Part shown: positions 1 through 64,000 of the stretch, in pieces
Layout: each line of letters begins with the position of its first letter
How positions within the stretch are numbered: position 1 is the first letter of the stretch
Source: a virus
Strand: one strand, 5' to 3'
Length of the DNA stretch: 64,000 bases
IMG/VR virus record: IMGVR_UViG_3300028008_001363
Span: 35,857 to 99,856 of that record
The notes under the pieces: model-generated
The model's input: only the letters and a program-made list of their open reading frames with translations
What the model was told of the DNA's origin: nothing
The model's database searches: none
Program-made: the position numbers and the translations under genes

Positions 1-1
1 C

Positions 2-1612
2 GAAGAAGAGTTTGACAGAAAAGTCAAAGAAGTTTTAGAAAGTAGTGCTGACACAGACGAGAAATTAGAATTCATTCATAATGTACTTCAAAACGCAGAT
101 GGTGATGGACACAACGATGAGTTGATGGTAACCAAAGCACAATTCTATGTAGGGCAAATTAAACCTAGAAACGAAGAAGATAAGAAGAAATTATCTTACA
201 TCGCAACAACATTAAGTGCATCGACAGACGAAGATAGTTATTTTGACCAAACGATGGTAGACCAAGCGATGGAATATGTTGAAGATATTATAGAACGCCC
301 AGTGGATGAAAGTGTAAACGAAGCAGATGTTGATTTAAAACCAATAGAAGGAAGTTTTGATTGGGTAAACTCAATGTCAGATGGAACACTTGAAACTCTT
401 AAATCTGCGATGAATAATGATTGGGATATGTTGGATGGTATTAAAGACCTAGCAGACTTTAAAAGAACTATTGATATTTTCTTTACCAACGAAGAAACAC
501 CAGTACCAGAAGATATCGCTAAAATATTTAATAAATTATTAGCAAGGGATGAGAAGGATATTGCTAAATTTAATGAGTTTATACGCCGTGCTTTTATAGA
601 TGCGGGAGAAGAACTTGAAGAACTGGAGACGATGTATGAAACAACTGACCACGAAGTAAGTATGGCTAGAAAAGATGTTAGCAGACTAGCAAAGTATTCT
701 TCAGAGTTAGAACAAATGCTTAGTAATGTTTCTGAAGAAGAAGGCTTACAAGGTTGGGTTCAAGCAAAGATTACTAAAGCGGCTGATTATATCTCAAGTG
801 TAAAACATTACATGGAAGGTGATACTACAGAAGTAAACGAAGCGGTACGAGATAGTTCAGAAGGCTTTGGTGGACAAGCGATAAACTTTATCCATGACTT
901 GTGTATGTTACACGATGGTGTTAAAAGAGACCCAGCAGGATTAAAATATCTTGGAAAATCTGAAATGTGGGATGAAGGCAGTATTCTAAAAGATAAAGGT
1001 AAATTAACTACTCTAATGCTTTGGGTTAAGAAAAACAAAGACGTTGTTGAAAAACGTTTTTCACGTATGTTTGGTACCTATAGCAACAGAGATGAAAATG
1101 GAAAAGTAACAGCATCAGATGGTAATCAAATTCTTAATAACATCATTAAGAAAATCCCCACAGTAAATGAAAACTTCAAAGATGTTACACCTTTTGGTTA
1201 TGGTCCTGATGATTACGATGAGAAAGATGTTGCACCTGAAGACCACGGCGGTGACTTGAAAAAGATGCAAGACACATATAAGCATAATGAAGATAGAAAC
1301 AATCATTCAGAAAACATTCTTATGTTAGCACAAGCATTCGGTGATAGAGGTGAGATTAAAGCAGTTGAAGGTCTTTTAAAGATAATCAAACGTCAAGGTC
1401 ATACGACACCTGAACAATCAGATATGATGTATAAGGCAATTCACAAGAAATATTACAAGCAATTGTTTCCAGAAACAGAAGCAGAAGGTAATGAATTTTC
1501 TGGTGCATTAGCAAAAGCAAAAATTGATGGCAAAAAGACATTTGACGTTGATGGAAAAACTTATAAAGTTAAAGAAGCACTAAGTAAACTAATAGACCAA
1601 CAGAAAATTTAA
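2..1612 (+). CDS. Acidic modular protein, putative internal head (virion core) polyprotein; 5'-truncated by window edge
   Basis: Frame is open from nt 2 to the TAA at 1612, so the gene starts left of the window. Repeated [ILV]xE-type junctions (VDE-S, VNE-A x2, MYE-T, VNE-N, VKE-A) separate short modules and resemble T4 gp21 protease sites. Confidence 0.55.
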   Translation, partial: EEEFDRKVKEVLESSADTDEKLEFIHNVLQNADGDGHNDELMVTKAQFYVGQIKPRNEEDKKKLSYIATTLSASTDEDSYFDQTMVDQAMEYVEDIIERPVDESVNEADVDLKPIEGSFDWVNSMSDGTLETLKSAMNNDWDMLDGIKDLADFKRTIDIFFTNEETPVPEDIAKIFNKLLARDEKDIAKFNEFIRRAFIDAGEELEELETMYETTDHEVSMARKDVSRLAKYSSELEQMLSNVSEEEGLQGWVQAKITKAADYISSVKHYMEGDTTEVNEAVRDSSEGFGGQAINFIHDLCMLHDGVKRDPAGLKYLGKSEMWDEGSILKDKGKLTTLMLWVKKNKDVVEKRFSRMFGTYSNRDENGKVTASDGNQILNNIIKKIPTVNENFKDVTPFGYGPDDYDEKDVAPEDHGGDLKKMQDTYKHNEDRNNHSENILMLAQAFGDRGEIKAVEGLLKIIKRQGHTTPEQSDMMYKAIHKKYYKQLFPETEAEGNEFSGALAKAKIDGKKTFDVDGKTYKVKEALSKLIDQQKI

Positions 1613-1616
1613 TATA

Positions 1617-2483
1617 ATGAACTTATTTGAATTGACACAATCTAAAGCCGCACAATCAGAAGTTATTTCTGAGGGTGGTTCTATGCCAGGTGTCGGTGCT
1701 ATTCATATTGATGAAATCAATCCAACACTTATTCCATTAGAGAAAGAGTTAGGTATCGATTTAAGAAACAATGCATTAGGTAGTGTTGGTAAAAGAGAAT
1801 TCAGTGGCGACATTGATGTTGCATTAAAGATTGATGCAGACAAGATACCAGAATTCGTAGAAAGACTTAAAAAAAGTAGCCAAATAATGGACATTGCAAA
1901 GTCAAGTGTGATTATGACAAAGGTTAAAATCATGGACTTTGATAAGACTAAAGAAGATGGTAGACCAAGAACTGGATATGTTCAAGTAGATTTCATGCCA
2001 GGTGACCCAGATTGGTTAAAGACTTATTATCATTCACCAAATGAAAAAGATAGTCAGTACAAAGGTGTTTATCGTAATCTAATGATTGCCTCAATTGCTG
2101 GTAATTTAGATATAGAAAACAGTGAAGAAACAATTGATGACGGTAGACCACTTCAATCAAAAAGATTTATGTTTAGTCCGAGAGATGGACTAGTAAGAGT
2201 TTTGCGTAGACCAGTTCCAAAAGCATCAGGCAATGGATACACTAAGAAGAACAATAATAAAATTATCGATGGTCCGTGGAAGACAGCAGACTCGATTGCA
2301 AAGAATTTAAAACTAGATAATGGCGAAGACCTATATAGTTATGAGACATTAGTTACTGCAATTAAGAAGAACTTACCACCTGAAGACCAAAAGAATATAT
2401 TCACAGCATTTACTAATAACAATACGATAAAAGACATGGGCATCCCACCAGATATCCAAGAGTATGCAAAGGGTGAATTATAA
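1617..2483 (+). CDS. Nucleotidyltransferase-fold protein (Pol-beta superfamily) with capsid-targeting-like N-terminus
   Basis: LGSVGKREFSGDIDVAL fits the hGS...DxD motif; third acidic strand is VQVDFM; N-terminus MNLFEL...VISE-GG. Confidence 0.7.
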   Translation: MNLFELTQSKAAQSEVISEGGSMPGVGAIHIDEINPTLIPLEKELGIDLRNNALGSVGKREFSGDIDVALKIDADKIPEFVERLKKSSQIMDIAKSSVIMTKVKIMDFDKTKEDGRPRTGYVQVDFMPGDPDWLKTYYHSPNEKDSQYKGVYRNLMIASIAGNLDIENSEETIDDGRPLQSKRFMFSPRDGLVRVLRRPVPKASGNGYTKKNNNKIIDGPWKTADSIAKNLKLDNGEDLYSYETLVTAIKKNLPPEDQKNIFTAFTNNNTIKDMGIPPDIQEYAKGEL

Positions 2484-3694
2484 TGAGACTAGATGAATTA
2501 GATAAGAAAATCACACAGTCTGACTTGGATGCATTAGAAGTATTCGCTGATAGAATATTTGGCAAAGTTGGTATTGATGTAGAATTTACACGTCACTTCT
2601 TAGACAGAGTAAACGATGACCGTAACGGTGAGCAAATTACTGGTAGTGAACTAACACGTCTATTCAAACAAGAATACAAACGTTGGGGTAAGCCAATCGC
2701 ACAGATGGGTCCAGATGCTGAAGCAGTAATGAAAGATTTACAGACAGATATCAATATGCCATTTGCATTAAGATGGGATAGAGATAACAATGAATTAGAT
2801 TTGATTGTTAAAACTGTTATGCGTAAGAAAGACTTTAAAACATCTAACAAAGAATTCCCAGTAGAATCAATAGAAGAAAGTCCTTCAGTAATGTCATCAC
2901 AACAAATGTTGACAAAACTATCAAAAGAAATGCAAGGCACACATACGGGCGCAATGAACCCAAACTCTGATTGGTCAAAGTTTGTTCTATCTCATAAAGG
3001 ATTTACACTTAAAGATGTACAAGTTGACCAGATACCAACAGCCGTTAACAATGACGGAATGAGTCAGGCTAATATTGAAAAATATAAACAAGCAGATTTA
3101 TCAAAATTCCCACCTATGGTAATAGGCAACGACGGATATATATTAGATGGTAATCATAGACTTCAAGCATATAAGGCACAGGGCATTAAAACAGTCAAAG
3201 CCTACATAGGCGAAGAATCTGAGATTTGGCAGTGGAACAAAGAAGACCCTAATAATCCTGAAGTATACATTCAAGGATATGGCAGACTTATGCTTAATCA
3301 AATAGAAGACAGTATAGTTGGCAAACTTAAAGAACTTACTAAGATGGCAGAACGAGGCGACTTTGAACAAATACAAAGTCTATTAGATAGAGATGTTTTA
3401 CAATTAATGATGAAATCAGTCGTTGATACAAAAGCAGAACTACAATCAACTCGTAAAAGAGGTGGACCAAAATCTCGTGGTATTAATAAAGAATCTATAT
3501 TTGATGCATTAGAAGATGATATGGCAGAAAAGTTCGATGCCGTAAAAAAGAGTGTAACAGAGTATGGTGTGGGTAAAGTCGTACCAGGAATTAATACTAC
3601 TGTTGATGTTGGACCTAACGAAATTAAGAAACAAGCCGCTAAGTTCGGTAATAAAGTCAGTAAAGACGGGTTACCTAAGAAAAATTTACGATAA
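2483..3694 (+). CDS. Modular protein with ParB/Srx-like domain; putative processed head protein
   Basis: FPPMVI...YILDGNHRLQA is the ParB/Srx signature; N-terminus MRLDE; junctions PVE-S, IEE-S, IGE-E, VTE-Y. TAATG coupling to the upstream gene. Confidence 0.6.
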   Translation: MRLDELDKKITQSDLDALEVFADRIFGKVGIDVEFTRHFLDRVNDDRNGEQITGSELTRLFKQEYKRWGKPIAQMGPDAEAVMKDLQTDINMPFALRWDRDNNELDLIVKTVMRKKDFKTSNKEFPVESIEESPSVMSSQQMLTKLSKEMQGTHTGAMNPNSDWSKFVLSHKGFTLKDVQVDQIPTAVNNDGMSQANIEKYKQADLSKFPPMVIGNDGYILDGNHRLQAYKAQGIKTVKAYIGEESEIWQWNKEDPNNPEVYIQGYGRLMLNQIEDSIVGKLKELTKMAERGDFEQIQSLLDRDVLQLMMKSVVDTKAELQSTRKRGGPKSRGINKESIFDALEDDMAEKFDAVKKSVTEYGVGKVVPGINTTVDVGPNEIKKQAAKFGNKVSKDGLPKKNLR

Positions 3695-3705
3695 AAGGCT
3701 CACAA

Positions 3706-4935
3706 GTGTATAACAAAGATACCATGTGTTATAAAACTTGGAATGATATTATCATATCGTTACCCAAGAAAACAGTTAGTTGGTGTTGTAAGACAAACTT
3801 AACTGAACAACAAACAAAAGAAACTACATTTGATTTAGATATCTTAAACAATAAAGGTATAGATTTTCTTTTCAATCATCCAATTCTTCAAAAGAGAAAA
3901 AAAGAACTAGCAACTGGTATAAGATGTGCAGATTGTCACGTATGTTGGGAATCAGAAGATAGGTCTGGAGAAAGTCATAGAACATTATATACTAATCATT
4001 CTGTTGAATTTGATTATGATACGCCTGCTACCTTTATTGAACTTGAACTGACAAACAAGTGTAATTTAGCCTGTGTATACTGTGGACCACAACTTAGTTC
4101 GAGGTGGCAAAAAGAATTAAAACAACGACATCCTGATACTGAAGATGAAATATTTCATAAAGTAATGGATTTACTGGCTGAGTATTTCAATACCAAACTA
4201 ACAAATAAACCATATATCAATATCAGTCTATTAGGTGGTGAGCCTTTCTTTACTGACCACATGTATGTATTCCTAGAATACCTTTCAAAATTCCATGTAA
4301 AATCTGAACAAGAAGTAACAGTTACAATCACAACTGGCATGGCTTTTCCTGAAAAGAAATTTACGAAATTTATTGAGTTAATTGAACGTACTCCTAACAT
4401 AATATATATTATGCAGTTATCTGGAGAAGCAATTGATAAGAGAGCAGAACTAATTCGATGGGGTCTAAACTTTGAAACGTGGGACAATAACTTAGATATG
4501 TTCTTAACAGAGTCAGCAAGATTGAAGAATTTAGTTATAGGATTTGGTTGTGCCCATAATGCCTTATCTCTGCCGTATTTCAAAGACTTTCTTGTATACA
4601 TTAATAAAAAACTGGCAAAACATGAATACAAATCTGTTGTGTGGTTTTTAATCAACTATATAGAAGACCCACAGCACTTATCCATATCAATGCTAAATAA
4701 TTATCATGCAGATGCTGTAACAGAGCAGATAGAATATATGGAGAATGAAATGACCAATCTTTATAAGAAAGATGAGTATATTACTATGCTGAGGTCACTC
4801 AGAAATCAAATTTTGAATGCGAATGTCACTACAGAGATGAAGCAAAATGCTTCAGATGAATTTAAAAGATTAGAAAATAGACGAAATATATCATTCAAAT
4901 CTGAATTCCCGCACTTCGATGAACTAGTTAAATGA
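3706..4935 (+). CDS. Radical SAM protein with N-terminal Cys-rich (twitch-like) domain
   Basis: CNLACVYC (CxxxCxxC), LLGGEPF, N-terminal C..WCC..CADCHVC; GTG start. Confidence 0.9.
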   Translation: MYNKDTMCYKTWNDIIISLPKKTVSWCCKTNLTEQQTKETTFDLDILNNKGIDFLFNHPILQKRKKELATGIRCADCHVCWESEDRSGESHRTLYTNHSVEFDYDTPATFIELELTNKCNLACVYCGPQLSSRWQKELKQRHPDTEDEIFHKVMDLLAEYFNTKLTNKPYINISLLGGEPFFTDHMYVFLEYLSKFHVKSEQEVTVTITTGMAFPEKKFTKFIELIERTPNIIYIMQLSGEAIDKRAELIRWGLNFETWDNNLDMFLTESARLKNLVIGFGCAHNALSLPYFKDFLVYINKKLAKHEYKSVVWFLINYIEDPQHLSISMLNNYHADAVTEQIEYMENEMTNLYKKDEYITMLRSLRNQILNANVTTEMKQNASDEFKRLENRRNISFKSEFPHFDELVK

Positions 4936-4942
4936 CAATTTA

Positions 4943-4950
4943 GATAAATA
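4943..4950 (+). promoter_or_regulatory. T4-late-like promoter box GATAAATA
   Basis: Variant of T4 TATAAATA, 5 nt before ATG 4956; the same box recurs before several other genes. Confidence 0.6.
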
Positions 4951-4955
4951 CTATT

Positions 4956-5159
4956 ATGAAAATATATGAAGTTATAGGCGAAACAACAGCAGGTGCAATC
5001 GCAACTGTGGCATCTCCATTAGGTGGCGGTGACCCTTCGGCTAGTGTATATAGTAAAAAGAAAAAGAGCAAGAAAAAGAAGGCTAAGATGGGATATAGTG
5101 CTGATGTAGGCAATTTATCATACAAGCATCCAGTCAAAACTCCAATGATTAAAAGGTAG
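4956..5159 (+). CDS. Small basic protein, putative internal head protein
   Basis: MKIYEVIGE N-terminus resembles the T4 capsid-targeting sequence MKTYQEFIAE; Lys-rich centre; late box upstream. Confidence 0.55.
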   Translation: MKIYEVIGETTAGAIATVASPLGGGDPSASVYSKKKKSKKKKAKMGYSADVGNLSYKHPVKTPMIKR

Positions 5160-5166
5160 AAGACTT

Positions 5167-7488
5167 ATGAAATTGACACAAATGATAGAACAAAAAGAAC
5201 GTCCTTACGTGGTCTTTCACGCTAAAAAAGGCAAATATGAAACTCATGCAGTATCATCTTATGATGCGGCAAAGAATGCGGCTAAACATTGGAAATTAAA
5301 ATCAACTGCTGGTGTTACACCAATGTTAGCGGATGTAGAACACGTTGCTGAAAAGTCAGATAAGAACTGTGGTTGTGGTCAAGACCCATGTGTAACATAC
5401 GGTAATAAGTCACATCAAGCAGAATCTTATGACGACTATCATGGTGATATGTCTAAAGAAGAATATGACAAAACAGTAAAAGGTTCTGAAATGGAATATT
5501 CTGTTTGGGTTGGCGGTACTGAAGTCAGTGATAATTATTTACCATATGACGAAGCAGTCAGATTATACGACAAATATAAAGCACAAGGCTATGATGATGT
5601 TCAGTTAGATGCTCGTATTAAAGAATCTGTAAATGAAGCAGAAAAGCGTTGGAAACAAACTAGTATGTCGCCAGCAGAAGCAGAAAAAGAATACGGTAAA
5701 GAAAACGTAAAAGTTAAAAAAGGTGCATTGCGTAATGGCGATGACATGGTAGAAGTATTTGTTGAATCATATTCTCCAGGTGATGAGTACGCTGATTCAG
5801 AAGGCATGGTAAGTAATTGCTGTGGTGCTCCTATGATGGACTATAACGATGGACATGGTAGATGTGGTGATTGTAAAGAAATGGCAGCCGGTGAATCTGA
5901 AGAAGAATTTTACGAAAGTTATAGTAACGATGGAAAAACAGTTACTATATCAGATTACCAACCTGAAGGCGAAGCAAACGCACATAAGAAATTTAACTTG
6001 AGAAAGCAGATACACAGAGGCGAAGATGGCAAACTAATCAAATCGCCTTATGGTGGATATAAAGTTTCATTTCATGGTAGTGCAGAAGACGTAAAAGCAT
6101 ATGCTGAAAAGAACTTAGGTGAAGCATCTAAGAAACAAAAACCTTTCTATGACAAGCCACTTAAAGAAGAAGATGCAGAAGCAATTGCGGCTAGAGATGA
6201 ATTCTTAAAAGTTATGGATATGAAACCAAAGAGTAGCAATAAAGCAATTGATACAATTAAAAAGATTGTAGCAGACAAACAAAATATGCAAGTCAAATTT
6301 GACGATGGCAAGATGAAAGTAGATTTATATACAGCATCAGCCGTTGTGGCAGTATACAATGCTGTAAACGATGCTAACAAAGAAAAAATTGATAATATGC
6401 TAAGAACTAAAGAAGGCATGCTTAGAATGTCAAACTTTGCATTTAGCAAACTTAAAGAAGGTATTGCAGAAGGCAAACGTATTGATGAGATTTTACCATT
6501 AGTTGGTGCGATAGCAGGCGCTATCGGTAGAAAAGTTGCTGGTGCGGCAGTTAAAAACGTTGCTAAAAAGGCAGCCGGTGCGGCAGCAATGGGTTCAGCA
6601 AATGCGGCTGGTAGTGCTATTGGTAATGCGGCACAAAGTTCAGGTATGAATGCTTCAGCAAAAGCAAAAGGCAAAAAACTTAATGCAGTTAAAGAAGCAG
6701 GCGGATATTATACACAACCAGTATACGACATGATTAAACAACATGGTTATCCAAAAGTAATGCATAGATTACTATCTGCCTTAGATGCAGATGTAATACA
6801 GGATTTTATAAACCGTGAGCCAGACTTAAATGAAACAGTAAATGAAGCCGACATATTAGGCGATAATTATGCGAATGTATATTATGATTACAGTGAAAGT
6901 TTTTATATGATTGATGTATATAAAGATGGCAAAAAGGTAGAAGAATATGATGATTACATTGGCGCAAATGAAGAAGGTGACCCAATCAAAGATAAGTTCT
7001 TAGAACTTGTTAAGAAAGCCGGTTTAGAACCAGAAGGACTTAATCTTATATCAACAGGTGGCGATGAACCTGATGAATACGGTGTATTTAAGAATGGTAA
7101 ATTCAACTGGGATAAGAATGAGGCATTACCTGCAGTAGGAACAGCAGTTGCTGGTGGTCTTAAGAAGGCCGCAGGTGCAGTTGGAAAATTAGCAAACAAG
7201 GCAGATACAGCGGCATTTGGTCTCAAAGCCAAATCAGGCGTTAAGTACAATGCAAATAGTCCACAAGGCAAAATGATTAGAAACATGGCTAAAAATGGCA
7301 AAACTCAAGGTGCTAGAAGCGATGCAAAGAAGGACCTAGTTAAAGGTACAGTTGCTGACTTGAAAAAGAAAGTCGGTGGTATTGGCGGTATTATGAAAAC
7401 TGCGGCAGGTTCATCTGGTTTCTTACCAGCATCCAAACAGTTCGCACAAGACATGATTGAAAAAGCAATCAAGGACGCTGACAAATAA
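5167..7488 (+). CDS. 773-aa modular putative head polyprotein
   Basis: MKLTQMIE N-terminus; more than 12 [ILVF]xE junctions; Cys modules CGCGQDPC and SNCCGAP..CGDC; two Ala/Gly/Lys amphipathic segments. Confidence 0.6.
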   Translation: MKLTQMIEQKERPYVVFHAKKGKYETHAVSSYDAAKNAAKHWKLKSTAGVTPMLADVEHVAEKSDKNCGCGQDPCVTYGNKSHQAESYDDYHGDMSKEEYDKTVKGSEMEYSVWVGGTEVSDNYLPYDEAVRLYDKYKAQGYDDVQLDARIKESVNEAEKRWKQTSMSPAEAEKEYGKENVKVKKGALRNGDDMVEVFVESYSPGDEYADSEGMVSNCCGAPMMDYNDGHGRCGDCKEMAAGESEEEFYESYSNDGKTVTISDYQPEGEANAHKKFNLRKQIHRGEDGKLIKSPYGGYKVSFHGSAEDVKAYAEKNLGEASKKQKPFYDKPLKEEDAEAIAARDEFLKVMDMKPKSSNKAIDTIKKIVADKQNMQVKFDDGKMKVDLYTASAVVAVYNAVNDANKEKIDNMLRTKEGMLRMSNFAFSKLKEGIAEGKRIDEILPLVGAIAGAIGRKVAGAAVKNVAKKAAGAAAMGSANAAGSAIGNAAQSSGMNASAKAKGKKLNAVKEAGGYYTQPVYDMIKQHGYPKVMHRLLSALDADVIQDFINREPDLNETVNEADILGDNYANVYYDYSESFYMIDVYKDGKKVEEYDDYIGANEEGDPIKDKFLELVKKAGLEPEGLNLISTGGDEPDEYGVFKNGKFNWDKNEALPAVGTAVAGGLKKAAGAVGKLANKADTAAFGLKAKSGVKYNANSPQGKMIRNMAKNGKTQGARSDAKKDLVKGTVADLKKKVGGIGGIMKTAAGSSGFLPASKQFAQDMIEKAIKDADK

Positions 7489-7501
7489 TCATAAAAACCT
7501 A

Positions 7502-7530
7502 TTGACTTTGTAAGTCACTTATGTTAATAT
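7502..7530 (+). promoter_or_regulatory. sigma70-type promoter for the DNA polymerase unit
   Basis: TTGACT (7502-7507), 17 nt, TAATAT (7525-7530) with extended TGn. Confidence 0.6.
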
Positions 7531-7532
7531 AT

Positions 7533-7559
7533 AAAGAGTGTGTAAAAGCACTCTTTTTT
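7533..7559 (+). terminator. Putative intrinsic terminator after the head-protein cluster
   Basis: AAAGAGTG / CACTCTTT stem followed by a T run. Confidence 0.55.
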
Positions 7560-7584
7560 ATTGTCCAACTTATAGGAGATTTAT

Positions 7585-7845
7585 ATGTCAATTGACGCAA
7601 TTAACGAAGAAGAAAAAGCAAAACTCATTCAATTAGTGAACGAAGGTTGTTTAGTTCTACAAGAATGTGAAGACCTGAAAGGTGGATTACGTGATACTGT
7701 AAGAGCAATTGCTGAAGAAATCGATGTTAAACCATCAGTATTGAACAAAGCAATATCTGTGGCACACAAAGCCAAATTAGCAGAGACTCGTGCCGACTTT
7801 GAAGATATGGAAACTATCCTAGAAACAGTAGGTCGCACTCTTTGA
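7585..7845 (+). CDS. Small helical DNA-binding protein, T4 DsbA / GapR-like
   Basis: 86 aa, helical pattern (EDLKGGLRDTVRAIAEEIDVKPSVLNKAI); AGGAG RBS; family call by resemblance only. Confidence 0.45.
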   Translation: MSIDAINEEEKAKLIQLVNEGCLVLQECEDLKGGLRDTVRAIAEEIDVKPSVLNKAISVAHKAKLAETRADFEDMETILETVGRTL

Positions 7846-10649
7846 GTTATGTAGATGCTTTCTACAACAAAGACAAAGACATTGTTCAAGTTGTAGAACG
7901 AATTAAAGGTAAACGTGTTTACAGTGATTATCCAGCGTGGCGTACTTTCTATGTGAAAGACCCACGTGGTGACCACACAAGTATTCACGGTGATAAAGTT
8001 CGTCAAATCAAATGTAAACGTCTCAAAGACCTCCATAAAGAACGAAAGATAAACGTAGGCAAAACATTTTACGAAAGTGATATGAAGCCTGAAGTTAAGT
8101 GTTTGAGTGAGAACTACAACGGCGTAGAATCACCAAAACTTAATACTGCTTTCTTCGATATTGAGACTGACTTTGATGCGACTAAAGGCTTCGCTGACCC
8201 TAGTGACCCGTTTATGGCAATCACAGCCATTACGGTTCATTTACAATGGCTTGACTTACTTGTCACACTCGTAATCCCACCAAAGGGTATGCGTGAGGGC
8301 GAAGGCTTAGAAGAGGCACAACGCATTTGTTCACAATTCGAAAACACAGAACTATACCTAAGTGAAGCAGATATGCTCAATGACTTCTTAGATGTGATTG
8401 AAGATGCTGATGTGTTGACTGGTTGGAACTCTGAAGGTTATGATATTCCATATACTGTTAATCGAATTACTAGAGTACTGAGTAAGTCACATACACGCAA
8501 GATGTGTTTGTGGGATTTAGTACCTCAGAAACGTAAGATTGTAAAATATGGTAAAGAACAAGAAACATTTGACTTGTTTGGTAGAATTCACCTCGACTAC
8601 TTAGAACTCTATCGTAAGTATACTTACCACGAAATGCATTCATATGCACTTGATACGATTGGTGAACATGAAGTAGGTGAACAAAAAGTTGCATATGATG
8701 GCACACTCGACCAGTTATATAACAATGACTTCTACAAATTCGTAGCCTATAACAGACAAGACGTTGCACTACTTGATAAGATTGATAAGAAACTAAGATT
8801 TATCGAATTAGCAAATGAGATTGCACACGATAATACAGTGAATATCAAAACAACAATGGGTGCTGTTGCTGTTACTGAACAAGCAATCATTAACGAAGCA
8901 CACAGACGAGGCATGGTTGTTCCTGACAGAAAAAGACGTGAATGGTCAGATGATGATGTTGATTTGAGTGATGAAGAATTACATGACTTAGAAATGCAAA
9001 AGGCCGCAGGTGCTTTCGTGGCAGTTCCTAAGAAAGGTTTACAGAAGTGGGTTGCAGGTATTGATATCAACTCTCTTTATCCATCAGTTATTCGTGCAAT
9101 GAATATGTCGCCAGAAACTATCGCTGGACAACTAAGACCAGATTTGACTGAAAAGATGATTGGTGACCGAATTAAAGAAGGCAGAAAAACTGGTGCTAAA
9201 ACATATGGGTCTTCTCAAGCATGGGATGAAACGTTTAGTTCAGAAGAGTTTCGTGTTCTAAATGAGAAAGACAAAGCAAGTAGAGTTACGTTAGTACTAG
9301 AAGATAGTCCATACGAAGACATGAAAACAACTCAAACAGTATCTGGTGCAGAAGCATATGACTTGATATTCAATAGCGGATTGAACTGGACTGTGACTGC
9401 AAATGGCACTATATTCAAACAAGATGTACAAGGTATTGTCCCTAGTTTGTTAGAACGTTGGTATGCAGAACGACAAGTGATGCAACAAAGCAAAAAGAAG
9501 GCTATTGCAGATGGTGATAAAGAACAAATCGCTTACTGGGATAAACGACAGTTAGTTAAAAAGATTAACTTGAACTCTCTGTATGGTGCGTTGTTGAACC
9601 AAGGTTGTCGTTTCTATGATAAGCGTATTGGTCAGAGTACAACACTTACGGGTCGTTGTATTACTCGACATATGGGTGCGAAAACAAATGAAGTTATCGC
9701 AGGTCATTACGACTATAAAGGTCCAGCAGTTATATATGGTGATACAGACTCCATTTACTATTCAATGTATCCCGTGTACCAGCAAGAGATTGATGATGGT
9801 TCTATAGAGTGGACTAAAGACAAGGTCTTAGAGTTATATGACGAAGTAGCAAATCAAGTGAATGCTAGTTTTCCAGACTTTATGAAAACGTTCTTTAATG
9901 TTCCTAGAAAAGAAGGCGAGATTATCGTTGCTGGTCGTGAGAACTGTGCCACACAAGGTATCTTTATTAAGAAGAAACGATATGCAATGCTTATCTATGA
10001 TGATGATGGCGAACGCCGTGATATAGATGGCAAACCAGGAAAGATTAAAGCGATGGGTCTTGACCTTAAACGTTCTGATACTCCTGGTTATATGCAAGAT
10101 TTTCTCAGTGAAGTTCTACTGAAAGTATTGACTGAAGGAACACGTGAAGAAGTCATTAAAATGGTCAAAGAGTTTAAGAAAGAGTTTAGAGCAAAGCCAG
10201 GTTGGGAAAAAGGTTCTCAATCTCGTGTGAACAATTTGACTTCATATAAGAACCGTGTGAATGCCGCTAAGAAGGCAATGGCTAAAGATATGAATGCGGG
10301 CGGTGATGCATCTAAGAAAGACAAAGTACATCTTCCTGGTCACGTGTCAGCCGCATTGAACTGGAATATGTTACGTGAACTTAACCAAGACAAGTATGCA
10401 GTAGAGATTGTAGATGGTATGAAGTGTATCATTTGTAAACTAAAACCAAATACGTTCAAGTTAAAGAGTGTGGCATATCCAATTGATGCTACAAAGATAC
10501 CACAATGGTTTCAGGATTTGCCATTCGACCACGAGTTAATGGAACAAACGATTGTTGATAAGAAGTTAGACAACTTGATTGGTGTTTTGAATTGGGATAT
10601 GAGTGATGCAAATGCATCCGAAACTTTTGACAACTTGTTTGATTTATAA
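7842..10649 (+). CDS. Family B DNA polymerase (T4 gp43-like) with 3'-5' exonuclease
   Basis: Exo motifs FDIET, GWNSEGYDIPY, YNRQD; pol motifs DINSLYPS, KINLNSLYG, YGDTDS; C-terminal TFDNLFDL clamp-binding-like tail; TTG start. Confidence 0.97.
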   Translation: MSYVDAFYNKDKDIVQVVERIKGKRVYSDYPAWRTFYVKDPRGDHTSIHGDKVRQIKCKRLKDLHKERKINVGKTFYESDMKPEVKCLSENYNGVESPKLNTAFFDIETDFDATKGFADPSDPFMAITAITVHLQWLDLLVTLVIPPKGMREGEGLEEAQRICSQFENTELYLSEADMLNDFLDVIEDADVLTGWNSEGYDIPYTVNRITRVLSKSHTRKMCLWDLVPQKRKIVKYGKEQETFDLFGRIHLDYLELYRKYTYHEMHSYALDTIGEHEVGEQKVAYDGTLDQLYNNDFYKFVAYNRQDVALLDKIDKKLRFIELANEIAHDNTVNIKTTMGAVAVTEQAIINEAHRRGMVVPDRKRREWSDDDVDLSDEELHDLEMQKAAGAFVAVPKKGLQKWVAGIDINSLYPSVIRAMNMSPETIAGQLRPDLTEKMIGDRIKEGRKTGAKTYGSSQAWDETFSSEEFRVLNEKDKASRVTLVLEDSPYEDMKTTQTVSGAEAYDLIFNSGLNWTVTANGTIFKQDVQGIVPSLLERWYAERQVMQQSKKKAIADGDKEQIAYWDKRQLVKKINLNSLYGALLNQGCRFYDKRIGQSTTLTGRCITRHMGAKTNEVIAGHYDYKGPAVIYGDTDSIYYSMYPVYQQEIDDGSIEWTKDKVLELYDEVANQVNASFPDFMKTFFNVPRKEGEIIVAGRENCATQGIFIKKKRYAMLIYDDDGERRDIDGKPGKIKAMGLDLKRSDTPGYMQDFLSEVLLKVLTEGTREEVIKMVKEFKKEFRAKPGWEKGSQSRVNNLTSYKNRVNAAKKAMAKDMNAGGDASKKDKVHLPGHVSAALNWNMLRELNQDKYAVEIVDGMKCIICKLKPNTFKLKSVAYPIDATKIPQWFQDLPFDHELMEQTIVDKKLDNLIGVLNWDMSDANASETFDNLFDL

Positions 10650-11191
10650 TGAGCAATACTTACACAGACTTGATTCAGAGACGGGCGAGAAACAAAGAGT
10701 CAGATGAATGTTATACACCATCTGACCAAGTTCAACCACTTCTGAAATACATCGATAAAGATAAAACTTATTATGAAGCGACTAGTGGAACATCTAATCT
10801 AATCGTAGATGGCTTTAACAACAATGGATATAAGATAGTACCAAGTGAGGGTAAAGACTTTTTCGATTGTGAGCCAGATGATGTGTATGATGGAATTATA
10901 ACTAATCCACCATATAGTATCAAAGATAAGTTTATAGAACACTGCTATGCCCTAGGTAAACCATTCGCATTGTTATTGCCTGTAACGAGTTTTCAAGGTG
11001 GGAAACGAGGTAGAATGTTTATAGAGCATGGTATGTCTACACTTGTATATAATAATCGTGTAGACTTTACAGGAAAGGGTAATCCAACATTTGGTAATGC
11101 TTGGTTTATGCATGGGTTTTTACCCCCTAATACGATTTATTGGGTAGATAACCCTAAACAAAGTAAGAAAACCAAGTCAATTATAGGTTGA
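10649..11191 (+). CDS. Small N6-adenine DNA methyltransferase-like protein
   Basis: SDECYTP and IITNPPYS (motif IV NPPY). Confidence 0.75.
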   Translation: MSNTYTDLIQRRARNKESDECYTPSDQVQPLLKYIDKDKTYYEATSGTSNLIVDGFNNNGYKIVPSEGKDFFDCEPDDVYDGIITNPPYSIKDKFIEHCYALGKPFALLLPVTSFQGGKRGRMFIEHGMSTLVYNNRVDFTGKGNPTFGNAWFMHGFLPPNTIYWVDNPKQSKKTKSIIG

Positions 11192-11217
11192 CAAACGGTA
11201 ATGGAATATGTTATAAT
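11188..11217 (+). promoter_or_regulatory. sigma70-type promoter for the clamp gene
   Basis: TTGACA (11188-11193), 18 nt, TATAAT (11212-11217) with TGn; the TGA is also the MTase stop codon. Confidence 0.7.
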
Positions 11218-11244
11218 TAATGAAATCAATCAGGAGAACTAAAC

Positions 11245-12000
11245 ATGCGTGATATTTTAAAAGATATTGTAAAACATACACACTCACTTGGAATTATCCA
11301 AGCGGCTAAAGTGACAACAGATGCTGAAGGAACTACAATCGATGCAATGGACGATGACCGTACTGTTGTTTTGCGTGGTAAACTACATTCACCTGTTGCT
11401 GAATTCGAAGGTAAGTTTGGTCTAGGTAGACTAGGCGTACTTAACGGACTACTTAGTTATAGCAGTGAAGACAAAGAAGGCAACATGGTACAATCTGAAG
11501 TCAAGGTTGGTACAGAAACACGTAATGGTGAAGATGTAACTACTGAACTAAACTTCTCAATGCCAGGTGGCTTCGATAGTTCGTATCGTGTAATCGTATC
11601 AGAACTAGTAGACGCACAAATCAAAACTGCAAGTTTTCGTGGTGCGGCATGGAATGTAGAGATTATGCCTACACAAAAAGCAATCAAAGACCTACAATAC
11701 TTTGCAGGTATTCTTGGTGCTTTTGACCCGTTACTTACTGCAAGAACAGTTAACGGCAACTTAGTATTCTTTATTGGTGATAGTTCAACAGATAAAGTAG
11801 AACTTCCATTTGCAAGTAACGTAGAGGGTGAACTAAAGACAGGTTGGTCATTCCCATTGTCAACAGTTCTAACTATTCTTAAACTAAGTGACACAAGCAC
11901 AATGAACATGAAGATTTCAGACCAAGGTGCTATGATGATTGCAGTTGATAGTGGGTTGGGTATGTATGAATATATTTTACCAGCAAAAGCAGGTAACTAA
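11245..12000 (+). CDS. DNA polymerase sliding clamp (T4 gp45-like)
   Basis: 251 aa with two-domain alpha/beta pattern, C-terminal YEYILPA, next to the PolB gene. Confidence 0.65.
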   Translation: MRDILKDIVKHTHSLGIIQAAKVTTDAEGTTIDAMDDDRTVVLRGKLHSPVAEFEGKFGLGRLGVLNGLLSYSSEDKEGNMVQSEVKVGTETRNGEDVTTELNFSMPGGFDSSYRVIVSELVDAQIKTASFRGAAWNVEIMPTQKAIKDLQYFAGILGAFDPLLTARTVNGNLVFFIGDSSTDKVELPFASNVEGELKTGWSFPLSTVLTILKLSDTSTMNMKISDQGAMMIAVDSGLGMYEYILPAKAGN

Positions 12001-12002
12001 AT

Positions 12003-12010
12003 TATAAATA
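12003..12010 (+). promoter_or_regulatory. T4 late promoter consensus TATAAATA
   Basis: Exact T4 late consensus upstream of the DUF465-apt-metK unit. Confidence 0.65.
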
Positions 12011-12040
12011 CATCAGAGAGGTCTAATATAGGAGAAGCAA

Positions 12041-12250
12041 ATGACTACACCCGTAAGACCAGACGTTGACGAAAAGAAACGTACACGCCTCATATATTTA
12101 AAGAAACAACACAGAGACCTAGACAACGGTATAACTACTGCATACAATATGCGTACTGAAGACCTAGTAGTTTCTAAACTTAAGTTGAAGAAGTTGCATC
12201 TAAAAGAAGAAATTCTACGGCTAGAAGAAGAGTTAGCAGGAAACTTGTGA
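12041..12250 (+). CDS. DUF465 / YdcH-like coiled-coil protein
   Basis: LKKQHRDLD...LKLKKLHLKEEI matches the HxxLD / LKKxKLxLKDxI pattern. Confidence 0.7.
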   Translation: MTTPVRPDVDEKKRTRLIYLKKQHRDLDNGITTAYNMRTEDLVVSKLKLKKLHLKEEILRLEEELAGNL

Positions 12251-12798
12251 CTATTATAAAACCTACACCAAAAACTATTCAAAATTTGATTAGAGTAATA
12301 CCAGACCATCCTAGGCCTGGTGTTCTCTATCAGGATATGGCTAGTATATTTAATGCACCTCAAGGTCTTCAACATGTAATGACTTTGTTTTCAGACTATA
12401 TTGAAGAAAACAATATTCAATTTAACAAAATCATTGGGCTAGATGCTCGTGGTTTTCCTATGGCAGGTGCATTAAGTTCACAAACTGGTATACCATTTTC
12501 TATGGCTAGAAAGAAAGGTAAACTACCAGGTGAAACTATCTTTACACAATATGAACTAGAATATGGAACTGATGAATTACATCTACAGAAAGGTGCAATA
12601 CAAAGAGGTGACAAAGTTCTGGTCATAGATGATGTTATTGCAACTGGTGGGACACTAGGTGCTGTGATTACATTAACTGATAGATTTGGTGCTGATATTA
12701 GTAGTATACTAAGTATAATGGAACTAGAGTTTTTAGGTGGTGGTGCTAAGTTACGAGACGAAGGCTACGATGTATACTCTATACTCCAAGAACAATAA
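12247..12798 (+). CDS. apt: Adenine phosphoribosyltransferase
   Basis: LDARGF, RKKGKLPG, LEYGTD, PRPP loop VIDDVIATGGT; GTG start. Confidence 0.95.
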   Translation: MTIIKPTPKTIQNLIRVIPDHPRPGVLYQDMASIFNAPQGLQHVMTLFSDYIEENNIQFNKIIGLDARGFPMAGALSSQTGIPFSMARKKGKLPGETIFTQYELEYGTDELHLQKGAIQRGDKVLVIDDVIATGGTLGAVITLTDRFGADISSILSIMELEFLGGGAKLRDEGYDVYSILQEQ

Positions 12799-12813
12799 CA
12801 TAAAAGGGTTTAA

Positions 12814-13896
12814 ATGAACAACTATATTTTTACAAGCGAAAGTGTAAGCGATGGACATCCAGATAAAGTTTCTGACCAGATTAGTGATGCATTAGTTGAT
12901 GCAGGACTAAAGAATGGCGATGAAACTACTCGTGTTGCTATCGAAACACTTGTAACCACTAACCACGTAACGGTAGCGGGTGAAGTAAAGAACTTTAACG
13001 TAGATAATGTAAAAGATATTATACGAGATAAAGTTAAAGAAATTGGCTATGAACAAGAAGGATTTCATTGGGATAATTTAAATATCTATAATGAAATACA
13101 TTCACAATCAGGTGATATTGGATTAGGTACTGATGACTTTGGTGCAGGTGACCAAGGCATTATGTTTGGCTATGCAACTAATGAAAACGATGCAATGCTA
13201 CCAGCACCAATTTACTATTCACATGAAATTCTAAAGAAACTAAAAGAACTTAGATTAGATGGATATGATTTCTTACTTCCAGATGCTAAGTCTCAAGTAA
13301 GTATTCAGTATGTTGGTGGTCGTGTTCAACGAGCAGACCAAATTGTAGTAAGTACACAACATAAACAGGGCTTTATGCATAGTCTTAAAGCACCAGTGAA
13401 AGAAGCAGTCAATAGTGTAATGGGAGATTTAATAGATGACAATACTAAATGGCATATCAATCCTACAGGCAATTTTGTCATTGGTGGTCCTGATGGTGAT
13501 ACAGGACTCACCGGGCGTAAGATTATCGTTGATACTTATGGTGGCTATGCTCCCCATGGTGGTGGTGCTTTTAGTGGAAAAGACCCCACAAAAGTCGACC
13601 GAAGTGCCGCCTATATGGCACGGTGGTTAGCAAAGAATGTTGTAGCAGACAATATGGCAGATTGGTGTCAAATTCAATTGTCATATGCTATTGGTGTAAA
13701 AGAACCAACAAGTATCTATATAGATAGTAATGGACACAACAGAACTATTCAAAAGTTTATCGAAGAAAACATTGACCTAACACCAAAGGGTATCATTGAT
13801 AGATTTGATTTATTCAAGTTTTATGGTTATAGTGAAAACTGTATCTACGGACACTTTGGCAACAAAGATGTACCATGGGAAAAGATTGGATGGTAA
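12814..13896 (+). CDS. metK: S-adenosylmethionine synthetase
   Basis: FTSESVSDGHPDK, GAGDQG, GGGAFSGKDPTKVDRS signatures. Confidence 0.98.
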   Translation: MNNYIFTSESVSDGHPDKVSDQISDALVDAGLKNGDETTRVAIETLVTTNHVTVAGEVKNFNVDNVKDIIRDKVKEIGYEQEGFHWDNLNIYNEIHSQSGDIGLGTDDFGAGDQGIMFGYATNENDAMLPAPIYYSHEILKKLKELRLDGYDFLLPDAKSQVSIQYVGGRVQRADQIVVSTQHKQGFMHSLKAPVKEAVNSVMGDLIDDNTKWHINPTGNFVIGGPDGDTGLTGRKIIVDTYGGYAPHGGGAFSGKDPTKVDRSAAYMARWLAKNVVADNMADWCQIQLSYAIGVKEPTSIYIDSNGHNRTIQKFIEENIDLTPKGIIDRFDLFKFYGYSENCIYGHFGNKDVPWEKIGW

Positions 13897-13917
13897 CAAT
13901 TGAAAAGGAGAAATATT

Positions 13918-14385
13918 ATGGCAAAGACACTTAATCCAAATTCATGGTTTGGCACGCCAGAAGAAAAAGAACGAGCGATTGCTAGGCGCATCACCGATGA
14001 AAAAGAACAAGCAATTGCACTAGAAGAAATCAATTTCAAGTATGGTCATACAGACCAACATACTTACGACAAGAACATGGCTACACATAAAGGTGAACAG
14101 TATGTTCGAGTTATTGGTATGGAATTAGACAAAGATAAACCAGGACAAGGTTTCTTTGAGTTAGATTTCAACGACCAATTCGTAGAATATCTTGCACAGA
14201 ATGGCTATGAAGGTTTAGAACAAGAACAAATCGTTGATAATTGGTTCAATGATTTATGTAAGAACATTGTACTAAATGATTTAGAAGACGAAGAAGGCAT
14301 TAGAAGAAGCGTAATGTCTGATAGCAAAGATGGACTAATCATTAGTAAAGTCAAAACTGACAAGGATACTTCAGAATATTATTAA
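13918..14385 (+). CDS. Hypothetical phage protein
   Basis: ATG 13918 follows an AGGAG RBS (preferred to the track start 13900); no recognised motif. Confidence 0.6.
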   Translation: MAKTLNPNSWFGTPEEKERAIARRITDEKEQAIALEEINFKYGHTDQHTYDKNMATHKGEQYVRVIGMELDKDKPGQGFFELDFNDQFVEYLAQNGYEGLEQEQIVDNWFNDLCKNIVLNDLEDEEGIRRSVMSDSKDGLIISKVKTDKDTSEYY

Positions 14386-14387
14386 AC

Positions 14388-14416
14388 TTGACCATTTTAA
14401 CAAGTTGTGTTATAAT
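14388..14416 (+). promoter_or_regulatory. sigma70-type promoter
   Basis: TTGACC, 17 nt, TATAAT with TGn. Confidence 0.7.
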
Positions 14417-14448
14417 AGTAGTAACTTTAATACAGTAGTGAGGAATAC

Positions 14449-15447
14449 ATGAGTACCTATATCTTAGTTGATTCGTTTAATATGTATCACAGAGCCAAAC
14501 ACGTAGCAATGCGTGGTGCTAATATTGATATGAAAATCGGTATGGCATACCACATTATGCTTAGTAGTGTAAAACTATGTTATAACAAATTCAATGCAGA
14601 CCATGCCGTGTTCTGCCTAGAAGGTCGCAGTTGGCGTAAAGACTTCTATGAGCCATATAAGAAGAATAGAAAAGTTGCTCAAATGGCTAAGAGTGTTAGA
14701 GAGCAAGAAGAAGACCAAATCATGTTCGATGCCTATGCAGACATGGTAGAGTTTTTAGATACAAAAACTAATGTAACTATGTTACGAAATCCAGAAGCAG
14801 AAGCAGACGATATGATTGCTTTGTTTATTGAGGCGCATCCAAATGATAATCATATTATCGTATCAAGCGATAGTGATTACTTTCAACTTATCACTGACAA
14901 TGTAACTATGTATGATGGTGTACAAAATCGTATCATTACTAAAGATGGTTTCTTTAAAGATGATAAGAATATGACCCCTATCAAAGAGAAGAAGACTGGT
15001 GAGATTAAAGAGAAAGTAGACCCGAAGTGGGCATTGTTTGAGAAATGTGTCCGTGGCGATACATCAGATAATATCTTTTCAGCATATCCTGGCTGTCGTA
15101 AGAAAGGTACCAAGAACAAGATTGGTATGTTAGAAGCATTCGCAGATAAAGATGCTGGTGGTTTCAACTGGAATAACTTTATGTTACAACGCTGGACTGA
15201 CCATAATGGTGAAGAACATACTGTCCGTGAAGACTATGAACGCAATGTTAAACTAGTAGACTTAACGGCTCAACCACATGAACTTAAAGTAAAGTTTATT
15301 GAAACTATTGCAGAGAATAGTATTCCTAAGACTAATGCTGGTGTTGGTATGAACTTCTTAAAGTTCTGTGGCATACATGATTTACAAAATCTTGCTAAGT
15401 CACCTGACGAACTTGCTAAAATACTTAACAATCCGTATCCGTCTTAA
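14449..15447 (+). CDS. T4 RNase H-like 5'-3' exonuclease / flap nuclease
   Basis: ILVDSFN, SWRKDFYEPYKKNR, EADDMI, SSDSDYFQL, GDTSDNI. Confidence 0.9.
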   Translation: MSTYILVDSFNMYHRAKHVAMRGANIDMKIGMAYHIMLSSVKLCYNKFNADHAVFCLEGRSWRKDFYEPYKKNRKVAQMAKSVREQEEDQIMFDAYADMVEFLDTKTNVTMLRNPEAEADDMIALFIEAHPNDNHIIVSSDSDYFQLITDNVTMYDGVQNRIITKDGFFKDDKNMTPIKEKKTGEIKEKVDPKWALFEKCVRGDTSDNIFSAYPGCRKKGTKNKIGMLEAFADKDAGGFNWNNFMLQRWTDHNGEEHTVREDYERNVKLVDLTAQPHELKVKFIETIAENSIPKTNAGVGMNFLKFCGIHDLQNLAKSPDELAKILNNPYPS

Positions 15448-16166
15448 TGCATTTTATATTTGACGTAGATGGTACTCTAACACCAAGTAGAGATAGAATA
15501 GATGAAGACTTTAGACTATGGTTCTTAGAGTTCATCAAGTGGAATAATGTTTACTTAGTTACAGGAAGTGATAGAAGTAAAACAGAAGAACAAGTTGGTG
15601 AAGAAGTATTTGAAAAGGTAGAATGTGTATACAATTCTTCTGGCAATACCAAATATAAAAATGGTATATGCGTAATGAATTCAAAAAACTTAGAACTGCC
15701 ACGTGATGCGTATGCTTTCTTATTAAAGAAATCTATTAGTAGTGATTTTGATATCGCCACAGGCAATCATTTTGAAGCAAGACCAGGACTATTAAACTTT
15801 AGTGTTGTTGGTAGAAATGCTAACAGAGTACAACGAAAGAAGTATGTTAAGTTTGATACTACAACTAATGAAAGACAAAAGATTTCTGATGAATTTAACA
15901 AAAAGTTTACTGGTAAGTTTGGTCTAATATCACAGGTTGCAGGTGAAACAGGATTAGATATTATTGAGATGGGTAAAGACAAAGCACAAATATTAAAGGA
16001 TTTTACATTCCAAGATAAGTTGATATTCTTTGGTGACAACATACAATGGGGCGGCAACGATTATGGCATTGCACAAGCAATTGAATATGGTCCATATGCG
16101 TACAGTGAATGTCACAATGTAAAGAATTGGAAAGAAACTTGGAAGATACTAAAAAGATTTAAATGA
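15447..16166 (+). CDS. HAD-IIB phosphatase/mutase, eukaryote-type phosphomannomutase-like
   Basis: FDVDGTLTPSR, VTGSD, NFSVVGRNA, FFGD...GGND. Confidence 0.8.
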   Translation: MHFIFDVDGTLTPSRDRIDEDFRLWFLEFIKWNNVYLVTGSDRSKTEEQVGEEVFEKVECVYNSSGNTKYKNGICVMNSKNLELPRDAYAFLLKKSISSDFDIATGNHFEARPGLLNFSVVGRNANRVQRKKYVKFDTTTNERQKISDEFNKKFTGKFGLISQVAGETGLDIIEMGKDKAQILKDFTFQDKLIFFGDNIQWGGNDYGIAQAIEYGPYAYSECHNVKNWKETWKILKRFK

Positions 16167-16696
16167 TATATACGAAAGAAATAGTTAAAGATAAGTTTTG
16201 GATTGTAGAGAATTCAGGAGTTAAAATAGGAACAATACGTTTCTGTTCGTCTGATGATTTTGAATTGAATTTGAGAGACGATGAACTATCAACTAACGAG
16301 CATATATCATTGTCTGAACTTACCTCACGTTTTGGTGAAAAGATACTAGAAGCAAAAGAAACTACTGTAAAGATTGTTGATGAAAACAAAGTAGGACCTC
16401 GTGGTGGATGGAATACTTCACCAGCAGATATCGATGGCTATCCTTCTAAACATGTAGTATATAATACTGAAACAATTGAACTAAAAGACAAACAAATACC
16501 AACTTATACCAAAAGTGCGACAAGCAAAGTAAGATATGCCGCTGGATACTATGGAGTAAGATTTCCAAGTGACTGGCGATGGTTTTATGGCGGTAAACTA
16601 GAAACACTAAATACATGTGATTTCATAGGACCTTTTAAAACGAAATCAGAAATGCAAACTGAAACATTATTGGCGAACAAACGAGATGGATTATAA
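16163..16696 (+). CDS. Hypothetical phage protein
   Basis: Long ORF coupled by ATGA overlap; no recognised motif. Confidence 0.6.
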   Translation: MIYTKEIVKDKFWIVENSGVKIGTIRFCSSDDFELNLRDDELSTNEHISLSELTSRFGEKILEAKETTVKIVDENKVGPRGGWNTSPADIDGYPSKHVVYNTETIELKDKQIPTYTKSATSKVRYAAGYYGVRFPSDWRWFYGGKLETLNTCDFIGPFKTKSEMQTETLLANKRDGL

Positions 16697-16877
16697 AAGT
16701 TTAAAAGATTTTCTAGCAACAATCAAACGTATAAATCTAAGAGGCGATAACAAGATAGTATTGCCAATGAAAGATGCAATAGATATTCAAAATGATATTG
16801 CTTTACTATTACTAGAACTAAAAGATAAAGACTCAGGAACAACTAAAGTTTTTGATGGTGGAACCTTTGATAAATGA
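16686..16877 (+). CDS. Small hypothetical protein
   Basis: 63 aa, overlaps both neighbours in an operon-like way. Confidence 0.55.
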   Translation: MDYKSLKDFLATIKRINLRGDNKIVLPMKDAIDIQNDIALLLLELKDKDSGTTKVFDGGTFDK

Positions 16878-17602
16878 TTGGTATATTTGGTGATAGTTTT
16901 AGTGATGAAATTGATACTAGTATAGGTGGATATCTAGGAGGCTGGCCATCTGCTTTAGGTAAGTTGTATGATGAAGAAATAGAGAATTTTAGTGAATCAT
17001 CTACATCTATTTCATATAGTTATCAAAAATTCTGTGAGCAAGATTTAAGTAAATATTCAAAGGTTGTCTTTGTTGTTACCTATCCAACTAGACAACTTCT
17101 TATTAATAACGCAGAACACAAATCAATACAGTTTCAAGGTGATGTAACTCGGTCGATTCAACATAACAAAGACTTTAATATAGACTTAACCTTATCAGAC
17201 AAACGTGTATTAGAATACCAAGAAAACATAACTGCATTTTATCCTGACACATGGAACTTCGTTAAAAGAGCAGTAAAAGGTGATGTTTTACACTCGCATA
17301 AGAATGCTCTAGTATTGGACGTAGAATTACTAGGTACTATAACTACTTTAGGATTAAATACTCCTATGGCTCCTTGGTTTACAACACCAAAAGGTGAAGA
17401 ATGGCATACTAAATATATAGAGACTGCCGAACTAGGAAGAGTGTGTCATTTTAGTACGCAACAAAATATAGAGTTAGCAGTTCTTATTAAAGATTACTTT
17501 GATAATGGGATTGATATACATAATGAGATTAAATGGCACACAGATAAATATTTTACTATACCAGAATCAATGGAAGATGCTGGTCTTAAATTGAGAAGGT
17601 AG
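16874..17602 (+). CDS. SGNH/GDSL-like hydrolase (paralog 1)
   Basis: N-terminal IFGDSF (block I), late CHF His; paralogous to the next gene. Confidence 0.6.
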   Translation: MIGIFGDSFSDEIDTSIGGYLGGWPSALGKLYDEEIENFSESSTSISYSYQKFCEQDLSKYSKVVFVVTYPTRQLLINNAEHKSIQFQGDVTRSIQHNKDFNIDLTLSDKRVLEYQENITAFYPDTWNFVKRAVKGDVLHSHKNALVLDVELLGTITTLGLNTPMAPWFTTPKGEEWHTKYIETAELGRVCHFSTQQNIELAVLIKDYFDNGIDIHNEIKWHTDKYFTIPESMEDAGLKLRR

Positions 17603-17606
17603 TCAA

Positions 17607-18299
17607 ATGATTGGAATATTTGGTGATAGTTTTGCATATGAAGGTCATGGCTCACATGTAAATGTAGGATGGCCCACATATCTTTCTGATTTATATAACG
17701 AAGAAAATCAGAACTTTTCAATCTCAGGTTCATCAATTCCTTACAGTTATCAATTACTTTGTGAGAAAGACTTAAGTATATACTCAAAAGTTATATTCAT
17801 TGCTACAGAACCACGTAGACTCCACTTTGTAGATAAAAAAACTAATAAAGAAATGTTATGGAATGGTCGTGATGTACCTGGTTCAATAATATGTAATTCA
17901 GTCGATACTTATTCTTCATATGACACATCTTACGATGGAGTAGCCCTAAGATACCAAGAATACATAACGGCAATGTATCCTGATAGTTGGAAGTGGATGG
18001 CTAAAGCAATGAGAAATGATGTTGTTCGTAAACACGAAAATTTATTATTATTAGATATATTCGAACTATCATTTATAAGTAACTTGGGCGCACCAGATAG
18101 GCCATGGCATATTGATTGGACAGAAGACAATAATATTAGAAGTTGTCATATGACAAAATTACAGAATAGAGAACTTGCAGGATATATTAAAGATTACTTT
18201 GATAATGGATTTGATATACATAATACATTAAAGTCTGATACTGTAAAAGAATACTATACTGAACCTTTGCACCATGAATCGGGATTTGTAAAAAAATGA
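17607..18299 (+). CDS. SGNH/GDSL-like hydrolase (paralog 2)
   Basis: MIGIFGDSF, late CHM; shares YQE.ITA.YPD.W and IKDYFDNG.DIHN with paralog 1. Confidence 0.6.
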   Translation: MIGIFGDSFAYEGHGSHVNVGWPTYLSDLYNEENQNFSISGSSIPYSYQLLCEKDLSIYSKVIFIATEPRRLHFVDKKTNKEMLWNGRDVPGSIICNSVDTYSSYDTSYDGVALRYQEYITAMYPDSWKWMAKAMRNDVVRKHENLLLLDIFELSFISNLGAPDRPWHIDWTEDNNIRSCHMTKLQNRELAGYIKDYFDNGFDIHNTLKSDTVKEYYTEPLHHESGFVKK

Positions 18300-18979
18300 T
18301 TGATACAAAAACATGGGTATTTGGTACTACATCAGAATTAAGTAAAAAGATTATAAGCAATGTAGAAGAGCCTATTCTATTTGGTAGACATAATGTAGAT
18401 TACAGTGACCCAGATAAATTCATAAAAGAACATGTAGTTGATGATAACCCAATTGAAATGATTGTTAATATTCGTCTTCCACATATGTCAGGTTTTGTAC
18501 CTTTAACTAACATCAACGAATTTAATAATCTTTTTGTAGAACAGAATAGTAATATATTCTTCTTTTACAAACTACTTACTGCTACTGCTGATATGAAGAA
18601 ACCAGTGAAGGTTTGCTTTATAACAAGTACTTTTCCTAATACATCTTGTGTGAAAATGAAGAAAGACGTATCATCACAAGACCACATAGAAAGTGTTATT
18701 GGGTTTCAAAATTATTTTACTTATGCTAGTACTAGAGCCATTCAACAGTTTGCATTCTTTTCTAGGACCAATGAATATACAAAGTCTATAGGTGTTAGTC
18801 CGTCAGGTATAAATGAGAGTAACATAGACGAATACGCAAGAAGAATAACAAATATAGTTAAAGAAGACCGAGTAGATAAACAATGGGGTTGTGTATACGA
18901 TTTAAGTAGACCAGAAGGTTGGTCAGAAACATGGCCAGATGCTGATATATGTAACGGTTTTTGGTTTTTCTATAACTAA
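18296..18979 (+). CDS. Degenerate SDR / Rossmann-like protein
   Basis: WVFGTTSELSK N-terminal strand-helix, FITS, YASTR (YxxxK-like), VSPSG. Confidence 0.4.
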   Translation: MIDTKTWVFGTTSELSKKIISNVEEPILFGRHNVDYSDPDKFIKEHVVDDNPIEMIVNIRLPHMSGFVPLTNINEFNNLFVEQNSNIFFFYKLLTATADMKKPVKVCFITSTFPNTSCVKMKKDVSSQDHIESVIGFQNYFTYASTRAIQQFAFFSRTNEYTKSIGVSPSGINESNIDEYARRITNIVKEDRVDKQWGCVYDLSRPEGWSETWPDADICNGFWFFYN

Positions 18980-19015
18980 AATAACCATTATATACGTATG
19001 TTATAGGGGAAATTA

Positions 19016-19023
19016 GATAAATA
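19016..19023 (+). promoter_or_regulatory. T4-late-like box GATAAATA
   Basis: Intergenic, upstream of GAGGA RBS and ATG 19052. Confidence 0.55.
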
Positions 19024-19051
19024 AGAGTATAATCAATACGAGGATACTCAT

Positions 19052-19339
19052 ATGGCTAGACCTAAACCAACGATAATCTTAGAGCATACAGATAATCAAA
19101 CATATCGCAGTGAGCAAGTACTCAAAGCAACCGCTGTTTACTCCGTCTTTTATAAGGGGGTAGCCATTAACTTACGTAGCCTAAATTCATTGGTTAATTT
19201 TCCTGGTCCAAAATACAAGAAAGTATCATTCAGTAATCCTGGACACGCAATCAACTTAGCACAACGATTAAATAAATTGTTTAGATGTGATGATTTCGAG
19301 GTATACATACTTACCAAGGGTGACAAACTAGAGTTGTAA
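19052..19339 (+). CDS. Hypothetical phage protein
   Basis: 95-aa basic ORF with RBS and late box. Confidence 0.65.
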   Translation: MARPKPTIILEHTDNQTYRSEQVLKATAVYSVFYKGVAINLRSLNSLVNFPGPKYKKVSFSNPGHAINLAQRLNKLFRCDDFEVYILTKGDKLEL

Positions 19340-19341
19340 AA

Positions 19342-19731
19342 GTGAATAAGAGAGAGTTAATAAACTATATTAACAAACACACAACTGGAAAAACAGCAGG
19401 CAGAAAAGAAATTACTATTAGTGATATCTTTATCAGCGCCCGTTCTGATGCCGGCTTTAGAGTGTCACCACTAGGCAGAGATATTCTTTCTAAACATTTC
19501 ACCAAATATAACATAGAACTAAAGTTGAATTCAACTACCTTACATAAGCATAGACAAAATGCAATAGGAACAGGCAACCAAATACTTACACTTGATAAGT
19601 ATCTTAAAACACCATATTATCTAAACAGGTCTAAACTAGTTCTATTTGAAGAAGTTGCCGCGGCTGAACTCTCAATGATTGATGGTGACATAGAACTATG
19701 GCTACGAAATAAAACTTTTTATTCTGATTAA
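19342..19731 (+). CDS. Hypothetical phage protein
   Basis: 129-aa ORF, GTG start, 2 nt after the previous stop. Confidence 0.6.
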   Translation: MNKRELINYINKHTTGKTAGRKEITISDIFISARSDAGFRVSPLGRDILSKHFTKYNIELKLNSTTLHKHRQNAIGTGNQILTLDKYLKTPYYLNRSKLVLFEEVAAAELSMIDGDIELWLRNKTFYSD

Positions 19732-19732
19732 G

Positions 19733-19777
19733 AACTTGACAAATCCTCGAATCGATGTATACTATAAGTATAGTTAA
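19733..19777 (+). promoter_or_regulatory. Repeated early-promoter element, copy 1
   Basis: AACTTGACAAAT, TTGACA 19736-41, 16 nt, TATACT 19758-63, then ATAAGTATAGTTAA. Confidence 0.75.
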
Positions 19778-19796
19778 TCATTAAGAGGACAATAAC

Positions 19797-20051
19797 ATGA
19801 CTAATCCGTACAAATTCAAAGTCTTTGTTAAACAATTCAACGAATCAGCAAATCTACAAGAAAATCAAATGCCAGATGGAAACTCTATCAACTGGAATTT
19901 TGTTGATGCAGACATGTGTTTGCGTGGATGGGATGTTGCCTTCGGTCGTGATGAATGGGATTCTATTTTCTGTAAAATGGCAGATGATTTCATCCTTAAT
20001 GATGCGGCCTCGAAATTAGAGGTTCTTAAAAAAGAATATTTGGGTCAATAA
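19797..20051 (+). CDS. Hypothetical phage protein
   Basis: 84 aa with its own promoter and GAGGA RBS. Confidence 0.65.
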   Translation: MTNPYKFKVFVKQFNESANLQENQMPDGNSINWNFVDADMCLRGWDVAFGRDEWDSIFCKMADDFILNDAASKLEVLKKEYLGQ

Positions 20052-20057
20052 GTGAAA

Positions 20058-20088
20058 AACTTGACAAATCCCCGAATCGTGTTACAAT
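20058..20088 (+). promoter_or_regulatory. Repeated early-promoter element, copy 2
   Basis: AACTTGACAAATCCCCGAATCG is nearly identical to copy 1; TTGACA, 16 nt, TACAAT. Confidence 0.75.
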
Positions 20089-20117
20089 AATAGTATATTA
20101 AATAGAGAGGTTAAGTT

Positions 20118-21242
20118 ATGAAAGTATCAACAAACGATTTAGATGTGAGAGTAGTTCGTCCTAGTGATGTACGTGCCGAGATTAATTACGCTATGAACCG
20201 AAAGCGTCCGGTATTCATATGGGGACCTCCTGGTGTTGGTAAATCAGAAATTGTAGATAGCATTACCCAAGAACGTTCTGGGTTTATGATTGACCTTCGT
20301 CTCGCTCTTATGGAGCCCACAGATTTACGAGGTATTCCATACTTCAATGAGAAGAATGGTACTATGGAATGGGCCACACCTTCAGATTTGCCTAGCCAAG
20401 AACTTGCTGACCAATATGAAAGTGTTGTTCTTTTCTTAGATGAAATGAACCAAGCACCACAATCAGTTCAAGCCGCGGCTTATCAGTTAATTCTAAACCG
20501 TCGTTTAGGTTCTTATGTGCTACCAGATAACGTGTTAATCGTTGCGGCTGGTAACCGTGAAAGTGACCGAGGTGTTGCATATCGTATGCCTTCACCACTT
20601 GCTAACCGTTTTGTTCACCTTGAAATGGGTGTTGACTTCGAAGATTGGCAGACTTGGGCATTAGAGAACAAAATCAGTGCCGATGTGGTTGGTTTCTTAA
20701 CGTCTAACAAGATGGACTTATTCAACTTTGACCCACGTCAGGCGAGCCGTGCCTTTGCTACTCCTCGTTCTTGGACTTTTGTTTCTGAAATGTTACCACA
20801 AGAAGGTGAAGAAATTTCACAAAGTCGTTTACATGACTTGATTGCTGGTACAGTTGGTGATGGTGTTGCTACTAAGTTTATGGCTCACAGAGCCTTGTCA
20901 AGTAAGTTGCCTGTTCCTTCTGATATCTTAGATGGTACAGTTACAACTCTTTCATCAGAAGCACGTGAGATTTCAGCGATGTTCTCGTTGACAACTTCAC
21001 TATGTTACGAGTTGAAAGACTTTGTAGACCGTAACGGTAAAGACAAAATGGATGAGTTATATAGCATGGCTAATAACTTCTTTAAGTTTATGATGGAAAA
21101 CTTTGATACTGAAATGACAGTATTAGGTGGTCGTACTGCTCTTAAAGTTTACAAACTTCCATTAGAGCCTCGTAAAGTGCCTTGTATTGAAGATTTCTTC
21201 AAAAAGCATGGTAAACTTATCATCGAGGCCCATAACGCCTAA
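20118..21242 (+). CDS. MoxR-like AAA+ ATPase
   Basis: Walker A GPPGVGKS, Walker B LFLDE, AAGNR, LANRF, TPRSW. Confidence 0.92.
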   Translation: MKVSTNDLDVRVVRPSDVRAEINYAMNRKRPVFIWGPPGVGKSEIVDSITQERSGFMIDLRLALMEPTDLRGIPYFNEKNGTMEWATPSDLPSQELADQYESVVLFLDEMNQAPQSVQAAAYQLILNRRLGSYVLPDNVLIVAAGNRESDRGVAYRMPSPLANRFVHLEMGVDFEDWQTWALENKISADVVGFLTSNKMDLFNFDPRQASRAFATPRSWTFVSEMLPQEGEEISQSRLHDLIAGTVGDGVATKFMAHRALSSKLPVPSDILDGTVTTLSSEAREISAMFSLTTSLCYELKDFVDRNGKDKMDELYSMANNFFKFMMENFDTEMTVLGGRTALKVYKLPLEPRKVPCIEDFFKKHGKLIIEAHNA

Positions 21243-21309
21243 AAGAATAGCCCACTAGGGGGCTGCCGGGATACGTAGGGTATCAGGTAATCCTAGACTA
21301 CAGGAGACG

Positions 21310-21339
21310 GGAGGCTAACAGAAATGTTAGTCTCCTTTA
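21310..21339 (+). terminator. Hairpin with GAAA tetraloop (terminator-like)
   Basis: GGAGGCTAACA-GAAA-TGTTAGTCTCC followed by TTT. Confidence 0.65.
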
Positions 21340-21352
21340 CTGTATGTCCCTA

Positions 21353-21381
21353 TTGACTTTCCTTGATTTTTATGGTATACT
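21353..21381 (+). promoter_or_regulatory. sigma70-type promoter, probably giving a leaderless transcript
   Basis: TTGACT, 17 nt, TATACT with TGn; ATG 21388 lies 7 nt past the -10 box with no RBS. Confidence 0.7.
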
Positions 21382-21387
21382 GGTGTA

Positions 21388-22773
21388 ATGATATTTGAAA
21401 CTATAAAAAACCAATCACAATTACATCGGCATAAAACCGCAGTAATTTGTGGTGACAAAAAATATACCTACACTGAACTTATTGAGAGTGTAGAAAAACT
21501 GGCTGCCGTTATGTCTACTGCATTTCTTCCAGGTGACAGATTATTATTTGCTAGTGGTAAAGAATATCATTATATTAGAATGGTATTAGCATGTGACATT
21601 CTCGGTGTAACATTCATGCCTACATTTCCAAATCTGCCAAAAGATGTAGTAGATGGAATAGTAGAAGCAAGTTCACCAGACCATATTATACTAACTGAGG
21701 CTGATGCTTTAGCCTTAGAACCACATAACAAAGCACTGATATATTCTAAGAAAACCGACCATACATACACAGTATTATTCACAAGTGGTACAACCGGTAA
21801 ACCTAAAGCAGTTGCACATACGAGTGCAGGATGTTTGATGGCATGTTTCAATAGTATTAGTGTGTATCAAATGAGTTCAAATGATGTAATACTATCTCAA
21901 TTACCACCATCAACCGTAGGAGGTTTGTATCTATACGCACTTCCAGGACTAATTAAAGGTTGTACAGTTGTAATCGAACAGTTCAATCCTAGACGATTTG
22001 TAAAGTTATGTGAAGAATATAAACCAACAATAGGCATAATTGTTCCAGCAATGATACTTGCTATGCAGAATTTAAAGACATGGAATGAATTAGATATGTC
22101 TCATTGGAGAGAACTAAGTGTTGGTAGTACAATTATACCAGAAGAAATGTTAGACATTCTATTCAGTAAAGGTGTCCCTGCCATCAGAGATTTATATGGG
22201 TGTACGGAAACTCAAGTTCCAGCATTCACATTCTTAATTGAACCAGATACTGAACACAAATTACAACTTGAATGCAATGACCAATATGAATACAAATTAG
22301 ATAGACATGACCAGTTATGGTTAAAAAGTCCTCTACTAATGAGCAACTATCTGAATGCAGATGCAGAACTAGACAGTGATGGTTTTTGGTGTACAGGTGA
22401 TGTATTTGAACGCAAGTATAATAAACTATTTTACAAGTCTCGCAGAAAAGATTTAATGAAAATCAACAGTCATAATGTATCACCAATTGGTATAGAAAAT
22501 GCTATATTAGTATTAGACGGTGTTGATGAAGTATGTGTAATATCTAAAGAACGAGGTTTAGGTGAAAAATATATCGTAGCAATTATAAGTAGTCAGGACC
22601 CACAGATAAATAAATCGTTAGTGATGAATTCTATAGAAAGCAAACTCATGCCATATGAACTTCCTAAAGATATAATCGTTACTAAAGAAACTCTGCCTAG
22701 AAATCAGATGGGCAAAATACAGAGACATGTTATACAAGGCATCTACGGAGAAGTCAATGAAGACCAAAGTTAA
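21388..22773 (+). CDS. Class I adenylate-forming enzyme (acyl-CoA / acyl-ACP ligase family)
   Basis: FTSGTTGKPK, YGCTET, TGD, LPRNQMGKI motifs. Confidence 0.92.
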   Translation: MIFETIKNQSQLHRHKTAVICGDKKYTYTELIESVEKLAAVMSTAFLPGDRLLFASGKEYHYIRMVLACDILGVTFMPTFPNLPKDVVDGIVEASSPDHIILTEADALALEPHNKALIYSKKTDHTYTVLFTSGTTGKPKAVAHTSAGCLMACFNSISVYQMSSNDVILSQLPPSTVGGLYLYALPGLIKGCTVVIEQFNPRRFVKLCEEYKPTIGIIVPAMILAMQNLKTWNELDMSHWRELSVGSTIIPEEMLDILFSKGVPAIRDLYGCTETQVPAFTFLIEPDTEHKLQLECNDQYEYKLDRHDQLWLKSPLLMSNYLNADAELDSDGFWCTGDVFERKYNKLFYKSRRKDLMKINSHNVSPIGIENAILVLDGVDEVCVISKERGLGEKYIVAIISSQDPQINKSLVMNSIESKLMPYELPKDIIVTKETLPRNQMGKIQRHVIQGIYGEVNEDQS

Positions 22774-24445
22774 AAAGATAGTTGTTGTCGGCGGTGGTGT
22801 AGGCGGTTGGCTATCTGCATCTTGGCTAAAAACAAAACATCCAGAACTAGACATAACCCTTATTGAAAGTGATAAAGTAGGAACTATTGGTATTGGTGAA
22901 AGTGTCTTACCTCGCCTAGGAACTATGTTAAGTGATATAGGGCTAGAAGAACGAGAGTGGATGTCTTATACACATTCAATATACAAACTTGGTAATAAAT
23001 TTATTGGCTGGAATATTCCAGGTAAAAGAGACCATGTTACTAATCACTGGTGGCCTTCTAAGTTTGATGAATCATATTATGGATTTTCTTATGCCTTACC
23101 AGAAGAACACTTAGCATCAAGTTATTATAATCAATTAAAGACTACCGATTTGTTTTACAACTCTAAAGGTAAAGAAGGTGTTAATGATAAATGGAATGAT
23201 TATTGGCTTCAATTAGCACGTGATGGTAGAAAAAACTTATGGGAGATTGCACAAGATACACAAGAGGCAACTTACTTGATGGACTACTGTAAGTCTCCTT
23301 ATGACATGAATGACAATCTGATGTTAGGTTCATGGGAAAGTCTAACATATCATATCGATGCAAATAGATTTCCGAAACTAATTAAAGATAGAGTTGCGAT
23401 ACCAAAGGGTGTTAAGCACATACATGGACACATATCTGAGATTAAAAAAGATGCCGACGGATACATATCATCTGTCGTAACAGACGCAGGCGAAGAATAT
23501 AGTGGTGATTTATTTTTAGATTGCACAGGCTTTCATAGAGTTCTTACAAAAGAAATGGATGTCGAATGGAAACCTTATAATGAAATTACTACGGACAATT
23601 TAATCTTTGCACCAATAAAATACAATGACCCAGTAAAAGAAATGCGTCCATATACTATGAGCAATGCAATGGATGAAGGTTGGTTGTTTATCATTTCATT
23701 ATATAATAGAATGGGTTCAGGTTATATATTTGATGCTAGTGAGATATCTCCAGAAGATGCAATGAAGAAGTATAAAAAGTATTGGGAAGGTCACGAGTTT
23801 ATAAGAGAACCTAGACATATAAAATGGGATGCTGGTAAATACGATACGCAATGGAATAACAATGTAGTATCAATCGGAATGACTGGTGGAATGATTGAAC
23901 CTATGGAAGCAAACGTGTTAGCACTAGCACAGGCTGGTATGAAAATGGTTGAACGAATTATTTCACGTGCAGATGAAAATGATGAAGTGATTGGCAAAGC
24001 ATCAATCAAGGCATATAATAGTAACCTGAATTGGCTGTTCGATAACATAACAAAATTTGTAGACTATCACTATACTTTAAGTGACAGAACTGACACACCT
24101 TTCTGGGCTAAAAAACACCAAAGAGGCATTGATGAAAATCATAAAGAAGAAATATGGAAGCAGTATAGAAATCCTAGATGCACACCAGAATCAGGTGTAC
24201 CAGATTATATGTGGGCACAAGTAGCCGTTTCTATGGACAAGTTTGATGATGATGTTGAACTTCATGTTCGTCCAGACTTATTAGAGAAAGCAAACGAATC
24301 ATTTGAATGGTTAAGAAAATCTAGTAAACGAAATGGAATATATGCACCAAACGCCTATGAATGGAATAAGAAAATGTTATTCGGTGATAGAACTCATAGT
24401 GAAGTACTAGAAGAAAGTTTAAAACCACAAGATGAAGATAGTTAA
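22757..24445 (+). CDS. Flavin-dependent tryptophan-halogenase-family protein
   Basis: VVGGGVGG, IGIGES, SIYKLG (PrnA K79-equivalent Lys), YHIDA, FLDCTGF, DRTDTPFW; start at ATG 22757 after GGAG. Confidence 0.88.
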   Translation: MKTKVKKIVVVGGGVGGWLSASWLKTKHPELDITLIESDKVGTIGIGESVLPRLGTMLSDIGLEEREWMSYTHSIYKLGNKFIGWNIPGKRDHVTNHWWPSKFDESYYGFSYALPEEHLASSYYNQLKTTDLFYNSKGKEGVNDKWNDYWLQLARDGRKNLWEIAQDTQEATYLMDYCKSPYDMNDNLMLGSWESLTYHIDANRFPKLIKDRVAIPKGVKHIHGHISEIKKDADGYISSVVTDAGEEYSGDLFLDCTGFHRVLTKEMDVEWKPYNEITTDNLIFAPIKYNDPVKEMRPYTMSNAMDEGWLFIISLYNRMGSGYIFDASEISPEDAMKKYKKYWEGHEFIREPRHIKWDAGKYDTQWNNNVVSIGMTGGMIEPMEANVLALAQAGMKMVERIISRADENDEVIGKASIKAYNSNLNWLFDNITKFVDYHYTLSDRTDTPFWAKKHQRGIDENHKEEIWKQYRNPRCTPESGVPDYMWAQVAVSMDKFDDDVELHVRPDLLEKANESFEWLRKSSKRNGIYAPNAYEWNKKMLFGDRTHSEVLEESLKPQDEDS

Positions 24446-25043
24446 AACATTTATAGGTAAGAATAGTTTTGAATTTAATCTTGTAGAATATGACCCAAGT
24501 CTACAGAGTGATTTAGAAGATTTCTGTAAGCGATGTGACCGAGAAGGTTACACCAATAACGCAAGTTTTAAAGCATTGAAACTTGGCAAATGGGGTAACT
24601 TAGAAAAGTGGTGGCTTGTTTATCATAAAGATAAGATTATCAGCATGAGTGGTGCCCATTATTTTCCACACTTACATTCTAACTGTTTTATTATATTAAG
24701 TAGAATGGCTACAATGAAGGCATATAATGGAATGGCATCGCCTTCTGTGTCGGCTAGAAAGATGCAACACAACTTTGCATTTGGAGTTTTTATGCCAGTT
24801 CAAATAGATTGGTGTTTAGAAATGGGTGCTACAGATATTATAGGAACTACCAACTCACCAAAAAACGACACAGATAGAAGTGGCACAATGTTTAAAGTCC
24901 ACGAATATGCTGACAAGTTTTTTAAGATAGGTGACAAAGCAACTAGAATACATAAAGACTTTCCAAGTTACAATACACTACAAGATATTTGGAGATTTAA
25001 TGTAAGAGACTTTGCGACAATGGAAAAGATAAAATACAAATGA
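24432..25043 (+). CDS. GNAT-fold acyltransferase-like protein
   Basis: WWLVYHKDKIISMSGAH and IILSRMAT strand pattern; weak. Confidence 0.4.
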   Translation: MKIVKTFIGKNSFEFNLVEYDPSLQSDLEDFCKRCDREGYTNNASFKALKLGKWGNLEKWWLVYHKDKIISMSGAHYFPHLHSNCFIILSRMATMKAYNGMASPSVSARKMQHNFAFGVFMPVQIDWCLEMGATDIIGTTNSPKNDTDRSGTMFKVHEYADKFFKIGDKATRIHKDFPSYNTLQDIWRFNVRDFATMEKIKYK

Positions 25044-26191
25044 CAGTATATATTAACGCAATTAGTGGTCTAACTCCTTTTGGTGACCTAGAAGACACAT
25101 GGAAGGCAATAACAAATGATGAAGTTTGTTACGGTCCTCTTACTAAATTTTCACATGATAAGAGCATCAGGTCTAAGGTTTCAGGTGAGGTTAAGTTTAA
25201 TGCTGAAAACCATCCTATCATAACTGAAAGAGAACAAGATAAAATGCCATCGTATATGCAATGGGCATTATCATCAGCAGATAAATTATTACACAAACAA
25301 GATTTAGAAAAAGACAGAACTGGTGTTCTTGTATCAACTGCCCTTAGTATGTATAACGAACCTCTACGAGCAAGTGAAAATAAGAATGTCAACACTTATA
25401 CATTCACCCCAAATCTTATATCAAACAATATCAATATTAAATATGGTTTTACAGGACCAAGTACAATGTTGTCTAGTGCGTGTTCTACAGGACTGTACAG
25501 TATCATTATGGGTTGTATGATGATTGAAACAGGACAAGCCGATAACATAATTGCTGGTGCATTTGATGATTCGATTTATAAGGATGCATATAAACAGTTC
25601 GGTAAACTAAGAGCATTGTCAACAAAGTACAATGAAACTCCTGAAATAGCAAGTCGTCCATGGGATAAAGATAGAGACGGACTAGTTCTCAGTGAGGGTG
25701 GTGCATTATTTTTATTATCAAAAACTAAGACAAAAGATACAATAGCAGAGATATCTGGATATGCAATGAATAACGATGCATTCCAGGCTGTTGCTCCGCA
25801 TCCAGATGGGACTATGATAGAAAAATGTATGAAAGATGCACTGTTTTATCGCACACCAGACTTAATCAATGCACATGCAACATCTACCCCTAAGGGCGAT
25901 TATATTGAGGTGGATGCAATCAATAGATTAGGACTAGAAGATGTATGGGTAACAGCAAATAAGTCGCAAATTGGTCACTTAATGGGGGCTGCCGGTGCCA
26001 TAGAGACTGCTTTAAGCGTACTTTCACTAGAAAATGACATTATTACTCCATCTTTAAACATAAATGAACTAGAAGATGGTTATAATATAAAATATACACC
26101 AACTACCATATCACATAAAGTTAATTCAGTACTGTGTAATAGTTTTGGATTTGGTGGGACAAATGCATGTATTTTGTTATCAAAAACTTGA
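25040..26191 (+). CDS. fabF: Beta-ketoacyl synthase II (FabF-like ketosynthase)
   Basis: SSACSTG (Cys), NAHATST (His), KSQIGHLMGAAG (His), SRPWDKDRDG, NSFGFGGTN. Confidence 0.92.
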   Translation: MTVYINAISGLTPFGDLEDTWKAITNDEVCYGPLTKFSHDKSIRSKVSGEVKFNAENHPIITEREQDKMPSYMQWALSSADKLLHKQDLEKDRTGVLVSTALSMYNEPLRASENKNVNTYTFTPNLISNNINIKYGFTGPSTMLSSACSTGLYSIIMGCMMIETGQADNIIAGAFDDSIYKDAYKQFGKLRALSTKYNETPEIASRPWDKDRDGLVLSEGGALFLLSKTKTKDTIAEISGYAMNNDAFQAVAPHPDGTMIEKCMKDALFYRTPDLINAHATSTPKGDYIEVDAINRLGLEDVWVTANKSQIGHLMGAAGAIETALSVLSLENDIITPSLNINELEDGYNIKYTPTTISHKVNSVLCNSFGFGGTNACILLSKT

Positions 26192-26215
26192 CAAGATTGC
26201 AAAATGTGTTATACT
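26185..26215 (+). promoter_or_regulatory. Repeated early-promoter element, copy 3
   Basis: AACTTGACA, 16 nt, TATACT; the TGA doubles as the fabF stop. Confidence 0.7.
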
Positions 26216-26246
26216 CTTTATATAAGTTAATAAAGAAGTAGATATT

Positions 26247-27062
26247 ATGATAGACACATCGAACAAACATAGTTACACCCTTGAAAGAGAATCAAAAGTC
26301 GTTGTTTACTTTGGTAAATATGACTTCACCAATGGTGCTGAGATTATACATAATATAAAATCATCGGACAGTCCGTATTCATTTTCTAAAGATGAACTTC
26401 TTACGGCAGCCGTAGTGGCAAATAAATTCAATTCGAAGTATGTTAAAGCCGGTGGGACTTTTGATATAGTTGAAGGTGAATTTGTGAAGACTGCTTTCAG
26501 TAATAAAGACATTCTTGCTTCAATTTTGGTGAGTTATCCACATTTAATACTTGACGAAGACCGACAAAAAGCATCAGACATAATGAGATACTTAGAAGGT
26601 GAGTTTTCTTTTAAGATACTTGCTGATACTTTAACTGAATTTGAAAGTAGTATTGCTACATTCTTAGGTGCAGACAGTGATTCATTAGCACAGATAATAG
26701 GTGTTGCGGCTTATCTTCCTACTTACTATGATAATGCAGTAAAAAATGATGAACTCCGTGAAAGAAGTTTTCATACTGGACATCTCGGTGAAGTTGGTGA
26801 GAAGATAATAACAGAGATTGAAATACTTAGGTCAAAATACTTGGCAGAGACCGCATTTGGTGGCTCAGGTTACATGGTGAGTGCTATTACTACTGACGAC
26901 CATAGAGTTAGTTTCTTTACTACTAATGATGATTTAGCAAACAGTAAAAAGAATGTTAAGGTTTCATGTAAAGTGAAATCACTAGGTACTGCTTGGAAAG
27001 AAGACACGATTAACGAAACTAGAGTTAATTACGTTAGAATTTTAAATGTAGCAGATTTATAG
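26247..27062 (+). CDS. Hypothetical protein, possible C-terminal OB-like beta domain
   Basis: 271 aa; GHLGEVGEKI...ETRVNYV beta-rich tail. Confidence 0.55.
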   Translation: MIDTSNKHSYTLERESKVVVYFGKYDFTNGAEIIHNIKSSDSPYSFSKDELLTAAVVANKFNSKYVKAGGTFDIVEGEFVKTAFSNKDILASILVSYPHLILDEDRQKASDIMRYLEGEFSFKILADTLTEFESSIATFLGADSDSLAQIIGVAAYLPTYYDNAVKNDELRERSFHTGHLGEVGEKIITEIEILRSKYLAETAFGGSGYMVSAITTDDHRVSFFTTNDDLANSKKNVKVSCKVKSLGTAWKEDTINETRVNYVRILNVADL

Positions 27063-27068
27063 AGCCAA

Positions 27069-27099
27069 AACTTGACAAACCACAGAACCATGTTATATT
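27069..27099 (+). promoter_or_regulatory. Repeated early-promoter element, copy 4
   Basis: AACTTGACAAA, 16 nt, TATATT with TGn. Confidence 0.7.
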
Positions 27100-27133
27100 A
27101 TATACATAATCAGAAATAAGAGAGGTCACTTCA

Positions 27134-27295
27134 ATGTTAGAACAGTATGAAAATGAAATTAAAAAGTTAGAAATATTTCTTAAGACTTTTTCTGGTAACA
27201 CTTCATCAGTAAAAATGAAGAAGTATGCTATTGAGAAAAAGATTGCAGTATATAAAGACATTGTTAATGAAATGAAATTAATACTTGCTATATAA
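27134..27295 (+). CDS. Small hypothetical protein (53 aa; not in ORF track)
   Basis: MLEQYENEIKKLEIFLKTFSGNTSSVKMKKYAIEKKIAVYKDIVNEMKLILAI; promoter and GAGAGG RBS upstream. Confidence 0.65.
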   Translation: MLEQYENEIKKLEIFLKTFSGNTSSVKMKKYAIEKKIAVYKDIVNEMKLILAI

Positions 27296-27307
27296 AGGAT
27301 ATAAATT

Positions 27308-27838
27308 ATGAGTGAAATAGATATAAAATCAGTATTCCATTTTGCCAATCTAGCACACAAGGGCCAGAAGCGAAAATACACTGGCGAGGACTATATAGTC
27401 CATCCAATGGCTGTCGCTAGATTAGTAGAGAAGCATGGTGGGTCGTTGGACCAGCAGGCAGCCGCTTTATTACACGATGTAGTAGAAGATACACCACATA
27501 CTTTGGCTGATATCAATGCTTTATTTGGGCATGATATTGCTGAACTAGTTCGGTGGTTAACTGATACATCTAAGCCAGAAGATGGCAATAGGGCTGTTCG
27601 AAAAGGCATAGATAGAGACCGATTAGCACAAGCACCAGCAGAAGCACAGTTCATCAAGTTGGCTGATATGATAGATAACTCTGTTACTATTCAGATATTT
27701 GATAAACCATTTGCTAAGTTGTTTATGGCTGAAATGAAACAGTTAGTAGACTCCATGCATAAAGTTGCTGGTAGTTCATTATGGATAGATGCTAATGATG
27801 TGGTAACTAGATATTACGAGCGTCCACAGTGGGACTAA
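27308..27838 (+). CDS. HD-domain (p)ppGpp hydrolase-like protein (small alarmone hydrolase / Mesh1-like)
   Basis: AHKGQKRKYTGEDYIVHP, AALLHDVVEDT, IKLADMIDN; no synthetase domain. Confidence 0.85.
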   Translation: MSEIDIKSVFHFANLAHKGQKRKYTGEDYIVHPMAVARLVEKHGGSLDQQAAALLHDVVEDTPHTLADINALFGHDIAELVRWLTDTSKPEDGNRAVRKGIDRDRLAQAPAEAQFIKLADMIDNSVTIQIFDKPFAKLFMAEMKQLVDSMHKVAGSSLWIDANDVVTRYYERPQWD

Positions 27839-27849
27839 GTATGCATCAA

Positions 27850-27894
27850 AACTTGACAAATACTCGTTTTGGTGTATACTATAAGTATAGTTAA
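27850..27894 (+). promoter_or_regulatory. Repeated early-promoter element, copy 5
   Basis: AACTTGACAAAT, 16 nt, TATACT, then ATAAGTATAGTTAA, identical to copy 1. Confidence 0.75.
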
Positions 27895-27912
27895 AGATAA
27901 GAGGAATAAGAT

Positions 27913-29232
27913 ATGGGTCAACCACAAAAACAAGTAGCCACAGAAAGCGAATTAGATAGTGCATTAGATGATGTTCTAGCCGCTAATGGTATTGAAGTAG
28001 ATGATACTCTACCAGAACCTGTAGTATTTGATTATACTGACGAAAAAGTCAAAGAAATGATTGTGAGTAGTCGTGTTCGCCTTCTTATTCGTCACCCATT
28101 TTTCGGTACACTTGCTACTCGATTGAAATTAGTCGAGGCAGAATGGTGTCCTACAGCCGCTACTGACGGCAGACATTTTTATTACAACTGTGATTTCTTC
28201 CGAACTATGACATCAGAAGAAATTGATTTCGTTGTTGGTCACGAAGTTCTTCACTGTGTATATGAACACTGTGGTGAGTATGGTCGTTTGATGGACATGG
28301 AAGAAAATTCACGTGACATGAAACTTTGGAATATTGCGGCTGACTATAAAGTCAATCAAGCCCTAGTCGAATCACGTGTTGGTGTTATGCCAAAGATGGC
28401 ATTACATGACCGAAAGTATTACAGGAGTTACACCGAAGAGATTTATGAACACCTTAAAGAAACTGGCGAGGGTGATGATAAAGAAACATTAGACCAGCAC
28501 ATGTTTGGTGACGGTAACGGTGACGGCAAGAATGACCCAACTGGTCGTGGTGCTCCTATCAAAGTTTCTAAGCAAGAAGCCCAAGCGATTAAAGACCAGA
28601 TGAAACAGGCTGTAATACAAGCGGCACAATCAACTGATGCCGGTACTCTTCCTGGTGATGTTAAAAGAATTATAAATGGCATGACTAATCCTAAAATGGA
28701 TTGGCGTGAACTTCTTAACATTTCAATTCAAAGTCTTTTGAAAAGTGATTTCACATTTATGAGACAATCTCGTAAATCACAATCAATGGGTGTTTATCTT
28801 CCTGGTTCAAAAAATGAAGAAAAGATTGATGTTGCAATCGCACTTGATGTTTCTGGTTCTATTTCATCTACTATGATTGAAGAGTTTCTTGGTGAAATGT
28901 CTGGCATTATGCAACAGTTCCAAGACTTCAAAATTCGTGTTTGGACTTTTGATACCGAAGTAAATGGCGAGGGTTATAAAGAGTTTGACCCGTACAATGC
29001 CGATGAACTTAAAGAGTACGAGATTATCGGTGGCGGTGGTACTGACTTTGATATCAACTATCAGTTTATGAAAGATAATGATATTGAGCCTGATAAGTTT
29101 ATTATGTTTACTGATGGCTTACCTTGGGATAGTTGGGGTGACGAAAGTTATTGTGATAGTTTGTTTATCATTCACGGTTCTGAAAGCATTGTCCCACCTT
29201 TCGGTGAACATGCATACTATAGCGAGGGATGA
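27913..29232 (+). CDS. Metallopeptidase-like / vWA protein (DUF2201-type MoxR partner)
   Basis: PTAATDG, HEVLH zinc motif, WNIAADY, DVSGS MIDAS, GGGGTDF, FTDG. Confidence 0.88.
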   Translation: MGQPQKQVATESELDSALDDVLAANGIEVDDTLPEPVVFDYTDEKVKEMIVSSRVRLLIRHPFFGTLATRLKLVEAEWCPTAATDGRHFYYNCDFFRTMTSEEIDFVVGHEVLHCVYEHCGEYGRLMDMEENSRDMKLWNIAADYKVNQALVESRVGVMPKMALHDRKYYRSYTEEIYEHLKETGEGDDKETLDQHMFGDGNGDGKNDPTGRGAPIKVSKQEAQAIKDQMKQAVIQAAQSTDAGTLPGDVKRIINGMTNPKMDWRELLNISIQSLLKSDFTFMRQSRKSQSMGVYLPGSKNEEKIDVAIALDVSGSISSTMIEEFLGEMSGIMQQFQDFKIRVWTFDTEVNGEGYKEFDPYNADELKEYEIIGGGGTDFDINYQFMKDNDIEPDKFIMFTDGLPWDSWGDESYCDSLFIIHGSESIVPPFGEHAYYSEG

Positions 29233-29233
29233 T

Positions 29234-29461
29234 ATGAATGTATGGGTTGGAACATTGTTAACAATACTATTCCTTATTATTGTATTCACACTCTTTGGCT
29301 TTACTGGCTTAACTTTAGTAATCCTGCCTTGGATGCTTTATATGTGGGCAACAGAAAAAGACTATCCAAAAAAGGTATGTCAGGCTTGTATAGAAGAAAT
29401 ACATATAGAAGCAATCAAATGTAAACATTGTGGTGAACCACAACCAACAGGAGAACTATGA
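29234..29461 (+). CDS. Membrane protein with C-terminal zinc ribbon
   Basis: Two hydrophobic stretches, then CQAC...CKHC; start reassigned to ATG 29234. Confidence 0.65.
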   Translation: MNVWVGTLLTILFLIIVFTLFGFTGLTLVILPWMLYMWATEKDYPKKVCQACIEEIHIEAIKCKHCGEPQPTGEL

Positions 29462-29775
29462 AAAAATTTATAATCTTAATCAGTTTAATCTTAACAACCA
29501 GTTCAGCACTTGCTGAATCAGAATTTGGTCCAGAGTTTGACCTTTATTCATCTGGTTATACCGAAGATGGTTGGTGGTTTGCACCTTCTGGTATGACATA
29601 TAAAAATATTGATGAACCTATAGACTATAATATTTGTATTGACTACAAAGTATATGAATGGACTTTATGTAAGGAAATTCTTAAGTCACGTGGATATAGA
29701 TTCCATAATACTCTTAATGATATTGATGTATCAGAAATCTATGAAGATGATTTTGAACTAGCAAAACTTCAATAA
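29458..29775 (+). CDS. Secreted hypothetical protein
   Basis: MKKFIILISLILTTSSALA signal-peptide pattern. Confidence 0.65.
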   Translation: MKKFIILISLILTTSSALAESEFGPEFDLYSSGYTEDGWWFAPSGMTYKNIDEPIDYNICIDYKVYEWTLCKEILKSRGYRFHNTLNDIDVSEIYEDDFELAKLQ

Positions 29776-29800
29776 ACATACCAAAAAATTACGATTATCA

Positions 29801-29826
29801 AGCCCACCTACTACGGTGGGTTTTTT
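29801..29826 (+). terminator. Intrinsic terminator
   Basis: GCCCACC-TACTAC-GGTGGGT stem then T run. Confidence 0.8.
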
Positions 29827-29834
29827 GATAAATA
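29827..29834 (+). promoter_or_regulatory. T4-late-like box GATAAATA
   Basis: Directly after the terminator, 6 nt before ATG 29841. Confidence 0.6.
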
Positions 29835-29840
29835 TTTCTT

Positions 29841-30377
29841 ATGAGAGATACCCTCCTTCTAAATGCAGACGGCAATCCTTTAAGTGTCGCACCCCTTTCA
29901 ACACTAACTTGGCAAGAGAGTGTAAAACTCGTTTGGCTTGACCGTATTAACGTCCTGGAATGGCACGAGGACTGGCAGGTACATAGTCCTACACTTACAA
30001 TGACTGTGCCGAGTGTTATAATGACCAGAGATTTTGTTAGACAACGAACTAATACTTCATTCAGTCGAAGCAATGTTTATCTAAGAGATAATTATATTTG
30101 CCAATACTGTAAACAAATGTTTAGTTATAAAGAATTAACACTCGACCATGTTCTTCCAAAATCTCTTGGCGGTAAATTAACATGGACTAATACTGTGACT
30201 GCGTGTAAAAAATGCAATAATCAAAAAGGTAGTCACACTCACATAAAACCTTATAGAGAACCTAAACAACCAGACTTCTATGAACTGGTAAGTGGTGTCA
30301 GTTTGAAACAAGTTGACCACGAAATATGGCTAAAATACCTAAATACTACAGAAGAGGTCAATATGGTCTACATTTAA
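29841..30377 (+). CDS. HNH endonuclease (McrA-like)
   Basis: RDNYICQYC, TLDHVLPKSLGG, NTVTACKKCNNQK. Confidence 0.92.
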   Translation: MRDTLLLNADGNPLSVAPLSTLTWQESVKLVWLDRINVLEWHEDWQVHSPTLTMTVPSVIMTRDFVRQRTNTSFSRSNVYLRDNYICQYCKQMFSYKELTLDHVLPKSLGGKLTWTNTVTACKKCNNQKGSHTHIKPYREPKQPDFYELVSGVSLKQVDHEIWLKYLNTTEEVNMVYI

Positions 30378-30387
30378 GGAAGTTCTA

Positions 30388-31473
30388 ATGAAAAAGAAAT
30401 CTATTCAACTAGAAGAAATTTCTAATCTAAAAACAATGTCCGAAAAGAACATGGACTACTTGGAAGAGTTTGACTTATTTGAAAAAGGCGGTGCTAATAA
30501 CACTATTCTAGTTGACTGGGTACTAGGAAATACCTGTGATTATACATGTACATATTGTAGTCCAGATAATTATGATGGTAGTGCGCCATGGCCAGACCTC
30601 GAAGTTTTTAAAAACTGTGTTACTGCTGTAACCAATTATTATAATTACCATAACAAAATAGTTAAATGGAATTTATTGGGTGGTGAAGTAACAGTATGGA
30701 AAGATTTTGATAAAGCATTAGAGATAATAAACAACGCTGGTTCATTAAATAACACGGTCAGTATACAAACAAATGGTTCTCGTACTGTAAGATGGTGGGA
30801 AAAGAATGCACACCTGATGTCTGAAGTTCTATTTAGTTATCATCCCGAACAAGCAGATTATAAACATATGACTAAAGTTGTAAATGCTTTATATGATGCG
30901 GGTGTATATGATATTTCTTTGATGATATGTTTTTATCCAAAACTAGAAGAATTATGTTTTGAAGCAGCCGAATATTTCTTAGAAAATCTACGTTGTGGAG
31001 GCAGAGTATCAATGAAGCCTTTACAAAAGAAATTAGGAACGGGTGAAACCTTTGTATACGAAGAGCGTGTTAAAAACAGAATGAATCATCTCGCAAGTAT
31101 AGATTTACCAGGAAGAGTACCAGACGTTTCAGGAGATGTCAAATTAACTCCTTCTATTATGTATTGGACAAACACTACTACAGGAAAAAGAGTGTTAGCA
31201 GATGCAAATGATTTAGCACATGAAAGAAGAAATCATTGGAAGGGTTGGGATTGTAATATAGGTATTGAGAAAATAAATATTACTGATGACGGTTGGTTTA
31301 TCAGTGGAAGTTACTGTGGTCAAGTTAGACGCAATTTTGGTCATATTACAAGGCCCGAGGCTATTAAATTTCCAACTAAAAGTATCACCTGTAAATGGGA
31401 TTGGTGTCCATGTGGGTCTGATATATGCACTACAAAATCTAAGAAACGTATCAGATGGATAAGAAATGAGTGA
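30388..31473 (+). CDS. Radical SAM protein with C-terminal Cys (twitch/SPASM-like) domain
   Basis: WVLGNTCDYTCTYC, LGGEVT, TNGSR, WKGWDCNIG...C...C. Confidence 0.9.
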   Translation: MKKKSIQLEEISNLKTMSEKNMDYLEEFDLFEKGGANNTILVDWVLGNTCDYTCTYCSPDNYDGSAPWPDLEVFKNCVTAVTNYYNYHNKIVKWNLLGGEVTVWKDFDKALEIINNAGSLNNTVSIQTNGSRTVRWWEKNAHLMSEVLFSYHPEQADYKHMTKVVNALYDAGVYDISLMICFYPKLEELCFEAAEYFLENLRCGGRVSMKPLQKKLGTGETFVYEERVKNRMNHLASIDLPGRVPDVSGDVKLTPSIMYWTNTTTGKRVLADANDLAHERRNHWKGWDCNIGIEKINITDDGWFISGSYCGQVRRNFGHITRPEAIKFPTKSITCKWDWCPCGSDICTTKSKKRIRWIRNE

Positions 31474-31921
31474 AGTACACGACACAGAGGTATGTATATA
31501 CGATTTTGAATATGGTATGCAGGAATGTATGGGCAATATTATAAATGTTCCGTATTTTTCTGGGTCATGGACTAAGGGTGGACCTAAATGTACTTATAAC
31601 ATAATCTTACTAAGTAAACCTTTCGATTGTCTCACAAGACAACTAGCAGATATTTCCAATCATTCTAAGACTTCGTTCTTAGAAAACGAACATAAAAATA
31701 TGTGGCATTCGTTAAATGGAAGTGATGCGTTTTATACGCAGATAAATAATTACATAGATACGATTAATAATAAGTTTATTATACATCCTAGAAATTTGTT
31801 ATTTGATTATAATGTTATTTTACCAAGGTTACAATCATTTCTCAACTTACCAGATGGAACTATTCAATTTAATCCAGACGATTATTGGTCATGGTATCAA
31901 AAAAATGTTAACATAGGATAA
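31466..31921 (+). CDS. Hypothetical protein
   Basis: 151-aa ORF overlapping the rSAM stop. Confidence 0.5.
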   Translation: MSEVHDTEVCIYDFEYGMQECMGNIINVPYFSGSWTKGGPKCTYNIILLSKPFDCLTRQLADISNHSKTSFLENEHKNMWHSLNGSDAFYTQINNYIDTINNKFIIHPRNLLFDYNVILPRLQSFLNLPDGTIQFNPDDYWSWYQKNVNIG

Positions 31922-31950
31922 CAAATAATTCAAAAATATACAAAAAATAC

Positions 31951-31979
31951 TTGACTTCGTGGTGTAAACCATGTAGAAT
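31951..31979 (+). promoter_or_regulatory. sigma70-type promoter
   Basis: TTGACT, 17 nt, TAGAAT. Confidence 0.6.
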
Positions 31980-32052
31980 AGAATAGTGAATTGAGTAAAT
32001 TAATTCATATTATATATAATATCAATTAAACAATGACAATAAGGAGCAATTT

Positions 32053-32304
32053 ATGTCAGAACAAGAAACAACAGCGGCACCTGAAGCAACATCACCAAGT
32101 GTTACGGTAAATGATTTGGTCAATATTTACAACATTATTGACTTAGCATCTAAGCGTGGCGCATTTCAGGCTAACGAACTATCGTCAGTCGGTGCAGTGG
32201 CAAATAAAGTCAAAGAATTTGTAGACCACGTTCAAGCGGCACAAGAAGCGGCCGCGGCTGAGCAAGGTGGAGAAAATGCAGATGTGACTGAAGGCGGTGC
32301 ATAA
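32053..32304 (+). CDS. Hypothetical phage protein
   Basis: 83 aa; AAGGAG RBS. Confidence 0.7.
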   Translation: MSEQETTAAPEATSPSVTVNDLVNIYNIIDLASKRGAFQANELSSVGAVANKVKEFVDHVQAAQEAAAAEQGGENADVTEGGA

Positions 32305-32951
32305 TGGCATCGTTTATTAAACATGTAGGCAAGCATAAAGGGACTGGTACTCGTTTGAGTGTCGTCTTTATGCAACTACCTAACGAACCAGAGAGTGCGT
32401 TAGTCGTTTACAGTGATTCTTTGCCAGACAAATATCATCAATCTTTTATGGACGCTATTGAATCTAAAGAAGGTCAATCTTCAAAAGAATTGTATGAAGT
32501 TCTAACTCGCAAAGTATTTCCAAATGGACAAGGCATGTTAGATACTTTACACAAAGAAGGTTATCTAGGAAAAGTAGCGGCTGACCAAATTGTTATGACA
32601 CCTAACTCAGCAACAGTTATACCTTTACCTCAGTTGTTATCAGAAATGTCAAAAATTTCTGGTGCAGATGAAGTTGGTGTACAAGAAGAAAGAGGTCAAT
32701 CTTTTACTGAAAATGTACAAGAACAGATTGACACTGATGCGGCTGGTGATAACAAAAAGATTGCACAGAACTTACTAATTCAAGCAATGCTTTTAGAAAA
32801 AGAAGCAGAAAAGAAACGTTCTGAAGCAGTGAGATTTGACCCGTCTCTAACCGAGAAGGCTGAGAAACCTGCCAAAAAAGGCAGAGGTAGACCAGCAGGA
32901 ACTACTGCGAAAGCAATGGCGGCAAGAGCAAAAGCGGCGGCAACAGAATAA
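32304..32951 (+). CDS. Hypothetical protein with C-terminal AT-hook-like motif
   Basis: KKGRGRPAG near the C-terminus. Confidence 0.65.
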   Translation: MASFIKHVGKHKGTGTRLSVVFMQLPNEPESALVVYSDSLPDKYHQSFMDAIESKEGQSSKELYEVLTRKVFPNGQGMLDTLHKEGYLGKVAADQIVMTPNSATVIPLPQLLSEMSKISGADEVGVQEERGQSFTENVQEQIDTDAAGDNKKIAQNLLIQAMLLEKEAEKKRSEAVRFDPSLTEKAEKPAKKGRGRPAGTTAKAMAARAKAAATE

Positions 32952-32980
32952 GTATACTTAAAACTTAGAGAGGCATCAAA

Positions 32981-33343
32981 ATGATGGACGACCCAGACTT
33001 TGATAAGTTAATGGATGAAATATTTCCAATGAGTATTCCAACGGAATATGTAGAAAGTATACTAGTAACATTAGCAAGTGGACAAGAGATTGAAATGTCA
33101 GGTGATGAACTTTTACATCCTCTGCCACTTGCTGATGATTTAAACTGGGAAAGTCTTGTACATCGATTTGATAAAATTGCTGATGTCCAAGTAAAGATTG
33201 ACGTAGAAAAGATTAAACATGATGTAGCCGTTAATGTAAAAACAATCTTTGATAATCACTTTGATGATGATGACATAGATACTGGAACAATTGATGGTGA
33301 AATTGAAGATGAGAACAAGGACACATTGACAGACAATGATTAA
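32981..33343 (+). CDS. Acidic hypothetical protein
   Basis: 120 aa; GAGG RBS. Confidence 0.6.
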   Translation: MMDDPDFDKLMDEIFPMSIPTEYVESILVTLASGQEIEMSGDELLHPLPLADDLNWESLVHRFDKIADVQVKIDVEKIKHDVAVNVKTIFDNHFDDDDIDTGTIDGEIEDENKDTLTDND

Positions 33344-33905
33344 TATGATATTGGCTGCCGATGAGATTGGCGGTATTGGATTTAAAAACGGACTACCATG
33401 GCCAAAAATCAAAGAAGACTTAAACTGGTTTAGACAACTAACTGAAGAAAATGTAATAGTTATGGGGTCTACCACTTGGAAAAGTCTAGGTATTCATGCA
33501 CCATTAAAGCACAGACATAACTATGTAATCAGTTCAACTCATAGCAAAGATGACTTTCCTGGTTGTTTTGCAGTACGTAATCCAAAGATAGATTCAATAG
33601 AAGTAATACTCAAAGCATTAGATTATTCATATCCAGAACAAGATATATTTGTGATTGGTGGTAAAACTCTCTATGACGAAGCCATACATTATTGCGATGC
33701 TTTGTTTCTTACTAGAGTACACGACTTGTACTACACAGATACAGTGGTGGACCTGGATTTCTACACGAAAGACTTTGTATTGTTAAATCAGATGTACGCA
33801 CAAGGTAATCAAAATACACCAGATATAACATTCGAAACATATTTAAGACAAGAACCATACAATCCACAAGAAGAGTTCGATTGGGATGATGATATACCGT
33901 TCTAA
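33336..33905 (+). CDS. folA: Dihydrofolate reductase with SSB-Ct-like tail
   Basis: IGFKNGLPW, EDLNWF, VMGSTTWKSL, PLKHRHNYVIS, VIGG, LTRV; ends DWDDDIPF. Confidence 0.92.
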   Translation: MINMILAADEIGGIGFKNGLPWPKIKEDLNWFRQLTEENVIVMGSTTWKSLGIHAPLKHRHNYVISSTHSKDDFPGCFAVRNPKIDSIEVILKALDYSYPEQDIFVIGGKTLYDEAIHYCDALFLTRVHDLYYTDTVVDLDFYTKDFVLLNQMYAQGNQNTPDITFETYLRQEPYNPQEEFDWDDDIPF

Positions 33906-33917
33906 CTTTCAAAATAT

Positions 33918-33925
33918 GATAAATA
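33918..33925 (+). promoter_or_regulatory. T4-late-like box GATAAATA
   Basis: Intergenic, upstream of AGGAG RBS and ATG 33974. Confidence 0.55.
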
Positions 33926-33973
33926 AGAGTAGTAATAACTAATATAACTTTATCGATACTTAGGAGTAATAAT

Positions 33974-34294
33974 ATGATAAAAGAGAGCGTAATAATCACA
34001 CCACATACTGATAAAGCATATGATTCAGTGGATGCATTTTATAGTGAAAATGACTATGATAGTTACAGAGACCACTTCAGAACATTCTTGGCTGACAAGG
34101 GCGTTGACATTGATGATGAAGCAGTATATATGACTGCATTAGTTGATGGCGATTCTAAAGTCAAAATAACAATAGCATTCGCAGATGAGGCTCAACTTGA
34201 TGAGTGTAGTGAGAGTGACGATTATTTTGCTATGTTGGCAATGGAACACACAATGCCTGCATCAGAAGATACAACTACTGTACACTTATTCTAA
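33974..34294 (+). CDS. Acidic hypothetical late protein
   Basis: 106 aa, Asp-rich; late box and RBS; converges on the minus-strand block. Confidence 0.65.
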   Translation: MIKESVIITPHTDKAYDSVDAFYSENDYDSYRDHFRTFLADKGVDIDDEAVYMTALVDGDSKVKITIAFADEAQLDECSESDDYFAMLAMEHTMPASEDTTTVHLF

Positions 34295-34295
34295 A

Positions 34296-34916
34296 TCAAA
34301 CAGTATTATGCCTATTCCAGGTATGATATGATTTCTTTGTACTACCGTCTTTGGGCGGTAGACAAAATACCATGTGAAATCTAAGATGCTCACCTGCATT
34401 TAAGGCAGTATGTCTCTTAGTTGTGTCTACCATGTAGGTAGTACTCTCATGTAACTTTTCAGTCTTATCATCTATTATCATAAAACATCCATCATTCGTT
34501 ATCAATGGTAAATGAATTCTAGGTGTTTCATCATAGTGATATGTTAAGCATGATTTCCAGTTCATCATCATATATCTACCACGAACTGCTCCATACTCTT
34601 TAAAAATAGTATTGATTACTTCTTCAGTGTATGTGCCTTTTAAGTAATCACAAACTTCTGAAAAATCTTCTTCTTGTAATATTACATCACGTACTTTAGG
34701 TTTTGAATTAGGGTCAGAGGCATCATGGTAGTCATAATCTACATATAAACTAAGAGTACCTTTTAGTCTTTGTTCTTCTTCTGGCGTACCTGACATAGTT
34801 TGAAGCATCATCTGACCATTATTCTTAATCAAAAATTTCTCAATATTCATATCATTGAATTCTTTTCTAAGTTTATCATAGTCGATATTTAATTCTAATT
34901 CAGTAACATTACTCAT
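34296..34916 (-). CDS. Asp/Asn beta-hydroxylase-like 2OG-Fe(II) cupin
   Basis: HYD...RIHLPLITN...HTALN...RFHMVF. Confidence 0.75.
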   Translation of the reverse strand: MSNVTELELNIDYDKLRKEFNDMNIEKFLIKNNGQMMLQTMSGTPEEEQRLKGTLSLYVDYDYHDASDPNSKPKVRDVILQEEDFSEVCDYLKGTYTEEVINTIFKEYGAVRGRYMMMNWKSCLTYHYDETPRIHLPLITNDGCFMIIDDKTEKLHESTTYMVDTTKRHTALNAGEHLRFHMVFCLPPKDGSTKKSYHTWNRHNTV

Positions 34917-34920
34917 GTCA

Positions 34921-35829
34921 TTATTCCTTATCCAATTCTAATTGTATAGCATTCTGTATTTCATCTGTTATACAAATTTTGTTTCCCTTTTCATCATGGA
35001 CCCACATCCATATTTCTAATGCAGTATATCCTGGATGGTCGTTAACATATTCTTCTTGTATCATCTTTGCTGGTGCAGTTACATATAATGGTCCAAACTT
35101 TGGTAAGATTGCGTTTGCCACAGTTACTGCATTGATATTATAATAGTTATAGTTCATTAGTTTACTTATAGGAATAGTTAAACTTGGTGCTATATCATTA
35201 CCAAACAATATTCCTGCTCTTATTCCACCCAACAGAAAAGACTTACTAAGACTGAATGCTACACAATCTATAACGGGATTCTCAACATTCATAGTTTCTA
35301 AAGACGTTCCATAGAATGCACAGTCCAAGAATATCTTACTATTTGTTCTCTCGCATTGCTTTATTAGTTCAGGAAACCACGTTGAAATACTTCCTGTATG
35401 ATTAGGTTGACTAATGATTATGTAACTGTTTTCTTCTATCGTCTCTAGGTCCGTATGGTGGATACACTCCGCCGTATATGGAGACAATAAAGCAGTATAA
35501 AACATATAGTCATCATTGAAGTAATAAAACTTGTTAACTGTTTTAGATTTGTATGCAACTTGATTAACTATGGCATCATGGATTCCATTACAAAATGCCC
35601 ATTCACTAAACTTATCTACACCAGAAAATCTATATGTCCAATTTAACCAGTTAGCATGATAGTCATCTAGTTCATCAGATGAACCTTTGTTCTTCATATG
35701 CAAACTGTCTAATACTTTTCTGACCTGATTTGGACAAAAACTATGTACTGAACCTTCAGGTGAAAGTGTCGATGCTGGATACTTTCCTCTTTCTAATAAG
35801 TACATTGTGTATGAGTTCGCTAACACCAT
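34921..35829 (-). CDS. PLP-dependent fold-type I enzyme (aminotransferase-like)
   Basis: ISQPN, IFLDCAFYG, FSLSKSF...GIRAG (PLP Lys). Confidence 0.75.
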   Translation of the reverse strand: MVLANSYTMYLLERGKYPASTLSPEGSVHSFCPNQVRKVLDSLHMKNKGSSDELDDYHANWLNWTYRFSGVDKFSEWAFCNGIHDAIVNQVAYKSKTVNKFYYFNDDYMFYTALLSPYTAECIHHTDLETIEENSYIIISQPNHTGSISTWFPELIKQCERTNSKIFLDCAFYGTSLETMNVENPVIDCVAFSLSKSFLLGGIRAGILFGNDIAPSLTIPISKLMNYNYYNINAVTVANAILPKFGPLYVTAPAKMIQEEYVNDHPGYTALEIWMWVHDEKGNKICITDEIQNAIQLELDKE

Positions 35830-36425
35830 ATATTCTCAATAATATGACAGTACATACTCAATCGTTGTTCGTCAGGACCTATACACATATCTGGGTTTCC
35901 ATGTAATTGTGTTTTGTTATTAATCATCATATATCCTGTGTTTTGAATACAATCAAATTGATGTCTAACTTTTGGTATTGGGCCCTCACCATCTTTGTAG
36001 TAGTATTTTTGAAGTGTGTCTTTTTCGTATATTTCACTTTCATCTACATCAAAAAATATAGTCGGAGAACTATCATTATTTGTTAGATAGAGTTGCATAA
36101 CCTTATCAACTTTTGAATTATCGATATGTCTTGTTATGGAAAATCCCTCTAAGTCTAACCAAAACGCCGGCCATATTGATTCTATTTTCATTTGTAGTAC
36201 TTCTTCTAAAATACTTTTTTTAGAATTAATATGTTTTTCTATACGTTCAAAAACACTATGGGGTTCAACTATAATACATCTTCTATTCTTTTGTTCCTGG
36301 GTTTTTTGAGGTTCCCATGGCATATCCATTAGATTTAATTGTGAAAGTTCATGTATTAATTCTTCTGATACTGCATCTTTTATTGCAAACAGATTATTTA
36401 AATCATCTATTGGTCTTATATTCAT
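35820..36425 (-). CDS. 2OG-Fe(II) oxygenase-like protein
   Basis: FWLDLEGFSITRHIDN (HxD), QLYL, LHG, RLS; paralog of 62714-63334. Confidence 0.75.
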   Translation of the reverse strand: MNIRPIDDLNNLFAIKDAVSEELIHELSQLNLMDMPWEPQKTQEQKNRRCIIVEPHSVFERIEKHINSKKSILEEVLQMKIESIWPAFWLDLEGFSITRHIDNSKVDKVMQLYLTNNDSSPTIFFDVDESEIYEKDTLQKYYYKDGEGPIPKVRHQFDCIQNTGYMMINNKTQLHGNPDMCIGPDEQRLSMYCHIIENIWC

Positions 36426-36458
36426 TTGTCTTTCCTTTCATAATGAATAATTTAATAG

Positions 36459-36614
36459 TCACTTCTTAATCTTCTGTTCTGTATATTTACAATGCTTTCG
36501 TATATACGGGTCATACATATTCAACGTCATCTTTTCTGGATGTAGTCTTTTATTTTTATGTCGTGTATAAAAATGTGCTGACTCTGTTGATTGCATTCTT
36601 ATTTTTTCTCGCAT
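36459..36614 (-). CDS. rpmG: 50S ribosomal protein bL33 (51 aa; not in ORF track)
   Basis: Hand translation [51 protein letters not shown] aligns with L33 (REKI..S...HFYT..KNKR..PEK.....DP..R.H..Y.E.KIK); AAGGA RBS. Confidence 0.88.
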
Positions 36615-36623
36615 AGTTTCCTT

Positions 36624-36842
36624 CTATTTTTTACAGTTACACGAACCACTTTTCGCACCTACATAACCAGCAACAATACCAATTATACCAGTGATACTCA
36701 TCTGGAGTAGTTCTATAATATTCGAGTCTAACTCACCGCCATTTTCTCTAGCCATCATAAACTCATCTACAACAATAAGTCCTAGAATACCCATCAAACT
36801 TATTGCCATTACTAGAACAATAATTCCTTTAATATTTTCCAT
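36624..36842 (-). CDS. Small two-TM membrane protein
   Basis: Two hydrophobic helices; start reassigned to MENIKG (36842). Confidence 0.6.
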   Translation of the reverse strand: MENIKGIIVLVMAISLMGILGLIVVDEFMMARENGGELDSNIIELLQMSITGIIGIVAGYVGAKSGSCNCKK

Positions 36843-36843
36843 T

Positions 36844-36963
36844 TTATCTCCTACGAATAGCATCATGGAATTTAACCATCTTTTCCAATGCTTCTACTCG
36901 TTCAGTTAATCGCCCAATTTCCTCTAACAGTTCTTTGACTGTCTTCTCTAATTCATCTGCCAT
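36844..36963 (-). CDS. 39-aa coiled-coil peptide (not in ORF track)
   Basis: MADELEKTVKELLEEIGRLTERVEALEKMVKFHDAIRRR fills the gap exactly between neighbours. Confidence 0.55.
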   Translation of the reverse strand: MADELEKTVKELLEEIGRLTERVEALEKMVKFHDAIRRR

Positions 36964-36966
36964 ATA

Positions 36967-37188
36967 CTATTTTTTAGTTGTTAATTTTTTCTTTACAGTC
37001 TTTGCCTTCTTAGTAGCCTTTGGTTGCACCTCCTTAATAGGCTTCTTAGTAATTGCTTTCTCTGTACTCTTATTTAGTTTCTTTCCTTTACCAGATAGAT
37101 ATGCTGGTGCTTTATTTTCACCTCTGTATGTTGCAGGGTCTACTCCTTTTCCAAAGAATAGTTCTGTCAATGAAGGTAGTTTTAACAT
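36967..37188 (-). CDS. Lys-rich small protein
   Basis: Start MLKLPS (37188) after AGGAG; histone-H1-like K/T/A tail. Confidence 0.6.
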   Translation of the reverse strand: MLKLPSLTELFFGKGVDPATYRGENKAPAYLSGKGKKLNKSTEKAITKKPIKEVQPKATKKAKTVKKKLTTKK

Positions 37189-37189
37189 G

Positions 37190-38368
37190 TTACTTCTCCT
37201 TTTTAAATGATTTATCACCTGGATATATGGGTACCATTGCTCCAGGTTTACGTTTTGGTATCTTACTGTCTGCACTACTTACACAACTTTCACTAATACA
37301 AACTCTTGGTTTATCAAATAGTTTAAAGCCACTCTCTACATACCCTAATGGTTCGTCCGCACAACTGTATGAACGTTTTATACTGCCATCTGGTTCTCTA
37401 ATAATGATACCTTTAAACCCACTTGTACATTCCCAGCCCTTAAACTTATTAAAGTTAAAAGCATTGAAACGTTCTGCTTGGTCCATGTACCATTTCTTTC
37501 CTTTACTGTCTTGGAATTCTACTTGCATTTGGTGTGGCACTGATTTGTCATCACCATTTATCGCATCCATTCTCCACATACTACCTGATTTAGGTTTTGG
37601 TCTTACTACTTTTATGCCAGTTTCTTCTTGTAGTTTAGATGTGAAGTCTCTTTGTGGCATGCCTTTACGCATTGTTTTTAATTGTTCGTCTGTGTAACCA
37701 GATACTACGAAAGATGCAGTTGGGTCACTCTGAGGTTTTAATGTAACATTTATACCACGATTGTGAAAGTATAATGCTCTTTCCCAGTCTCGGTCAAACC
37801 ATTCAGGAACAAGAACCATGTTGATTGTTACGTGTACATCATGTTCCATACAGTACAATAACTTATCAGCAAACTCTTCTTCTTTCGCATACTCACTATG
37901 GAATGATGCTGTGATACTTGCTCGGTGCATTTTTGCAACTGTTTTGCAATAGGTTTCATGCCACTTCATATTACGTGACATGTTAGTTGTCATATGAACA
38001 GAAGTATAATTAGTATTATCCACATCTCCAGCGAGGTGATTGAGGATGTCCAAATAGCCAGGATGAAAAGTAGGTTCACCACCAGATAAAGAAAAGTGAA
38101 AAGAGTTAAATCCATTTTGTCTTGCTTGCCTTTTTATTTCGTCTATCGTTGCTAGACATAGTTCAGTTGGTCTGTGGTCTTTACGGTCACTTCTAGCATA
38201 CGGCCAACAGTACGAACACTTGTAGTTGCAGAAACGTCCTAATAACCAACTTACTGAAAATAAATCTCTATATAAAAGGGTTCGTTGTCCTACACTAACG
38301 AGGTCATCGAATGGTATTTCTGTGAAGTCATATTGTGACCAATATAATTCGTCTGTTTTATCACTCAT
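37190..38368 (-). CDS. Radical SAM protein with C-terminal Cys domain
   Basis: WLLGRFCNYKCSYC, SGGEPT, FKGWECTSG...SC...CISESC. Confidence 0.92.
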   Translation of the reverse strand: MSDKTDELYWSQYDFTEIPFDDLVSVGQRTLLYRDLFSVSWLLGRFCNYKCSYCWPYARSDRKDHRPTELCLATIDEIKRQARQNGFNSFHFSLSGGEPTFHPGYLDILNHLAGDVDNTNYTSVHMTTNMSRNMKWHETYCKTVAKMHRASITASFHSEYAKEEEFADKLLYCMEHDVHVTINMVLVPEWFDRDWERALYFHNRGINVTLKPQSDPTASFVVSGYTDEQLKTMRKGMPQRDFTSKLQEETGIKVVRPKPKSGSMWRMDAINGDDKSVPHQMQVEFQDSKGKKWYMDQAERFNAFNFNKFKGWECTSGFKGIIIREPDGSIKRSYSCADEPLGYVESGFKLFDKPRVCISESCVSSADSKIPKRKPGAMVPIYPGDKSFKKEK

Positions 38369-39344
38369 GTATGAAGTCTCTCCAATTAGTTCCGTGTATT
38401 TTGTCCATTATTTCACTTTGTTCTATCAACTGTTCTCTTAGTAATTTATCTTCCATCGCATCTGGCGACATAAACGCAGGTCGTATAACTGGTGTCGATG
38501 AGAAACAATCAATGTTATTATCATTGCACCAACCTAATATTTCATGCATATGCTTGTGATTAAAAACCATAGGCAAAACTGATACTGTCACATAAGAATT
38601 ACTTGGTTTTAATTTATTGAACTTCACAAGGTTTTCACTCGTTTGTTTCCAACTTGAACCTGGTCGTATATACTCATAGCGTTTGCCTATTGCTTCAATA
38701 CTCACATTTATCTGTATTCTTCTAAACTTCTCAAACAAATGATTCCAGTCTGTCATATCATAACTTCCATTTGTTATCAATTGTACTTCAATATTAGAAG
38801 AAACTCCTTCGTCTATTAGTCTTTGTATAATCTTTTTTACTTGTGGTATCATAAATGGTTCACCACCTGTAAACTTTATAATCTTTGCATCTAACATAAG
38901 ATGACTAAACTCTAATGCTTTTTTTGTCCAACGTGTCTTTGGTTCTTCGTGTCTTGCTTCGTATCCGTACCAATTATATTCTTTATTATCTCTTATGAGA
39001 TTTGCCCATTTACTACTACTTCCTGGATGACACATTCGACAAGCAAAGTTACAAGTATTGTTTATCTTTAAATCCCAATGCTTAATACCAGTTTCACCTT
39101 TGAACTGGTCATTGTATGTTGTTCGTAAACTTCTACCTGTTAGTTCTTCACTTAGTTTACACTCAGCACATCCATCTAGCCATTCTGTCTCACTTTGCTT
39201 ACCCCATTCAGCATGTCTTGTTTGCCAATCATCATCAAAATATAATAGTTCTTCATCGGGTTTTGACAACCATGCACAACAGGGTCTTATAGTAGACGTG
39301 GTATCTATTACTACACCATGTTTAAATATTGCACATTCTGGCAT
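38361..39344 (-). CDS. Radical SAM protein, N-terminal twitch type
   Basis: RPCC, CAEC, CNFACRMC, TGGEPF. Confidence 0.92.
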   Translation of the reverse strand: MPECAIFKHGVVIDTTSTIRPCCAWLSKPDEELLYFDDDWQTRHAEWGKQSETEWLDGCAECKLSEELTGRSLRTTYNDQFKGETGIKHWDLKINNTCNFACRMCHPGSSSKWANLIRDNKEYNWYGYEARHEEPKTRWTKKALEFSHLMLDAKIIKFTGGEPFMIPQVKKIIQRLIDEGVSSNIEVQLITNGSYDMTDWNHLFEKFRRIQINVSIEAIGKRYEYIRPGSSWKQTSENLVKFNKLKPSNSYVTVSVLPMVFNHKHMHEILGWCNDNNIDCFSSTPVIRPAFMSPDAMEDKLLREQLIEQSEIMDKIHGTNWRDFIHE

Positions 39345-39353
39345 TACTGTTTC

Positions 39354-39710
39354 CTACTTATGGCTCATCCCACATGGCTCATCAAATCTAACATTGAAGA
39401 AACGTTGCTTGGTTCTATAAGCCTTCTCAACTATTTCATAATCTATTCCAACTGTATTTAACACAGTTTTAATATCTTCTCTGTCTTCCTCTGCCATTTC
39501 TTCACGTACATTATCTCTAATGTCTTGTTCTACCATATCATATATACTACTAAAACACCACTCACAAAATGTAACTGGCATCACACCAAAGAGTCCTTGA
39601 ATTCCACCACACGATTCATCATATTCATCGTTACAAATAGAACATTTTGGTTTTGGTTTAGATGTTTGCAATTCACGTATGTAGTCATTCGCTGTTCTTT
39701 TTTTCATCAT
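39354..39710 (-). CDS. Zinc-finger hypothetical protein
   Basis: CSIC...FCEWC. Confidence 0.6.
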   Translation of the reverse strand: MMKKRTANDYIRELQTSKPKPKCSICNDEYDESCGGIQGLFGVMPVTFCEWCFSSIYDMVEQDIRDNVREEMAEEDREDIKTVLNTVGIDYEIVEKAYRTKQRFFNVRFDEPCGMSHK

Positions 39711-39843
39711 CCTTCCTATTCTTTAAAACAATATGTATATACCATTTCATTAACCATTCAACTTTCCTAGGGTATTGGTCTGGATTAGGTATCTTATCTT
39801 CTCCAAAGTAATCAATAAATCCTTGTATATCTTCATCACTCAT
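39685..39843 (-). CDS. 52-aa hypothetical protein (not in ORF track)
   Basis: MSDEDIQGFIDYFGEDKIPNPDQYPRKVEWLMKWYIHIVLKNRKDDEKKNSE; ATGA overlap with the upstream stop. Confidence 0.6.
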   Translation of the reverse strand: MSDEDIQGFIDYFGEDKIPNPDQYPRKVEWLMKWYIHIVLKNRKDDEKKNSE

Positions 39844-40163
39844 AATGGAATATCCCTATTCTCTTTAGCACAGTGTGATTGACAAACTTCTAGTTTACTC
39901 ATATTGTTTTCAATCCACTCAAAGATTGGACCTTCTATAATCTCTTCCATAGAATAATGATGTATGTTATGATACTTCTTATCTATACCAGATTCATTCC
40001 AAAGTCCAGTCATTCTTCTTGTAATGCCAAACCAACAACAAGGCAGTACATATCCTTTTGATGTGATATAAAGATTGCCCATTGTTTTATGAAATGTTCC
40101 TTGTCCATTTCCAACAGCCGCTTTACACTTTGGTTGTATCTCAAAAGTTTTGTTCCAAGTCAT
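39840..40163 (-). CDS. Stand-alone SPASM/twitch Fe-S domain
   Basis: PKC...LYITSKGYVLPCCW...VCQSHC; matches the C-terminus of 50998-52101. Confidence 0.8.
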   Translation of the reverse strand: MTWNKTFEIQPKCKAAVGNGQGTFHKTMGNLYITSKGYVLPCCWFGITRRMTGLWNESGIDKKYHNIHHYSMEEIIEGPIFEWIENNMSKLEVCQSHCAKENRDIPL

Positions 40164-40876
40164 ACTAAGCCCTCGATTCCTACATAACCTTCTGGTAATA
40201 CAATCTCATCTATTTCATTTGCAGGGTCTGTGTTTCTAAAAGACTTAATCACCACAAATCTATCAAAGTTCTCATCTTCAGATAGTTTCTTAATGTCACT
40301 TATCTGATGCTGATTCCATTTGAATACAATAAACTGCCACATCGCTTTGCCACCTGAAGAGATATATGCTCTCCAGTTCTTTTGTAAAGTATTCCAATCA
40401 ACATTCTTTCTATAAAGATGATTGGTTTCTTCATCTCCGTCTATTCCGAATACAACTACTAAACGGTTGTTTAATTCTTTAGATAATTCTCCTAACTCAC
40501 TCCAGAAACTTTCATTTCTTGACCCACCATTCACGTGAACCCAAATGTCTTTTTCTTTATTGTCCAGGTGATAGAAATACTTTATGATTTCTATTACATC
40601 TGGATTTATTACTGGTTCATCTAAGTTGCCACACAAGACTACTTCGTCTAAGTGTGACCATCTATCAGGCAGAAATGTCTTCTTTATATCTGCTACTGAT
40701 AGATAGGTATTATTCAGTTCAACATCGTAATCTAAAGTAAACGTATCTCGTTCTTCAGTCTTTTCATTCTGAAGTTTAACAAGATAACTTCGTTCACACT
40801 GTGGACAAAAGGCATTACAATAGTTTGTTATTTCTAACTGTAAACGTCCTATATTGCCTTCGGTTGCCCACAACAT
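40160..40876 (-). CDS. Radical SAM core domain lacking its C-terminal Cys domain
   Basis: EITNYCNAFCPQC, CGNLDEP, FGIDG, WQFIVFKWNQHQ. Confidence 0.88.
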   Translation of the reverse strand: MLWATEGNIGRLQLEITNYCNAFCPQCERSYLVKLQNEKTEERDTFTLDYDVELNNTYLSVADIKKTFLPDRWSHLDEVVLCGNLDEPVINPDVIEIIKYFYHLDNKEKDIWVHVNGGSRNESFWSELGELSKELNNRLVVVFGIDGDEETNHLYRKNVDWNTLQKNWRAYISSGGKAMWQFIVFKWNQHQISDIKKLSEDENFDRFVVIKSFRNTDPANEIDEIVLPEGYVGIEGLV

Positions 40877-40879
40877 TTA

Positions 40880-41683
40880 TCAATCAATGTCCAGTTCTGG
40901 CCAAGTGGCTAATGATTTTTCTGCTGAATAGTTGAATATCTCTGCGGTTGCCCATTCTTTTTCAATACACCACCAACACCCTTTACATTCTTTTGTAAAG
41001 TTCTCTGTCTCTTCAATCCAACCTTCACAAGACCTAGTCAATGCACCAAGAGAAGCAAGTAGTCCATACTTCTTATAGAATGCTAGTACAATTCTTTTGT
41101 CTGAATGAATGAACGGTAGATATTCAGTATGGTAATCGCATCTGCATTCACTTCTTTCATCAATCCACCATTGGCGATTGTCCCAATCTCTACGTTCTGC
41201 TCTACGCTTCCATCTCTTTCTCCAGAGTGGTGCGCCAATTTCTTCAGGTGGGTTAACAGTTACACCATTAAATAATGCAGTAATGTTATGCTTGGCAACC
41301 ATGTCCCATGACAATCTAGTTCCATTATCAATGTAATCTTTTGCTGTAGTCATTCTAACCATATGCTCACCAAACTTTACATTAGGGAAAGCATTCATTA
41401 CAAACTCACGTGCTTTTGCGGCATAGATATGTTGCCATGGCTTTTCTTCGTGGCAACAAGACCATACATAGATTGTAATATCTAGGTCATTCTCATTAAT
41501 ATGGTGTGCTAATAACCACAACAATATTGATGAATCCATGCCACCTGACATTCCAATACCAATATTCTTATGAAAACCCCAATCTTTCGATTCGAAAGGT
41601 AATGTGATTTTGTACTCTTCGGGATGTGCTTCTTCCGCATTGTTTCCCCGTCTGTAAACAATGGCTCTGTCTTCAATAATCAT
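40880..41683 (-). CDS. QueC-like PP-loop ATP pyrophosphatase (paralog 1)
   Basis: MSGGMDSS, PF..SDK, TRSCE, CKGCWWC. Confidence 0.8.
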   Translation of the reverse strand: MIIEDRAIVYRRGNNAEEAHPEEYKITLPFESKDWGFHKNIGIGMSGGMDSSILLWLLAHHINENDLDITIYVWSCCHEEKPWQHIYAAKAREFVMNAFPNVKFGEHMVRMTTAKDYIDNGTRLSWDMVAKHNITALFNGVTVNPPEEIGAPLWRKRWKRRAERRDWDNRQWWIDERSECRCDYHTEYLPFIHSDKRIVLAFYKKYGLLASLGALTRSCEGWIEETENFTKECKGCWWCIEKEWATAEIFNYSAEKSLATWPELDID

Positions 41684-42892
41684 TTAATATATTCCTCGTT
41701 TTGTTAGTTTTACATTTAAGTTGGAGCACCTCGTTGTGCATACCTTTAGTTTTGGATTGTTTTCATCGTCATAACCATTAGAGAAACTTTCCTCTAAATC
41801 TTTTGTAAAGAAGTCATGGCTTATTATATCACGGAATGAATGAGAATGCAAGTTATTCCAGCCCTCATTGTACTTTTTAGTGAATCTTAACCAATTTTCT
41901 CTACCACCAGCATCATATTGTGTCTTGTATTGATAGTTAGAGTTCATCCAACAACATCTCCATACAGAACCATCATGTGAAATCTGGTATCTATTATTCG
42001 TACCCCATAGACAAGTGATACCTGTTTGTTCTCTTGCTATCTCTAGGTTCGCTTCGGCACTAAGTTTAGTATCAACTTTTATATCTTTGATAACACTTCT
42101 TGCTTTCTTCAGATTCTTTTCAACTAAATCATCACTGATATTCATCAAGTCTTCGTCTTCTTCTTTCATCTTATCAAGTTCATTCAACTTCTCACTCAAA
42201 GCAATCTTAACTGCCTTTTGTTCTACACGTTGAATTCTATTTCTTTGAAATTTGTCAAATCCATGTTCTGCCGCCAGCATCTTTGCTGTTTCCACAAGTT
42301 CTTCATTGAAATCGAATGGAATCATTTTCCATACTGCACAACCACCGCCACTGATAAATGCTTCTGCATTTTTAATTATCTTATCAAAGTCAGTGCCAAT
42401 TCTGTACATATTTTGTGTTTCATTATCTGTTCCATCTAAGTCAAACATTACGTGATGTCTTCCTGGTAGATGTTCGTGTAGTATTTCACCTAGTTTCTTC
42501 CAAAAGGCTGGTGACTTGTATGAACCATTTGTTGAAATAGTCATATCATGTAATCCATTAAAATTAGCATGTAAGTTACCATTTCCATCACCAACATAGT
42601 CATCAGTCGGAATATCGCCTTTTGTTGTTTTGGCCGCATACTCTACCAGTTCTAAGAAGTCAGGATGAAAGGGACTATCACCAAAACTTCCATCGTAAGT
42701 TAGATACTTAACTTCATCTTTTATCGAATCAATAAGTTGATGATGAATATCTACTGGCAAGTTCCAGTTCTTTGGTGGTGCTGAAACTTCGTCTGTATCA
42801 GGATTAAATACTTTATGTCTGATACAACCAGGACACTTTGCTTGACAGTTAGAGGTAACCTCTATCGTTATTTCCATATTCCTTCTATTCAT
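41684..42892 (-). CDS. Radical SAM / SPASM protein
   Basis: EVTSNCQAKCPGC, GSFGDS, STNGS, C..VWRCCW..CTTRC; the true start may be MEITIE at 42877. Confidence 0.9.
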   Translation of the reverse strand: MNRRNMEITIEVTSNCQAKCPGCIRHKVFNPDTDEVSAPPKNWNLPVDIHHQLIDSIKDEVKYLTYDGSFGDSPFHPDFLELVEYAAKTTKGDIPTDDYVGDGNGNLHANFNGLHDMTISTNGSYKSPAFWKKLGEILHEHLPGRHHVMFDLDGTDNETQNMYRIGTDFDKIIKNAEAFISGGGCAVWKMIPFDFNEELVETAKMLAAEHGFDKFQRNRIQRVEQKAVKIALSEKLNELDKMKEEDEDLMNISDDLVEKNLKKARSVIKDIKVDTKLSAEANLEIAREQTGITCLWGTNNRYQISHDGSVWRCCWMNSNYQYKTQYDAGGRENWLRFTKKYNEGWNNLHSHSFRDIISHDFFTKDLEESFSNGYDDENNPKLKVCTTRCSNLNVKLTKRGIY

Positions 42893-44054
42893 TTATATAA
42901 TCCCATACTTTAGGTGCTAATGTCTTACATGACACATCATATAATTCATCTTGTAATCGAACCAGTTCTTTAAACTTTGGCTCTTCTAATGTTCTATTGC
43001 CTTTTAATCTTTTGGCAAACTCTGCTGTAAAATCATTTACAACTAATTCTTCTAGTATCTTATCTTTCACATCTTCTTCCAAGTTAACAATGTCCATAGC
43101 CTGTGGCCAATGCACAAATGTAGTTCTTATATTTACTTTTTTTGTAGGTATCAACTTCTTAATGTCTAAGAAGTCGTTATATATTTCATTCATATAGAAC
43201 GCATGGTATGCCGATGTAGTACAAACAAATAAGAAGTTATGAACTAGTGGTGCAACTTCAACAATGTTCTTCAGCACAGTCTGATAGTCGCCATCTGTCC
43301 TAAAGTAGTTAAATAAGTCTCCTGTGCCGTCTAATGATACAGTTACACTAACTCTTTTGAAGTGTGGCCACAATGTTTTAACTGTCCACCCTTTGTACTC
43401 AAGTATACTCATATTACTATTGTAAACAAGAGATATCTTTTTTGTATCAATTCTTGGGTCATCAATCATTCGTTGTAATGTCTTATACATATCTCTAGTA
43501 TAGAATGGTTCACCGCCAGAGAACTCAATATTCTCTACAGTTGGCAATACATTATCAAACAAATCATCCATCACTCTGTCATCTGGAATATCTATTTTAT
43601 TTGTAGGTGGTGATATGTGACTGAAGTTAAAATCTTTCTTTAACTTTAATTCTATTGTAGGATTATCTTTGCCAGTCTGTTCAAACCTAGAGTTCGATGA
43701 CGTGTCACAATGCCTACATTTATAGTTACATGCTCGTGTCATCTTTAACTGCAAGTCTTTTATATGAATAGTATCTGACTCATAATCTGGGTCAGTATGT
43801 ATTGTATTCTCTAGTGACCTAGTTCTGTATGAAGATAGTCCTGACTCCTCTTGTATCTGGCAATCAATACATCCAGCAGGCCACTCATCGTTACGCAACT
43901 GCTGTCTAACTTTAACAAAGTCGGCGTTGTTAATCACTTGTGATGGCAGTTTATCTATATCAGATTCTACAAAATCATTTCTTTTGAATCTGAAACAAGG
44001 AGCAAATCCACCAGACTTCAAATCTAAATGCGACCATGCGTACTTACATTTCAT
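42885..44054 (-). CDS. Radical SAM protein, N-terminal twitch type
   Basis: CKYAW, APC, CIDC, CNYKCRHC, SGGEPF. Confidence 0.92.
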   Translation of the reverse strand: MKCKYAWSHLDLKSGGFAPCFRFKRNDFVESDIDKLPSQVINNADFVKVRQQLRNDEWPAGCIDCQIQEESGLSSYRTRSLENTIHTDPDYESDTIHIKDLQLKMTRACNYKCRHCDTSSNSRFEQTGKDNPTIELKLKKDFNFSHISPPTNKIDIPDDRVMDDLFDNVLPTVENIEFSGGEPFYTRDMYKTLQRMIDDPRIDTKKISLVYNSNMSILEYKGWTVKTLWPHFKRVSVTVSLDGTGDLFNYFRTDGDYQTVLKNIVEVAPLVHNFLFVCTTSAYHAFYMNEIYNDFLDIKKLIPTKKVNIRTTFVHWPQAMDIVNLEEDVKDKILEELVVNDFTAEFAKRLKGNRTLEEPKFKELVRLQDELYDVSCKTLAPKVWDYINE

Positions 44055-45343
44055 CGGAGTTCTCCTGCTTCGTGTCTCTGTTGTATATATTTAAGTGAGA
44101 AACCTGGTTCTTTCATCATCTTATCTACTTCGGCATATCCCTCTAATTCAGTACATAATTTATAAAGAATATCTTTTTCTTTCAATGCTTGTACTAAATC
44201 AGGATTATAATCTCCTATATTAGAATCATAATATTCTGTATCTAATAGATGAGTTTTCTTCAAAAATAGATACCACGCATATTCTTTTTCTTCTGTGGGT
44301 TTTCTATTTCTTTCTAATATCTTCTTTGCTCTATCAATTCTTACTTGAGCGGCTGGTTCACGTTCTTTACTATCCCACTCATCTAATATCCATTGTTCAT
44401 ACCAATCTGGTCCAAAGTGTGGACAATATTCTCCTGTCTCTACCATCTTAAACGAACATGACCACGTAGGATGATTCTTAGCAAAATAGTCCATATCATC
44501 TGCAAAGCCATTTAAGTTTAACGTGCTGTAGGTAGAATGTATGTGACCTCTTTCTATGTTCTTTAATTGTGATAGATATTCTTCATAGATTTCTATTGAT
44601 TCTTCCCAACCTGGCGAACCCCATCGTTGATATTCATTGTAAGCATTACAACCATCTATTGAACCTGTCAGTATGATTTTTCTGAAACGATTAAGTTTCT
44701 CAACCATTACATCATCTAATCTCTTTGTTGTGTTTGTGATTATTTCTAGTAAAACATTTTCTACTTTACATTTCTCAATCAACCAATCAATAAGTTTTGG
44801 AAAGTTTGGTGAGAAGAAAGGTTCTCCACCTAGTATCTTAATCTTCTCCAGATGTTGCCAATCTACGTTTAATTCTTTTAGATACTCAATTCTTTTCTTT
44901 GGTATTTTAGTTGGCTGTCTGCCTCTCATACCTTTTTCGTTTAAAAGAAAGTCATCTCTATAGTATAACTGACTTGAGAATAAAGAGTCACACATTTTAC
45001 ATTGCAGGTTACAAAGATTATCTAAACTCAACTCTATTGAACGTAATCTATCAAAGTCTTCAGTTAGAGTTACATTTTCTAACTTGAAGTGTACGTTGTT
45101 GGCAGCCCATCGCATCGACTCATTGCCTTCTGCGTAACATAAAGAACATTCTTTAGTCTTCACACCATTTAACATATTCTTTCTTAGCCAAAGATACTTG
45201 TCATTAAATGGTTTTGTTGCGTCTTCTTCTATGTGGTCTTCATCGTTTCCTACTGTAAACCTACAACATGGTCGGGCAACATTCTTCATAGAAACTGCCA
45301 TATGATTCCATGCTAACATACATACTACGCCGTTATCTTTCAT
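44051..45343 (-). CDS. Radical SAM protein, N-terminal twitch type
   Basis: CMLAW, RPCC, CSLC, CNLQCKMC, LGGEPF. Confidence 0.92.
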   Translation of the reverse strand: MKDNGVVCMLAWNHMAVSMKNVARPCCRFTVGNDEDHIEEDATKPFNDKYLWLRKNMLNGVKTKECSLCYAEGNESMRWAANNVHFKLENVTLTEDFDRLRSIELSLDNLCNLQCKMCDSLFSSQLYYRDDFLLNEKGMRGRQPTKIPKKRIEYLKELNVDWQHLEKIKILGGEPFFSPNFPKLIDWLIEKCKVENVLLEIITNTTKRLDDVMVEKLNRFRKIILTGSIDGCNAYNEYQRWGSPGWEESIEIYEEYLSQLKNIERGHIHSTYSTLNLNGFADDMDYFAKNHPTWSCSFKMVETGEYCPHFGPDWYEQWILDEWDSKEREPAAQVRIDRAKKILERNRKPTEEKEYAWYLFLKKTHLLDTEYYDSNIGDYNPDLVQALKEKDILYKLCTELEGYAEVDKMMKEPGFSLKYIQQRHEAGELR

Positions 45344-46527
45344 TACATCATCGCCTTAAATCTTGCATCTAAATCTAAAATATTTTCATCTCTGTATCCA
45401 TCATACCTATTTTGAATCTCTATAAATTCTTTACTTCCAGTATACTCTGTAGTTTCAAGTATATTTATAAGAGTGTCAACTGCAACATATACGTTTCTGT
45501 CATCGGACATACCTAAAGCCACAATAGAGTTAGGTTTATAATTATCTATCCAATTTTTAAGAAAATCTATTGATTTTTGTTTTAACTCTGGTGGTATACA
45601 AGAGACTGCCATGCCTTTTGGCCACCAAACTTGGTTAGGGTCAATCCTTACTTTCGCATTAATCAACTCGTCCCACCATTTATCTATTGTTACTAAATTT
45701 ATGGCAGTACATGTCATCTGAATTGATACATCACAACCTTCATGGGCTTCACTTGCTGACCTATATTTTTCTATGTTATTCTTAATCACATTCCATTTGA
45801 TGTTACTTTTTCTTTGAAATTCTTGTGTTTCACCAGTGCCATCTATTGATAATACAATCTGCAAGCCTGCTCCATCACAAAATCTCATTAAAGTATCAAA
45901 CCATTTCTTTGATGCATTAGTGCCATTTGTTGTTACTACACATCTAATTTTTGGATAATTATCAGCAATATGGTTCATAAACTTTCTTACTCCTAAATCA
46001 ATAGAAGGTTCTCCACCTAGAATAGATATCTCTTCGCAGTCACTTAAGTCTAAGTCATAAACATCATTTGTGTCTATGTGTAGTATAAAATCTTTTCCTG
46101 TATGCTTAATAGCCTCTTCTTCAAGCAAGGATGACGATGATGGTCCACACATTCTACACATCATATTACATTTATTACCCGCTCTGTAATCAAGTCTCAC
46201 AATTTTAGTTATTCCATCTGGTGAATTACAATTGGCGTCAGGACAAACTTCTTCTCCACCGCAGTGTGATTGCAAATCGTATTGTTCGTAAAATGTTCTT
46301 CTGGAATCCTTACCTAAACTCTCATTATGTATGCATTCTCTACAAAATATAGATTCCTTATCATCGTACATTCTTTTTTTGAAGTCACGCAGATAGTCAG
46401 ACTTTTCATATTCTTTTACGGTGCCTTCGAAAGTCTCACCTTTCCATTCACAGCATGGTCTACATCCTTGTGTACCTTCATAATATAGACCCAACCAAGG
46501 GGCGTTACAGTAAGGTTTATCTCTCAT
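45343..46527 (-). CDS. Radical SAM protein, N-terminal twitch type
   Basis: YCNAPW, RPCC, CREC, CNMMCRMC, LGGEPS. Confidence 0.92.
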   Translation of the reverse strand: MRDKPYCNAPWLGLYYEGTQGCRPCCEWKGETFEGTVKEYEKSDYLRDFKKRMYDDKESIFCRECIHNESLGKDSRRTFYEQYDLQSHCGGEEVCPDANCNSPDGITKIVRLDYRAGNKCNMMCRMCGPSSSSLLEEEAIKHTGKDFILHIDTNDVYDLDLSDCEEISILGGEPSIDLGVRKFMNHIADNYPKIRCVVTTNGTNASKKWFDTLMRFCDGAGLQIVLSIDGTGETQEFQRKSNIKWNVIKNNIEKYRSASEAHEGCDVSIQMTCTAINLVTIDKWWDELINAKVRIDPNQVWWPKGMAVSCIPPELKQKSIDFLKNWIDNYKPNSIVALGMSDDRNVYVAVDTLINILETTEYTGSKEFIEIQNRYDGYRDENILDLDARFKAMM

Positions 46528-46530
46528 CTA

Positions 46531-47895
46531 TTACTCTTCAAATAGGTCTTTATATTGGGGAACTATATCTAAAATGTTTTGGTCACGAGTTCCATCTAAT
46601 GCTTTTGTCATCTTAACAAAATCAGGTAACCATTTTTCCGAATAATCTTCACTCATCATAAATCTAACTGTTGAATCTAAAACTGTACAAAAGTGCTTCT
46701 TAGTTTTGTCGGGATGGTCACTTGCCATTACCCATTCTTTGTACTCATCATATAGTTCTACCACTTCTTGTTTATTCTTTTCTGGTAGTACTTTGATGTT
46801 ATAATATTTTGGTGAGTGACACATGTGTTGTGTTATTGTTGGACGTGGACAATGCCAAGGATTAAACTTGTCTAGTCCAGACTCTTCTAGTTTCCATTTC
46901 ATAAACTCTGGCATATGATATACATTCATCGGTGTAACGGTAAAGGCAAACCATGCTTTCAAGTTTATACGTTCATTGTCATTTAATGTTTTCATATGTT
47001 TATAGACTGCTGGAAACTTTGCTGGTGTTCTTTGATAATCAAATACATCATTACAACCATCTATACTAACACCAATACGTATCTGCTTAAACTGTTCCCA
47101 TAAATGAACTAATCTATCAGGCACCATTGTTAGATTTGTATTGTATTCTAATTGTATTTCACTTGCATTGCCACTCTCAACAAGTTTTTCTAAACTCTCT
47201 TGGTGTTCTGCAATGATTAGTGGTTCACCGCCAACGATATATAATTTCTTAGCCTTAGTACAATACTTGTCAAACTGTTCCCAATAATGGTCAGCATTCT
47301 TAAACCAATCATATTGGTCAGTACTCCACTTACCTTTGTTGTTCTGTACTAATTGAATTCTATCGTGTGTATCTTTATATGAAGTGGACTTATGTACTTT
47401 TACAAAGTCATCATACCACATGTGCGAGTCTGTAGGTCCACACATACGACATTTTAGATTACAGAAGTTACCATACCTAATATCAAAGAAATCGATATTC
47501 TGTTTTTCAACATCTAATGTTCCATCTTCTTCAGTGTTTTCAAAAATCTCTTCCTTTGTGAGTTTCCAATCTTCGAACTCATACTCTCTTCTTGACCTTA
47601 TACCATTTACTTCTTCTTGTCTACAACGTTCACATTCAGGATGCCATTCACCTTTCATCATGCTCTTACGAACATCTTTTAATATGACTGCATTTCTGGC
47701 TTCATTGAAATCATCACGGCCTGCATTATATGGCGTACCATCTTCTTTCTTCATTATACCACGTTGTGGTGAATAAGAGTTTGTGTTACAACATATCCTT
47801 AAGTCACCATTGTTTCTTAGATTGATTGAGTTCCATGGTAGTGGACAAAAAGTATTACCTTTTGATTTAGGTACGTTTTCAAAATCTTTAGCCAT
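46531..47895 (-). CDS. Radical SAM protein, N-terminal twitch type
   Basis: FCPLPW, RICC, CERC, CNLKCRMC, VGGEPL. Confidence 0.93.
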   Translation of the reverse strand: MAKDFENVPKSKGNTFCPLPWNSINLRNNGDLRICCNTNSYSPQRGIMKKEDGTPYNAGRDDFNEARNAVILKDVRKSMMKGEWHPECERCRQEEVNGIRSRREYEFEDWKLTKEEIFENTEEDGTLDVEKQNIDFFDIRYGNFCNLKCRMCGPTDSHMWYDDFVKVHKSTSYKDTHDRIQLVQNNKGKWSTDQYDWFKNADHYWEQFDKYCTKAKKLYIVGGEPLIIAEHQESLEKLVESGNASEIQLEYNTNLTMVPDRLVHLWEQFKQIRIGVSIDGCNDVFDYQRTPAKFPAVYKHMKTLNDNERINLKAWFAFTVTPMNVYHMPEFMKWKLEESGLDKFNPWHCPRPTITQHMCHSPKYYNIKVLPEKNKQEVVELYDEYKEWVMASDHPDKTKKHFCTVLDSTVRFMMSEDYSEKWLPDFVKMTKALDGTRDQNILDIVPQYKDLFEE

Positions 47896-47904
47896 AATAT
47901 ATCC

Positions 47905-48555
47905 TTATTTAAATCCCCATTCTTTTTCTTTGCACCACCAACATTCGCCGCAATGTCCTAGTCCTGGGTCTTTTATGTTGTTTTTAGTAAAGTAGTCACA
48001 GGTCGGGTCATACTCACAACTTCTAGTAACTTGTAGTAAAGTATCTATTAAGTTTTCTTCTCTATACATCTTTGCTATACCTTGTTTGTTTGTGTTCGCC
48101 CAAGGCATATAAAACTTATCATTGTGATAATACATGACATTATTGCCGTCATCTTTCCTAGAGTAATCAAAGTCAAAAACTGGTACAAACTTACTAGCAA
48201 CTTCATTCGGTGGGTTCATTGTTGTTCCATCATATACTCTATTTAGGTTGCCACTTTCTACATCATTTTTGGGAGCATCACACATTGAACTGTCTGTTGC
48301 CGCTTCATCATAATGTATATGATGCACTACGTTATTGTTTCCTGTTAGTTGAATGCACTTCTCTACAACTACTGGAGCAACAATAGAATTTCTTCTAAAC
48401 TTTAGATTACTTCCTGTTGTATAGATATGAATAGTGTCGGTAGTATTCTTCATTAGATAGTATAATAAAATAGAACTATCTACACCACCACTCACCATTA
48501 TTCCTACGGGACCCTCAACTATCTCAAGTTCAACTCCCGCACAATCAATTAACAC
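47905..48555 (-). CDS. QueC-like PP-loop ATP pyrophosphatase (paralog 2)
   Basis: VSGGVDSS, TRSCE, CGECWWC. Confidence 0.8.
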   Translation of the reverse strand: MLIDCAGVELEIVEGPVGIMVSGGVDSSILLYYLMKNTTDTIHIYTTGSNLKFRRNSIVAPVVVEKCIQLTGNNNVVHHIHYDEAATDSSMCDAPKNDVESGNLNRVYDGTTMNPPNEVASKFVPVFDFDYSRKDDGNNVMYYHNDKFYMPWANTNKQGIAKMYREENLIDTLLQVTRSCEYDPTCDYFTKNNIKDPGLGHCGECWWCKEKEWGFK

Positions 48556-49214
48556 TACACTAAGTCTCCTGCCAATGGAAATATCTCTGCGATAACTTTA
48601 GCACATTCGTGTGCAATTTCCATGTGTTCTTTTTGTGTACCATTTGCGCCACGTAATTCGATGTAATGTACCCAACTACGAATTGAACCATTCATATACA
48701 ATCGTGTCTTAGTATTGCCTTCAGGTAGAACAACCCTTGCTTGTTCTTTAGCAATGCCCGAATCGATAGCCCAGTCATATACTTCTTTGGCTTTATCAAT
48801 CACTTCTTGTTGTTTACTACGCCAAGCAAAATGAATGTCTTCATCACTATCAACTTCTACACTGTTCTGCCTATTCTTTGTATCTTGTAATCTTGCTTCA
48901 CGTAATACAAACTGGTCACCCATTTCTTCTGGGTTAGCATAACGTTGACTGAATTCTTGGAATGAGAAACTACGGTGACGCACAATTTGGTGTGCAATGT
49001 CACGTGTTGTTTCAATCTCTAAACATGCACTAACCATTTCAAGTGGTGACCAATGCTGGTGTTTGATGAGATACTTAATTAGTTTCTCACTTGTTTCTTT
49101 ATTGATTTGATTGTTTGGATTGCTTACTTTGGCACAGTATGCAATTAGTTCCTGTACGTTGTCTAGTTCTGAACCAACTGGTGCTGTACTATGTGATATT
49201 AGTTTTACTGACAT
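48555..49214 (-). CDS. thyX: Flavin-dependent thymidylate synthase
   Basis: HWSPLE, RHRSFSFQEFSQRY, EQARVVLP, TQKEH. Confidence 0.96.
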   Translation of the reverse strand: MSVKLISHSTAPVGSELDNVQELIAYCAKVSNPNNQINKETSEKLIKYLIKHQHWSPLEMVSACLEIETTRDIAHQIVRHRSFSFQEFSQRYANPEEMGDQFVLREARLQDTKNRQNSVEVDSDEDIHFAWRSKQQEVIDKAKEVYDWAIDSGIAKEQARVVLPEGNTKTRLYMNGSIRSWVHYIELRGANGTQKEHMEIAHECAKVIAEIFPLAGDLV

Positions 49215-49215
49215 T

Positions 49216-50751
49216 TTATTCCTTGTCTCTGTCTAATTCTGATGTGTTTACATGAAAGCCGTCGTCTTCTAATTCTCTTAAAAGTCTGTCATCAAACTCT
49301 CCATCCCAGTCATCTCCGTCATCTGGTTTCCAATCTAATAGGGCTGCCATCTCAGGAAATACATCTCTAAAGTTTGTATCTCTGATTGCATCCATCTTTT
49401 CAATATACTCAATAAATTCTGGCATACGTTCACGTGACCAATCTCCACTCTCTGAGAATGATAACATGCCTTGTAATCTTTTCACACCATATGATGCTTC
49501 ACGCCAATCTTCATATGATACATCTGAACCTCGTGTACTTAATTCCCAGTTTGCTTCTAACCATTCGATAAACTTATCGAACTTAGCATGTGTCATCTCT
49601 TTGAACCAGTTCGGTAGAACTTTAACATTAAGATGTGGTGGGTGATAAACAAAGTGATAGTTAATCATACCAGCACCAAACGGCCACATGTTAATCTTCT
49701 TAAACTTCATTTCTAGTTTCCACTTAATGAAGTCTGGAAGATAATATATGTTCAAGGCTTGTACTGCACAAGCAACTGTGACTTCTACATTAGGTCCTGT
49801 TTCGTCTAACAATTCAAACATCTTAACAGTGTGGTCCCATTTACTTGGGAATCGAATGTAGTCGTTCATCTCGCCAATACTATCAACACTGTAATGAAAT
49901 CTTACTCGCTTGAACTTATCCCACAAGTCAAACAAACGCTGTGGCATTTCTACACCATTTGAATTGTATCTTAATTCAATACCGCTGGCGTATCCTGCCT
50001 TGACAACTTCTTCTAGTAATGTATAATGTTCTTCAATGATTGTTGCTTCGCCACCTGCAAAGTACAACTGTTTCATATGTGGTATTTGTTCGTATAACTG
50101 TTCCCAGAAAGCAGTATTCTTTTTGTGCCAGTTATAACTTGCACCATCAATCTTTCCTTTACTGCCCCATTGCATAGTTTCTTTTAGTGATTCGTTTTCG
50201 ATACTTGGATGAAGTTTAATCCAATCGGGAACCCATAACGAACTGTCATGTGGTGAACACATGATACATTTTAGGTTACACTTACTACCTAGACGTAAAT
50301 CTAAGTAACGAATCTTTGGTGGTATCTCTCCTTCAACAGAGGTCTCTTCAATAATTTCTTGTAAGTCTACACGTCTTGCCCAATATTCTGTTTCCCAGAA
50401 ACGTTTAGACATGTGACCCGCATCTTCTTCTGCGTAACATTTCAGACATGACGCTGGTTTCTCACCGTTTAGCATTTGCTTTCTGACATTCTTCATGTAG
50501 TCGTTATTCCAACTACTCATCAAGTCAGTAACATTTAGATTGGCTGGTTTGCCATCTGCTTGTTTAAGAACTCCTACCTCGCCACCATGCTCTTTGTCGT
50601 TTGTTGCTCCAACACTTGATGCGTTAGCAGTACAACATACTCGCATATGTCCATTTGGACGTGTACTTAAATGTACCCATGGTAACAGACAGAATGTGTC
50701 TGTGGGTGCTTTGGTTCTTTTGCGCCATTCTTCAATATTTTTATTAGTCAT
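49216..50751 (-). CDS. Radical SAM protein, N-terminal twitch type
   Basis: FCLLPW, RVCC, CLKC, CNLKCIMC, AGGEA; start taken as MTNKN (50751). Confidence 0.93.
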   Translation of the reverse strand: MTNKNIEEWRKRTKAPTDTFCLLPWVHLSTRPNGHMRVCCTANASSVGATNDKEHGGEVGVLKQADGKPANLNVTDLMSSWNNDYMKNVRKQMLNGEKPASCLKCYAEEDAGHMSKRFWETEYWARRVDLQEIIEETSVEGEIPPKIRYLDLRLGSKCNLKCIMCSPHDSSLWVPDWIKLHPSIENESLKETMQWGSKGKIDGASYNWHKKNTAFWEQLYEQIPHMKQLYFAGGEATIIEEHYTLLEEVVKAGYASGIELRYNSNGVEMPQRLFDLWDKFKRVRFHYSVDSIGEMNDYIRFPSKWDHTVKMFELLDETGPNVEVTVACAVQALNIYYLPDFIKWKLEMKFKKINMWPFGAGMINYHFVYHPPHLNVKVLPNWFKEMTHAKFDKFIEWLEANWELSTRGSDVSYEDWREASYGVKRLQGMLSFSESGDWSRERMPEFIEYIEKMDAIRDTNFRDVFPEMAALLDWKPDDGDDWDGEFDDRLLRELEDDGFHVNTSELDRDKE

Positions 50752-50944
50752 CTTTACCTTGTTCTTCAAAGTCTTTTTTCATCCATACCAGATTATTAAT
50801 ATCGCCTCTTGTTAAGCCAATATCTCTTAAGTCTCTGTTTGATAATCTGTTTAGATGCTTAATAGTGTCCCGATGCATTTGCCATGTCATCAGATATTTC
50901 CAGTATCTATACGGAAGTGTATAGATTCGTTTAAATAGTGTCAT
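50744..50944 (-). CDS. DUF1127 / YjiS-like small protein
   Basis: RDTIKHLNRLSNRDLRDIGLTRGDI fits the R..L..L.D..L.DIG..R.DI pattern; start MTLFKR after AAGGAG. Confidence 0.8.
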   Translation of the reverse strand: MTLFKRIYTLPYRYWKYLMTWQMHRDTIKHLNRLSNRDLRDIGLTRGDINNLVWMKKDFEEQGKDD

Positions 50945-50981
50945 AATATTTTTGTTTCTCCTTCTTATTATCAACAATCAG

Positions 50982-50989
50982 TATTTATC
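50982..50989 (-). promoter_or_regulatory. T4-late-like box GATAAATA (minus strand)
   Basis: TATTTATC on plus; intergenic, upstream of DUF1127 and the rSAM array. Confidence 0.55.
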
Positions 50990-50997
50990 TACTGAGT

Positions 50998-52101
50998 TTA
51001 ATCGAACTGTGCCTTGAAGGCATCAAATTCTTCGCCACATTTCTGGGCACATACCATTGGTTTACCCAAGTGTACATTCGCTTTACTCCACGAGTCAACT
51101 AGTCTGCCCGTGAAATACTCATTATTAAGAACTACTTTTAGTCCATGTTTTTTGGCATCAAATACATCTTTACCACCAGATTGTTGTAATAATTCCCATA
51201 CTTGGTTTTCGCCTGGCTTTTGCCAGAACTTGTACATGCTTCCAGCAACCCAACAACAAGGTAGAATTAATCCTTCAGCACTGAGATACATACTCTTCTC
51301 TGCGGCTACTTTACATTTGATTTTTACATTATCAAAGTATTGCTCAAGTGAGCCGTGTTTCTCTTCTAATTTTATAATGTCTTTAGTAGCCTTATTCTGA
51401 TACTTTACTTCTTTTGGTTTCTGTAGAAGTTGTTGTGCTTCGCCTTTTCGATTGACTGCCTGATGGTCTTCTTTACCTGTCTTCTTCATTGTAGAGAAAA
51501 ATCTACCAGTCTTCTTCTTCATAAACTTTTCAAAGCCTTTTTCTTTTGCAAGTGCTTCTGCTTCTTCTACTTGATGCTCGTTATGTGCGAAGATTATATA
51601 ATCCCAATGGGCTCTGCCACCTGCTTCGATGAATGCCATTGCATTTCTCCAAGCAATATCCCAATTGACACCTTGACGATACAAATGGTTAGTATCACCT
51701 AGTCCATCAAACGAGAATGTAACGTGTCCTTTGTTACCTAGAACTTTTGCTAAGTCTCTCCACCAATCTTCTTTCTTTGCACCAGCATTTGTATTCATGT
51801 TTAACCACATGTTTGAATTCTGTTCTCTTAGATACTTGAATACTTCTAGTGTGTCGTTTGCAATGATAGGGTCACCAAAATTGCCACACATGTAAAGTCT
51901 ATCTAATTGTTTTACGAATTCTGGTGTTAGAATTTTCTGAACATCACTTACTGTTAATTCATGTAACCCTTTCTTGCCACCAAGATTAGGATTATCAACA
52001 CCACCTTTGACGTTTCTGTCACACATTGGACAAGATGCTTGACACTTCTCCGTAATCTCTAAGTGTACTGCTCTTACATCTTCGTGGTTATATAGATTCA
52101 T
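50998..52101 (-). CDS. Radical SAM / SPASM protein
   Basis: EITEKCQASCPMC, CGNFGDP, FSFDG, KC...ILPCCW...CAQKC. Confidence 0.93.
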   Translation of the reverse strand: MNLYNHEDVRAVHLEITEKCQASCPMCDRNVKGGVDNPNLGGKKGLHELTVSDVQKILTPEFVKQLDRLYMCGNFGDPIIANDTLEVFKYLREQNSNMWLNMNTNAGAKKEDWWRDLAKVLGNKGHVTFSFDGLGDTNHLYRQGVNWDIAWRNAMAFIEAGGRAHWDYIIFAHNEHQVEEAEALAKEKGFEKFMKKKTGRFFSTMKKTGKEDHQAVNRKGEAQQLLQKPKEVKYQNKATKDIIKLEEKHGSLEQYFDNVKIKCKVAAEKSMYLSAEGLILPCCWVAGSMYKFWQKPGENQVWELLQQSGGKDVFDAKKHGLKVVLNNEYFTGRLVDSWSKANVHLGKPMVCAQKCGEEFDAFKAQFD

Positions 52102-53493
52102 TTACTTATGTCCTATTAACATGTAACGATTGTACTCTTCTAGTGCTAATTCGCCCTCGTATAAGGTTTCAGATAGATTTAATTTTTCTTTAAATTCTTC
52201 TAAACTATTTACAGTACCTTCTGCGTGTTCATGTGCTTCATCATCATCAAAGTCATTGTTCTGCATTATTACTAGCATGCCATCTGGAATGCCATCCCAC
52301 CATTTATCAAAGTCTTCTATGTGTTCACAACTTGTATTGATTACACAAGTCGCTAGTTCTTCTGGTGACTCTTGTTCTATGGTCGTTGTTTTGAAATCAG
52401 TATTCGTTGAGTACTGGTAGTGAATTGCCTCGAAGTTATCAGAACTATACTTCAATAACTTAATATCTTTTACTATTGCTTTGAATCTACCATTGTCTAT
52501 TGTTTGTTCTTTGTTCAAAGTATCAGCAGGATTATCAGTAGTTGGGTCACTATCAAAACTTAGTATGTTTTGAACATCATTTCTTTCAAATAGTATCGCC
52601 GGTAATACTCCATACCAACCAGCACATACATAAATCATATTACCCAAGTCAATGTCTAGGCTATTAATTGTATCACTAACCCATAGTTTACTTCTTAGTT
52701 GTCCTCTACTAAATGCATCTGTCAAGGCTTGACCTTCAAATCTCTTTAACATTTTGCCCATGTTAGTTGGCAGAGTATACTTTTCTTCAGTCAATCTATG
52801 TGCTAACTTTGGTATATTAGTCTTATACAACGTTGCACTTTTTAATGTACGAATCCATTCATTGTCTGGGTCAATTGCCTGTATTATTTTAAACAGTAAG
52901 AACAAATCTGGTTCAGTCTTTGACGATATGATATTCTTTATCGCACTCAATATGTCTTCACTTTTATCATTTAAATTGATAATCAACCTGAACAATAGTT
53001 CGGTTTGTAACTGAACAAAATTTGAAGAATCACATACATTTTGTAGGGCATTTAATGCCTCGTCTTCACCTGTTATGGCAGTAATAACTCTAAACAATAC
53101 AGGAATGTTTAGTTCAGAAGATTTGCATACATTTTGTAGGGCATTTAATGCTTCATCTTCGCCTGTTATGGCGGTAACAACTCTAAACAATACAGGCACA
53201 TTTATTTCATACGAACTACACAGATTACGCAACGCATGTAATGCCTCATCGTCTTCTCTGATTGCATTGATTACTTTGAATAATACAAATATATTATCCT
53301 CTGGCTTACGTTCATAAACTAGGTTCTTTAATGCACTGATTGTCTCTCTGTGTTCTTTGCCTAAAAGATACGAAGACACCACGATTATACTACTGAGTTC
53401 TTCAGTATTCACTACACGCTCAAGGCTGTTTACAATAGGATGTTTATTTCCATATAGTATTGTAAGTCTATCTGCTATTTCATGCGGTTGCAT
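52102..53493 (-). CDS. Helical-repeat protein with C-terminal class I SAM methyltransferase-like domain
   Basis: YVCAGWYGVL, SFDSD, INTSCEH, QNND; N-terminal 31-aa repeats. Confidence 0.7.
   Translation of the reverse strand: MQPHEIADRLTILYGNKHPIVNSLERVVNTEELSSIIVVSSYLLGKEHRETISALKNLVYERKPEDNIFVLFKVINAIREDDEALHALRNLCSSYEINVPVLFRVVTAITGEDEALNALQNVCKSSELNIPVLFRVITAITGEDEALNALQNVCDSSNFVQLQTELLFRLIINLNDKSEDILSAIKNIISSKTEPDLFLLFKIIQAIDPDNEWIRTLKSATLYKTNIPKLAHRLTEEKYTLPTNMGKMLKRFEGQALTDAFSRGQLRSKLWVSDTINSLDIDLGNMIYVCAGWYGVLPAILFERNDVQNILSFDSDPTTDNPADTLNKEQTIDNGRFKAIVKDIKLLKYSSDNFEAIHYQYSTNTDFKTTTIEQESPEELATCVINTSCEHIEDFDKWWDGIPDGMLVIMQNNDFDDDEAHEHAEGTVNSLEEFKEKLNLSETLYEGELALEEYNRYMLIGHK
53033..53218. 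repeat. In-frame 93-bp tandem duplication (31-aa helical repeat)
   Basis: CATACATTTTGTAGGGCATTTAATGC at 53033 and 53126; protein unit EDEALNALQNVC..IPVLFRV.TAITG; more diverged copies flank it. Confidence 0.9.
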
Positions 53494-54281
53494 TATTTTG
53501 TTCCTATTTTCATAAAATATCTTCTACCGTTCACAGTTAGCATTCCATTATAAAGTTCTAAAGACATTGTATATGCTTTATTAAAAGTGTTCTGGTCTTT
53601 ATATAAATTTTTACTGAATCCTGCCTCACCTACAAGAACCATCTTTACTCCATTTGGTATCATACTATTATACCATTTATCTTCCATATTGTCAAGTTCA
53701 CTTAGATTGGTGTTTACAATAAATCTTGGTTTTTCTTCGAAGCCATCTGACTGTGTTCCGTCTGGCAAATCTAATTGAAATCTGTTTTCCTCATAGTTTA
53801 TATCAAACATATCTTGTCTACTTGCTTTAAATCTCCAGTTAGACAATACTTCCTCTTGCATTAATTGGTCTGCAAGAAACTGGCAAGACTCATCTATATC
53901 AAAACATCTCAAGTTTTCTATTCTTAAATTTGTATCAAGTAACATTGCTGGTAATAATCCTATTCCACCACCTAATACATATGCAGTACCCAAATATTCA
54001 CCACTATAAACACTAAGTATATTTTTAACTATCCAAGAGTATAATACTCCATCATATTTATTAATGTATGTAGCAATGTCTACACTCGGAAAACTATATG
54101 CCAGTCTCTGTAATTTTCTAACTATCCTATCTTCAGAAACATCTGACATTGTAGAGTGTGCAAGAAACTCCATGCAAGTTAAATAATTGGCTATTTGCTG
54201 GCTCTCATTGGGCATAGATAATCTAATTTCTAATGCTTGATGTGGTCCCCAATATTCATCCTGTTGGACAATCGAAGTCAT
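53493..54281 (-). CDS. Methyltransferase-like paralog (degenerate)
   Basis: YVLGGGIGLL, FDIDESC, WRFKAS.QD, VNTN. Confidence 0.6.
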   Translation of the reverse strand: MTSIVQQDEYWGPHQALEIRLSMPNESQQIANYLTCMEFLAHSTMSDVSEDRIVRKLQRLAYSFPSVDIATYINKYDGVLYSWIVKNILSVYSGEYLGTAYVLGGGIGLLPAMLLDTNLRIENLRCFDIDESCQFLADQLMQEEVLSNWRFKASRQDMFDINYEENRFQLDLPDGTQSDGFEEKPRFIVNTNLSELDNMEDKWYNSMIPNGVKMVLVGEAGFSKNLYKDQNTFNKAYTMSLELYNGMLTVNGRRYFMKIGTK

Positions 54282-55228
54282 TACTTTATTCCTATCTTAA
54301 GAAAGTATTGTCTCCCCTCAATAGTTGTAACTCCAGTATATTGTACAAATGTCATTGGAAAAGTATCATTGAATGATTGTGAACTACTGAATGGTCTATG
54401 AATACCACTCTCACCTGCTTCACCAACAAGAACTACTTTTCTAGTATCTGGTAACATAGCATACCAATCTTCCTGTTTCTCTAACAAACTAACATTTGTA
54501 TTGATTACTAAACCAGGAACTTCTTTAAATGCGGTAGATAGTTGACCATCTGGTAACAATATCTCTAATGTGTTCTCTGCATAGTCAACATCAAAAAGGT
54601 CTTGAGTAGATGATTTGAAACGCCAGTTATCAAGCACTTCATCTTTCATCATTTCATCAGCAAGGAACTTACATGTTCCATTTATGTCTAAGTTTCTAAT
54701 GTTCTCAAAACGTAACGATGTATCTAAAAGCATTGCACCCATAATGCCTATACCACCACCTAATACATATGCAGTACCTAAGTATTTTTCACCATATACT
54801 CTTGTCATGCTTTCAATAATCCATGAATAAATTATTGCATGGTGTTTATTAACAAATGAACTTATATCTACGTTAGGATAACTATAGATTAAGTCTTTAA
54901 GTCTTTCAACAATCTTATCGTTATTATTATTTCTAGGTAAAGTTGTGTGAGCCAAGAACTCCATTGCTTGTCGATAGTTACCCAACTGCTGTGCAACATT
55001 TCTTTCAGAATACTTTTCTGCTAGTCTTGTGAAGTCGTACTCTTCTCCCATGAGAGGTCGAAATCTCTTTCTCGCAACAGTCTGTTCTTTTATCTCAGCA
55101 ACATATTCTACTGTTTCTTCTGGAGCATCAAAGACTTCATTTTCCATTGCTATGTAAATGTCATCGTTAGAAGTCACATTGTTTTTATTTCTTCTACGTC
55201 TCTTTTCTCGTATCGTTGATTTAGCCAT
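54281..55228 (-). CDS. Methyltransferase-like paralog (degenerate) with basic N-terminus
   Basis: MEFLAH, YLGTAYVLGGGIG, LDINGTC, INTN; clearly paralogous to 53493-54281; start MAKST. Confidence 0.6.
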   Translation of the reverse strand: MAKSTIREKRRRRNKNNVTSNDDIYIAMENEVFDAPEETVEYVAEIKEQTVARKRFRPLMGEEYDFTRLAEKYSERNVAQQLGNYRQAMEFLAHTTLPRNNNNDKIVERLKDLIYSYPNVDISSFVNKHHAIIYSWIIESMTRVYGEKYLGTAYVLGGGIGIMGAMLLDTSLRFENIRNLDINGTCKFLADEMMKDEVLDNWRFKSSTQDLFDVDYAENTLEILLPDGQLSTAFKEVPGLVINTNVSLLEKQEDWYAMLPDTRKVVLVGEAGESGIHRPFSSSQSFNDTFPMTFVQYTGVTTIEGRQYFLKIGIK

Positions 55229-57986
55229 TAGTATCTTCCTCAAACTTTGCCTTTAACCATTCATAGTCATTAATTTTACTTAATGCATCATCATCACCGG
55301 CATGCGTTGTTCCATATTCTCTTCCTGCATTAGCACCCGCTATTGCATATTCTCCAAACTTTGCATCGTTATTAACAGTACACCATATTTCTAAACGCTC
55401 ATCAGTCTCACCTTGTTTAGACCTGTGAATGACACTTGATGATAGTTTAGTACACTCTCTGAAAGCAGACTTCCAGGTGTCATATGGATTAGTATTAAAT
55501 GCTGTGTAGTTTGCTTCTGATGGCATTGGCTTGAACTTGTCAGATATAGAAGTTGTAAAGTCAACACGCCATTCTTTAGCATCACGTAGCAATTGTGTTG
55601 GAAATAGTTTTAGTCCACCAAAACCATAAACTAATCCGTTAATTGGATTCCTAGATTTCCAAACATGAACTGTATCTTCATCCCATACTGTTGGAAAATA
55701 ATCAAACTTAAAGTCATCAAGTAAAATAGCATCAGCATCAATCACATAAAACATTTTTGTATCTGCTATCTCTGATGCTCTTTGGTGTGCATTAAAGATA
55801 CCTTTCACACCATGAACTCTTTTAGCATGTGGGACTTTCTCTAACAACTTGGCAAAGTTTGCATCTGCTTCTGGTTCCTGATAACTTAACATAACAACAT
55901 CGTAAGGAATATCCTGTGCTTTAATCAATTCAGATTTAACAGGCTTCTTATTCTTAAATGTCATCTTTCTTATCTTATCACTGTTTGGTTTAAGATGAAG
56001 TAATGCTTGTGCTGGAATCAATTTCAGTCCACCATATTGGTGAACAAATCCAGTTGATGGGTTTACTTTCGGCCACACATGAAAATGAGATGCATGGTGT
56101 CTATCAACATAAAGTGTTCGGTCAAAGTCAGTTAGAATATCAACATCATTATCAATTGCCCAGAAATATCCAGTATCAGTTTTCTTTGCGGCTTGAATGT
56201 AAGTTTCTTCTAAAGGTCCAGTTAGTATCGTAACTGTTTCATCATCTTTGTATTTTTCTGTATTAGAGGCATACATCCCCTCATCAAAATAAAACACTGG
56301 GTGACTAGATACCCTTGATGCAACTTCTTCAACTCTAATAATATTCTTAAATCTATCAAAAGAAAAGTCTTCTTTAGATGGTTTAAAACTAGAAAGATGT
56401 GGACGATGAACTAGATATACACCAGCACCTGCTTCGCCCTCAGACTTGAATGCGAATACATTTTCTATTGAGAATATATCTGGATAGAAATCGAATGTGA
56501 ATGTATCTAATAGTTCTACAACAGTATCAACTACCCAATAGAATACTTCTTTCTTTGCTCGTTGATAAGCACTGTATGGGTCACGAGTATCATATCTTTT
56601 GATAGACATTTTATCTGGAATACGTGACGCAATCTCTTCATGGAATATGATATTCTTTGGATGATAATCTATATTACTGTACGCAACACCACCATAACCT
56701 AATTCTGTTTCGCCATCTCGTTTACTAAACTGCCATAAATGTGTAGGTCCAGTTTCATATAAATCTGGATAGAAGTTACTACTGATTGATGCTGTTTCTT
56801 CTAAGTCTGGGTTAATCATCCAGAAACTATAACCAGTTGCTTGTGGTATCGCTTCATCAATAGTTCTTGCTTTAATTACTTGTATCTCATCTATAGTACC
56901 AACAGTCTCCATAATATCTTTCTGTTTATCGACATTAGGATTTACAGTAGGTATAAGACGTACACCATTTCGTACTTCTTTACCATTAGCAAGTCTCACA
57001 TTGAAGTTATGAATAAACTCTCTATCATAACTCATTGGATAATATTCTGGTTTAAAGTTCTTTACATCTTCGTGTACAAGCCAATACATGTCACTGTCTG
57101 TCTTGTGGTCAAATGAATGTAAGTCCTTTGTTCTTATGACTTCGAATTCTATATCAGAACAAATAGATTCTTTTTCGTATATCGCATCTCTTCGAAAATT
57201 AAATATATCATATGCTTTTTCATCAAACAACTTTCCATCTTTTGGAAATAAACCAACGCCATGATACTCACGTGCGTTTTTAGTAATTGGGTTTACTTTT
57301 TGCCAGACTATTATTTTTTGTTTATCTTTTGCAAGACCAAAACCATTTGAGTAATCGAACTCAAAAGAATCATTAACTCTTGTGCCGGGCATAATTAGAT
57401 AATAGAAATCTGTTCTTGCTTCTTTTCTACACTGTTTATGTACTTGTGTGCTAGACTCACCCTCAACTACATGAATGGTATGTTTATCTTCGAGTCTTTT
57501 TAATTCTTCATAACCACAACCTTTGTCCCAAAAGAATATATCATACGCTTCTGTTGTTGGCTTGTATTTTACTTTTTTAGTCTCATGTAATTTGTGTTCA
57601 CCAGTCATGTAATAAGCATCAGTTATAAAACCTGGGTCTTTTACTTTTACATCATTTGTATTGAATAACTTTATGCCCACTAGACTTCGGAATACATTTC
57701 GTTCTTCACAATTCCACATGTGGGTTATCTTATCATTAGACGAGTCTGTTTCATATCCAAAGTCAAAATCAGAATCAACTTTGACTTCTGGGTCAATTAT
57801 CCAGAAATGTTTTGTATTTGATATAGACGCAATTTTAGATACGGCTGCCTCGACTTTAGGGTCCGACCAATCTTCAAGGTTAATCTTGACCATACGAAAA
57901 TTAGGGTATACTTCTCGTATTTCATCAAACCTTTCGTTTGTCTCTTTATCAGTCTTGTATGTTAGATAAAATCCATCGTATGCCAT
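55221..57986 (-). CDS. Multi-repeat glycosyltransferase (GT-A)-like protein
   Basis: Several repeats of YD.F...T..FW[VI][VI]D; the last keeps FYVIDADA (DxD) and GFGGLKLFP. Confidence 0.6.
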   Translation of the reverse strand: MAYDGFYLTYKTDKETNERFDEIREVYPNFRMVKINLEDWSDPKVEAAVSKIASISNTKHFWIIDPEVKVDSDFDFGYETDSSNDKITHMWNCEERNVFRSLVGIKLFNTNDVKVKDPGFITDAYYMTGEHKLHETKKVKYKPTTEAYDIFFWDKGCGYEELKRLEDKHTIHVVEGESSTQVHKQCRKEARTDFYYLIMPGTRVNDSFEFDYSNGFGLAKDKQKIIVWQKVNPITKNAREYHGVGLFPKDGKLFDEKAYDIFNFRRDAIYEKESICSDIEFEVIRTKDLHSFDHKTDSDMYWLVHEDVKNFKPEYYPMSYDREFIHNFNVRLANGKEVRNGVRLIPTVNPNVDKQKDIMETVGTIDEIQVIKARTIDEAIPQATGYSFWMINPDLEETASISSNFYPDLYETGPTHLWQFSKRDGETELGYGGVAYSNIDYHPKNIIFHEEIASRIPDKMSIKRYDTRDPYSAYQRAKKEVFYWVVDTVVELLDTFTFDFYPDIFSIENVFAFKSEGEAGAGVYLVHRPHLSSFKPSKEDFSFDRFKNIIRVEEVASRVSSHPVFYFDEGMYASNTEKYKDDETVTILTGPLEETYIQAAKKTDTGYFWAIDNDVDILTDFDRTLYVDRHHASHFHVWPKVNPSTGFVHQYGGLKLIPAQALLHLKPNSDKIRKMTFKNKKPVKSELIKAQDIPYDVVMLSYQEPEADANFAKLLEKVPHAKRVHGVKGIFNAHQRASEIADTKMFYVIDADAILLDDFKFDYFPTVWDEDTVHVWKSRNPINGLVYGFGGLKLFPTQLLRDAKEWRVDFTTSISDKFKPMPSEANYTAFNTNPYDTWKSAFRECTKLSSSVIHRSKQGETDERLEIWCTVNNDAKFGEYAIAGANAGREYGTTHAGDDDALSKINDYEWLKAKFEEDTNG

Positions 57987-58025
57987 CGATATGTCAGTCC
58001 AAATTTAGTTGTTGTCTATCCTCTT

Positions 58026-58054
58026 ATTATAACAGATTTTTAGTCAGATGTAAA
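58026..58054 (-). promoter_or_regulatory. sigma70-type promoter (minus strand)
   Basis: TTTACA, 17 nt, TATAAT with TGn, reading leftward into the GT-like gene. Confidence 0.6.
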
Positions 58055-59596
58055 GACTTTTACGTTATAATGTTTAGAAAATTCAATAGCGTCATGCTCA
58101 TCATTTACTATTGGTTTCCCTTTTATATTTAGTGAGGTGTTAACTAACATTGGACAGCCAGTTTCTTCTTTGAATCTGGACAGTAGGATATATAAATCTG
58201 GATGTTGTAACTGGTTCACTGTCTGTACTCTACTAGTACCGTCTATGTGAACAATAGCAGGAAAATCTTTTGGATGCTTACATTTCGCAACGAACTGCAT
58301 GTAGGGTGATTGTGTGACGTTCTCTGGCATCTCAAAGTAATCATGTACGTCTTCTTCTAAAATCATTGGTGCAAATGGTCTAAACTTCTGTCTGCGTTTA
58401 ATCTCATTCATCTTATCTTTAATTGATGGACCTCTTGGGTCTGCTGTAAGTGTGCGATTGCCTAATGCTCTAGGACCAAACTCTGCACGTCCGTTAGCAA
58501 TGCCAATAATCTCTCCATCAAGTAATGCTTTCAATGATTTCTCTACAGGATAGTCGCCCTCTATATTATGACCAAGATATGGTGATTGCCAATTTAGATT
58601 CCAACTAGTACTGTTATACTTCTGTGCAACACCTATAGAACTTCCTGCATCACCAGGATTAGGCATAATCCAAATATCTTTGAAACCATACTTACTTGTT
58701 ATCATGCTATTCGCTGTGCAATTCAAAGCACAACCGCCCATCATTACTAAGTTTTCAGTAAATGAAACTCTTTCCTTTGCTAACTTTATTACCCTGTCTA
58801 ACATGACTTCATATATTTCTTGGGTTGCGGCTGCCAAATCAAACATATCTTGCTCTGTATGTAACTCTGGTAAAAGCCAATTACATCCTCTATGTAAGTT
58901 TTTCTTAAATGTATGTAATTTATTCGAGTGCGTTTGTATGCCCAACTCTTTCATTATTGCATTCTTTAGAGTTATGCCATTGTATTTTCTATCAGCATCA
59001 CCATAGGCAGCCATTCCCATAAGAATATACTCATCTTCTTGTGCTTTAAGTCCTAGTCTCTGTGTCATTGCACTATAGAATAGTCCAAAACTATGTGGAT
59101 ATCCTTGAGAATAAACCCTAGACAATTTACCACCAGAACCCTGCCATATTGTCAGAGTTTCCCATTCACCAATGCTATCAATTACCACAACAGCGGCATT
59201 TACATAGCCACTTGTATAATATCCACTTGCGGCATGGGTATAATGATGGTCTTGGTATTCAATTGGTATGCCTTTTAATTCTGGAAACTGTTTTAGATAC
59301 TTTGCTGGCAGTTCATTCATATCAAATGCAGTAGAATATTGACCAGCATATAACTGTCTTACTTTCTTTAAGTATGGATTTTCATACCAAGCAATGACAT
59401 CCGGTTTACCATACCGAAGTGCTTCTTGGAGAAGTTCGCTATTGAGTAATGGGTCGTTCTTAATTTTAGAGTATCGTTCAGAGTGAGAGGCAAATAGAAT
59501 TTCGTCTCCCTTTATAATGCTCACTGAAGCATCATGGTTTAAAGCACCACCGACACCAAGAACTGTCTTATGATTATTTGTATATGAACGGGTCAC
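58040..59596 (-). CDS. Carbamoyltransferase (NodU/CmcH/TobZ family)
   Basis: NHDAS, ERYSKIK, HHYTHA, DSIGE, EYILMGMAAYG, GGCALN, EFGPRALGNR, FRPFAP, NTSLN; start codon uncertain (GTG). Confidence 0.95.
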   Translation of the reverse strand: MTRSYTNNHKTVLGVGGALNHDASVSIIKGDEILFASHSERYSKIKNDPLLNSELLQEALRYGKPDVIAWYENPYLKKVRQLYAGQYSTAFDMNELPAKYLKQFPELKGIPIEYQDHHYTHAASGYYTSGYVNAAVVVIDSIGEWETLTIWQGSGGKLSRVYSQGYPHSFGLFYSAMTQRLGLKAQEDEYILMGMAAYGDADRKYNGITLKNAIMKELGIQTHSNKLHTFKKNLHRGCNWLLPELHTEQDMFDLAAATQEIYEVMLDRVIKLAKERVSFTENLVMMGGCALNCTANSMITSKYGFKDIWIMPNPGDAGSSIGVAQKYNSTSWNLNWQSPYLGHNIEGDYPVEKSLKALLDGEIIGIANGRAEFGPRALGNRTLTADPRGPSIKDKMNEIKRRQKFRPFAPMILEEDVHDYFEMPENVTQSPYMQFVAKCKHPKDFPAIVHIDGTSRVQTVNQLQHPDLYILLSRFKEETGCPMLVNTSLNIKGKPIVNDEHDAIEFSKHYNVKVFTSD

Positions 59597-59777
59597 GTTT
59601 CTTCAGTTCTGCTAGTCTAATTTTTACTGCTTTTCTGTGTTGATACCATGCCCATGGATATGTTACAATTGACCAAATCTTTTTTAATATATTTTTCATA
59701 ATTTTATTTATCTTTCGTTTTAGTCGGAACTTCTTACTGCCATCTAACGGTCCAGGTCCAGGTGTGTAATGATTCAC
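59574..59777 (-). CDS. Small basic protein ending RDPFIYK
   Basis: 67 aa, overlaps the carbamoyltransferase start. Confidence 0.6.
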   Translation of the reverse strand: MNHYTPGPGPLDGSKKFRLKRKINKIMKNILKKIWSIVTYPWAWYQHRKAVKIRLAELKKRDPFIYK

Positions 59778-60509
59778 TTATCCTTTACCCGCACGTGTGT
59801 TTTCAATATCAGCAAATATAATCTCTGCCCAGTCACTGTGTGCTTGTTCGTCTGGATGCATATATCTTTCATCACCTTCTACTGGAAAGAACATTTTCTT
59901 TTCATACATATAGGTAAAGAAAGTCTGGTCTTCATATATACGAGTCATATCTAATTGAGCGAACACATCCTTCATGTCTGCTTGTTCACATAACTCTGTG
60001 AAGTGTGTCGGTTCAAGTAGATTTGGTGTTAGGTTAAGACTATTAAATATAACGTACTCTAGTCCATTATTCACACAAAAATTCTGTAATGTTAATACTT
60101 GAATAAGATAATTGTGAAAATCATAGACTGGTGACCAGAAATGTTTCATATACAATTGATTGAATTTATCTAAGTCTGTATTTGTTTCTTCATTCAATCT
60201 AATATTGCCGTGGTATTCGTGTGATGGTATATTATGAATTAATACATTTTGACTTTCAATGAAGTGTTCTCTGCGATTTGGTGCAGTAAGTCCGATTGCT
60301 ACAAATGGTTTCTTCCCATTTGCAATCAACTCTGAAACATTTGTGATTGTTTGTCTAACAATGTATTGATTACTAATTCCACGTTCTGCGTCAGTTTGAA
60401 CATCTTCCTTATTAATGCCTAACTTCTCTGCAAGTTTAAAAGGCCATGCTGTATCTTTAAGTGCTAGACCTGTGCCGTACGTAAAACTACATCCATTTGC
60501 GTATAACAT
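59778..60509 (-). CDS. SGNH-like hydrolase/acyltransferase
   Basis: MLYANGCSFTYG (block I variant), GISN, C-terminal MHPDEQAH; start reassigned to 60509. Confidence 0.7.
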   Translation of the reverse strand: MLYANGCSFTYGTGLALKDTAWPFKLAEKLGINKEDVQTDAERGISNQYIVRQTITNVSELIANGKKPFVAIGLTAPNRREHFIESQNVLIHNIPSHEYHGNIRLNEETNTDLDKFNQLYMKHFWSPVYDFHNYLIQVLTLQNFCVNNGLEYVIFNSLNLTPNLLEPTHFTELCEQADMKDVFAQLDMTRIYEDQTFFTYMYEKKMFFPVEGDERYMHPDEQAHSDWAEIIFADIENTRAGKG

Positions 60510-60511
60510 TT

Positions 60512-60841
60512 TTAGTCCTTCTTCATAGTGAATGATTCGCCACATCCACAAGTATCACCTGCTAGTGGGTTTTCAAACTGAAAGCCACCATTGATGCCTT
60601 CTTGTTTGTAATCTAATTGAGTACCATCAATCATTATTAATGATTTGGTGTCTACGATAATAGTAACACCTTTGTCTTCAAATACATTATCACCTTCGTC
60701 TATTTGGTCAGCGAATTCAATGCCATATGCGAAGCCTGAACAACCTGTTGTTGTAACCTTTACTCTAATTCCTATGCCTTTACCTCTATTTTCTAAGAAG
60801 TTGTTTACTCTGTTGGCACCCTCTTCGGTTATTGTTAACAT
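60512..60841 (-). CDS. iscA: A-type Fe-S carrier
   Basis: TGCSG and CGCGESF motifs. Confidence 0.95.
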   Translation of the reverse strand: MLTITEEGANRVNNFLENRGKGIGIRVKVTTTGCSGFAYGIEFADQIDEGDNVFEDKGVTIIVDTKSLIMIDGTQLDYKQEGINGGFQFENPLAGDTCGCGESFTMKKD

Positions 60842-60852
60842 CTTATATTCCT

Positions 60853-61176
60853 TTATACTTCATCTGGATAATCTCTATACAGAAAATGTTGAATTGTTTC
60901 TACGTCTACCATGCTATTAAAACTAACATGTTTTGTTTCGATATCGTCATCATTACGAATTACATGTGTCATCGCATCATCTAATTCTTGCATTGTATGA
61001 AATTCCATATCAATGCGAAACTCTGGTAAGTCCATACTGCGAAAGCCAAGTTTCATTCGTGTAATACGATAATCATGCATTGTTGGAAGTGAGTCCAGAA
61101 ATGTTCTCATATTTGTAACGAACTCTACCGGATTTGTGCCTTCTTTTACGTCAGCATATATTGTATAAATGTTCAT
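60853..61176 (-). CDS. Hypothetical protein (ferredoxin-like alpha/beta barrel pattern)
   Basis: 107 aa between iscU and iscA; RITRMKLGF, FLYRDYPD. Confidence 0.6.
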   Translation of the reverse strand: MNIYTIYADVKEGTNPVEFVTNMRTFLDSLPTMHDYRITRMKLGFRSMDLPEFRIDMEFHTMQELDDAMTHVIRNDDDIETKHVSFNSMVDVETIQHFLYRDYPDEV

Positions 61177-61179
61177 TAA

Positions 61180-61557
61180 TTAATCTTGTTTCTTTTGATA
61201 GTCAGCGATTGCCGATTTGATTGCATCTTCGGCTAGAACTGAGCAGTGAATTTTAACAGGCGGTAATGCCAATTCTTCTACAATATCCATATTCTGTATG
61301 GCTTCTGCTTCTTCTAATGTCATTCCTTTTACCCATTCTGTGAGTAAACTACTACTTGCAATTGCCGAACCACAACCATATGTTTTAAACTTTGCATCTG
61401 TAATTATACCTTCTTCAATCATAATTTGAAGTTTCATTACGTCTCCACATGCTGGTGCTCCTACCATACCTGTTCCAACTTTGGGGTCGTTCATATCCAT
61501 TTTACCTACATTTCGTGGGTTTTCATAATGGTCTAACACTTTGTCTGAATAAGCCAT
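61180..61557 (-). CDS. iscU: Fe-S scaffold protein
   Basis: DHYENPRNVG, APACGD, GCGSAIAS, LPPVKIHC. Confidence 0.97.
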   Translation of the reverse strand: MAYSDKVLDHYENPRNVGKMDMNDPKVGTGMVGAPACGDVMKLQIMIEEGIITDAKFKTYGCGSAIASSSLLTEWVKGMTLEEAEAIQNMDIVEELALPPVKIHCSVLAEDAIKSAIADYQKKQD

Positions 61558-61582
61558 TTCCTTTCCTGTAATTTATTAATTA

Positions 61583-61611
61583 ATTATAACACATTTTAGA
61601 ACTAAATTCAA
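61583..61611 (-). promoter_or_regulatory. sigma70-type promoter (minus strand) for the iscU unit
   Basis: TTGAAT, 17 nt, TATAAT with TGn. Confidence 0.65.
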
Positions 61612-61622
61612 CCAAATACTTA

Positions 61623-62627
61623 TTATAAATCAAGTATCATGGCTTTATTTGCTGGTCCTTTATTTGTCATCAATAGACGCCAATTTCTTTTTCTATTTGA
61701 TTGATTAATCATCAAAATTGGTAACTTGAATTTTGCATCAACATCAGAAAAATCAATCTCTGTCATTTCTCCCTCTAAGTCACGTTTACGAATTCTAAAG
61801 AAGAATTGGTCAGCGCCACCTGTCTTTTTAACAAAATCTTCAACTGTATAGAAGTTTCCATTTAAGTTTAGTTTGCCGTCAACTACTTCACCACTTACAT
61901 CTGATGGACCTACATAAATCCAATCAATCGGTCCACCCATCGCTTCGTTACCTTTCATCAATTCGTATACATACTTTTCTGGTATACGAAAGAATAAGTT
62001 TGGTATTGCGCCGTGAGGGATAACATCTTGGTCTTCTAAACCCATATCTATTAGATATTGCTCTACTTTATCGTATGATTTAGTGATTAATTCAGGAAAC
62101 ATACTGTATACACCAGCAGTTCCACCACCACCAATTGTCATTGATGATGAGGCTTTCATAGAAATTCCATGCTCTTTGCCATTAGTATCAGTAATATAGA
62201 TATCAATATAAGGTTCTTTGCCCAGTGAATTCATGCCACCAAGTGAACGAGCCGATTTTACTGTAATACCCATTTCTTCAATAACTACACCAGCATTTGC
62301 ATTTAGAAAATTAACTAATCCATGCTCTTGTCGTTCTGATGTGTCTGCTTTACTACCACCAGTGCCACCAAATTCTGTTGTTTTTTGTAACCTAGACAAA
62401 AGAATTTGTTCGCCATTCATAGTTTCGTACTTAGTTGGAATATTTCTATCTTGTAGTTGCTGTATTAATTCATCAGAAGGCTTCAATACAACAGATGGTT
62501 CAGTCTCGCCCACTTTTGTAAAGGGTGCGTTCTTACTAATCATGTCTATGAACAATTGTAGGTTATCACGTTTACCCAACTCATTTCTGGATAAACCTGC
62601 TTCGTTGAATATCTCAAATGCTCTCAT
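61623..62627 (-). CDS. PD-(D/E)xK nuclease-like protein with capsid-targeting-like N-terminus
   Basis: MRAFEIFNE-A; SERQE...PYIDIYI...GISMK pattern; late box upstream. Confidence 0.55.
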   Translation of the reverse strand: MRAFEIFNEAGLSRNELGKRDNLQLFIDMISKNAPFTKVGETEPSVVLKPSDELIQQLQDRNIPTKYETMNGEQILLSRLQKTTEFGGTGGSKADTSERQEHGLVNFLNANAGVVIEEMGITVKSARSLGGMNSLGKEPYIDIYITDTNGKEHGISMKASSSMTIGGGGTAGVYSMFPELITKSYDKVEQYLIDMGLEDQDVIPHGAIPNLFFRIPEKYVYELMKGNEAMGGPIDWIYVGPSDVSGEVVDGKLNLNGNFYTVEDFVKKTGGADQFFFRIRKRDLEGEMTEIDFSDVDAKFKLPILMINQSNRKRNWRLLMTNKGPANKAMILDL

Positions 62628-62660
62628 GTTTGCTCCTAATTAAAATTAATGCTTCTACTC

Positions 62661-62687
62661 TATTTATCTTATGATTGTACTAAATAC
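62661..62687. promoter_or_regulatory. Back-to-back late-type boxes
   Basis: GATAAATA on minus (62661-68) and CTAAATAC on plus (62680-87) between divergent genes. Confidence 0.5.
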
Positions 62688-62713
62688 TATTAGATAATAG
62701 AGAGGAAGTAACA

Positions 62714-63334
62714 ATGATTATAAATGCAGTTGATGATGCCAATGATTTGTTTGAGGTTAAAAATCCAATATCACAAGAAACTATGGAAGAACTTAATAAA
62801 CTCGATTTGTTATCTCTTCCAACTATAGAAAACCCAGGACAAGAACTATGGGACAGAGTAGCAATCAATAAAGACAGTCATCCAGTTTTTGATAAAATAG
62901 AATTAGAAATGAATACGCATTGTGGTTTAATAAGCAAAGCAGTAGATAGAGAAGTTAAATCATTGTGGGCTGTATTTTGGTTAGATTATGAAGGCTTCAC
63001 TATCGCCCCTCATGTAGATGCATCTGGAGTAGATATAGCATTACAACTTTATTTAAAAGATTTGCCATATGCCGGAACTAGATTTTTCACACCGGATCCT
63101 AATGATATGTACGAAAAGAATGATAATCAAAGATGGCATTGGAGACCAGGTAGTAAAGAATATTCAGACAAAGACCCGATGTTACCAATACGTTCTATAC
63201 CTAGAAAGAAATTTAGATGTATTGCGAATACTGGATATATTATGAAGAACCATCCAGCACAACTTCATAGTGTTCCTGTTGTATTGAAAAAGGGAGAACT
63301 AAGACTGTCTGCTTATTTTCATATGCGTTTTTAA
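62714..63334 (+). CDS. 2OG-Fe(II) oxygenase-like protein
   Basis: FWLDYEGFTIAPHVDA, QLYL, NTGY, LHS, RLSAY; paralog of 35820-36425. Confidence 0.75.
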   Translation: MIINAVDDANDLFEVKNPISQETMEELNKLDLLSLPTIENPGQELWDRVAINKDSHPVFDKIELEMNTHCGLISKAVDREVKSLWAVFWLDYEGFTIAPHVDASGVDIALQLYLKDLPYAGTRFFTPDPNDMYEKNDNQRWHWRPGSKEYSDKDPMLPIRSIPRKKFRCIANTGYIMKNHPAQLHSVPVVLKKGELRLSAYFHMRF

Positions 63335-63562
63335 CTAATATCCTGCTTTTTGGATATTCTTAACAACTTCATCTGATAATTTAATTGACTGAGGTACAGT
63401 TTTATTGTCTGCGTCTCTTTCACGCACTATGTCTCTCACATGCGTAAATGGACTCATTGGTGGTAATGGACTGGGCCTAGAATGGTTTGCTTTACTCTTC
63501 TTCGATAGAGTTAAGTCCCTTATTTTTCCTAGTATCTCTTTAATTTGTTCTTTTGTTGGCAT
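63335..63562 (-). CDS. Small hypothetical protein
   Basis: 75 aa; AATAAATA late-like box at 63620-63627 upstream. Confidence 0.5.
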   Translation of the reverse strand: MPTKEQIKEILGKIRDLTLSKKSKANHSRPSPLPPMSPFTHVRDIVRERDADNKTVPQSIKLSDEVVKNIQKAGY

Positions 63563-63655
63563 TTCTAAACCCAGTTAATTGTTGCGGTATTTTATTCCGC
63601 TGTCTAGTTGTTGTAATTGTATTTATTATTAATTTTAAAACTACTGAGTTAATGA

Positions 63656-64000
63656 TTAGTTTTTATAAGTTTTAAGCAACTCTCTTATGGGACGGGTAAG
63701 TTCTTTAATATTGCTTAATGGCTCTTCGTTTATAATCTCACACAATTTTAAATATTCAGATTCAACATCCATTATAATTTTACTAATATCAATAGTATGA
63801 GCATTGTCTCCATATCTCCACACATTATCTTTAACCCAAGGAAATTGTTTATTGAACCACAATTCTTCCCAATCAGATTTGTCGTTTTCTTCTCTATTTT
63901 GTTGTACGCCCCAAGCCACCCATCTATTTAATATTTCATGTTTTAAGAATAAAGAAGTATTGCTTAATACAGGAACAATAATTGACTTTGGTTGAACTTG
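63656..64000 (-). CDS. Hypothetical protein, 5'-truncated by window edge
   Basis: Frame is open from 64000 to the stop at 63656. Confidence 0.55.
   Translation of the reverse strand, partial: QVQPKSIIVPVLSNTSLFLKHEILNRWVAWGVQQNREENDKSDWEELWFNKQFPWVKDNVWRYGDNAHTIDISKIIMDVESEYLKLCEIINEEPLSNIKELTRPIRELLKTYKN

Follow-up and report, generated by a model that had tools for sequence, protein, structure and literature searches.

The window analysed here, a 64,000-nucleotide stretch of viral DNA (positions 35,857 to 99,856 of IMG/VR record IMGVR_UViG_3300028008_001363), begins with genes that raise the question of why long open reading frames (ORFs) should string together small, dissimilar modules behind a short N-terminal leader. 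A sequence-only reading had proposed that these ORFs encode polyproteins that are targeted to the phage head, cut apart there and injected with the DNA. The source is an abundant uncultured giant marine phage of T4-like type: the lineage carries T4-like markers (DsbA, gp43 and a gp20-23 gene order) and is not phiKZ-like. The contig that contains the window is a 100-kb fragment, 26% complete according to CheckV. All of the ORFs that had been singled out, with the N-termini MNLFEL, MRLDEL, MKIYEVIGE and MKLTQMIE, were found as claimed. The unit runs from an 809-aa ORF to a 773-aa ORF:

2..1612, + strand: C-terminal 536 aa of the 809-aa protein, 5'-open in the window
1617..2483, + strand: 288-aa protein with leader MNLFELTQ, a highly conserved single domain of constant length
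2483..3694, + strand: 403-aa protein with leader MRLDELDK, a conserved N-domain, a ParB-like segment and a variable middle
3706..4935, + strand: radical SAM enzyme, inside the operon, without leader or junctions
4943..4950, + strand: late-promoter-like box GATAAATA, 5 nt 5' of the ATG of the 67-aa gene
4956..5159, + strand: conserved small basic protein of 67 aa with leader MKIYEVIGE
5167..7488, + strand: putative polyprotein ORF of 773 aa, N-terminus MKLTQMIE
7502..7556, + strand: sigma-70-like promoter, then a terminator hairpin, ending the unit ahead of dsbA

The start codon of the 809-aa protein lies 817 nt 5' of the window; its leader, MNLKDILE, precedes a cytidylyltransferase domain (aa 10-231; a 230-aa enzyme) and about 570 aa of shuffled modules with junctions at LTE/G, VNE/A (twice), SSE/G, ETE/A and VKE/A (slashes mark the bond). 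Describing this first ORF as a string of modules was right for its modules and wrong for its N-terminal part, which is an enzyme. The 288-aa ORF has no internal junctions and, read by eye, contains a Pol-beta-type GS...DID motif; its product is a candidate packaged enzyme and not a polyprotein. The N-domain of the 403-aa protein (aa 7-128) is a stand-alone gene in phage Melnitz; the ParB-like segment spans aa 177-250, break points fall at PVE128/S and VTE360/Y, and relatives vary in the middle, with total lengths of 403-834 aa. The radical SAM enzyme is not cargo by the criteria of leader and junctions. In the 67-aa protein, whose size and charge recall those of the T4 internal proteins, the leader is followed by an Ala/Gly-rich stretch and then a Lys run, and the leader itself is kept as MKI[YH]E[VI][IL]GE in six syntenic loci. 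The description of these genes as module strings is borne out for the 773-aa ORF and the C-terminal part of the 809-aa ORF, and fails for the single-domain 288-aa ORF and the radical SAM gene.

An 8-mer leader pattern is present in 3 of the 133 genes of the contig, all three in the cargo unit. MKLTQMIE, MNLKDILE and MKIYEVIGE fit an N-terminal propeptide of 8-19 aa with spaced hydrophobic residues that ends in L/I-x-E, and MNLFELTQ and MRLDELDK fit the leader pattern save for the final E (the last residue of the 403-aa leader is K). Among the matches listed, 141 homologs start with M; the 8-mer pattern occurs in 37 of them, the T4-like 10-mer MKTFTEYLKE in 7 more and MGILSD[IT]VNE in 14. Together the three patterns account for 58 of the 141 (compared with 3 of 133 contig genes for the 8-mer), and about 59% of homolog N-termini lie outside them, many of which may be fragments or mis-called starts. 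Identical leaders of 8-10 aa (MKLTQLTE, MKTFTEYLKE) precede unrelated modules as well as a cytidylyltransferase. The capsid targeting sequence of T4 IPIII is MKTYQEFIAE (PMC8442874), and in such sequences residues 4 and 7 serve targeting and residues 8 and 10 processing (PMC9026906). Similar N-termini are found in the T4 record for gp24 (MAKINELLRE), Alt (MELITELFDE), gp22 (MLKEQLIAE) and gp21 (MNEPQLLIE). As had been suggested, the leaders look like the propeptides that target T4 proteins to the head, and unrelated cargo has them in common.

Behind its leader, the 773-aa ORF divides as follows:

5167..5190, + strand: leader MKLTQMIE, aa 1-8, with 22 homology break points at E8
5191..5352, + strand: module A, aa 9-62, ends VAE; confident small domain, internal in many other proteins
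5353..5424, + strand: Cys-knuckle module, aa 63-86, CGCGQDPC; common to P-SSM7 gp193
5425..5625, + strand: module B, aa 87-153, SYDDY...ARIKE; confident domain
5626..5637, + strand: spacer SVNE, aa 154-157, between two Glu sites; pLDDT <50
5638..5766, + strand: module C, aa 158-200, AEKRWKQTSMSP...VFVE; Glu ends 25 of 27 distinct upstream contexts
5767..6123, + strand: module D, aa 201-250, Cys-rich, ends FYE, and module E, aa 251-319, ends LGE; low model confidence
6124..6171, + strand: short basic spacer, aa 320-335, ends LKE-E; SMNE instead in relative P0003
6172..6459, + strand: module F, aa 336-431, ends LKE; helical/beta domain modelled with confidence, also in Melnitz gp30
6460..6696, + strand: Ala/Gly/Lys-rich low-complexity segment, aa 432-510, ends VKE
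6697..6846, + strand: module G, aa 511-556, AGGYYTQP...DLNE, then spacer TVNE, aa 557-560; Glu ends 22 of 22 upstream contexts
6847..7122, + strand: module H, aa 561-652, ends KNE; confident beta-rich domain
7123..7488, + strand: basic Ala/Gly/Lys-rich C-terminal tail, aa 653-773, and stop codon

An AlphaFold2 model of this ORF has confident domains at residues 10-55, 100-152, 160-200, 360-435 and 560-650, and pLDDT falls below 50 at residues 58-94, 154-159, 551-558 and 649-662, where the sites are located; in the model, the x-E sites sit in exposed linkers. Searches of Pfam and PHROG returned no match for the 773-, 67- or 288-aa ORFs, no sequence relatives turned up in the PDB, and none of the modules has a recognisable function or fold. 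No T-even matches were obtained with tblastn, and there is no homology to T4 IPI, IPII, IPIII or Alt.

All of the hydrophobic-x-E sites listed for the 773-aa ORF are present (VAE62, IKE153, VNE157, FVE200, FYE250, LGE319, LKE334, LKE431, IAE435, IDE441, VKE510, LNE556 and VNE560). Their supposed density did not hold up: [ILVF]xE occurs 15 times compared with 10.5 +/- 2.8 in shuffled sequences (p=0.08), and a control DNA polymerase is equally "enriched" (22 versus 15.6). An overall density no higher than chance is what might be expected of uncut multidomain proteins, virion-associated or cytoplasmic, built like beads on a string, in which linkers end in acidic residues by chance, shuffling reflects the tolerance of linkers and proteolysis plays no part. 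Glu-rich flexible linkers are common, the AlphaFold model consists of domains and linkers and nothing more, and cleavage is something we infer. The signal that does exceed chance is the placement of the sites, not their overall density.

Placement was assessed in relatives of the 773-aa ORF, of which there are 880 at E<=1e-3; the best 150 of the 880 were compared, and these align module by module in varied order. Among the matches listed, BLAST break points concentrate at residues 8, 62, 153-157, 200, 250, 334, 431, 510, 556-560 and 652. The prediction that x-E sites would coincide with module boundaries is upheld, as 41% of 357 internal break points in these matches lie within 3 aa of a hydrophobic-x-E bond, whereas random positions give 15% (p<2e-4) and randomly chosen Glu residues 23% (p=4e-4). 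For seven modules, 114 of the 129 non-redundant upstream contexts among the matches listed have Glu at P1 (background 8.8%), these contexts being related sequences for which a binomial p-value overstates independence. Within the 114 Glu contexts, P3 is L/I/V/M/F/Y/T in 89 (background 30%) and P1' is A/S/G in 98 (background 22.5%). The Glu codon alone is conserved at the junctions while P2 and P3 vary, which argues for selection on the protein rather than a DNA recombination signal. The motif E[ST]VNEA or TEVNEA has four copies in the 100-kb contig, found only in the 809-aa and 773-aa ORFs. The x-E junction pattern is under selection. A generic linker would not fix one terminal Glu in so many contexts together with a hydrophobic P3 and a small P1', the same x-E closes the 8-10-aa leader common to unrelated proteins, and the motif matches the specificity of the protease family of the lineage; we consider it improbable that the chains stay uncut.

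That protease is found in related contig G002, which encodes a polyprotein homolog together with an S77 protease (PF03420, E=1.4e-26) that aligns with T4 gp21 via the LGE..HP and GVSSRG motifs and lies in a portal-core-protease-scaffold-capsid module. A gp21-type protease, as the sequence-only reading had assumed, is present in the lineage, and the phage of the window may encode one too. The G002 capsid protein has VME/S, VLE/N and LSE/S where the T4 gp23 cut is LTE/A. No protease or capsid gene is present in the window's own 100-kb contig, and no S77 protease in four other related fragments. For cleavage after L/I-x-E, T4 gp21 needs few further determinants (PMC9026906), and the junction motif has the specificity of this protease family.

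Modules were also expected to come and go among phages. They are seen alone, duplicated and in different orders, and gains and losses fall exactly at x-E sites. The SVNE spacer is the insertion point of extra modules in two relatives: P0001 (90% identical) has one additional 35-aa Cys module between SVNE and AEKRWK, and P0003 has two modules at the same point. Chains between the 67-aa gene and dsbA range from 547 to 1287 aa in relatives, and this hypervariable locus adjoins near-invariant neighbours. We propose that length varies so much beside such neighbours because modules are freely exchanged.

Virion presence, also predicted, is documented by mass spectrometry for relatives and syntenic counterparts. 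Virions of S-SM1 contained the cytidylyltransferase T4-GC190 (25 counts; MKKFSAFLNE), the Ala/Gly/Lys-rich GC1454 (10 counts) and GC1455 (7 counts; MLSFKELQE) (Sullivan et al. 2010), and a cytidylyltransferase is also present in S-CREM2 virions. GC190, GC1454 and GC1455 are syntenic, leader-bearing counterparts of the proteins of the unit, and a homolog of GC1455, P-SSM7 gp193, has the Cys-knuckle module in common with the 773-aa ORF. For the 288-aa ORF, the PA5oct homolog EST35_0231 (gp231) is annotated as a structural protein from ESI-MS/MS of virions. The cytidylyltransferases here and in S-SM1/P-SSM7 belong to the same Pfam family with weak pairwise similarity (E=0.003), so the virion evidence rests on synteny, leader and family and not on orthology.

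A chain that is targeted and cut need not deliver effectors. It might instead be a sacrificial, scaffold-like component of the prohead core, cut at x-E, with the pieces mostly expelled or serving as counter-ions or packing material like T4 gp22, gp67, gp68 and the internal peptides. T4 core proteins are cut at many L/I-x-E sites and their fragments cleared (PMC9026906; PMC5694885). The chains contain acidic stretches and long Lys/Ala/Gly-rich segments, a giant genome requires much charge neutralisation, and lysines of T4 internal proteins contact DNA (PMC3012670). Many modules, however, are confidently folded, conserved domains of 45-95 aa, the size of T4 IPI*, an enzyme domain is carried on the same leader, the locus is distant from the head module, and hypervariability beside conserved neighbours fits arms-race cargo rather than architecture. 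We regard this role as unlikely.

The radical SAM enzyme (3706-4935) suggests a further possibility, that the chains are RiPP-like multi-core precursors, modified by it or by others of the contig's twelve and then released by a Glu-specific peptidase. In most syntenic loci its gene separates the 403-aa gene from the 67-aa gene, the contig encodes unusually many radical SAM enzymes (twelve), and several modules are Cys-rich knuckles. Against this, syntenic locus L011 lacks the gene yet keeps its polyproteins, the chains have folded domains of 45-95 aa that differ from one another instead of short repeated cores, the enzyme, read by eye, lacks a C-terminal Cys cluster, and it is a paralog of enzymes in a distant block. 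Such precursors are very improbable here.

The late box reported at 4943 is there, although its sequence is GATAAATA and not the exact T4 TATAAATA. GATAAATAC boxes precede the 809-aa gene (33 nt 5' of the ORF), the 67-aa gene and the portal gene of G002 (24 nt 5'). ATAAATA is rarer than expected in the window (15 versus 33), and all 27 copies in the whole contig are on the coding strand. It also stands 5' of non-structural genes (Clp ATPase, SbmA), so the box does not prove head-specific timing. The copy at 4944 also lies unusually near its gene, with only 5 nt between it and the ATG. A terminator and promoter pair of the same type as that at the end of the unit lies 5' of the 809-aa ORF (L003, about 17943-18010), and terminators flank the unit on both sides. 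The unit is probably a late-expressed head-cargo locus.

Like T4 IPI, IPII and IPIII, the unit has a short N-terminal amphipathic leader ending in hydrophobic-x-E, small and often basic cargo, hypervariable gene content among relatives, a lineage with a gp21-type protease (contig G002) and genes outside the head module. Here, in contrast, many putative cargo units are concatenated in one frame, each with its own site (up to about 11 units in 773 aa, and chains to 1287 aa in relatives), the common leader has 8 residues rather than 10, and the proteins have no sequence similarity to the T4 internal proteins. T4 Alt, an ADP-ribosyltransferase that is packaged and that gp21 trims at each end, is similar in having an enzyme behind a leader (MELITELFDE, here MNLKDILE) with gp21-type sites downstream; the present protein is non-homologous, with a cytidylyltransferase-fold enzyme and about 570 aa of shuffled modules. 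The head, inner-body and ejection proteins of the giant phages phiKZ, 201phi2-1 and SPN3US likewise include paralogous cargo with conserved N-termini and several sites per substrate, cut after Glu at a three-residue motif by a diverged S77 protease. They differ in their S/A/G-x-E motifs, their long propeptides (about 100 aa or more) and their substrates, which are paralog families, whereas mini-modules are shuffled combinatorially here. Several linker-borne x-x-E sites conserved in homologs, a feature of multiply processed substrates of Glu-specific prohead proteases, are found here too. The S-SM1 proteins GC190, GC1454 and GC1455 share the syntenic neighbourhood, leaders resembling capsid targeting sequences (MKKFSAFLNE, MNLNELPD, MLSFKELQE), the cytidylyltransferase, Ala/Gly/Lys-rich stretches and the Cys knuckle, and were themselves detected in purified virions; they differ in having one or two units per gene and no long arrays, and they resemble the proteins of the window only in single modules and in the Pfam family. 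They have never before been interpreted as targeted cargo or protease substrates. As a functional analogy only, viral polyproteins and eukaryotic prohormones also yield several products from one by means of a dedicated protease and short consensus sites; they differ in sequence, protease class and biology, and cutting here would occur inside a closed capsid precursor.

The sequence-only reading is thus partly supported: its predictions that can be tested in silico held, and its extension to all genes of the stretch did not. The putative polyproteins consist of small, shuffled, folded modules behind a T4-like leader; each probably enters the head as a single chain that is then cut into many small cargo proteins. 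The amphipathic leader of 8-10 residues, M-[KRN]-[LIF]-x-[QED]-[LI]-x-E, would dock the chain onto the prohead scaffolding core as the capsid targeting sequence does in T4. The leader is followed by an enzyme (the cytidylyltransferase), a string of independently folding modules of 25-100 aa, or both, each module ending in [V/M/L/I]-x-E before A/S/G, the specificity of a T4 gp21-type (S77) protease that would presumably cut there. Once activated in the prohead, the protease would remove the leader and cut the chain into many small products, among them Zn-knuckle-like, acidic and globular pieces and Lys/Ala/Gly-rich basic peptides. We infer that these are retained in the head with the DNA, and they would presumably enter the host with it, like T4 IPI-III and Alt. 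This system is probably a form of the T4 capsid-targeting and internal-protein system, in which modules that end in x-E may be joined in any combination without loss of function, so that the chains would freely gain, lose and reorder them.

The window covers bases 35857-99856 of a 99,856-base IMG/VR viral contig, whose completeness of 26% (CheckV) puts the whole genome at several hundred kb. No blastn match to cultured phages was found; at the protein level the closest cultured relatives belong to the Kyanoviridae (e.g., Methylophilales phage Melnitz and Prochlorococcus phage P-SSM7). A T4 DsbA-like regulator (7585-7845) and a gp43-type family-B DNA polymerase (7842-10649) lie directly after the 773-aa ORF. 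The cultured protein relatives, these neighbours, and the implied genome size together indicate that the source is an uncultured giant marine T4-like phage. The putative cargo unit preceding dsbA contains the following genes, in window coordinates.

2-1612, plus strand: 5'-open ORF for an 809-aa protein, of which the window covers the C-terminal two thirds
1617-2483: 288-aa ORF with leader MNLFELTQ
Before the radical SAM gene: 403-aa ORF with leader MRLDELDK, an N-domain, and a ParB-like segment
3706-4935: radical SAM enzyme without a leader, between the 403-aa and 67-aa genes
5' of the 773-aa ORF: 67-aa basic protein with leader MKIYEVIGE
5167-7488: 773-aa ORF with leader MKLTQMIE, the last gene of the unit

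The 809-aa protein starts 817 nt upstream of the window with the leader MNLKDILE, immediately followed by a cytidylyltransferase domain (PF01467, phrog_395; aa 10-231). The N-domain of the 403-aa ORF is a separate gene in Melnitz and other T4-like phages. Terminator and promoter pairs bound the unit, one before the 809-aa ORF and the other after the 773-aa ORF. The flanking promoter and hairpin cassettes (window 7502-7556 and L003:17943-18010, where L003 is the same contig reaching upstream of the window) are reminiscent of promoter-early stem-loop (PeSL) cassettes, which have been described as shuffling joints in T4-type genomes (PMC2839356, PMC4122927). The radical SAM gene is a paralog of a run of at least eight radical SAM ORFs on the minus strand (41684-52101), with a thymidylate synthase and a QueC-like gene among them.

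The 773-aa protein was searched exhaustively with HMMER (E<=1e-3), giving 880 representative clusters. The matches are piecewise (residues ~1-67, 83-156, 153-207, 197-252, 330-475, 505-557, and 556-656) and the matching pieces can stand anywhere in the proteins that carry them (59 to 1261 aa long), as expected from the sequence-only reading, in which modules would recur in a different order in other phages. BLAST break points on this query cluster at 8, 62, 152-155, 200-201, 251, 334, 429, 505-510, 550-558, and 651-652. The same reading had placed module boundaries at hydrophobic-x-Glu (h-x-E) sites; when the count was restricted to true internal breaks (n=357), 41% lay within 3 aa of an h-x-E bond. 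Randomly drawn positions came that close in 15% of cases (p<2e-4), and randomly drawn Glu residues in 23% (p=4e-4). The intra-module h-x-E sites at 593, 613, and 765 had zero or two breaks each. All of the N-termini and h-x-E tripeptides that had been listed were found in the sequence, but their description as dense did not hold for the 773-aa ORF, where the 15 [ILVF]xE matches do not differ significantly from shuffles (10.5 +/- 2.8) and the DNA polymerase, used as a control, has a similar mild excess. The motif E[ST]VNEA or TEVNEA has four copies in the 100-kb contig, all of them in the 809-aa and 773-aa proteins.

To characterise the junctions, seven modules were modelled separately and the residues preceding them in other proteins were gathered, yielding 129 non-redundant upstream contexts comprising other modules, spacers, and N-terminal leaders. 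The residue before the junction (P1) is Glu in 114 of the 129 contexts (background 8.8%); the formal p of ~1e-102 overstates independence because the sequences are related. Among the 114 Glu contexts, P3 is L/I/V/M/F/Y/T in 89 (background 30%) and P1' is A/S/G in 98 (background 22.5%). Given such diverse upstream contexts, the Glu-at-junction pattern is unmistakable at the level of sequence. The possibility that the junctions carry a recombination signal in the DNA was considered and rejected: the Glu codon alone is conserved while P2 and P3 vary, and the constraint therefore acts on the protein and not on the DNA joint. These comparisons establish a modular architecture in which a site of predicted gp21 type (gp21 being the T4 prohead protease) is selected at every joint and behind the leader.

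Module turnover takes place precisely at these sites. In a relative ~90% identical to the query (P0001), an exact 35-aa Cys-knuckle module is added between ...IKE/SVNE/ and /AEKRWK (slashes mark putative cuts after Glu). A second relative (P0003) has two modules at this insertion point, lacks module A, starts with a leader that directly abuts module B, and has SMNE in place of a 15-aa spacer. Across six syntenic loci, size does not change for dsbA, gp43, or the genes of the 288-aa and 67-68-aa proteins, while the chain before dsbA ranges from 547 to 1287 aa and the MRLDELDK protein from 403 to 834 aa. A RiPP-like link to the radical SAM gene embedded in the unit is very improbable, as that gene is absent from one syntenic locus. 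The 809-aa and 403-aa proteins break at LTE/G, VNE/A, SSE/G, ETE/A, VKE/A, PVE/S, and VTE/Y. No such break points were found in the 288-aa protein, which is extremely conserved: it has 1176 relatives, and identity is 86% or higher in all 120 listed, nearly every one of them exactly 288 aa long. P-SSM7 gp193 (L002:3971-4642) and gp192 of cyanophage S-SM1 (L062:5589-6077) differ by a 33-aa block right after ...KVDE, which suggests that Glu-site module indels may also occur in cultured cyanophages.

An AlphaFold2 model of the 773-aa protein, built from an 85-row alignment, predicts modules A, B, C, F, and H to be confident compact domains (block means ~85-98). The pLDDT falls below 50 at 58-94, 154-159, 551-558, and 649-662, which is where the sites lie, and the sites are exposed in the model. 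MAFFT misplaced some low-complexity tail fragments in the alignment, and residues 653-773 of the model are therefore unreliable. The chains could simply be uncut multidomain proteins, but this is quite unlikely; selection of Glu at each joint would be hard to explain unless the joints are exposed to a Glu-specific prohead protease.

Pfam and PHROGs yielded no match for three of the ORFs (773, 67, and 288 aa) or for the C-terminal portion of the 809-aa protein. PDB sequence searches were likewise empty, and a Foldseek comparison of the AlphaFold model with PDB structures had no match at E<=1e-3. Only unnamed viral clusters were recovered from the ESM Atlas. No relative was detected in the 185,579 bacterial and archaeal genomes scanned, so the modules look phage-restricted. 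The 288-aa ORF (1617-2483) has an apparent Pol-beta-superfamily nucleotidyltransferase signature, LGSVGKREFSGDIDVAL, read by eye, on which Pfam is silent. More distant homologs are present in several jumbo phages, namely PA5oct (where the protein is virion-detected), Atu_ph07, Phosso, and the Lak phages.

The N-termini of homologs fall into few types regardless of what follows (MKLTQLTE, MKFKQLIE, MRFTQLIE, MRLGQLAE, as well as MKTFTEYLKE and MGILSD[IT]VNE), and MNLSELTE precedes the cytidylyltransferase in homologs. A strict 8-mer leader pattern is found in three of 133 contig genes, all three inside the cargo unit, and in 37 of the 141 homologs that start with M, to which ten-mers add seven and the VNE type 14. 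In T4, the internal protein IPIII has the capsid targeting sequence MKTYQEFIAE (PMC8442874), in which residues 4 and 7 serve targeting and residues 8 and 10 processing; gp21 cleaves behind L/I-x-E with few further determinants (PMC9026906). The T4 record gives similar starts for head-targeted proteins (gp24 MAKINELLRE, Alt MELITELFDE, gp22 MLKEQLIAE, gp21 MNEPQLLIE) and the gp23 cut site FLTE/AEIGG. Proteins in the syntenic region of P-SSM7 start with MKKFSAFLTE, MLSFKDLHE, MKTYSQFIEE, and MLIDELNE. The only other contig gene fitting a T4-like 10-mer leader pattern is a 282-aa ORF 2.7-3.6 kb upstream of the window (L003:15262-16110), which has no family match, starts MRKLLDYIKE/S, and may be an additional cargo protein outside the operon.

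A late box had been noted at 4943, where the sequence is GATAAATA and not T4's TATAAATA; the two exact copies of the latter in the window are elsewhere. Within the window, ATAAATA occurs at about half the expected frequency. Its 27 contig copies are all on the coding strand, mostly less than 60 nt 5' of a start codon; several are 4-9 nt from it, which would yield nearly leaderless late transcripts. The sequence GATAAATAC lies 33 nt 5' of the 809-aa ORF and also 24 nt 5' of the portal gene in a related contig. Given the strand bias and the placement upstream of genes that include these two, it is a credible candidate for a late-type promoter of the lineage. The ATAAATA box is also found 5' of non-structural genes, so the box alone is no proof of head-specific timing.

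Relatives of these proteins are virion-associated. Mass spectrometry of purified S-SM1 virions gave 25 counts for the putative cytidylyltransferase T4-GC190, 12 for GC1453, 10 for GC1454, 7 for GC1455, and 8 for gp21 (Sullivan et al. 2010). The genes of the four GC proteins form one block: SSM1_190 (MKKFSAFLNE), SSM1_188, SSM1_191 (MNLNELPD), and SSM1_192 (MLSFKELQE). SSM1_192 is a homolog of P-SSM7 gp193. A CGCGQ[DN]PC knuckle module is common to gp193 and the 773-aa protein, the two matching at 43% over 46 aa (pairwise E=7e-13, database E=3e-4). What connects the window phage's cytidylyltransferase to GC190 is limited to the shared Pfam family, the synteny, and the leader (pairwise E=0.003). 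The cytidylyltransferase is likewise present in S-CREM2 virions, and the authors of that work suggested encapsidation. In PA5oct, the counterpart of the 288-aa protein has a structural-protein annotation based on ESI-MS/MS. SSM1_191 has long Ala/Gly/Lys-rich stretches resembling the tails of the 773-aa protein. In the cyanophage proteomics papers the relatives are listed under no other label than "structural" or "virion-associated". It is unlikely that the pieces act only as sacrificial core material or as counter-ions.

T4-GC119 was set aside as a cultured analogue, since neither a leader nor a junction pattern is clear in its S-SM1 member. That member (gp115, L063:6537-8024), encoded between gp16 and gp17, is virion-detected, very basic, and of low complexity. 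Across 15 cyanophages the gene measures between 276 and 2985 nt, and conservation is limited to the C-terminal DUF6321 domain; the P-SSM7 member starts MKTYSQFIEE, close to the T4 capsid targeting sequence.

No S77 protease was found in the contig fragment itself, which is 26% complete. The family is present in the lineage: of five long related contigs searched, one (G002) encodes an S77 protease (L060:9754-10383, where L060 is a sequence from G002; E=1.4e-26) as well as a polyprotein homolog. The alignment of this protease to gp21 spans the LGE..HP and GVSSRG motifs. The G002 head module follows T4 order (portal, small core proteins, S77 protease, scaffold, major capsid protein), and its capsid protein has VME/S, VLE/N, and LSE/S at the place of the gp23 LTE/A cut. 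Between portal and protease (L060:8540-9751) are a small ORF, in which an internal Met gives MRFNELAQNE, and a strongly acidic protein of 286 aa whose first residues are MSTRERYIKVIE/S; these occupy the positions of T4 gp67 and gp68, and their leaders resemble polyprotein leaders.

The simplest account covering this evidence is that of the sequence-only reading, T4-style head cargo made as polyprotein chains. From the sites, leaders, and relatives we infer leader targeting, cutting at the sites, retention and injection of the products, and the product functions. The leader would carry the entire chain into the prohead, where a Glu-specific prohead protease would strip it and part the modules. 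Because gp21 specificity is loose, exposed h-x-E linkers of any protein inside the prohead would be cut, and packaging is therefore the main uncertainty. It is quite possible, if still short of probable, that this abundant giant marine T4-like clade uses combinatorial cargo, in which mini-proteins are shuffled like beads on capsid-targeted chains, each bead ending in a site of the prohead protease, and released by the protease as injected effectors and DNA-packing peptides. Dozens of mini-proteins would be encoded in this way, and cyanophages and methylophages would use a simpler form. Head maturation would act like a prohormone convertase to produce a phage-specific cocktail, and the site of cutting would at the same time be a universal in-frame joint, making module exchange nearly free of cost. 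Such cargo would account for the extreme length variation at a conserved locus.

The T4 capsid-targeting and internal-protein system would share this mode of working, as would the inner proteins that are cut several times in giant phages of the phiKZ type, although the cargo is not homologous; here, in contrast, many units are concatenated per gene and combinatorially shuffled. Full-text literature searches found no description of such concatenated, shuffled head-cargo chains. Hundreds of "hypothetical" marine viral proteins could be divided where V/M/L/I-x-E is followed by A/S/G, each module becoming a candidate in its own right for an effector, an anti-defence protein, or a peptide that condenses DNA, and the natural leaders and linkers could be used to load several foreign proteins into phage heads. 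If true, the T4 capsid-targeting principle would extend from one protein with one leader to a polyprotein format, and highly abundant phages of the ocean would have head cargo that is large, modular, and fast-evolving.

What the first reader, a model, noticed from the sequence alone, without database searches (positions are those of the whole stretch)
33336..33905. DHFR carrying a bacterial SSB C-terminal tail mimic (EEFDWDDDIPF)
Seen: after the DHFR fold the ORF continues with a short linker and ends exactly in DDDIPF-stop (33870-33905). Known: bacterial SSB ends in DFDDDIPF, the docking peptide for ExoI, RecQ, PriA, Pol III chi, uracil-DNA glycosylase and others; DHFRs do not normally have it. 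Inference: either it tethers folate/dTMP metabolism to DNA-processing complexes, or it is a decoy titrating host SSB-interacting repair and defence proteins.
Basis: partly seen in the sequence, partly recalled or inferred. Interest (0 to 1): 0.72.

Follow-up and report, generated by a model that had tools for sequence, protein, structure and literature searches.

The report
Phage DHFR with host SSB tail

Summary
The ORF at 33336-33905 (+) encodes a 189-aa type I DHFR: a confident fold over residues 1-171, an 11-residue floppy linker, and a tip ending WDDDIPF-stop.

- **Selection:** The tip is kept in all 16 protein clusters of this clade (60-94% identity) and in 8 related viral contigs. Its codons show synonymous changes, while the linker varies freely.
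- **Clade-specific:** None of the 150 nearest other DHFR clusters has the tip, nor do three cultured jumbo-phage DHFRs.
- **Mimics the cell, not the phage:** The gp32-like SSBs of the nearest relatives (Atu_ph07, Phosso, CBB and 79 full-length IMG/VR copies) end in a different, basic amphipathic motif. Marine bacterial SSBs end in DDDIPF or DDEIPF.
- **Other tails differ:** The phage polymerase's clamp-type tail and the RNR small-subunit tails I could read do not resemble it.

The phage is a marine T4-like jumbo phage, and this record is only about 26% complete. The gene is last in a conserved four-gene operon behind sigma-70-like promoters.

My best reading is a host-SSB-tip motif that occupies the tip pockets of host genome-maintenance proteins, acting as a competitor. 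A tether to replication is the main rival. No binding was tested, because the complex predictor was closed.

This scan has noted SSB-tip mimics on many other non-SSB proteins, but none on a DHFR.

The parts
33336..33905 (+). Whole ORF: 189-aa DHFR with SSB-type C-terminal tail, stop included
   Evidence: Translation. Pfam PF00186 at E 9.5e-32. Homologues at 60-94% identity.
33336..33848 (+). DHFR catalytic domain (residues 1-171)
   Evidence: AF2 pLDDT 93-98 per 10-residue block over residues 1-170. Foldseek to E. coli and B. subtilis DHFR: E 5e-17, TM 0.76-0.91. D28, F32, R60, G108-G109 and T126 are conserved.
33849..33881 (+). Variable, low-confidence linker (residues 172-182, LRQEPYNPQEEFD)
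   Evidence: The pLDDT block means fall to 62 and then 48. Mean column identity is 0.41 against 0.83 for the core.
33882..33902 (+). Tip WDDDIPF (residues 183-189): SSB-Ct-type short linear motif at the free C-terminus
   Evidence: Across 16 clusters: F at -1 in 16, P in 10 and L in 6 at -2, I in 13 at -3, D in 14 at -4, W/F/Y in 15 at -7. Synonymous codon variation.
31951..32020 (+). Two tandem sigma-70-like promoter matches upstream of the operon
   Evidence: TTGACT-17-TAGAAT and TTGAGT-18-TATAAT, 10 of 12 matches each. The count in the region is not above chance; only the position is suggestive. In two RNA libraries the first pieces listed begin at 31995 and 32121.
32053..32304 (+). o83, first gene of the conserved operon (83 aa, no family)
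   Evidence: Adjacent in all 8 related loci. No Pfam match.
32304..32951 (+). o215 (215 aa), jumbo-phage core hypothetical protein with a basic GRGRP C-terminus
   Evidence: phrog_15894. Homologues in PA5oct, Phosso, XbC2, SP27 and others. No Pfam, PDB or Atlas name.
32981..33343 (+). o120 (120 aa, very acidic); its stop overlaps the DHFR start (ATGATTAA)
   Evidence: 78-97% identical and adjacent in all 8 relatives. Sequence. No homologue among cultured phages.
48555..49214 (-). Context: ThyX flavin-dependent thymidylate synthase, without the tail
   Evidence: PF02511 at E 3.8e-47, placed at G000 84432-85019, which is window 48576-49163. No ThyA found. C-terminal residues listed.
7842..10649 (+). 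Context: T4-type family B DNA polymerase, ending ...ETFDNLFDL (clamp-type tail, unlike the DHFR tip)
   Evidence: phrog_262 at E 5e-189. 48% identity to Atu_ph07 and Phosso, 42% to CBB. Tail.

Best explanation
This is a catalytically intact phage dihydrofolate reductase. One clade of marine T4-like jumbo phages has given it a flexible 11-residue linker and a copy of the C-terminal tip of cellular SSB ([DE]-W/F-D-D-D-I-P-F-COOH).

Shown: the fold, the conserved DHFR residues, the disorder of the tail, purifying selection on the tip, its restriction to this clade, and its likeness to bacterial rather than related-phage SSB ends.

Inferred: the tip works like SSB-Ct. The terminal Phe and its free carboxylate would sit in the hydrophobic and basic pocket of proteins that read the host SSB tip, with the Asp run on the basic rim. 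Such readers include ExoI, RecJ, RecQ, RecO, PriA, RecG, Pol III chi and primase.

Further inferred: related phages' gp32-like SSBs use a different tail, and this phage brings its own T4-type polymerase. Its replisome would therefore be insulated. The most likely net effect is competition: an early phage protein occupies the tip pockets of host replication-restart, recombination and nuclease proteins. DHFR would serve as the stable carrier while keeping its enzymatic role.
For: - **DHFR identity and integrity:**
- **Tip conserved while the linker drifts:**, with synonymous changes in tip codons.
- **Tip absent elsewhere:** not in the 150 nearest other DHFR clusters or in the 50%-identity relatives P0019 and P0020. 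Not in the XbC2, Yen9-04 or Caitlin DHFRs.
- **Related phage SSBs end differently:** CBB ends ...DLVAKLKAKSGQ, Atu_ph07 ...DLIAQLKARQSAK and Phosso ...EILRRIRERQGN. 79 full-length IMG/VR copies end in the A[ED]DILAMIRxRQ type and none is acidic-IPF (one further copy runs off its contig).
- **Marine bacterial SSBs match:** they end ...DDEFDDDIPF (a gammaproteobacterial MAG) and ...DLDDEIPF (Pelagibacteraceae).
- **Defining SSB-Ct features present:** a terminal Pro-Phe with free carboxylate and three acidic residues, as described in PMC3561973. SSB-Ct recruits at least 17 partners (PMC10018359 and PMC7145534).
- **Early expression is plausible:** sigma-70-like promoters lie upstream and contigs from RNA libraries cover the operon.
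- **Precedent:** phage SPP1's SSB G36P, whose C-terminus is ~75% identical to that of host SsbA, blocks host replication in vitro (PMC3561973).
Against:
- A monomer with one tail is a weak competitor against tetrameric SSB on ssDNA.
- It is unclear why DHFR rather than a dedicated small protein would carry the motif.
- The near-invariant Trp at -7, and the drift to ...DILF and ...EELF in some clusters, hint at one specific partner rather than the generic SSB interactome.
- The host is unknown. The only host clues are weak.
- This clade's own SSB was not found on any fragment. 'Insulated replisome' therefore rests on bracketing by relatives.
Confidence: 0.4

Rival explanations
1. Tether rather than competitor. 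The tip docks DHFR onto a protein that sits stably at replication or repair sites. That protein could be a host SSB-tip reader or a phage protein that kept such a pocket, such as a primase, a RecG/UvsW-type helicase, an RNase H/FEN or an epsilon-like exonuclease. Reduced folate or nucleotide synthesis would then be placed next to DNA synthesis, in the spirit of the T4 dNTP synthetase complex.
For: - The same conservation evidence applies.
- The phage has a T4-type replisome core: polymerase and a 5'-3' exonuclease.
- From my own knowledge, T4 DHFR belongs to a dNTP-synthesising complex linked to gp32 (work from the Mathews laboratory). My search of the held library did not list that work.
I could not re-find it.
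Against: - The phage's thymidylate synthase is ThyX, which from established enzymology does not generate dihydrofolate. ThyX also lacks the tail.
- No other ORF in about 400 kb of clade sequence carries the tip.
- The related phages' SSB tails are different, so their replisomes presumably read another motif.
- A protein with a single tip pocket would be pulled off SSB rather than co-localised with it.
Confidence: 0.25
2. Convergent look-alike. The acidic tail with aromatic anchors at -7 and -1 is read by one dedicated partner that has nothing to do with SSB biology. Candidates are the phage sliding clamp, the RNR large subunit (which binds acidic, aromatic-ended R2 tails), a T7-style basic patch on a polymerase, or one of the unknown operon partners o83, o215 and o120.
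For: - W/F/Y at -7 and F at -1 are the best-kept positions. Pro and the acids are partly lost in P0006-8 (DEDILF), P0014 (QDILF) and P0015/16 (EELF).
- The gene is translationally coupled to o120 in a conserved operon.
- From my own knowledge, T7 gp2.5 and gp4 share acidic Phe-ended tails that dock on the polymerase.
Against: - The majority tip is identical to SSB-Ct over 6-8 residues.
- The polymerase's own clamp-type tail (ETFDNLFDL) is different.
- NrdB tails in a related phage contig (...TFKGLSL) and in Pelagibacteraceae (...WAEAFS) are unlike it.
- o120 is strongly acidic, so it is a poor reader of an acidic tail.
- The o83-o215-small-ORF block also exists in Phosso with no DHFR annotated among its nearby genes.
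Confidence: 0.2
3. No docking role. The tail could act within the molecule, for example folding back on the folate or NADPH site, whose Arg and hydrophobic pocket resemble an SSB-Ct pocket. It could also be a solubility or turnover signal.
For: The DHFR folate site combines a hydrophobic pocket with Arg60, the equivalent of E. coli Arg57. This is inference only.
Against: - AF2 leaves the tail unplaced at low confidence.
- Residue-level conservation of a motif identical to a known docking peptide is not expected for a mere solubility tag.
Confidence: 0.08

Closest known systems
C-terminal tip of bacterial SSB (SSB-Ct, E. coli ...DFDDDIPF), the hub peptide read by at least 17 genome-maintenance proteins (PMC10018359, PMC7145534, PMC3561973)
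   Same: It sits at the extreme C-terminus and ends in Pro-Phe. Three Asp precede it and an aromatic residue lies at -7, all behind a disordered linker. One clade member ends in DFDDDIPF; from my own knowledge this equals the last eight residues of E. coli SSB.
   Different: It is attached to a monomeric metabolic enzyme, not to an OB-fold ssDNA-binding tetramer. The linker is 11 residues; from my own knowledge the E. coli SSB linker is about 56. Trp is preferred at -7.
Phage SSB-type proteins that carry the host tip: SPP1 G36P (PMC3561973), DUF669 prophage SSBs (PMC13687109), and the '0087' SSB-like protein of phages related to Bas49-59 ending in DDIPF (bioRxiv 10.64898/2026.10.27.754916)
   Same: A phage gene product copies the host SSB tip. 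G36P, a phage SSB, blocks host replication in vitro.
   Different: Those proteins all bind ssDNA, so the tip keeps its normal context. Here the carrier has no known DNA-binding function.
T7 gp2.5 and gp4 acidic Phe-ended tails, and the T4/RB69 clamp-binding C-terminal peptides (own knowledge; also named in scan notes e1-173140 and e1-5888221)
   Same: The principle is shared: a short acidic or hydrophobic C-terminal peptide on several proteins docks them onto one replisome surface.
   Different: This phage's polymerase ends in a different, clamp-type peptide (ETFDNLFDL). No other protein with the DHFR-type tip was seen.
T4 Frd (DHFR) in the dNTP synthetase complex, and fused DHFR-TS enzymes
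   Same: A phage-encoded type I DHFR among DNA-metabolism genes. The idea of physically coupling folate reduction to other machinery is also shared.
   Different: No fusion to TS. The local thymidylate synthase is ThyX. The coupling device here is a linear motif, not a domain interface. Cultured jumbo-phage DHFRs lack it.

Membership tests
Type I dihydrofolate reductase (Pfam PF00186, FolA/Frd) | Sequence match above the curated threshold over the whole domain | tested here: met
   110.3 bits against a cut-off of 25; residues 1-171 match profile positions 1-159 of 159. 94 PDB DHFR sequences match at E<=1e-10.
Type I dihydrofolate reductase (Pfam PF00186, FolA/Frd) | DHFR alpha/beta fold | tested here: met
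   AF2 mean pLDDT 91.6. Foldseek top hits are all DHFR, E 5e-17, TM up to 0.91.
Type I dihydrofolate reductase (Pfam PF00186, FolA/Frd) | Catalytic and ligand-binding residues. E. coli numbering from my own knowledge: Asp27, Phe31, Arg57, Gly95-Gly96, Thr113. | tested here: met
   D28, F32, R60 and G108-G109 are invariant or nearly invariant in A1 and A2; T126 is nearly invariant in A1. The motifs align with B. subtilis DHFR 8uvz.
Type I dihydrofolate reductase (Pfam PF00186, FolA/Frd) | NADPH-dependent reduction of dihydrofolate | not testable with these tools
   Needs an enzyme assay.
SSB-Ct-type docking motif (works like; not an SSB) | Motif at the extreme C-terminus ending in Pro-Phe with a free carboxylate | tested here: met
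   ...DDDIPF followed by TAA. F at -1 in 16 of 16 clusters; P at -2 in 10 and L in 6.
SSB-Ct-type docking motif (works like; not an SSB) | Run of acidic residues just before the hydrophobic end | tested here: met
   D or E at -6 in 15 of 16 clusters, at -5 in 13 of 16 and at -4 in 15 of 16.
SSB-Ct-type docking motif (works like; not an SSB) | Presented on a disordered linker and conserved more than that linker | tested here: met
   pLDDT 62 then 48 over the last two blocks. Column identity 0.77 for the tip against 0.41 for the linker. Synonymous changes in tip codons.
SSB-Ct-type docking motif (works like; not an SSB) | Binds the tip pocket of SSB-interacting proteins | not testable with these tools
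Needs ITC, fluorescence polarisation or pull-down.
Bacterial or phage SSB (PF00436 OB fold, or gp32 PF08804) | ssDNA-binding OB-fold domain | tested here: not met
   The protein is a DHFR domain only. There is no PF00436 or PF08804 match anywhere in the record.
T4-type sliding-clamp client tail | C-terminal peptide like that of the phage's own DNA polymerase | tested here: not met
   The polymerase ends ...ETFDNLFDL and DHFR ends ...EEFDWDDDIPF. The shared E-x-F-D stretch is not conserved in DHFR homologues.
RNR small-subunit C-terminal tail mimic | Likeness to the NrdB tail of the phage or host | tested here: inconclusive
   No NrdB lies on the clade's fragments. NrdB of a related phage contig ends ...TFKGLSL and Pelagibacteraceae NrdB ends ...WAEAFS, both unlike the tip.

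The most novel reading that the evidence does not exclude
A metabolic enzyme has been recruited as a carrier for a host hub peptide. Through its SSB-tip copy, the phage DHFR would bind specific host SSB-interacting proteins with consequences for infection. It could shut down host replication restart, recombination or ssDNA nucleases. It could also out-compete defence proteins that themselves dock through SSB-type tails. The phage's own replisome would read a different SSB tail and stay immune. If so, 'SSB-interactome jamming by tail mimicry' would be a host-takeover or counter-defence mechanism carried by an abundant marine phage lineage.
Probability: 0.3. Interest if true: 0.75.

Novelty: new variant of a known kind. 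Interest (0 to 1): 0.55.

Why it matters
SSB-Ct is one of the best-studied bacterial hub motifs and is pursued as an antibacterial target, yet it is described almost only on ssDNA-binding proteins. This is a selected, exact copy on a folate enzyme with no DNA role, in a phage lineage found in 20 marine sequencing studies. It gives a clean, cheap experiment: a seven-residue tip, one point mutant, and known reader proteins. That experiment asks whether phages jam or hijack the SSB interactome. It also bears on the old question of whether nucleotide-precursor enzymes are physically wired to DNA machinery. It further shows that these jumbo phages' own SSBs carry a different conserved tail, which suggests two parallel tail codes in the infected cell.

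Tried and rejected
- **This clade's own SSB:** not found. There was no PF08804 or PF00436 match and no CBB-SSB homologue on G000-G007. Low-GC gp32-like contigs could not be linked to this phage by DNA.
- **Pfam gp32 model:** PF08804 also misses the Atu_ph07 SSB, which the CBB protein does find. The empty Pfam answers are therefore uninformative.
- **Host:**
  - The phage's SbmA-like gene finds Pelagibacteraceae at 36-40%, but by a word-biased search.
  - The 83% hit lies on a 106-kb contig binned in a gammaproteobacterial MAG. That contig shares only scattered genes with this phage and is probably a binned phage contig, so it gives no host call.
  - That MAG and contig have no DHFR match.
- **Clamp-tail and RNR-tail readings:** not supported.
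- **Operon neighbours as partners:** o215 and o120 have no family, structure or Atlas name. The o83-o215-small-ORF block occurs in Phosso with no DHFR annotated among its nearby genes.
not re-found. The kinases of T1, BEC3, Henu8 and K31PH164 lack it, and an exact pattern scan of IMG/VR was empty.
- **Near-DNA search of cultured phages:** no match.
- **RNA-library contigs:** they cover the operon, but contigs cannot prove transcription or give levels.
- **Literature:** searches found no paper on a DHFR with an SSB-type tail.

Full report
**1. The observation**

window:33336-33905 (+) is an open frame of 189 codons ending ...QEEFDWDDDIPF-TAA. Pfam DHFR_1 covers residues 1-171 end to end at E 9.5e-32. 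No other stop-to-stop frame in the window ends in an acidic-IPF peptide. The same holds for the full 99,856-bp virus record and for about 400 kb of related contigs.

**2. What the protein is**

- An AlphaFold2 model built on a 50-sequence alignment has mean pLDDT 91.6. The 10-residue blocks over residues 1-170 score 93-98, and the last two blocks fall to 62 and 48.
- Foldseek places the model on E. coli, B. subtilis and other DHFR structures (E about 5e-17, TM up to 0.91).
- The residues that define an active type I DHFR are conserved: D28, F32, R60, G108-G109 and T126. By my own knowledge these match E. coli Asp27, Phe31, Arg57, Gly95-96 and Thr113.
- The protein is therefore an intact DHFR domain (1-171), an 11-residue flexible linker (172-182) and a 7-residue tip (183-189, WDDDIPF).

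**3. Is the tail selected?**

- A search of 5.8 billion proteins found 19 relatives. All 16 full-length clusters of the clade, the window's own included, carry a tip at 60-94% identity.
- Twelve of the 16 clusters end in [DE][DE]D[IL]PF (11 in -IPF, one in -LPF); three end in DEDILF, one in QDILF and two in E/Q-rich ELF.
- Eight IMG/VR contigs all encode ...[WF]DDDIPF.
- By position across the 16 clusters:

| Position | Residues |
|---|---|
| -1 | F in 16 |
| -2 | P in 10, L in 6 |
| -3 | I in 13 |
| -4 | D in 14 |
| -7 | W in 12, F in 2, Y in 1 |

- Mean column identity is 0.83 for the core, 0.41 for the linker and 0.77 for the tip.
- Tip codons differ synonymously between contigs (GAT/GAC, ATA/ATC/ATT, CCG/CCT/CCA), while the linker changes at the amino-acid level. 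This is the signature of a short linear motif under purifying selection.
- The motif is clade-specific. The two relatives at about 50% identity stop right after the fold. None of the 150 best other 50%-cluster representatives, out of 17,682 DHFR hits, has such an end. The DHFRs of the jumbo phages XbC2, fHe-Yen9-04 and Caitlin lack it too.

**4. The phage**

- The window is bases 35857-99856 of an IMG/VR record estimated to be 26% complete.
- Its family B polymerase is 48% identical to those of Agrobacterium phage Atu_ph07 and Sinorhizobium phage Phosso, and 42% to the Rak2-like phages CBB and GAP32. It is therefore a T4-like jumbo phage.
- The same DNA is held by runs of 20 marine or seawater studies, including six RNA libraries. 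GC content is 35%.
- DHFR is the last gene of a block o83-o215-o120-DHFR that is kept in all eight related contigs. The stop of o120 overlaps the DHFR start.
- Two sigma-70-like promoter matches, 10 of 12 each, lie in the 130-bp gap before o83. In two RNA libraries the first pieces listed begin at 31995 and 32121. This is only a weak hint of a host-polymerase (early) transcript, because contigs cannot prove transcription.

**5. Whose tail is being copied?**

- Phage CBB's gp32-type SSB (gp277) ends ...PADLVAKLKAKSGQ.
- Its homologues in Atu_ph07 and Phosso end ...DLIAQLKARQSAK and ...EILRRIRERQGN.
- 79 full-length IMG/VR copies, including 11 at GC 0.33-0.35, end in the same kind of motif, A[ED]DIL(A/K)MIRxRQ. 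None ends in an acidic-IPF peptide; one further copy runs off its contig.
- This clade's own SSB is on none of the fragments. Its tail is therefore inferred by bracketing, not seen.
- Cellular SSBs from marine genomes end ...DDEFDDDIPF (a gammaproteobacterial MAG) and ...DLDDEIPF (five Pelagibacteraceae).
- The DHFR tip thus mimics the bacterial tip, not the jumbo-phage one.
- The polymerase ends ...ETFDNLFDL, a clamp-type peptide that is also different.

**6. Mechanism**

At least 17 proteins use this tip (PMC10018359, PMC7145534). The DHFR tip has every one of these sequence features on a flexible linker. I therefore rate 'works like SSB-Ct' at about 0.65.

What the docking achieves is inference.

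- **Competition, 0.4.** I favour this for three reasons. The phage brings its own T4-type replisome and probably reads a different SSB tail, so it could flood SSB-tip pockets without harming itself. The gene looks early. And phage SPP1's SSB G36P, whose C-terminus is ~75% identical to that of host SsbA, blocks host replication in vitro.
- **Tethering, 0.25.** DHFR could be tethered to replication or repair machinery. An earlier scan note of an SSB-type tail on a phage dNMP kinase would fit, but I could not re-find that case. Two points count against it. The local thymidylate synthase is ThyX, which by established enzymology yields tetrahydrofolate and so makes a DHFR-thymidylate channel pointless. 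No second tailed enzyme was seen.
- **Dedicated unrelated partner, 0.2.** This is suggested by the strong Trp at -7 and by the ILF and ELF variants.
- **Intramolecular or neutral role, 0.08.** This is the least likely reading.

**7. Comparison with what is known**

Phage SSB-type proteins with the host tip are published: SPP1 G36P, DUF669 prophage SSBs, and the '0087' protein of phages related to Bas49-59. My searches found no paper describing the tip on a DHFR or on any folate enzyme.

Within this scan, 491 notes mention SSB-tail mimics on non-SSB proteins such as kinases, nucleotidyltransferases, replication initiators and ChmC. None concerns a DHFR, and no look-alike of this protein was indexed. 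I therefore class it as a new variant of a known kind: a real, selected motif in an unexpected carrier, with the partner and effect untested.

**8. Limits**

- The host is unknown.
- The genome is a fragment, so 'only DHFR carries the tip' holds for roughly a quarter to a third of the genome.

Noticed in passing
L061:11074-12117 (CBB gp277); L160, L161; L062-L141: The gp32-like SSBs of the Rak2/Atu_ph07 jumbo-phage supergroup share a conserved C-terminal amphipathic basic motif, A[ED]DIL(A/K)MIR(S/N)RQ. It is seen in 79 full-length IMG/VR copies, CBB, Atu_ph07 and Phosso. It looks like their own partner-docking tail, distinct from both the bacterial SSB-Ct and, from my own knowledge, the acidic T4 gp32 end.
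   Followed up: partly
window 48555-49214 (-) with 33336-33905 (+): The phage pairs a DHFR with ThyX (PF02511, E 3.8e-47) and has no ThyA on the fragment. By established enzymology ThyX does not make dihydrofolate, so the metabolic reason for carrying DHFR is unclear. ThyX sits inside the minus-strand radical-SAM block.
   Followed up: partly
window 32053-33343 (+): A conserved three-gene block lies upstream of DHFR. It comprises o83, o215 (phrog_15894, with a basic GRGRP AT-hook-like C-terminus and homologues in PA5oct, Phosso, XbC2, SP27 and Vibrio 2.275.O) and the very acidic o120. None has a known family.
   Followed up: partly
window 7842-10649 (+): The family B DNA polymerase is a single ORF here, whereas Atu_ph07 annotates two adjacent polymerase CDS. 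It ends in a T4-like clamp-type peptide, ...ETFDNLFDL.
   Followed up: no
window 27913-29232 and 29841-30377 (+): Two HNH endonuclease genes lie upstream of the operon, with variable content between them. o127, o105, the radical-SAM gene rSAM361 and o151 are present in some relatives and absent or divergent in others, which suggests a mobile, homing-endonuclease-rich hot spot.
   Followed up: partly
G006:C28 (L144-L149), 106,270 bp: This contig is binned in a 'Gammaproteobacteria bacterium SP335' MAG. It carries an SbmA-like gene 83% identical to the phage's, plus ExbB-like, radical-SAM and NrdB genes shared patchily with this phage. It is probably a mis-binned related jumbo-phage contig and not host DNA.
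   Followed up: partly
L034 3692-14010 (G000 upstream of the window): There are six tRNA genes, five of them clustered at 13179-14010.
   Followed up: no
L162 (phage T1) 32211-32633 and 47118-47327: T1 ST27, annotated as hypothetical, ends ...QQSTFDDDIPF after a Q/P-rich linker, so it is a likely unannotated SSB. The 69-aa ST6 ends ...DVDDYIPW, a second SSB-tip-like end in the same small phage.
   Followed up: no
window 12814-13896, 12247-12798, 15447-16166 (+): MetK (SAM synthetase), a phosphoribosyltransferase and a phosphomannomutase-like HAD protein sit between the polymerase and the 5'-3' exonuclease. These are auxiliary metabolic genes inside the replication module.
   Followed up: no

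Follow-up and report, generated by a model that had tools for sequence, protein, structure and literature searches.

A radical SAM-rich gene block of a giant marine phage, possibly for building and tailoring a sugar-containing product

The 64,000-nucleotide stretch of DNA analysed here (the window) carries a minus-strand block of ~28 kb that contains 10 of its 12 radical SAM (rSAM) genes together with genes for glycosyltransferase (GT)-like, methylase-like, carbamoyl-adding, and amide-forming enzymes. The best explanation, in which we place about as much belief as doubt, is that the block encodes a phage version of a multi-enzyme pathway that assembles and extensively tailors a product containing sugar, be it a glycan, glycopolymer, or glycoconjugate. 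The fragment originates from an uncultured giant marine phage; the source contig represents ~26% of a T4-type jumbo phage, and the phage origin assumed in the initial annotation was borne out by a PolB with 48% identity to that of Atu_ph07 and by the gp23 capsid protein encoded in relatives. The genes under discussion are as follows.

3706..4935, plus strand: N-twitch rSAM, seventh of its family, outside the block (NF033640, 191 bits)
12814..13896, plus: MetK S-adenosylmethionine synthetase (three Pfam domains, E 4e-33 to 5e-58)
30388..31473, plus: second family C rSAM, outside the block (profile matches, paralogy)
34296-34916, minus: Asp/Asn beta-hydroxylase family (PF05118)
34921-35829, minus: class I/II aminotransferase-like
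35820-36425, minus: distal gene, putative 2OG oxygenase (HxD...H pattern only)
37190..38368, minus: family C rSAM (weak STM4011/viperin-like matches)
38361..39344, minus: short N-twitch rSAM paralog (NF033640, 188 bits)
39354..39710, minus: 118-aa Cys-rich small protein without family match
39840..40876, minus: split family B enzyme (rSAM core, 40160-40876; 107-aa SPASM piece, 39840-40163)
40880..41683, minus: second QueC-like PP-loop ATPase (SGGMDSS and CKGCWWC; motifs, paralogy)
41684..42892, minus: family B rSAM, SPASM-like C-terminus (profile match, paralogy)
42885..47895, minus: four tandem N-twitch rSAM paralogs (46531-47895, 45343-46527, 44051-45343, and 42885-44054; NF033640, 191-351 bits, all above the cut-off)
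47905..48555, minus: QueC-like PP-loop ATPase (SGGVDSS and C-terminal CGECWWC; motifs, paralogy)
48555..49214, minus: ThyX thymidylate synthase (PF02511, E 8e-46)
49216..50769, minus: flagship N-terminal-twitch rSAM (NF033640, 430 bits)
50744..50944, minus: 66-aa small ORF with its own RBS, presumably DUF1127-like, behind a GATAAATA motif
50998..52101, minus: family B rSAM, C-terminal SPASM-like region (profile match, paralogy)
52102..55243, minus: three class-I methyltransferase-like paralogs (54281-55243, 53493-54281, and 52102-53493; paralogy, Gly-rich motif)
55221..57986, minus: 921-aa tandem array of ~seven GT-A-type modules (repeats, fold model)
58040..59596, minus: NodU/CmcH/TobZ-type carbamoyltransferase (PF02543, E 1e-40; PF16861, E 3e-55)
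59577..59699, minus: 41-aa micro-ORF with tail RLAELKKRDPFIYK, overlapping the carbamoyltransferase gene start
59778..60551, minus: DUF6071 protein (PF19547, E 1.5e-10)
60512..60841, minus: IscA/A-type Fe-S carrier (PF01521, E 4e-19)
60853..61176, minus: DUF6614 protein between iscU and iscA (PF20319, E 2e-20)
61180..61557, minus: IscU Fe-S scaffold (PF01592, E 1.2e-52)
61623..62627, minus: 334-aa protein without family match, heading the iscU-iscA sub-operon

The initial count of 12 rSAM genes in the window, 10 of them in the block, proved exact when ORFs with CxxxCxxC were counted, this motif being kept in all 12; PF04055 matched 11. The exception, 40160, is clearly a paralog of 50998 (E 2e-38) with a partial NF033640 match; it overlaps its SPASM piece by 4 nt, and the same two-gene layout occurs in locus L043. 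The rSAM genes group into three old paralog families, and seven are members of the N-terminal-twitch family NF033640 (cut-off, 170 bits), which conserves four N-terminal Cys residues and GGE. Because every paralog is matched in locus L004 by a separate ortholog at 80-90% identity, the copies are old and have been kept separately. Orthologs of 37190 share 59-83% identity in relatives and in a cellular cluster (see below), and in loci L009 and L013 the ortholog of 30388 stands between those of 50998 and 49216. The 50998 rSAM shares 24% identity with the rSAMs of Campylobacter phage CP220 and Pelagibacter phage Mosig. Translation of 49216 probably begins at the ATG at 50751; the solved structures nearest to its model include both peptide maturases (SkfB, SuiB, anSME, and CteB) and sugar/nucleoside enzymes (BlsE, DesII, viperin, and MoaA), all at TM ~0.3.

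Among the partner enzymes, the carbamoyltransferase was confirmed by its two Pfam matches and combines a Kae1-like N-terminal with a YrdC-like C-terminal domain. A motif at the 41-aa micro-ORF is kept upstream of its gene in 16 loci, and complex prediction weakly suggests that the two products may associate. The protein initially described as multi-repeat and GT-A-like does match the fold of GT-A/NDP-sugar transferases. Of its modules, only the last (residues 690-921) forms a full unit and bears an invariant DxD; D61-x-D63 of this unit does not vary among 34 sequences. The predicted structure of this 232-aa C-terminal unit (pLDDT 88) resembles B4GALNT1 (Z 11.6, rmsd 2.8 A over 139 residues) and, further, STIV A197, WrtF, SpsA, PBCV-1 A64R, and SunS; however, such a fold match covers nucleotidyltransferases equally, which weakens the sugar-based reading. 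The two QueC-like ATPases have SGGxDSS and C-terminal CxxCWWC motifs, but the Pfam QueC score (20.8) falls short of the cut-off (22); 47905 belongs to virus-only ESM Atlas clusters, in which 54-77% of the members carry PF06508. The three methyltransferase-like paralogs have no Pfam match, and the nearest Pfam-labelled Atlas clusters carry Methyltransf_31, which can serve as a lead only. The PLP enzyme of the initial annotation, 34921, carries an SLSKSF...GIRAG motif but matches Aminotran_1_2 only weakly, at threshold; genes resembling it recur in 13 loci. For 59778, which probably starts at the ATG at 60509, DUF6071 was the sole family match in Pfam, and a PDB search yielded none; its initial assignment as an SGNH protein is a lead only. 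Outside the window, the 66-aa ORF was found only in locus L003.

Synteny was analysed in 73 IMG/VR loci around orthologs of 49216. The most constant neighbour is a 50998-type rSAM gene (68 of 73 loci), followed by a 52102-type methyltransferase-like gene (47), one to three GT-A units (45), and a carbamoyltransferase gene (29), and many loci keep the order of this five-family core (carbamoyltransferase, GT-A-fold unit, methyltransferase-like protein, SPASM rSAM, and N-twitch rSAM). In more distant phages, a GatZ/KbaZ-like gene of a sugar-phosphate family lies upstream of the carbamoyltransferase gene, in keeping with a sugar substrate. Orthologs of the rSAM genes were also found in a cellular MAG, on a contig of 1.27 Mb, in a chromosomal cluster flanked by housekeeping genes (enolase and iPGM) (identities: 49216, 56%; 50998, 48%; 37190, 59%; and 46531, 38%); searches of this contig detected neither a PolB homolog nor a gp23 match. 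Their neighbours encode a Glyphos_transf/Capsule_synth enzyme, a GT4, an rSAM-GT2 fusion, a YrdC and a TsaD/Kae1-like protein (read as a split carbamoyltransferase), an AsnB-like amidotransferase, a class I/II aminotransferase, and an SDR. Because the core order is conserved and the rSAM orthologs reside in a cellular cluster, a single pathway is supported, and sugar or glycopolymer tailoring is favoured. The abutting genes (most are separated by gaps of 0-10 nt or overlap), the core order, and the cellular counterpart also uphold the earlier proposal of a dedicated pathway rather than random auxiliary genes. That the block is a hot spot gathering unrelated auxiliary genes appears scarcely credible given the conserved core order, the translational coupling, and the recurrence of the same combination in a cellular chromosome, although its content varies greatly among relatives (genes 38361-47895 are common to only 3-4 loci), rSAM genes are dispersed over several regions in complete relatives, and ThyX and bL33-like ORFs lie within the block. 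The ThyX and bL33-like ORFs are passengers, and ThyX is adjacent in only 9-10 loci.

No block enzyme has a characterised close relative, which counts against the sugar-based reading. The same holds for the window showing neither a set of genes for nucleotide-sugar synthesis nor a flippase or polymerase; in favour of this reading, it does encode a phosphomannomutase. The surrounding nucleotide-metabolism genes would instead suit a nucleotide or DNA target: the ThyX gene lies inside the block, a DHFR gene adjoins it, and in relative G001 a ThyA gene lies 3 kb from it. Together with the QueC-like paralogs, they favour a scheme in which the QueC-like enzymes, rSAM enzymes, a transferase, and the carbamoyltransferase decorate a base and shield phage DNA from restriction, and rSAM, PLP, and transferase enzymes are known from thymidine hypermodification pathways. 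This scheme is nevertheless very unlikely in view of the sub-threshold QueC scores and the surface-polymer-type nature of the cellular counterpart. No TGT/DpdA family member was found in the contig or in two complete relatives, so that 7-deazaguanine DNA modification, with its known insertion route missing, is unsupported, and no strong ThyA-type hydroxymethylase candidate was found in relatives G002, G003, and G004. Of the three substrates proposed initially, the glycan thus gained most and the QueC-linked hypermodified base lost its required transglycosylase; the accompanying remark that the sequence cannot reveal the substrate was correct.

It is possible, if unlikely, that phage proteins or small peptides are the substrate. 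The twitch/SPASM rSAM enzymes would then modify their residues by RiPP-like or anSME-like chemistry (cross-linking, epimerisation, or oxidation), and the GT-A units would glycosylate the same protein as in glycocins. The RiPP maturases (SkfB, SuiB, and CteB) and anSME that top the structural neighbours of 49216, the secondary NCBIfam matches (mainly peptide maturases), the peptide S-glycosyltransferase SunS among the GT-A matches, and the small conserved ORFs (41 aa, 66 aa, and the Cys-rich 118 aa) all point this way. However, the structural matches are weak, Pfam detected no RRE/PqqD-type leader-binding domain, no family of repeated or Cys/Gly-rich precursors goes with the paralogs across loci, the partners that stay constant transfer carbamoyl, glycosyl, and methyl groups, and the MAG cluster, instead of encoding a precursor, protease, and exporter, encodes capsule/teichoic-type and GT4/GT2 enzymes. 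It is quite improbable that the block makes a diffusible natural product derived from a sugar or nucleoside (aminoglycoside- or peptidyl-nucleoside-like) and directed at the host or at competitors. Moenomycin, blasticidin/polyoxin, and aminoglycoside clusters combine rSAM enzymes, carbamoyltransferases, amidotransferases, aminotransferases, and GTs, the same classes as the block; BlsE is among the structural matches of 49216, and a ligase-halogenase-ketosynthase cassette lies at 21.4-26.2 kb of the window. Against this, no gene for export, for resistance, or for an enzyme forming a core scaffold was recognised, polymer-type enzymes occur in the cellular cluster, and a slow multi-step secreted metabolite would bring a lytic jumbo phage little gain.

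The iscU, iscA, and metK genes reported initially are all present, as judged by Pfam matches, but the claim that they form the pathway's own Fe-S and SAM supply found no support in that form. Among 22 related records, IscU, IscA, and MetK were found in 7, 9, and 12, respectively, and IscU and MetK are both missing from the complete relative whose rSAM genes are most numerous (21-22). The iscU and iscA genes lie next to the block in no more than the 4-5 closest loci, and an extra IscA copy lies upstream of the window (contig positions 28552-28857). A Pfam profile search of the window detected no cysteine desulfurase, the Fe-S set there consisting of scaffold and carrier only. The Fe-S and SAM supply is optional for the pathway. 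Publications of 2010 and 2017 reportedly describe phages with 11-12 rSAM genes and a tie to viral Fe-S genes; the helper genes of this phage are genuine, but such genes have already been described in marine phages.

From the observed gene content, paralogy, folds, synteny, and cellular counterpart, we infer every catalytic role in the sugar-tailoring pathway, as well as its timing, its target, and the view that its substrate is a sugar. The GT-A-fold modules would transfer (nucleotide-)sugars, and the carbamoyltransferase, perhaps acting with the conserved ...RDPFIYK peptide, would O-carbamoylate hydroxyls via carbamoyl-AMP. The QueC-like enzymes may convert carboxylates to amides (or nitriles) with ATP, the aminotransferase-like protein and the Asp/Asn-hydroxylase-type oxygenase may introduce amino and hydroxyl groups, respectively, and the methyltransferase-like paralogs may methylate. 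The ten-plus rSAM enzymes of three old families would each perform one distinct C-H-activating step, candidates being oxidation, epimerisation, C-methylation, deoxygenation, and C-C/C-S bond formation, while IscU, IscA, and MetK might optionally increase [4Fe-4S] loading and SAM synthesis in the infected cell. The block appears to comprise three units, each behind a putative [G/T]ATAAATA late-type motif. Of the 23 matches to this motif in the contig, 12 fall within the non-coding 4.2%, all being co-oriented with genes; one precedes a virion structural protein gene and three divide the block, lying at 62668-62661 (61623..62627 being the first gene behind), at 59712-59705 directly ahead of the 41-aa micro-ORF, and at 50989-50982 ahead of the 66-aa ORF. 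This arrangement suggests that the product is probably placed on the virion.

Exactly 12 ORFs in the window carry the CxxxCxxC motif of the SAM-binding [4Fe-4S] cluster, 2 on the plus strand and 10 in the minus-strand gene array at 34296-61557 (hereafter the block), and this ORF motif scan bears out the number of radical SAM enzymes (rSAMs) given in the initial annotation. Pfam PF04055 matched 11 of the 12, with scores of >29.5 bits for 10 genes and 24.7 bits (E 2.9e-5) for 50998; 40160-40876 was tied to the rSAMs only via its strong paralogy to 50998 and NF033640.

Genes of the window discussed here, named by lower window coordinate. Bit scores are for NCBIfam NF033640, whose curated whole-protein cut-off is 170 bits.
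3706 (+), family A rSAM, 191 bits
30388 (+), family C rSAM
34296 (-), oxygenase (PF05118)
37190 (-), family C rSAM
38361 (-), family A rSAM, 188 bits
39840-40876 (-), family B rSAM split into a core gene (40160) and a 107-aa SPASM gene, with a 4-nt overlap
40880 (-), PP-loop protein
42885 (-), family A rSAM, 217 bits
44051 (-), family A rSAM, 191 bits
45343 (-), family A rSAM, 210 bits
46531 (-), family A rSAM, 351 bits
47905 (-), PP-loop protein, paralog of 40880
49216-50769 (-), family A rSAM, 430 bits
50744-50944 (-), 66-aa ORF
50998 (-), SPASM-like rSAM
52102, 53493 and 54281 (-), methyltransferase-like paralogs
55221-57986 (-), 921-aa protein, the end of which is the GT-A unit
58040-59596 (-), carbamoyltransferase
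59577-59699 (-), 41-aa micro-ORF
60853-61176 (-), DUF6614 protein

The 12 rSAMs split into three old families (A, B and C) of seven, three and two members, respectively. All members of family A belong to NF033640 (N_Twi_rSAM, N-terminal twitch radical SAM) and score past its cut-off. In these proteins, a Cys-rich twitch-like domain precedes the rSAM core, and the four N-terminal Cys residues (C27, C45, C108 and C111, upstream of C164/C168/C171 of the core), CNxxCxxC and GGE are invariant among the seven paralogs; residues 27-112 of 49216 matched Pfam SPASM at 19.9 bits, under the cut-off of 21.5. The members of family B have a SPASM-like region at the C-terminus. Because the two-gene layout of the split member recurs in a distant relative (L043:8997-9945), the split is probably natural and not the result of a frameshift error. 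The rSAM paralogs are mutually only 20-35% identical, and each has its own ortholog in locus L004 at 80-90% identity, indicating that the copies are old and have been maintained separately.

Homologs of 49216 comprise >3,900 database proteins, and the literature searched for NF033640 yielded no characterised reaction. Among cultured phages, 49216 matched only Vibrio phages K566/K567 and Ralstonia phage RsoM2USA (24%), 50998 matched only CP220, F379 and Pelagibacter phage Mosig, and 37190 had no match. PDB sequence searches with the GT unit profile, 50998, 49216, 37190, 59778, 35820, 47905 and a GatZ-like protein returned nothing usable, and a structure search with the 49216 model did not tell peptide-acting from sugar-acting relatives.

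The window forms the terminal 64 kb of a viral contig of 99,856 bp with an estimated completeness of 26% (CheckV). The family-B DNA polymerase of the contig shares 48% identity with that of Agrobacterium phage Atu_ph07 and 42% with those of Rak2-type jumbo phages, and its block-sharing relatives have a gp23 capsid protein of the T4 type; on these affinities, the contig is assigned to an uncultured T4-superfamily jumbo phage, of which it is a piece. DNA of this phage was detected across many marine metagenomes. Two block-sharing relatives have complete genomes of 342.6 and 328.1 kb that bear terminal repeats and contain 15-17 and 21-22 rSAM genes, respectively, of which 11-15 copies exceed the NF033640 cut-off. 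The rSAM genes of these relatives are dispersed over several regions without a single block (records G001, G002 and G003, of loci L013, L031 and L051). Thymidylate synthesis genes are repeated neighbours of the block: ThyX is encoded in this window, and a strong ThyA-family gene (338 bits; G001:C1:92723-93568) instead lies ~3 kb from the rSAM block in G001.

Orthologs of 49216 were found in 73 IMG/VR loci (45-94% identity), and neighbouring genes were counted within ±10 kb of them. A 50998-type rSAM gene lies directly upstream in 68 of the 73 loci; a 52102-type methyltransferase-like gene is present in 47, GT-A units in 45 and the carbamoyltransferase in 29, with the gene order unchanged, and a 37190-type rSAM gene in 19-42. 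Together with 49216, the first four of these types make up the core. In two loci (L009 and L013), the ortholog of the plus-strand rSAM gene 30388 is placed between the 50998 and 49216 orthologs, which indicates that the dispersed rSAM copies are part of the same system. Within the block, most genes overlap or are 0-10 nt apart.

A cellular counterpart was identified on a 1.27-Mb contig of a MAG labelled Candidatus Parcubacteria (array loci L080-L077-L081, G023:C2:805395-866750), in which neither a homolog of the phage DNA polymerase nor a gp23 match was found. The array is co-oriented, flanked by genes for enolase and phosphoglycerate mutase, and contains at least 12 rSAM genes, including orthologs of 49216 (56%), 50998 (48%), 37190 (59%) and 46531 (38%). 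Interleaved with these are genes for a CDP-glycerol glycerophosphotransferase/capsule-type enzyme (Glyphos_transf/Capsule_synth), a GT4, an rSAM-GT2 fusion, YrdC and a TsaD/Kae1-like protein (together a split carbamoyltransferase), an AsnB-like amidotransferase, a class I/II aminotransferase, an SDR and an aldo-keto reductase-ferredoxin. As in the phage block, enzyme classes for carbamoyl, amide, amino and glycosyl transfer thus stand beside orthologous rSAMs. The helper enzymes are analogous and not orthologous, i.e. GT4/GT2 in place of the phage GT-A unit, AsnB-like in place of QueC-like, and a split in place of a fused carbamoyltransferase, and it is therefore more telling that the functional classes are the same; the Glyphos_transf/Capsule_synth enzyme and the rSAM-GT2 fusion have no equivalent in the phage. 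We regard this array as the strongest independent evidence that the block encodes one pathway. The core is also present on a contig of a Bacteriovoracaceae MAG. The 48-59% identity of the core rSAM orthologs in the Parcubacteria MAG points to putative horizontal transfer between cells and jumbo phages.

Among the non-rSAM genes, the assignments first made for the carbamoyltransferase, IscU, IscA, ThyX, MetK and the PF05118 oxygenase are solid by Pfam. The carbamoyltransferase (NodU/CmcH/TobZ) has Kae1-like N-terminal and YrdC-like C-terminal domains and scored past the cut-offs of both PF02543 (140 bits) and PF16861 (187 bits). Other names have to be read with more caution. The PP-loop paralogs had been called QueC-like, and both keep SGGMDSS/SGGVDSS and SCE...CxxCWWC, the Cys cluster at the C-terminus of which presumably corresponds to the zinc site of QueC; the ESM Atlas clusters near 47905 also contain 54-77% QueC-carrying members, which serves as a lead only. 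However, 47905 scored 20.8 bits against the PF06508 cut-off of 22 and 40880 had no hit. The three methyltransferase-like paralogs are so named from a Gly-rich motif and an Atlas lead, and the PLP enzyme had an aminotransferase hit at threshold only, yet keeps the SxSK...GxRxG motif. The names given to the SGNH protein (59778) and the second Fe/2OG oxygenase (35820) are putative.

The 921-aa protein is a tandem array of ~7 modules with a recurring FWxIDxD ... HxW..NP..GG.KL.P pattern. In more distant phages, its position is occupied by one to three separate genes for ~235-aa proteins that match only the last module (residues 693-921). This GT-A unit had no sequence match in Pfam, NCBIfam or PDB. 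An AlphaFold model was built from 34 homologs (pLDDT 88), and its first 142 residues matched GT-A/nucleotide-diphospho-sugar transferases in structure comparison, best B4GALNT1 (Z 11.6 (VIA); rmsd 2.8 A over 139 residues), followed by STIV A197, WrtF, SpsA, chondroitin synthases and PBCV-1 A64R, with many GT-A enzymes at Z 9-11. Cytidylyltransferases and other nucleotidyltransferases likewise matched at Z 9-10. D61 and D63 of the DxD are invariant among the 34 homologs, and within the 921-aa protein, only ~3 of seven modules keep an acidic pair. The model supports a GT-A-like assignment at the fold level, from which we infer that the unit may catalyse glycosyl transfer. The window also encodes a phosphomannomutase. 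An 809-aa protein (L079:15039-17465; contig 35039-37468) extends into the window at 2-1612; its first 230 residues matched a PHROG annotated as cytidyltransferase (E 2e-11), and its N-terminus had no PDB sequence hit.

The 41-aa micro-ORF starts 5 nt past a GATAAATA motif and overlaps the start of the carbamoyltransferase gene. In 16 loci, its C-terminal motif, RLxELRKRDPFIY(K/R), is conserved upstream of the carbamoyltransferase gene, also in phages whose enzyme is only 54% identical; in several distant phages, a 345-355-aa GatZ/KbaZ-like protein ends in this motif. The predicted complex of the carbamoyltransferase and the peptide scored 0.56 (median of three runs, sharing at least 16% of contacts, with partner pLDDT of at least 60; best control, 0.00); among 80 solved complexes, 58 attain the mark used, as do 2 of 110 mismatched pairs; with scores of ≤0.60, only 7 of the 80 attain it, together with both of the mismatched pairs that passed. 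This prediction lends weak support to a putative binding of the peptide to the carbamoyltransferase.

The block had initially been described as having its own Fe-S and SAM supply, with the expectation that the number of rSAMs would be tied to iscU, iscA and metK across relatives. The genes are real: IscU (PF01592, 178 bits) and IscA, an A-type carrier (PF01521, 69 bits), provide an ISC scaffold and carrier, and the contig has another IscA copy upstream of the window. No IscS cysteine desulfurase, ferredoxin or HscAB was found among the Pfam results for the window ORFs, ~74% of the genome being missing. iscU/iscA adjoin the block in only the 4-5 closest loci, and among 22 records of the clade, each with 4-21 rSAM matches, IscU was found in 7, IscA in 9 and MetK in 12. 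Since the majority of the records are fragmentary, the greatest weight is given to the two complete genomes. G001 (15-17 rSAMs) encodes all three proteins, tens of kb from its rSAM block, whereas G002, the rSAM-richest genome (21-22, ~15 of the N-twitch type), has only IscA; in G003 (65% complete, 18-19 rSAMs), only MetK is present. The supply genes are therefore common companions that the clade does not require, and their patchy presence and the lack of a desulfurase among the window ORFs indicate that they are not integral to the pathway; they probably boost the capacity of the infected cell for [4Fe-4S] loading and SAM synthesis. The DUF6614 protein gene is wedged between iscU and iscA, and its product may be an uncharacterised accessory factor for Fe-S assembly. 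Genes for DUF59/PaaD-like (motif only), ClpP and ClpS-like proteins occur near the rSAM core in other loci (L019:11-271, L056:4472-4777, L065:6332-6937 and L024:295-606), echoing the Fe-S-related gene set of Nishimura et al. 2017 (PMC5332604).

The contig contains 23 copies of the motif [G/T]ATAAATA, all in the orientation of the genes, and 12 of them fall within the 4.2% of the DNA that is non-coding. The motif resembles the T4 late promoter, TATAAATA. The copies in the window are at 4943, 12003, 17543, 19016, 22605, 29827, 31741, 33918, 45469, 50989, 59712 and 62668. One copy precedes a virion structural protein gene, and three (62668, 59712 and 50989) occupy the only sizeable gaps of the block, dividing it into an Fe-S unit, a carbamoyl/GT/methyl/50998 unit and a unit from 49216 to the distal end. 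The position of these units behind a late-type motif suggests that the block may be expressed late and, hence, that its product would be virion-directed. The motif is often only 5-10 nt ahead of the ATG; if the promoter reading holds, the late transcripts would be leaderless or have very short leaders. In a σ70/terminator scan of 44-63.5 kb, sites were no commoner than in shuffled sequence. Six marine metatranscriptome runs contain 48-88% of the sampled words of 49216-59000, and contigs from four RNA-library runs span 42.8-62.75 kb almost completely (95-100% identity); DNA carry-over is possible, and these contigs, which give neither strand nor level, are not counted as proof of expression. 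The 66-aa ORF between 50998 and 49216 has its own RBS and late-type motif, was found beyond the window only in L003, and contains a stretch (...LSNRDLRDIGLTRGDI...) that is presumably DUF1127-like; given this ORF, the true start of 49216 would be the ATG at 50751.

That the rSAM genes form a dedicated pathway, as first proposed, is supported by synteny and by the cellular counterpart, both of which contradict a random pile of auxiliary metabolic genes and make that explanation very improbable; the part of the proposal that made Fe-S/SAM supply integral is not retained. We favour, at about an even chance, a pathway that synthesises and heavily tailors a sugar-containing product (a sugar or glycopolymer). 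Its chemistry would comprise glycosyl transfer, O-carbamoylation, carboxylate-to-amide conversion by the PP-loop enzymes, transamination, hydroxylation, methylation and a series of radical C-H activations. Enzymes of these classes typically come together in pathways for tailored glycans and sugar-derived antibiotics, for example moenomycin, the pathway of which uses a carbamoyltransferase, AsnB-like amidotransferases, GTs and an rSAM methylase. The sugar context includes the phosphomannomutase, the cytidylyltransferase-type PHROG hit of the 809-aa protein and a GatZ/KbaZ-like gene upstream of the carbamoyltransferase in distant relatives. More tentatively, NF033640 and the two companion rSAM families might perform serial, different C-H functionalisations on a virion-attached sugar chain built by the phage GT-A modules, with the ...RDPFIY(K/R) tail docking the carbamoyltransferase; this would be a radical-chemistry hypermodification of viral glycans without a characterised counterpart, shared horizontally with Bdellovibrio-type and CPR-type surface-polymer clusters.

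Other substrates fit parts of the data. Modification of proteins or peptides by the rSAMs is a minor possibility: the SPASM/twitch likeness of the 49216 model to SkfB, SuiB, anSME and CteB (a weak structural match) and the presence of small ORFs speak for it, but the block region has no RRE/PqqD-type Pfam hit and no precursor-like family recurs across the loci. The same enzyme classes would also suit a diffusible small molecule, which we consider unlikely since no exporter or resistance gene was seen. Hypermodification of DNA or nucleotides would account for the QueC-like enzymes and the recurrent ThyX/ThyA/DHFR neighbourhood. It appears quite improbable, however, because a ThyA-type enzyme is not universal among the relatives and no TGT/DpdA transglycosylase (PF01702) was matched in the contig, the two complete relatives or two further fragments, whereas the control matched 14 of 14 reference genomes.

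The block is one more example of a recurrent type of phage gene cluster that is already in the literature and functionally uncharacterised. Nishimura et al. (2017, mSphere, PMC5332604) described marine T4-like genomes in which up to 12 rSAM genes accompany an A-type carrier and/or IscU, including the 183-kb TARA_ERS488813_N000010 with an A-type carrier and 12 rSAM genes, and viral Fe-S scaffolds were proposed there to serve virus-encoded Fe-S proteins. The link of viral Fe-S genes to rSAM-rich phages is therefore not new. Our contig resembles these genomes in being from a marine T4-type phage with ~12 rSAM genes and a phage IscU and/or A-type carrier, but the rSAM families, the GT/carbamoyltransferase core and any product were not described in that study. 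In the T4-like Campylobacter phages CP220/CPt10, which have 11-12 rSAM genes, an exchangeable module accounts for five of these (Timms et al. 2010, BMC Genomics, PMC2853527). 50998 is 24% identical to one CP220 rSAM, and CP220 had no match to 49216 (N-twitch) or 37190 (family C) at E 1e-5. CP220, whose host is a gut Campylobacter, pairs its rSAMs with a putative amidinotransferase, whereas the phage studied here pairs them with a carbamoyltransferase/GT-A core and has expanded NF033640 to seven copies (11-15 past the cut-off in the complete relatives). No further relevant literature on jumbo-phage rSAMs or glycans was found beyond the 2010 and 2017 papers. Soluble, multi-domain viral glycosyltransferases of GT-A fold, i.e. 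chlorovirus PBCV-1 A64R and mimivirus R655/R699, are among the structural matches of the GT-A unit, a likeness at fold level only (Z ~8.7-8.9) to systems of eukaryotic viruses. We know of no rSAM arrays in the virion glycosylation systems of PBCV-1 or mimivirus.

The reactions of rSAM enzymes are among the most difficult in biology, and the jumbo phages of a widespread marine and freshwater clade devote 15-30 kb to 4-22 of these enzymes together with a conserved glycosyl/carbamoyl/methyl-transfer core. The main contribution of this window is a clean test of the idea that such phages bring their own supply, the supply genes being common in the clade and not required. The identity of the product would assign a function to several large orphan enzyme families together, explain the Fe-S assembly and SAM synthetase genes of some marine phages, and reveal what these phages decorate, whether the virion, the host surface or DNA.
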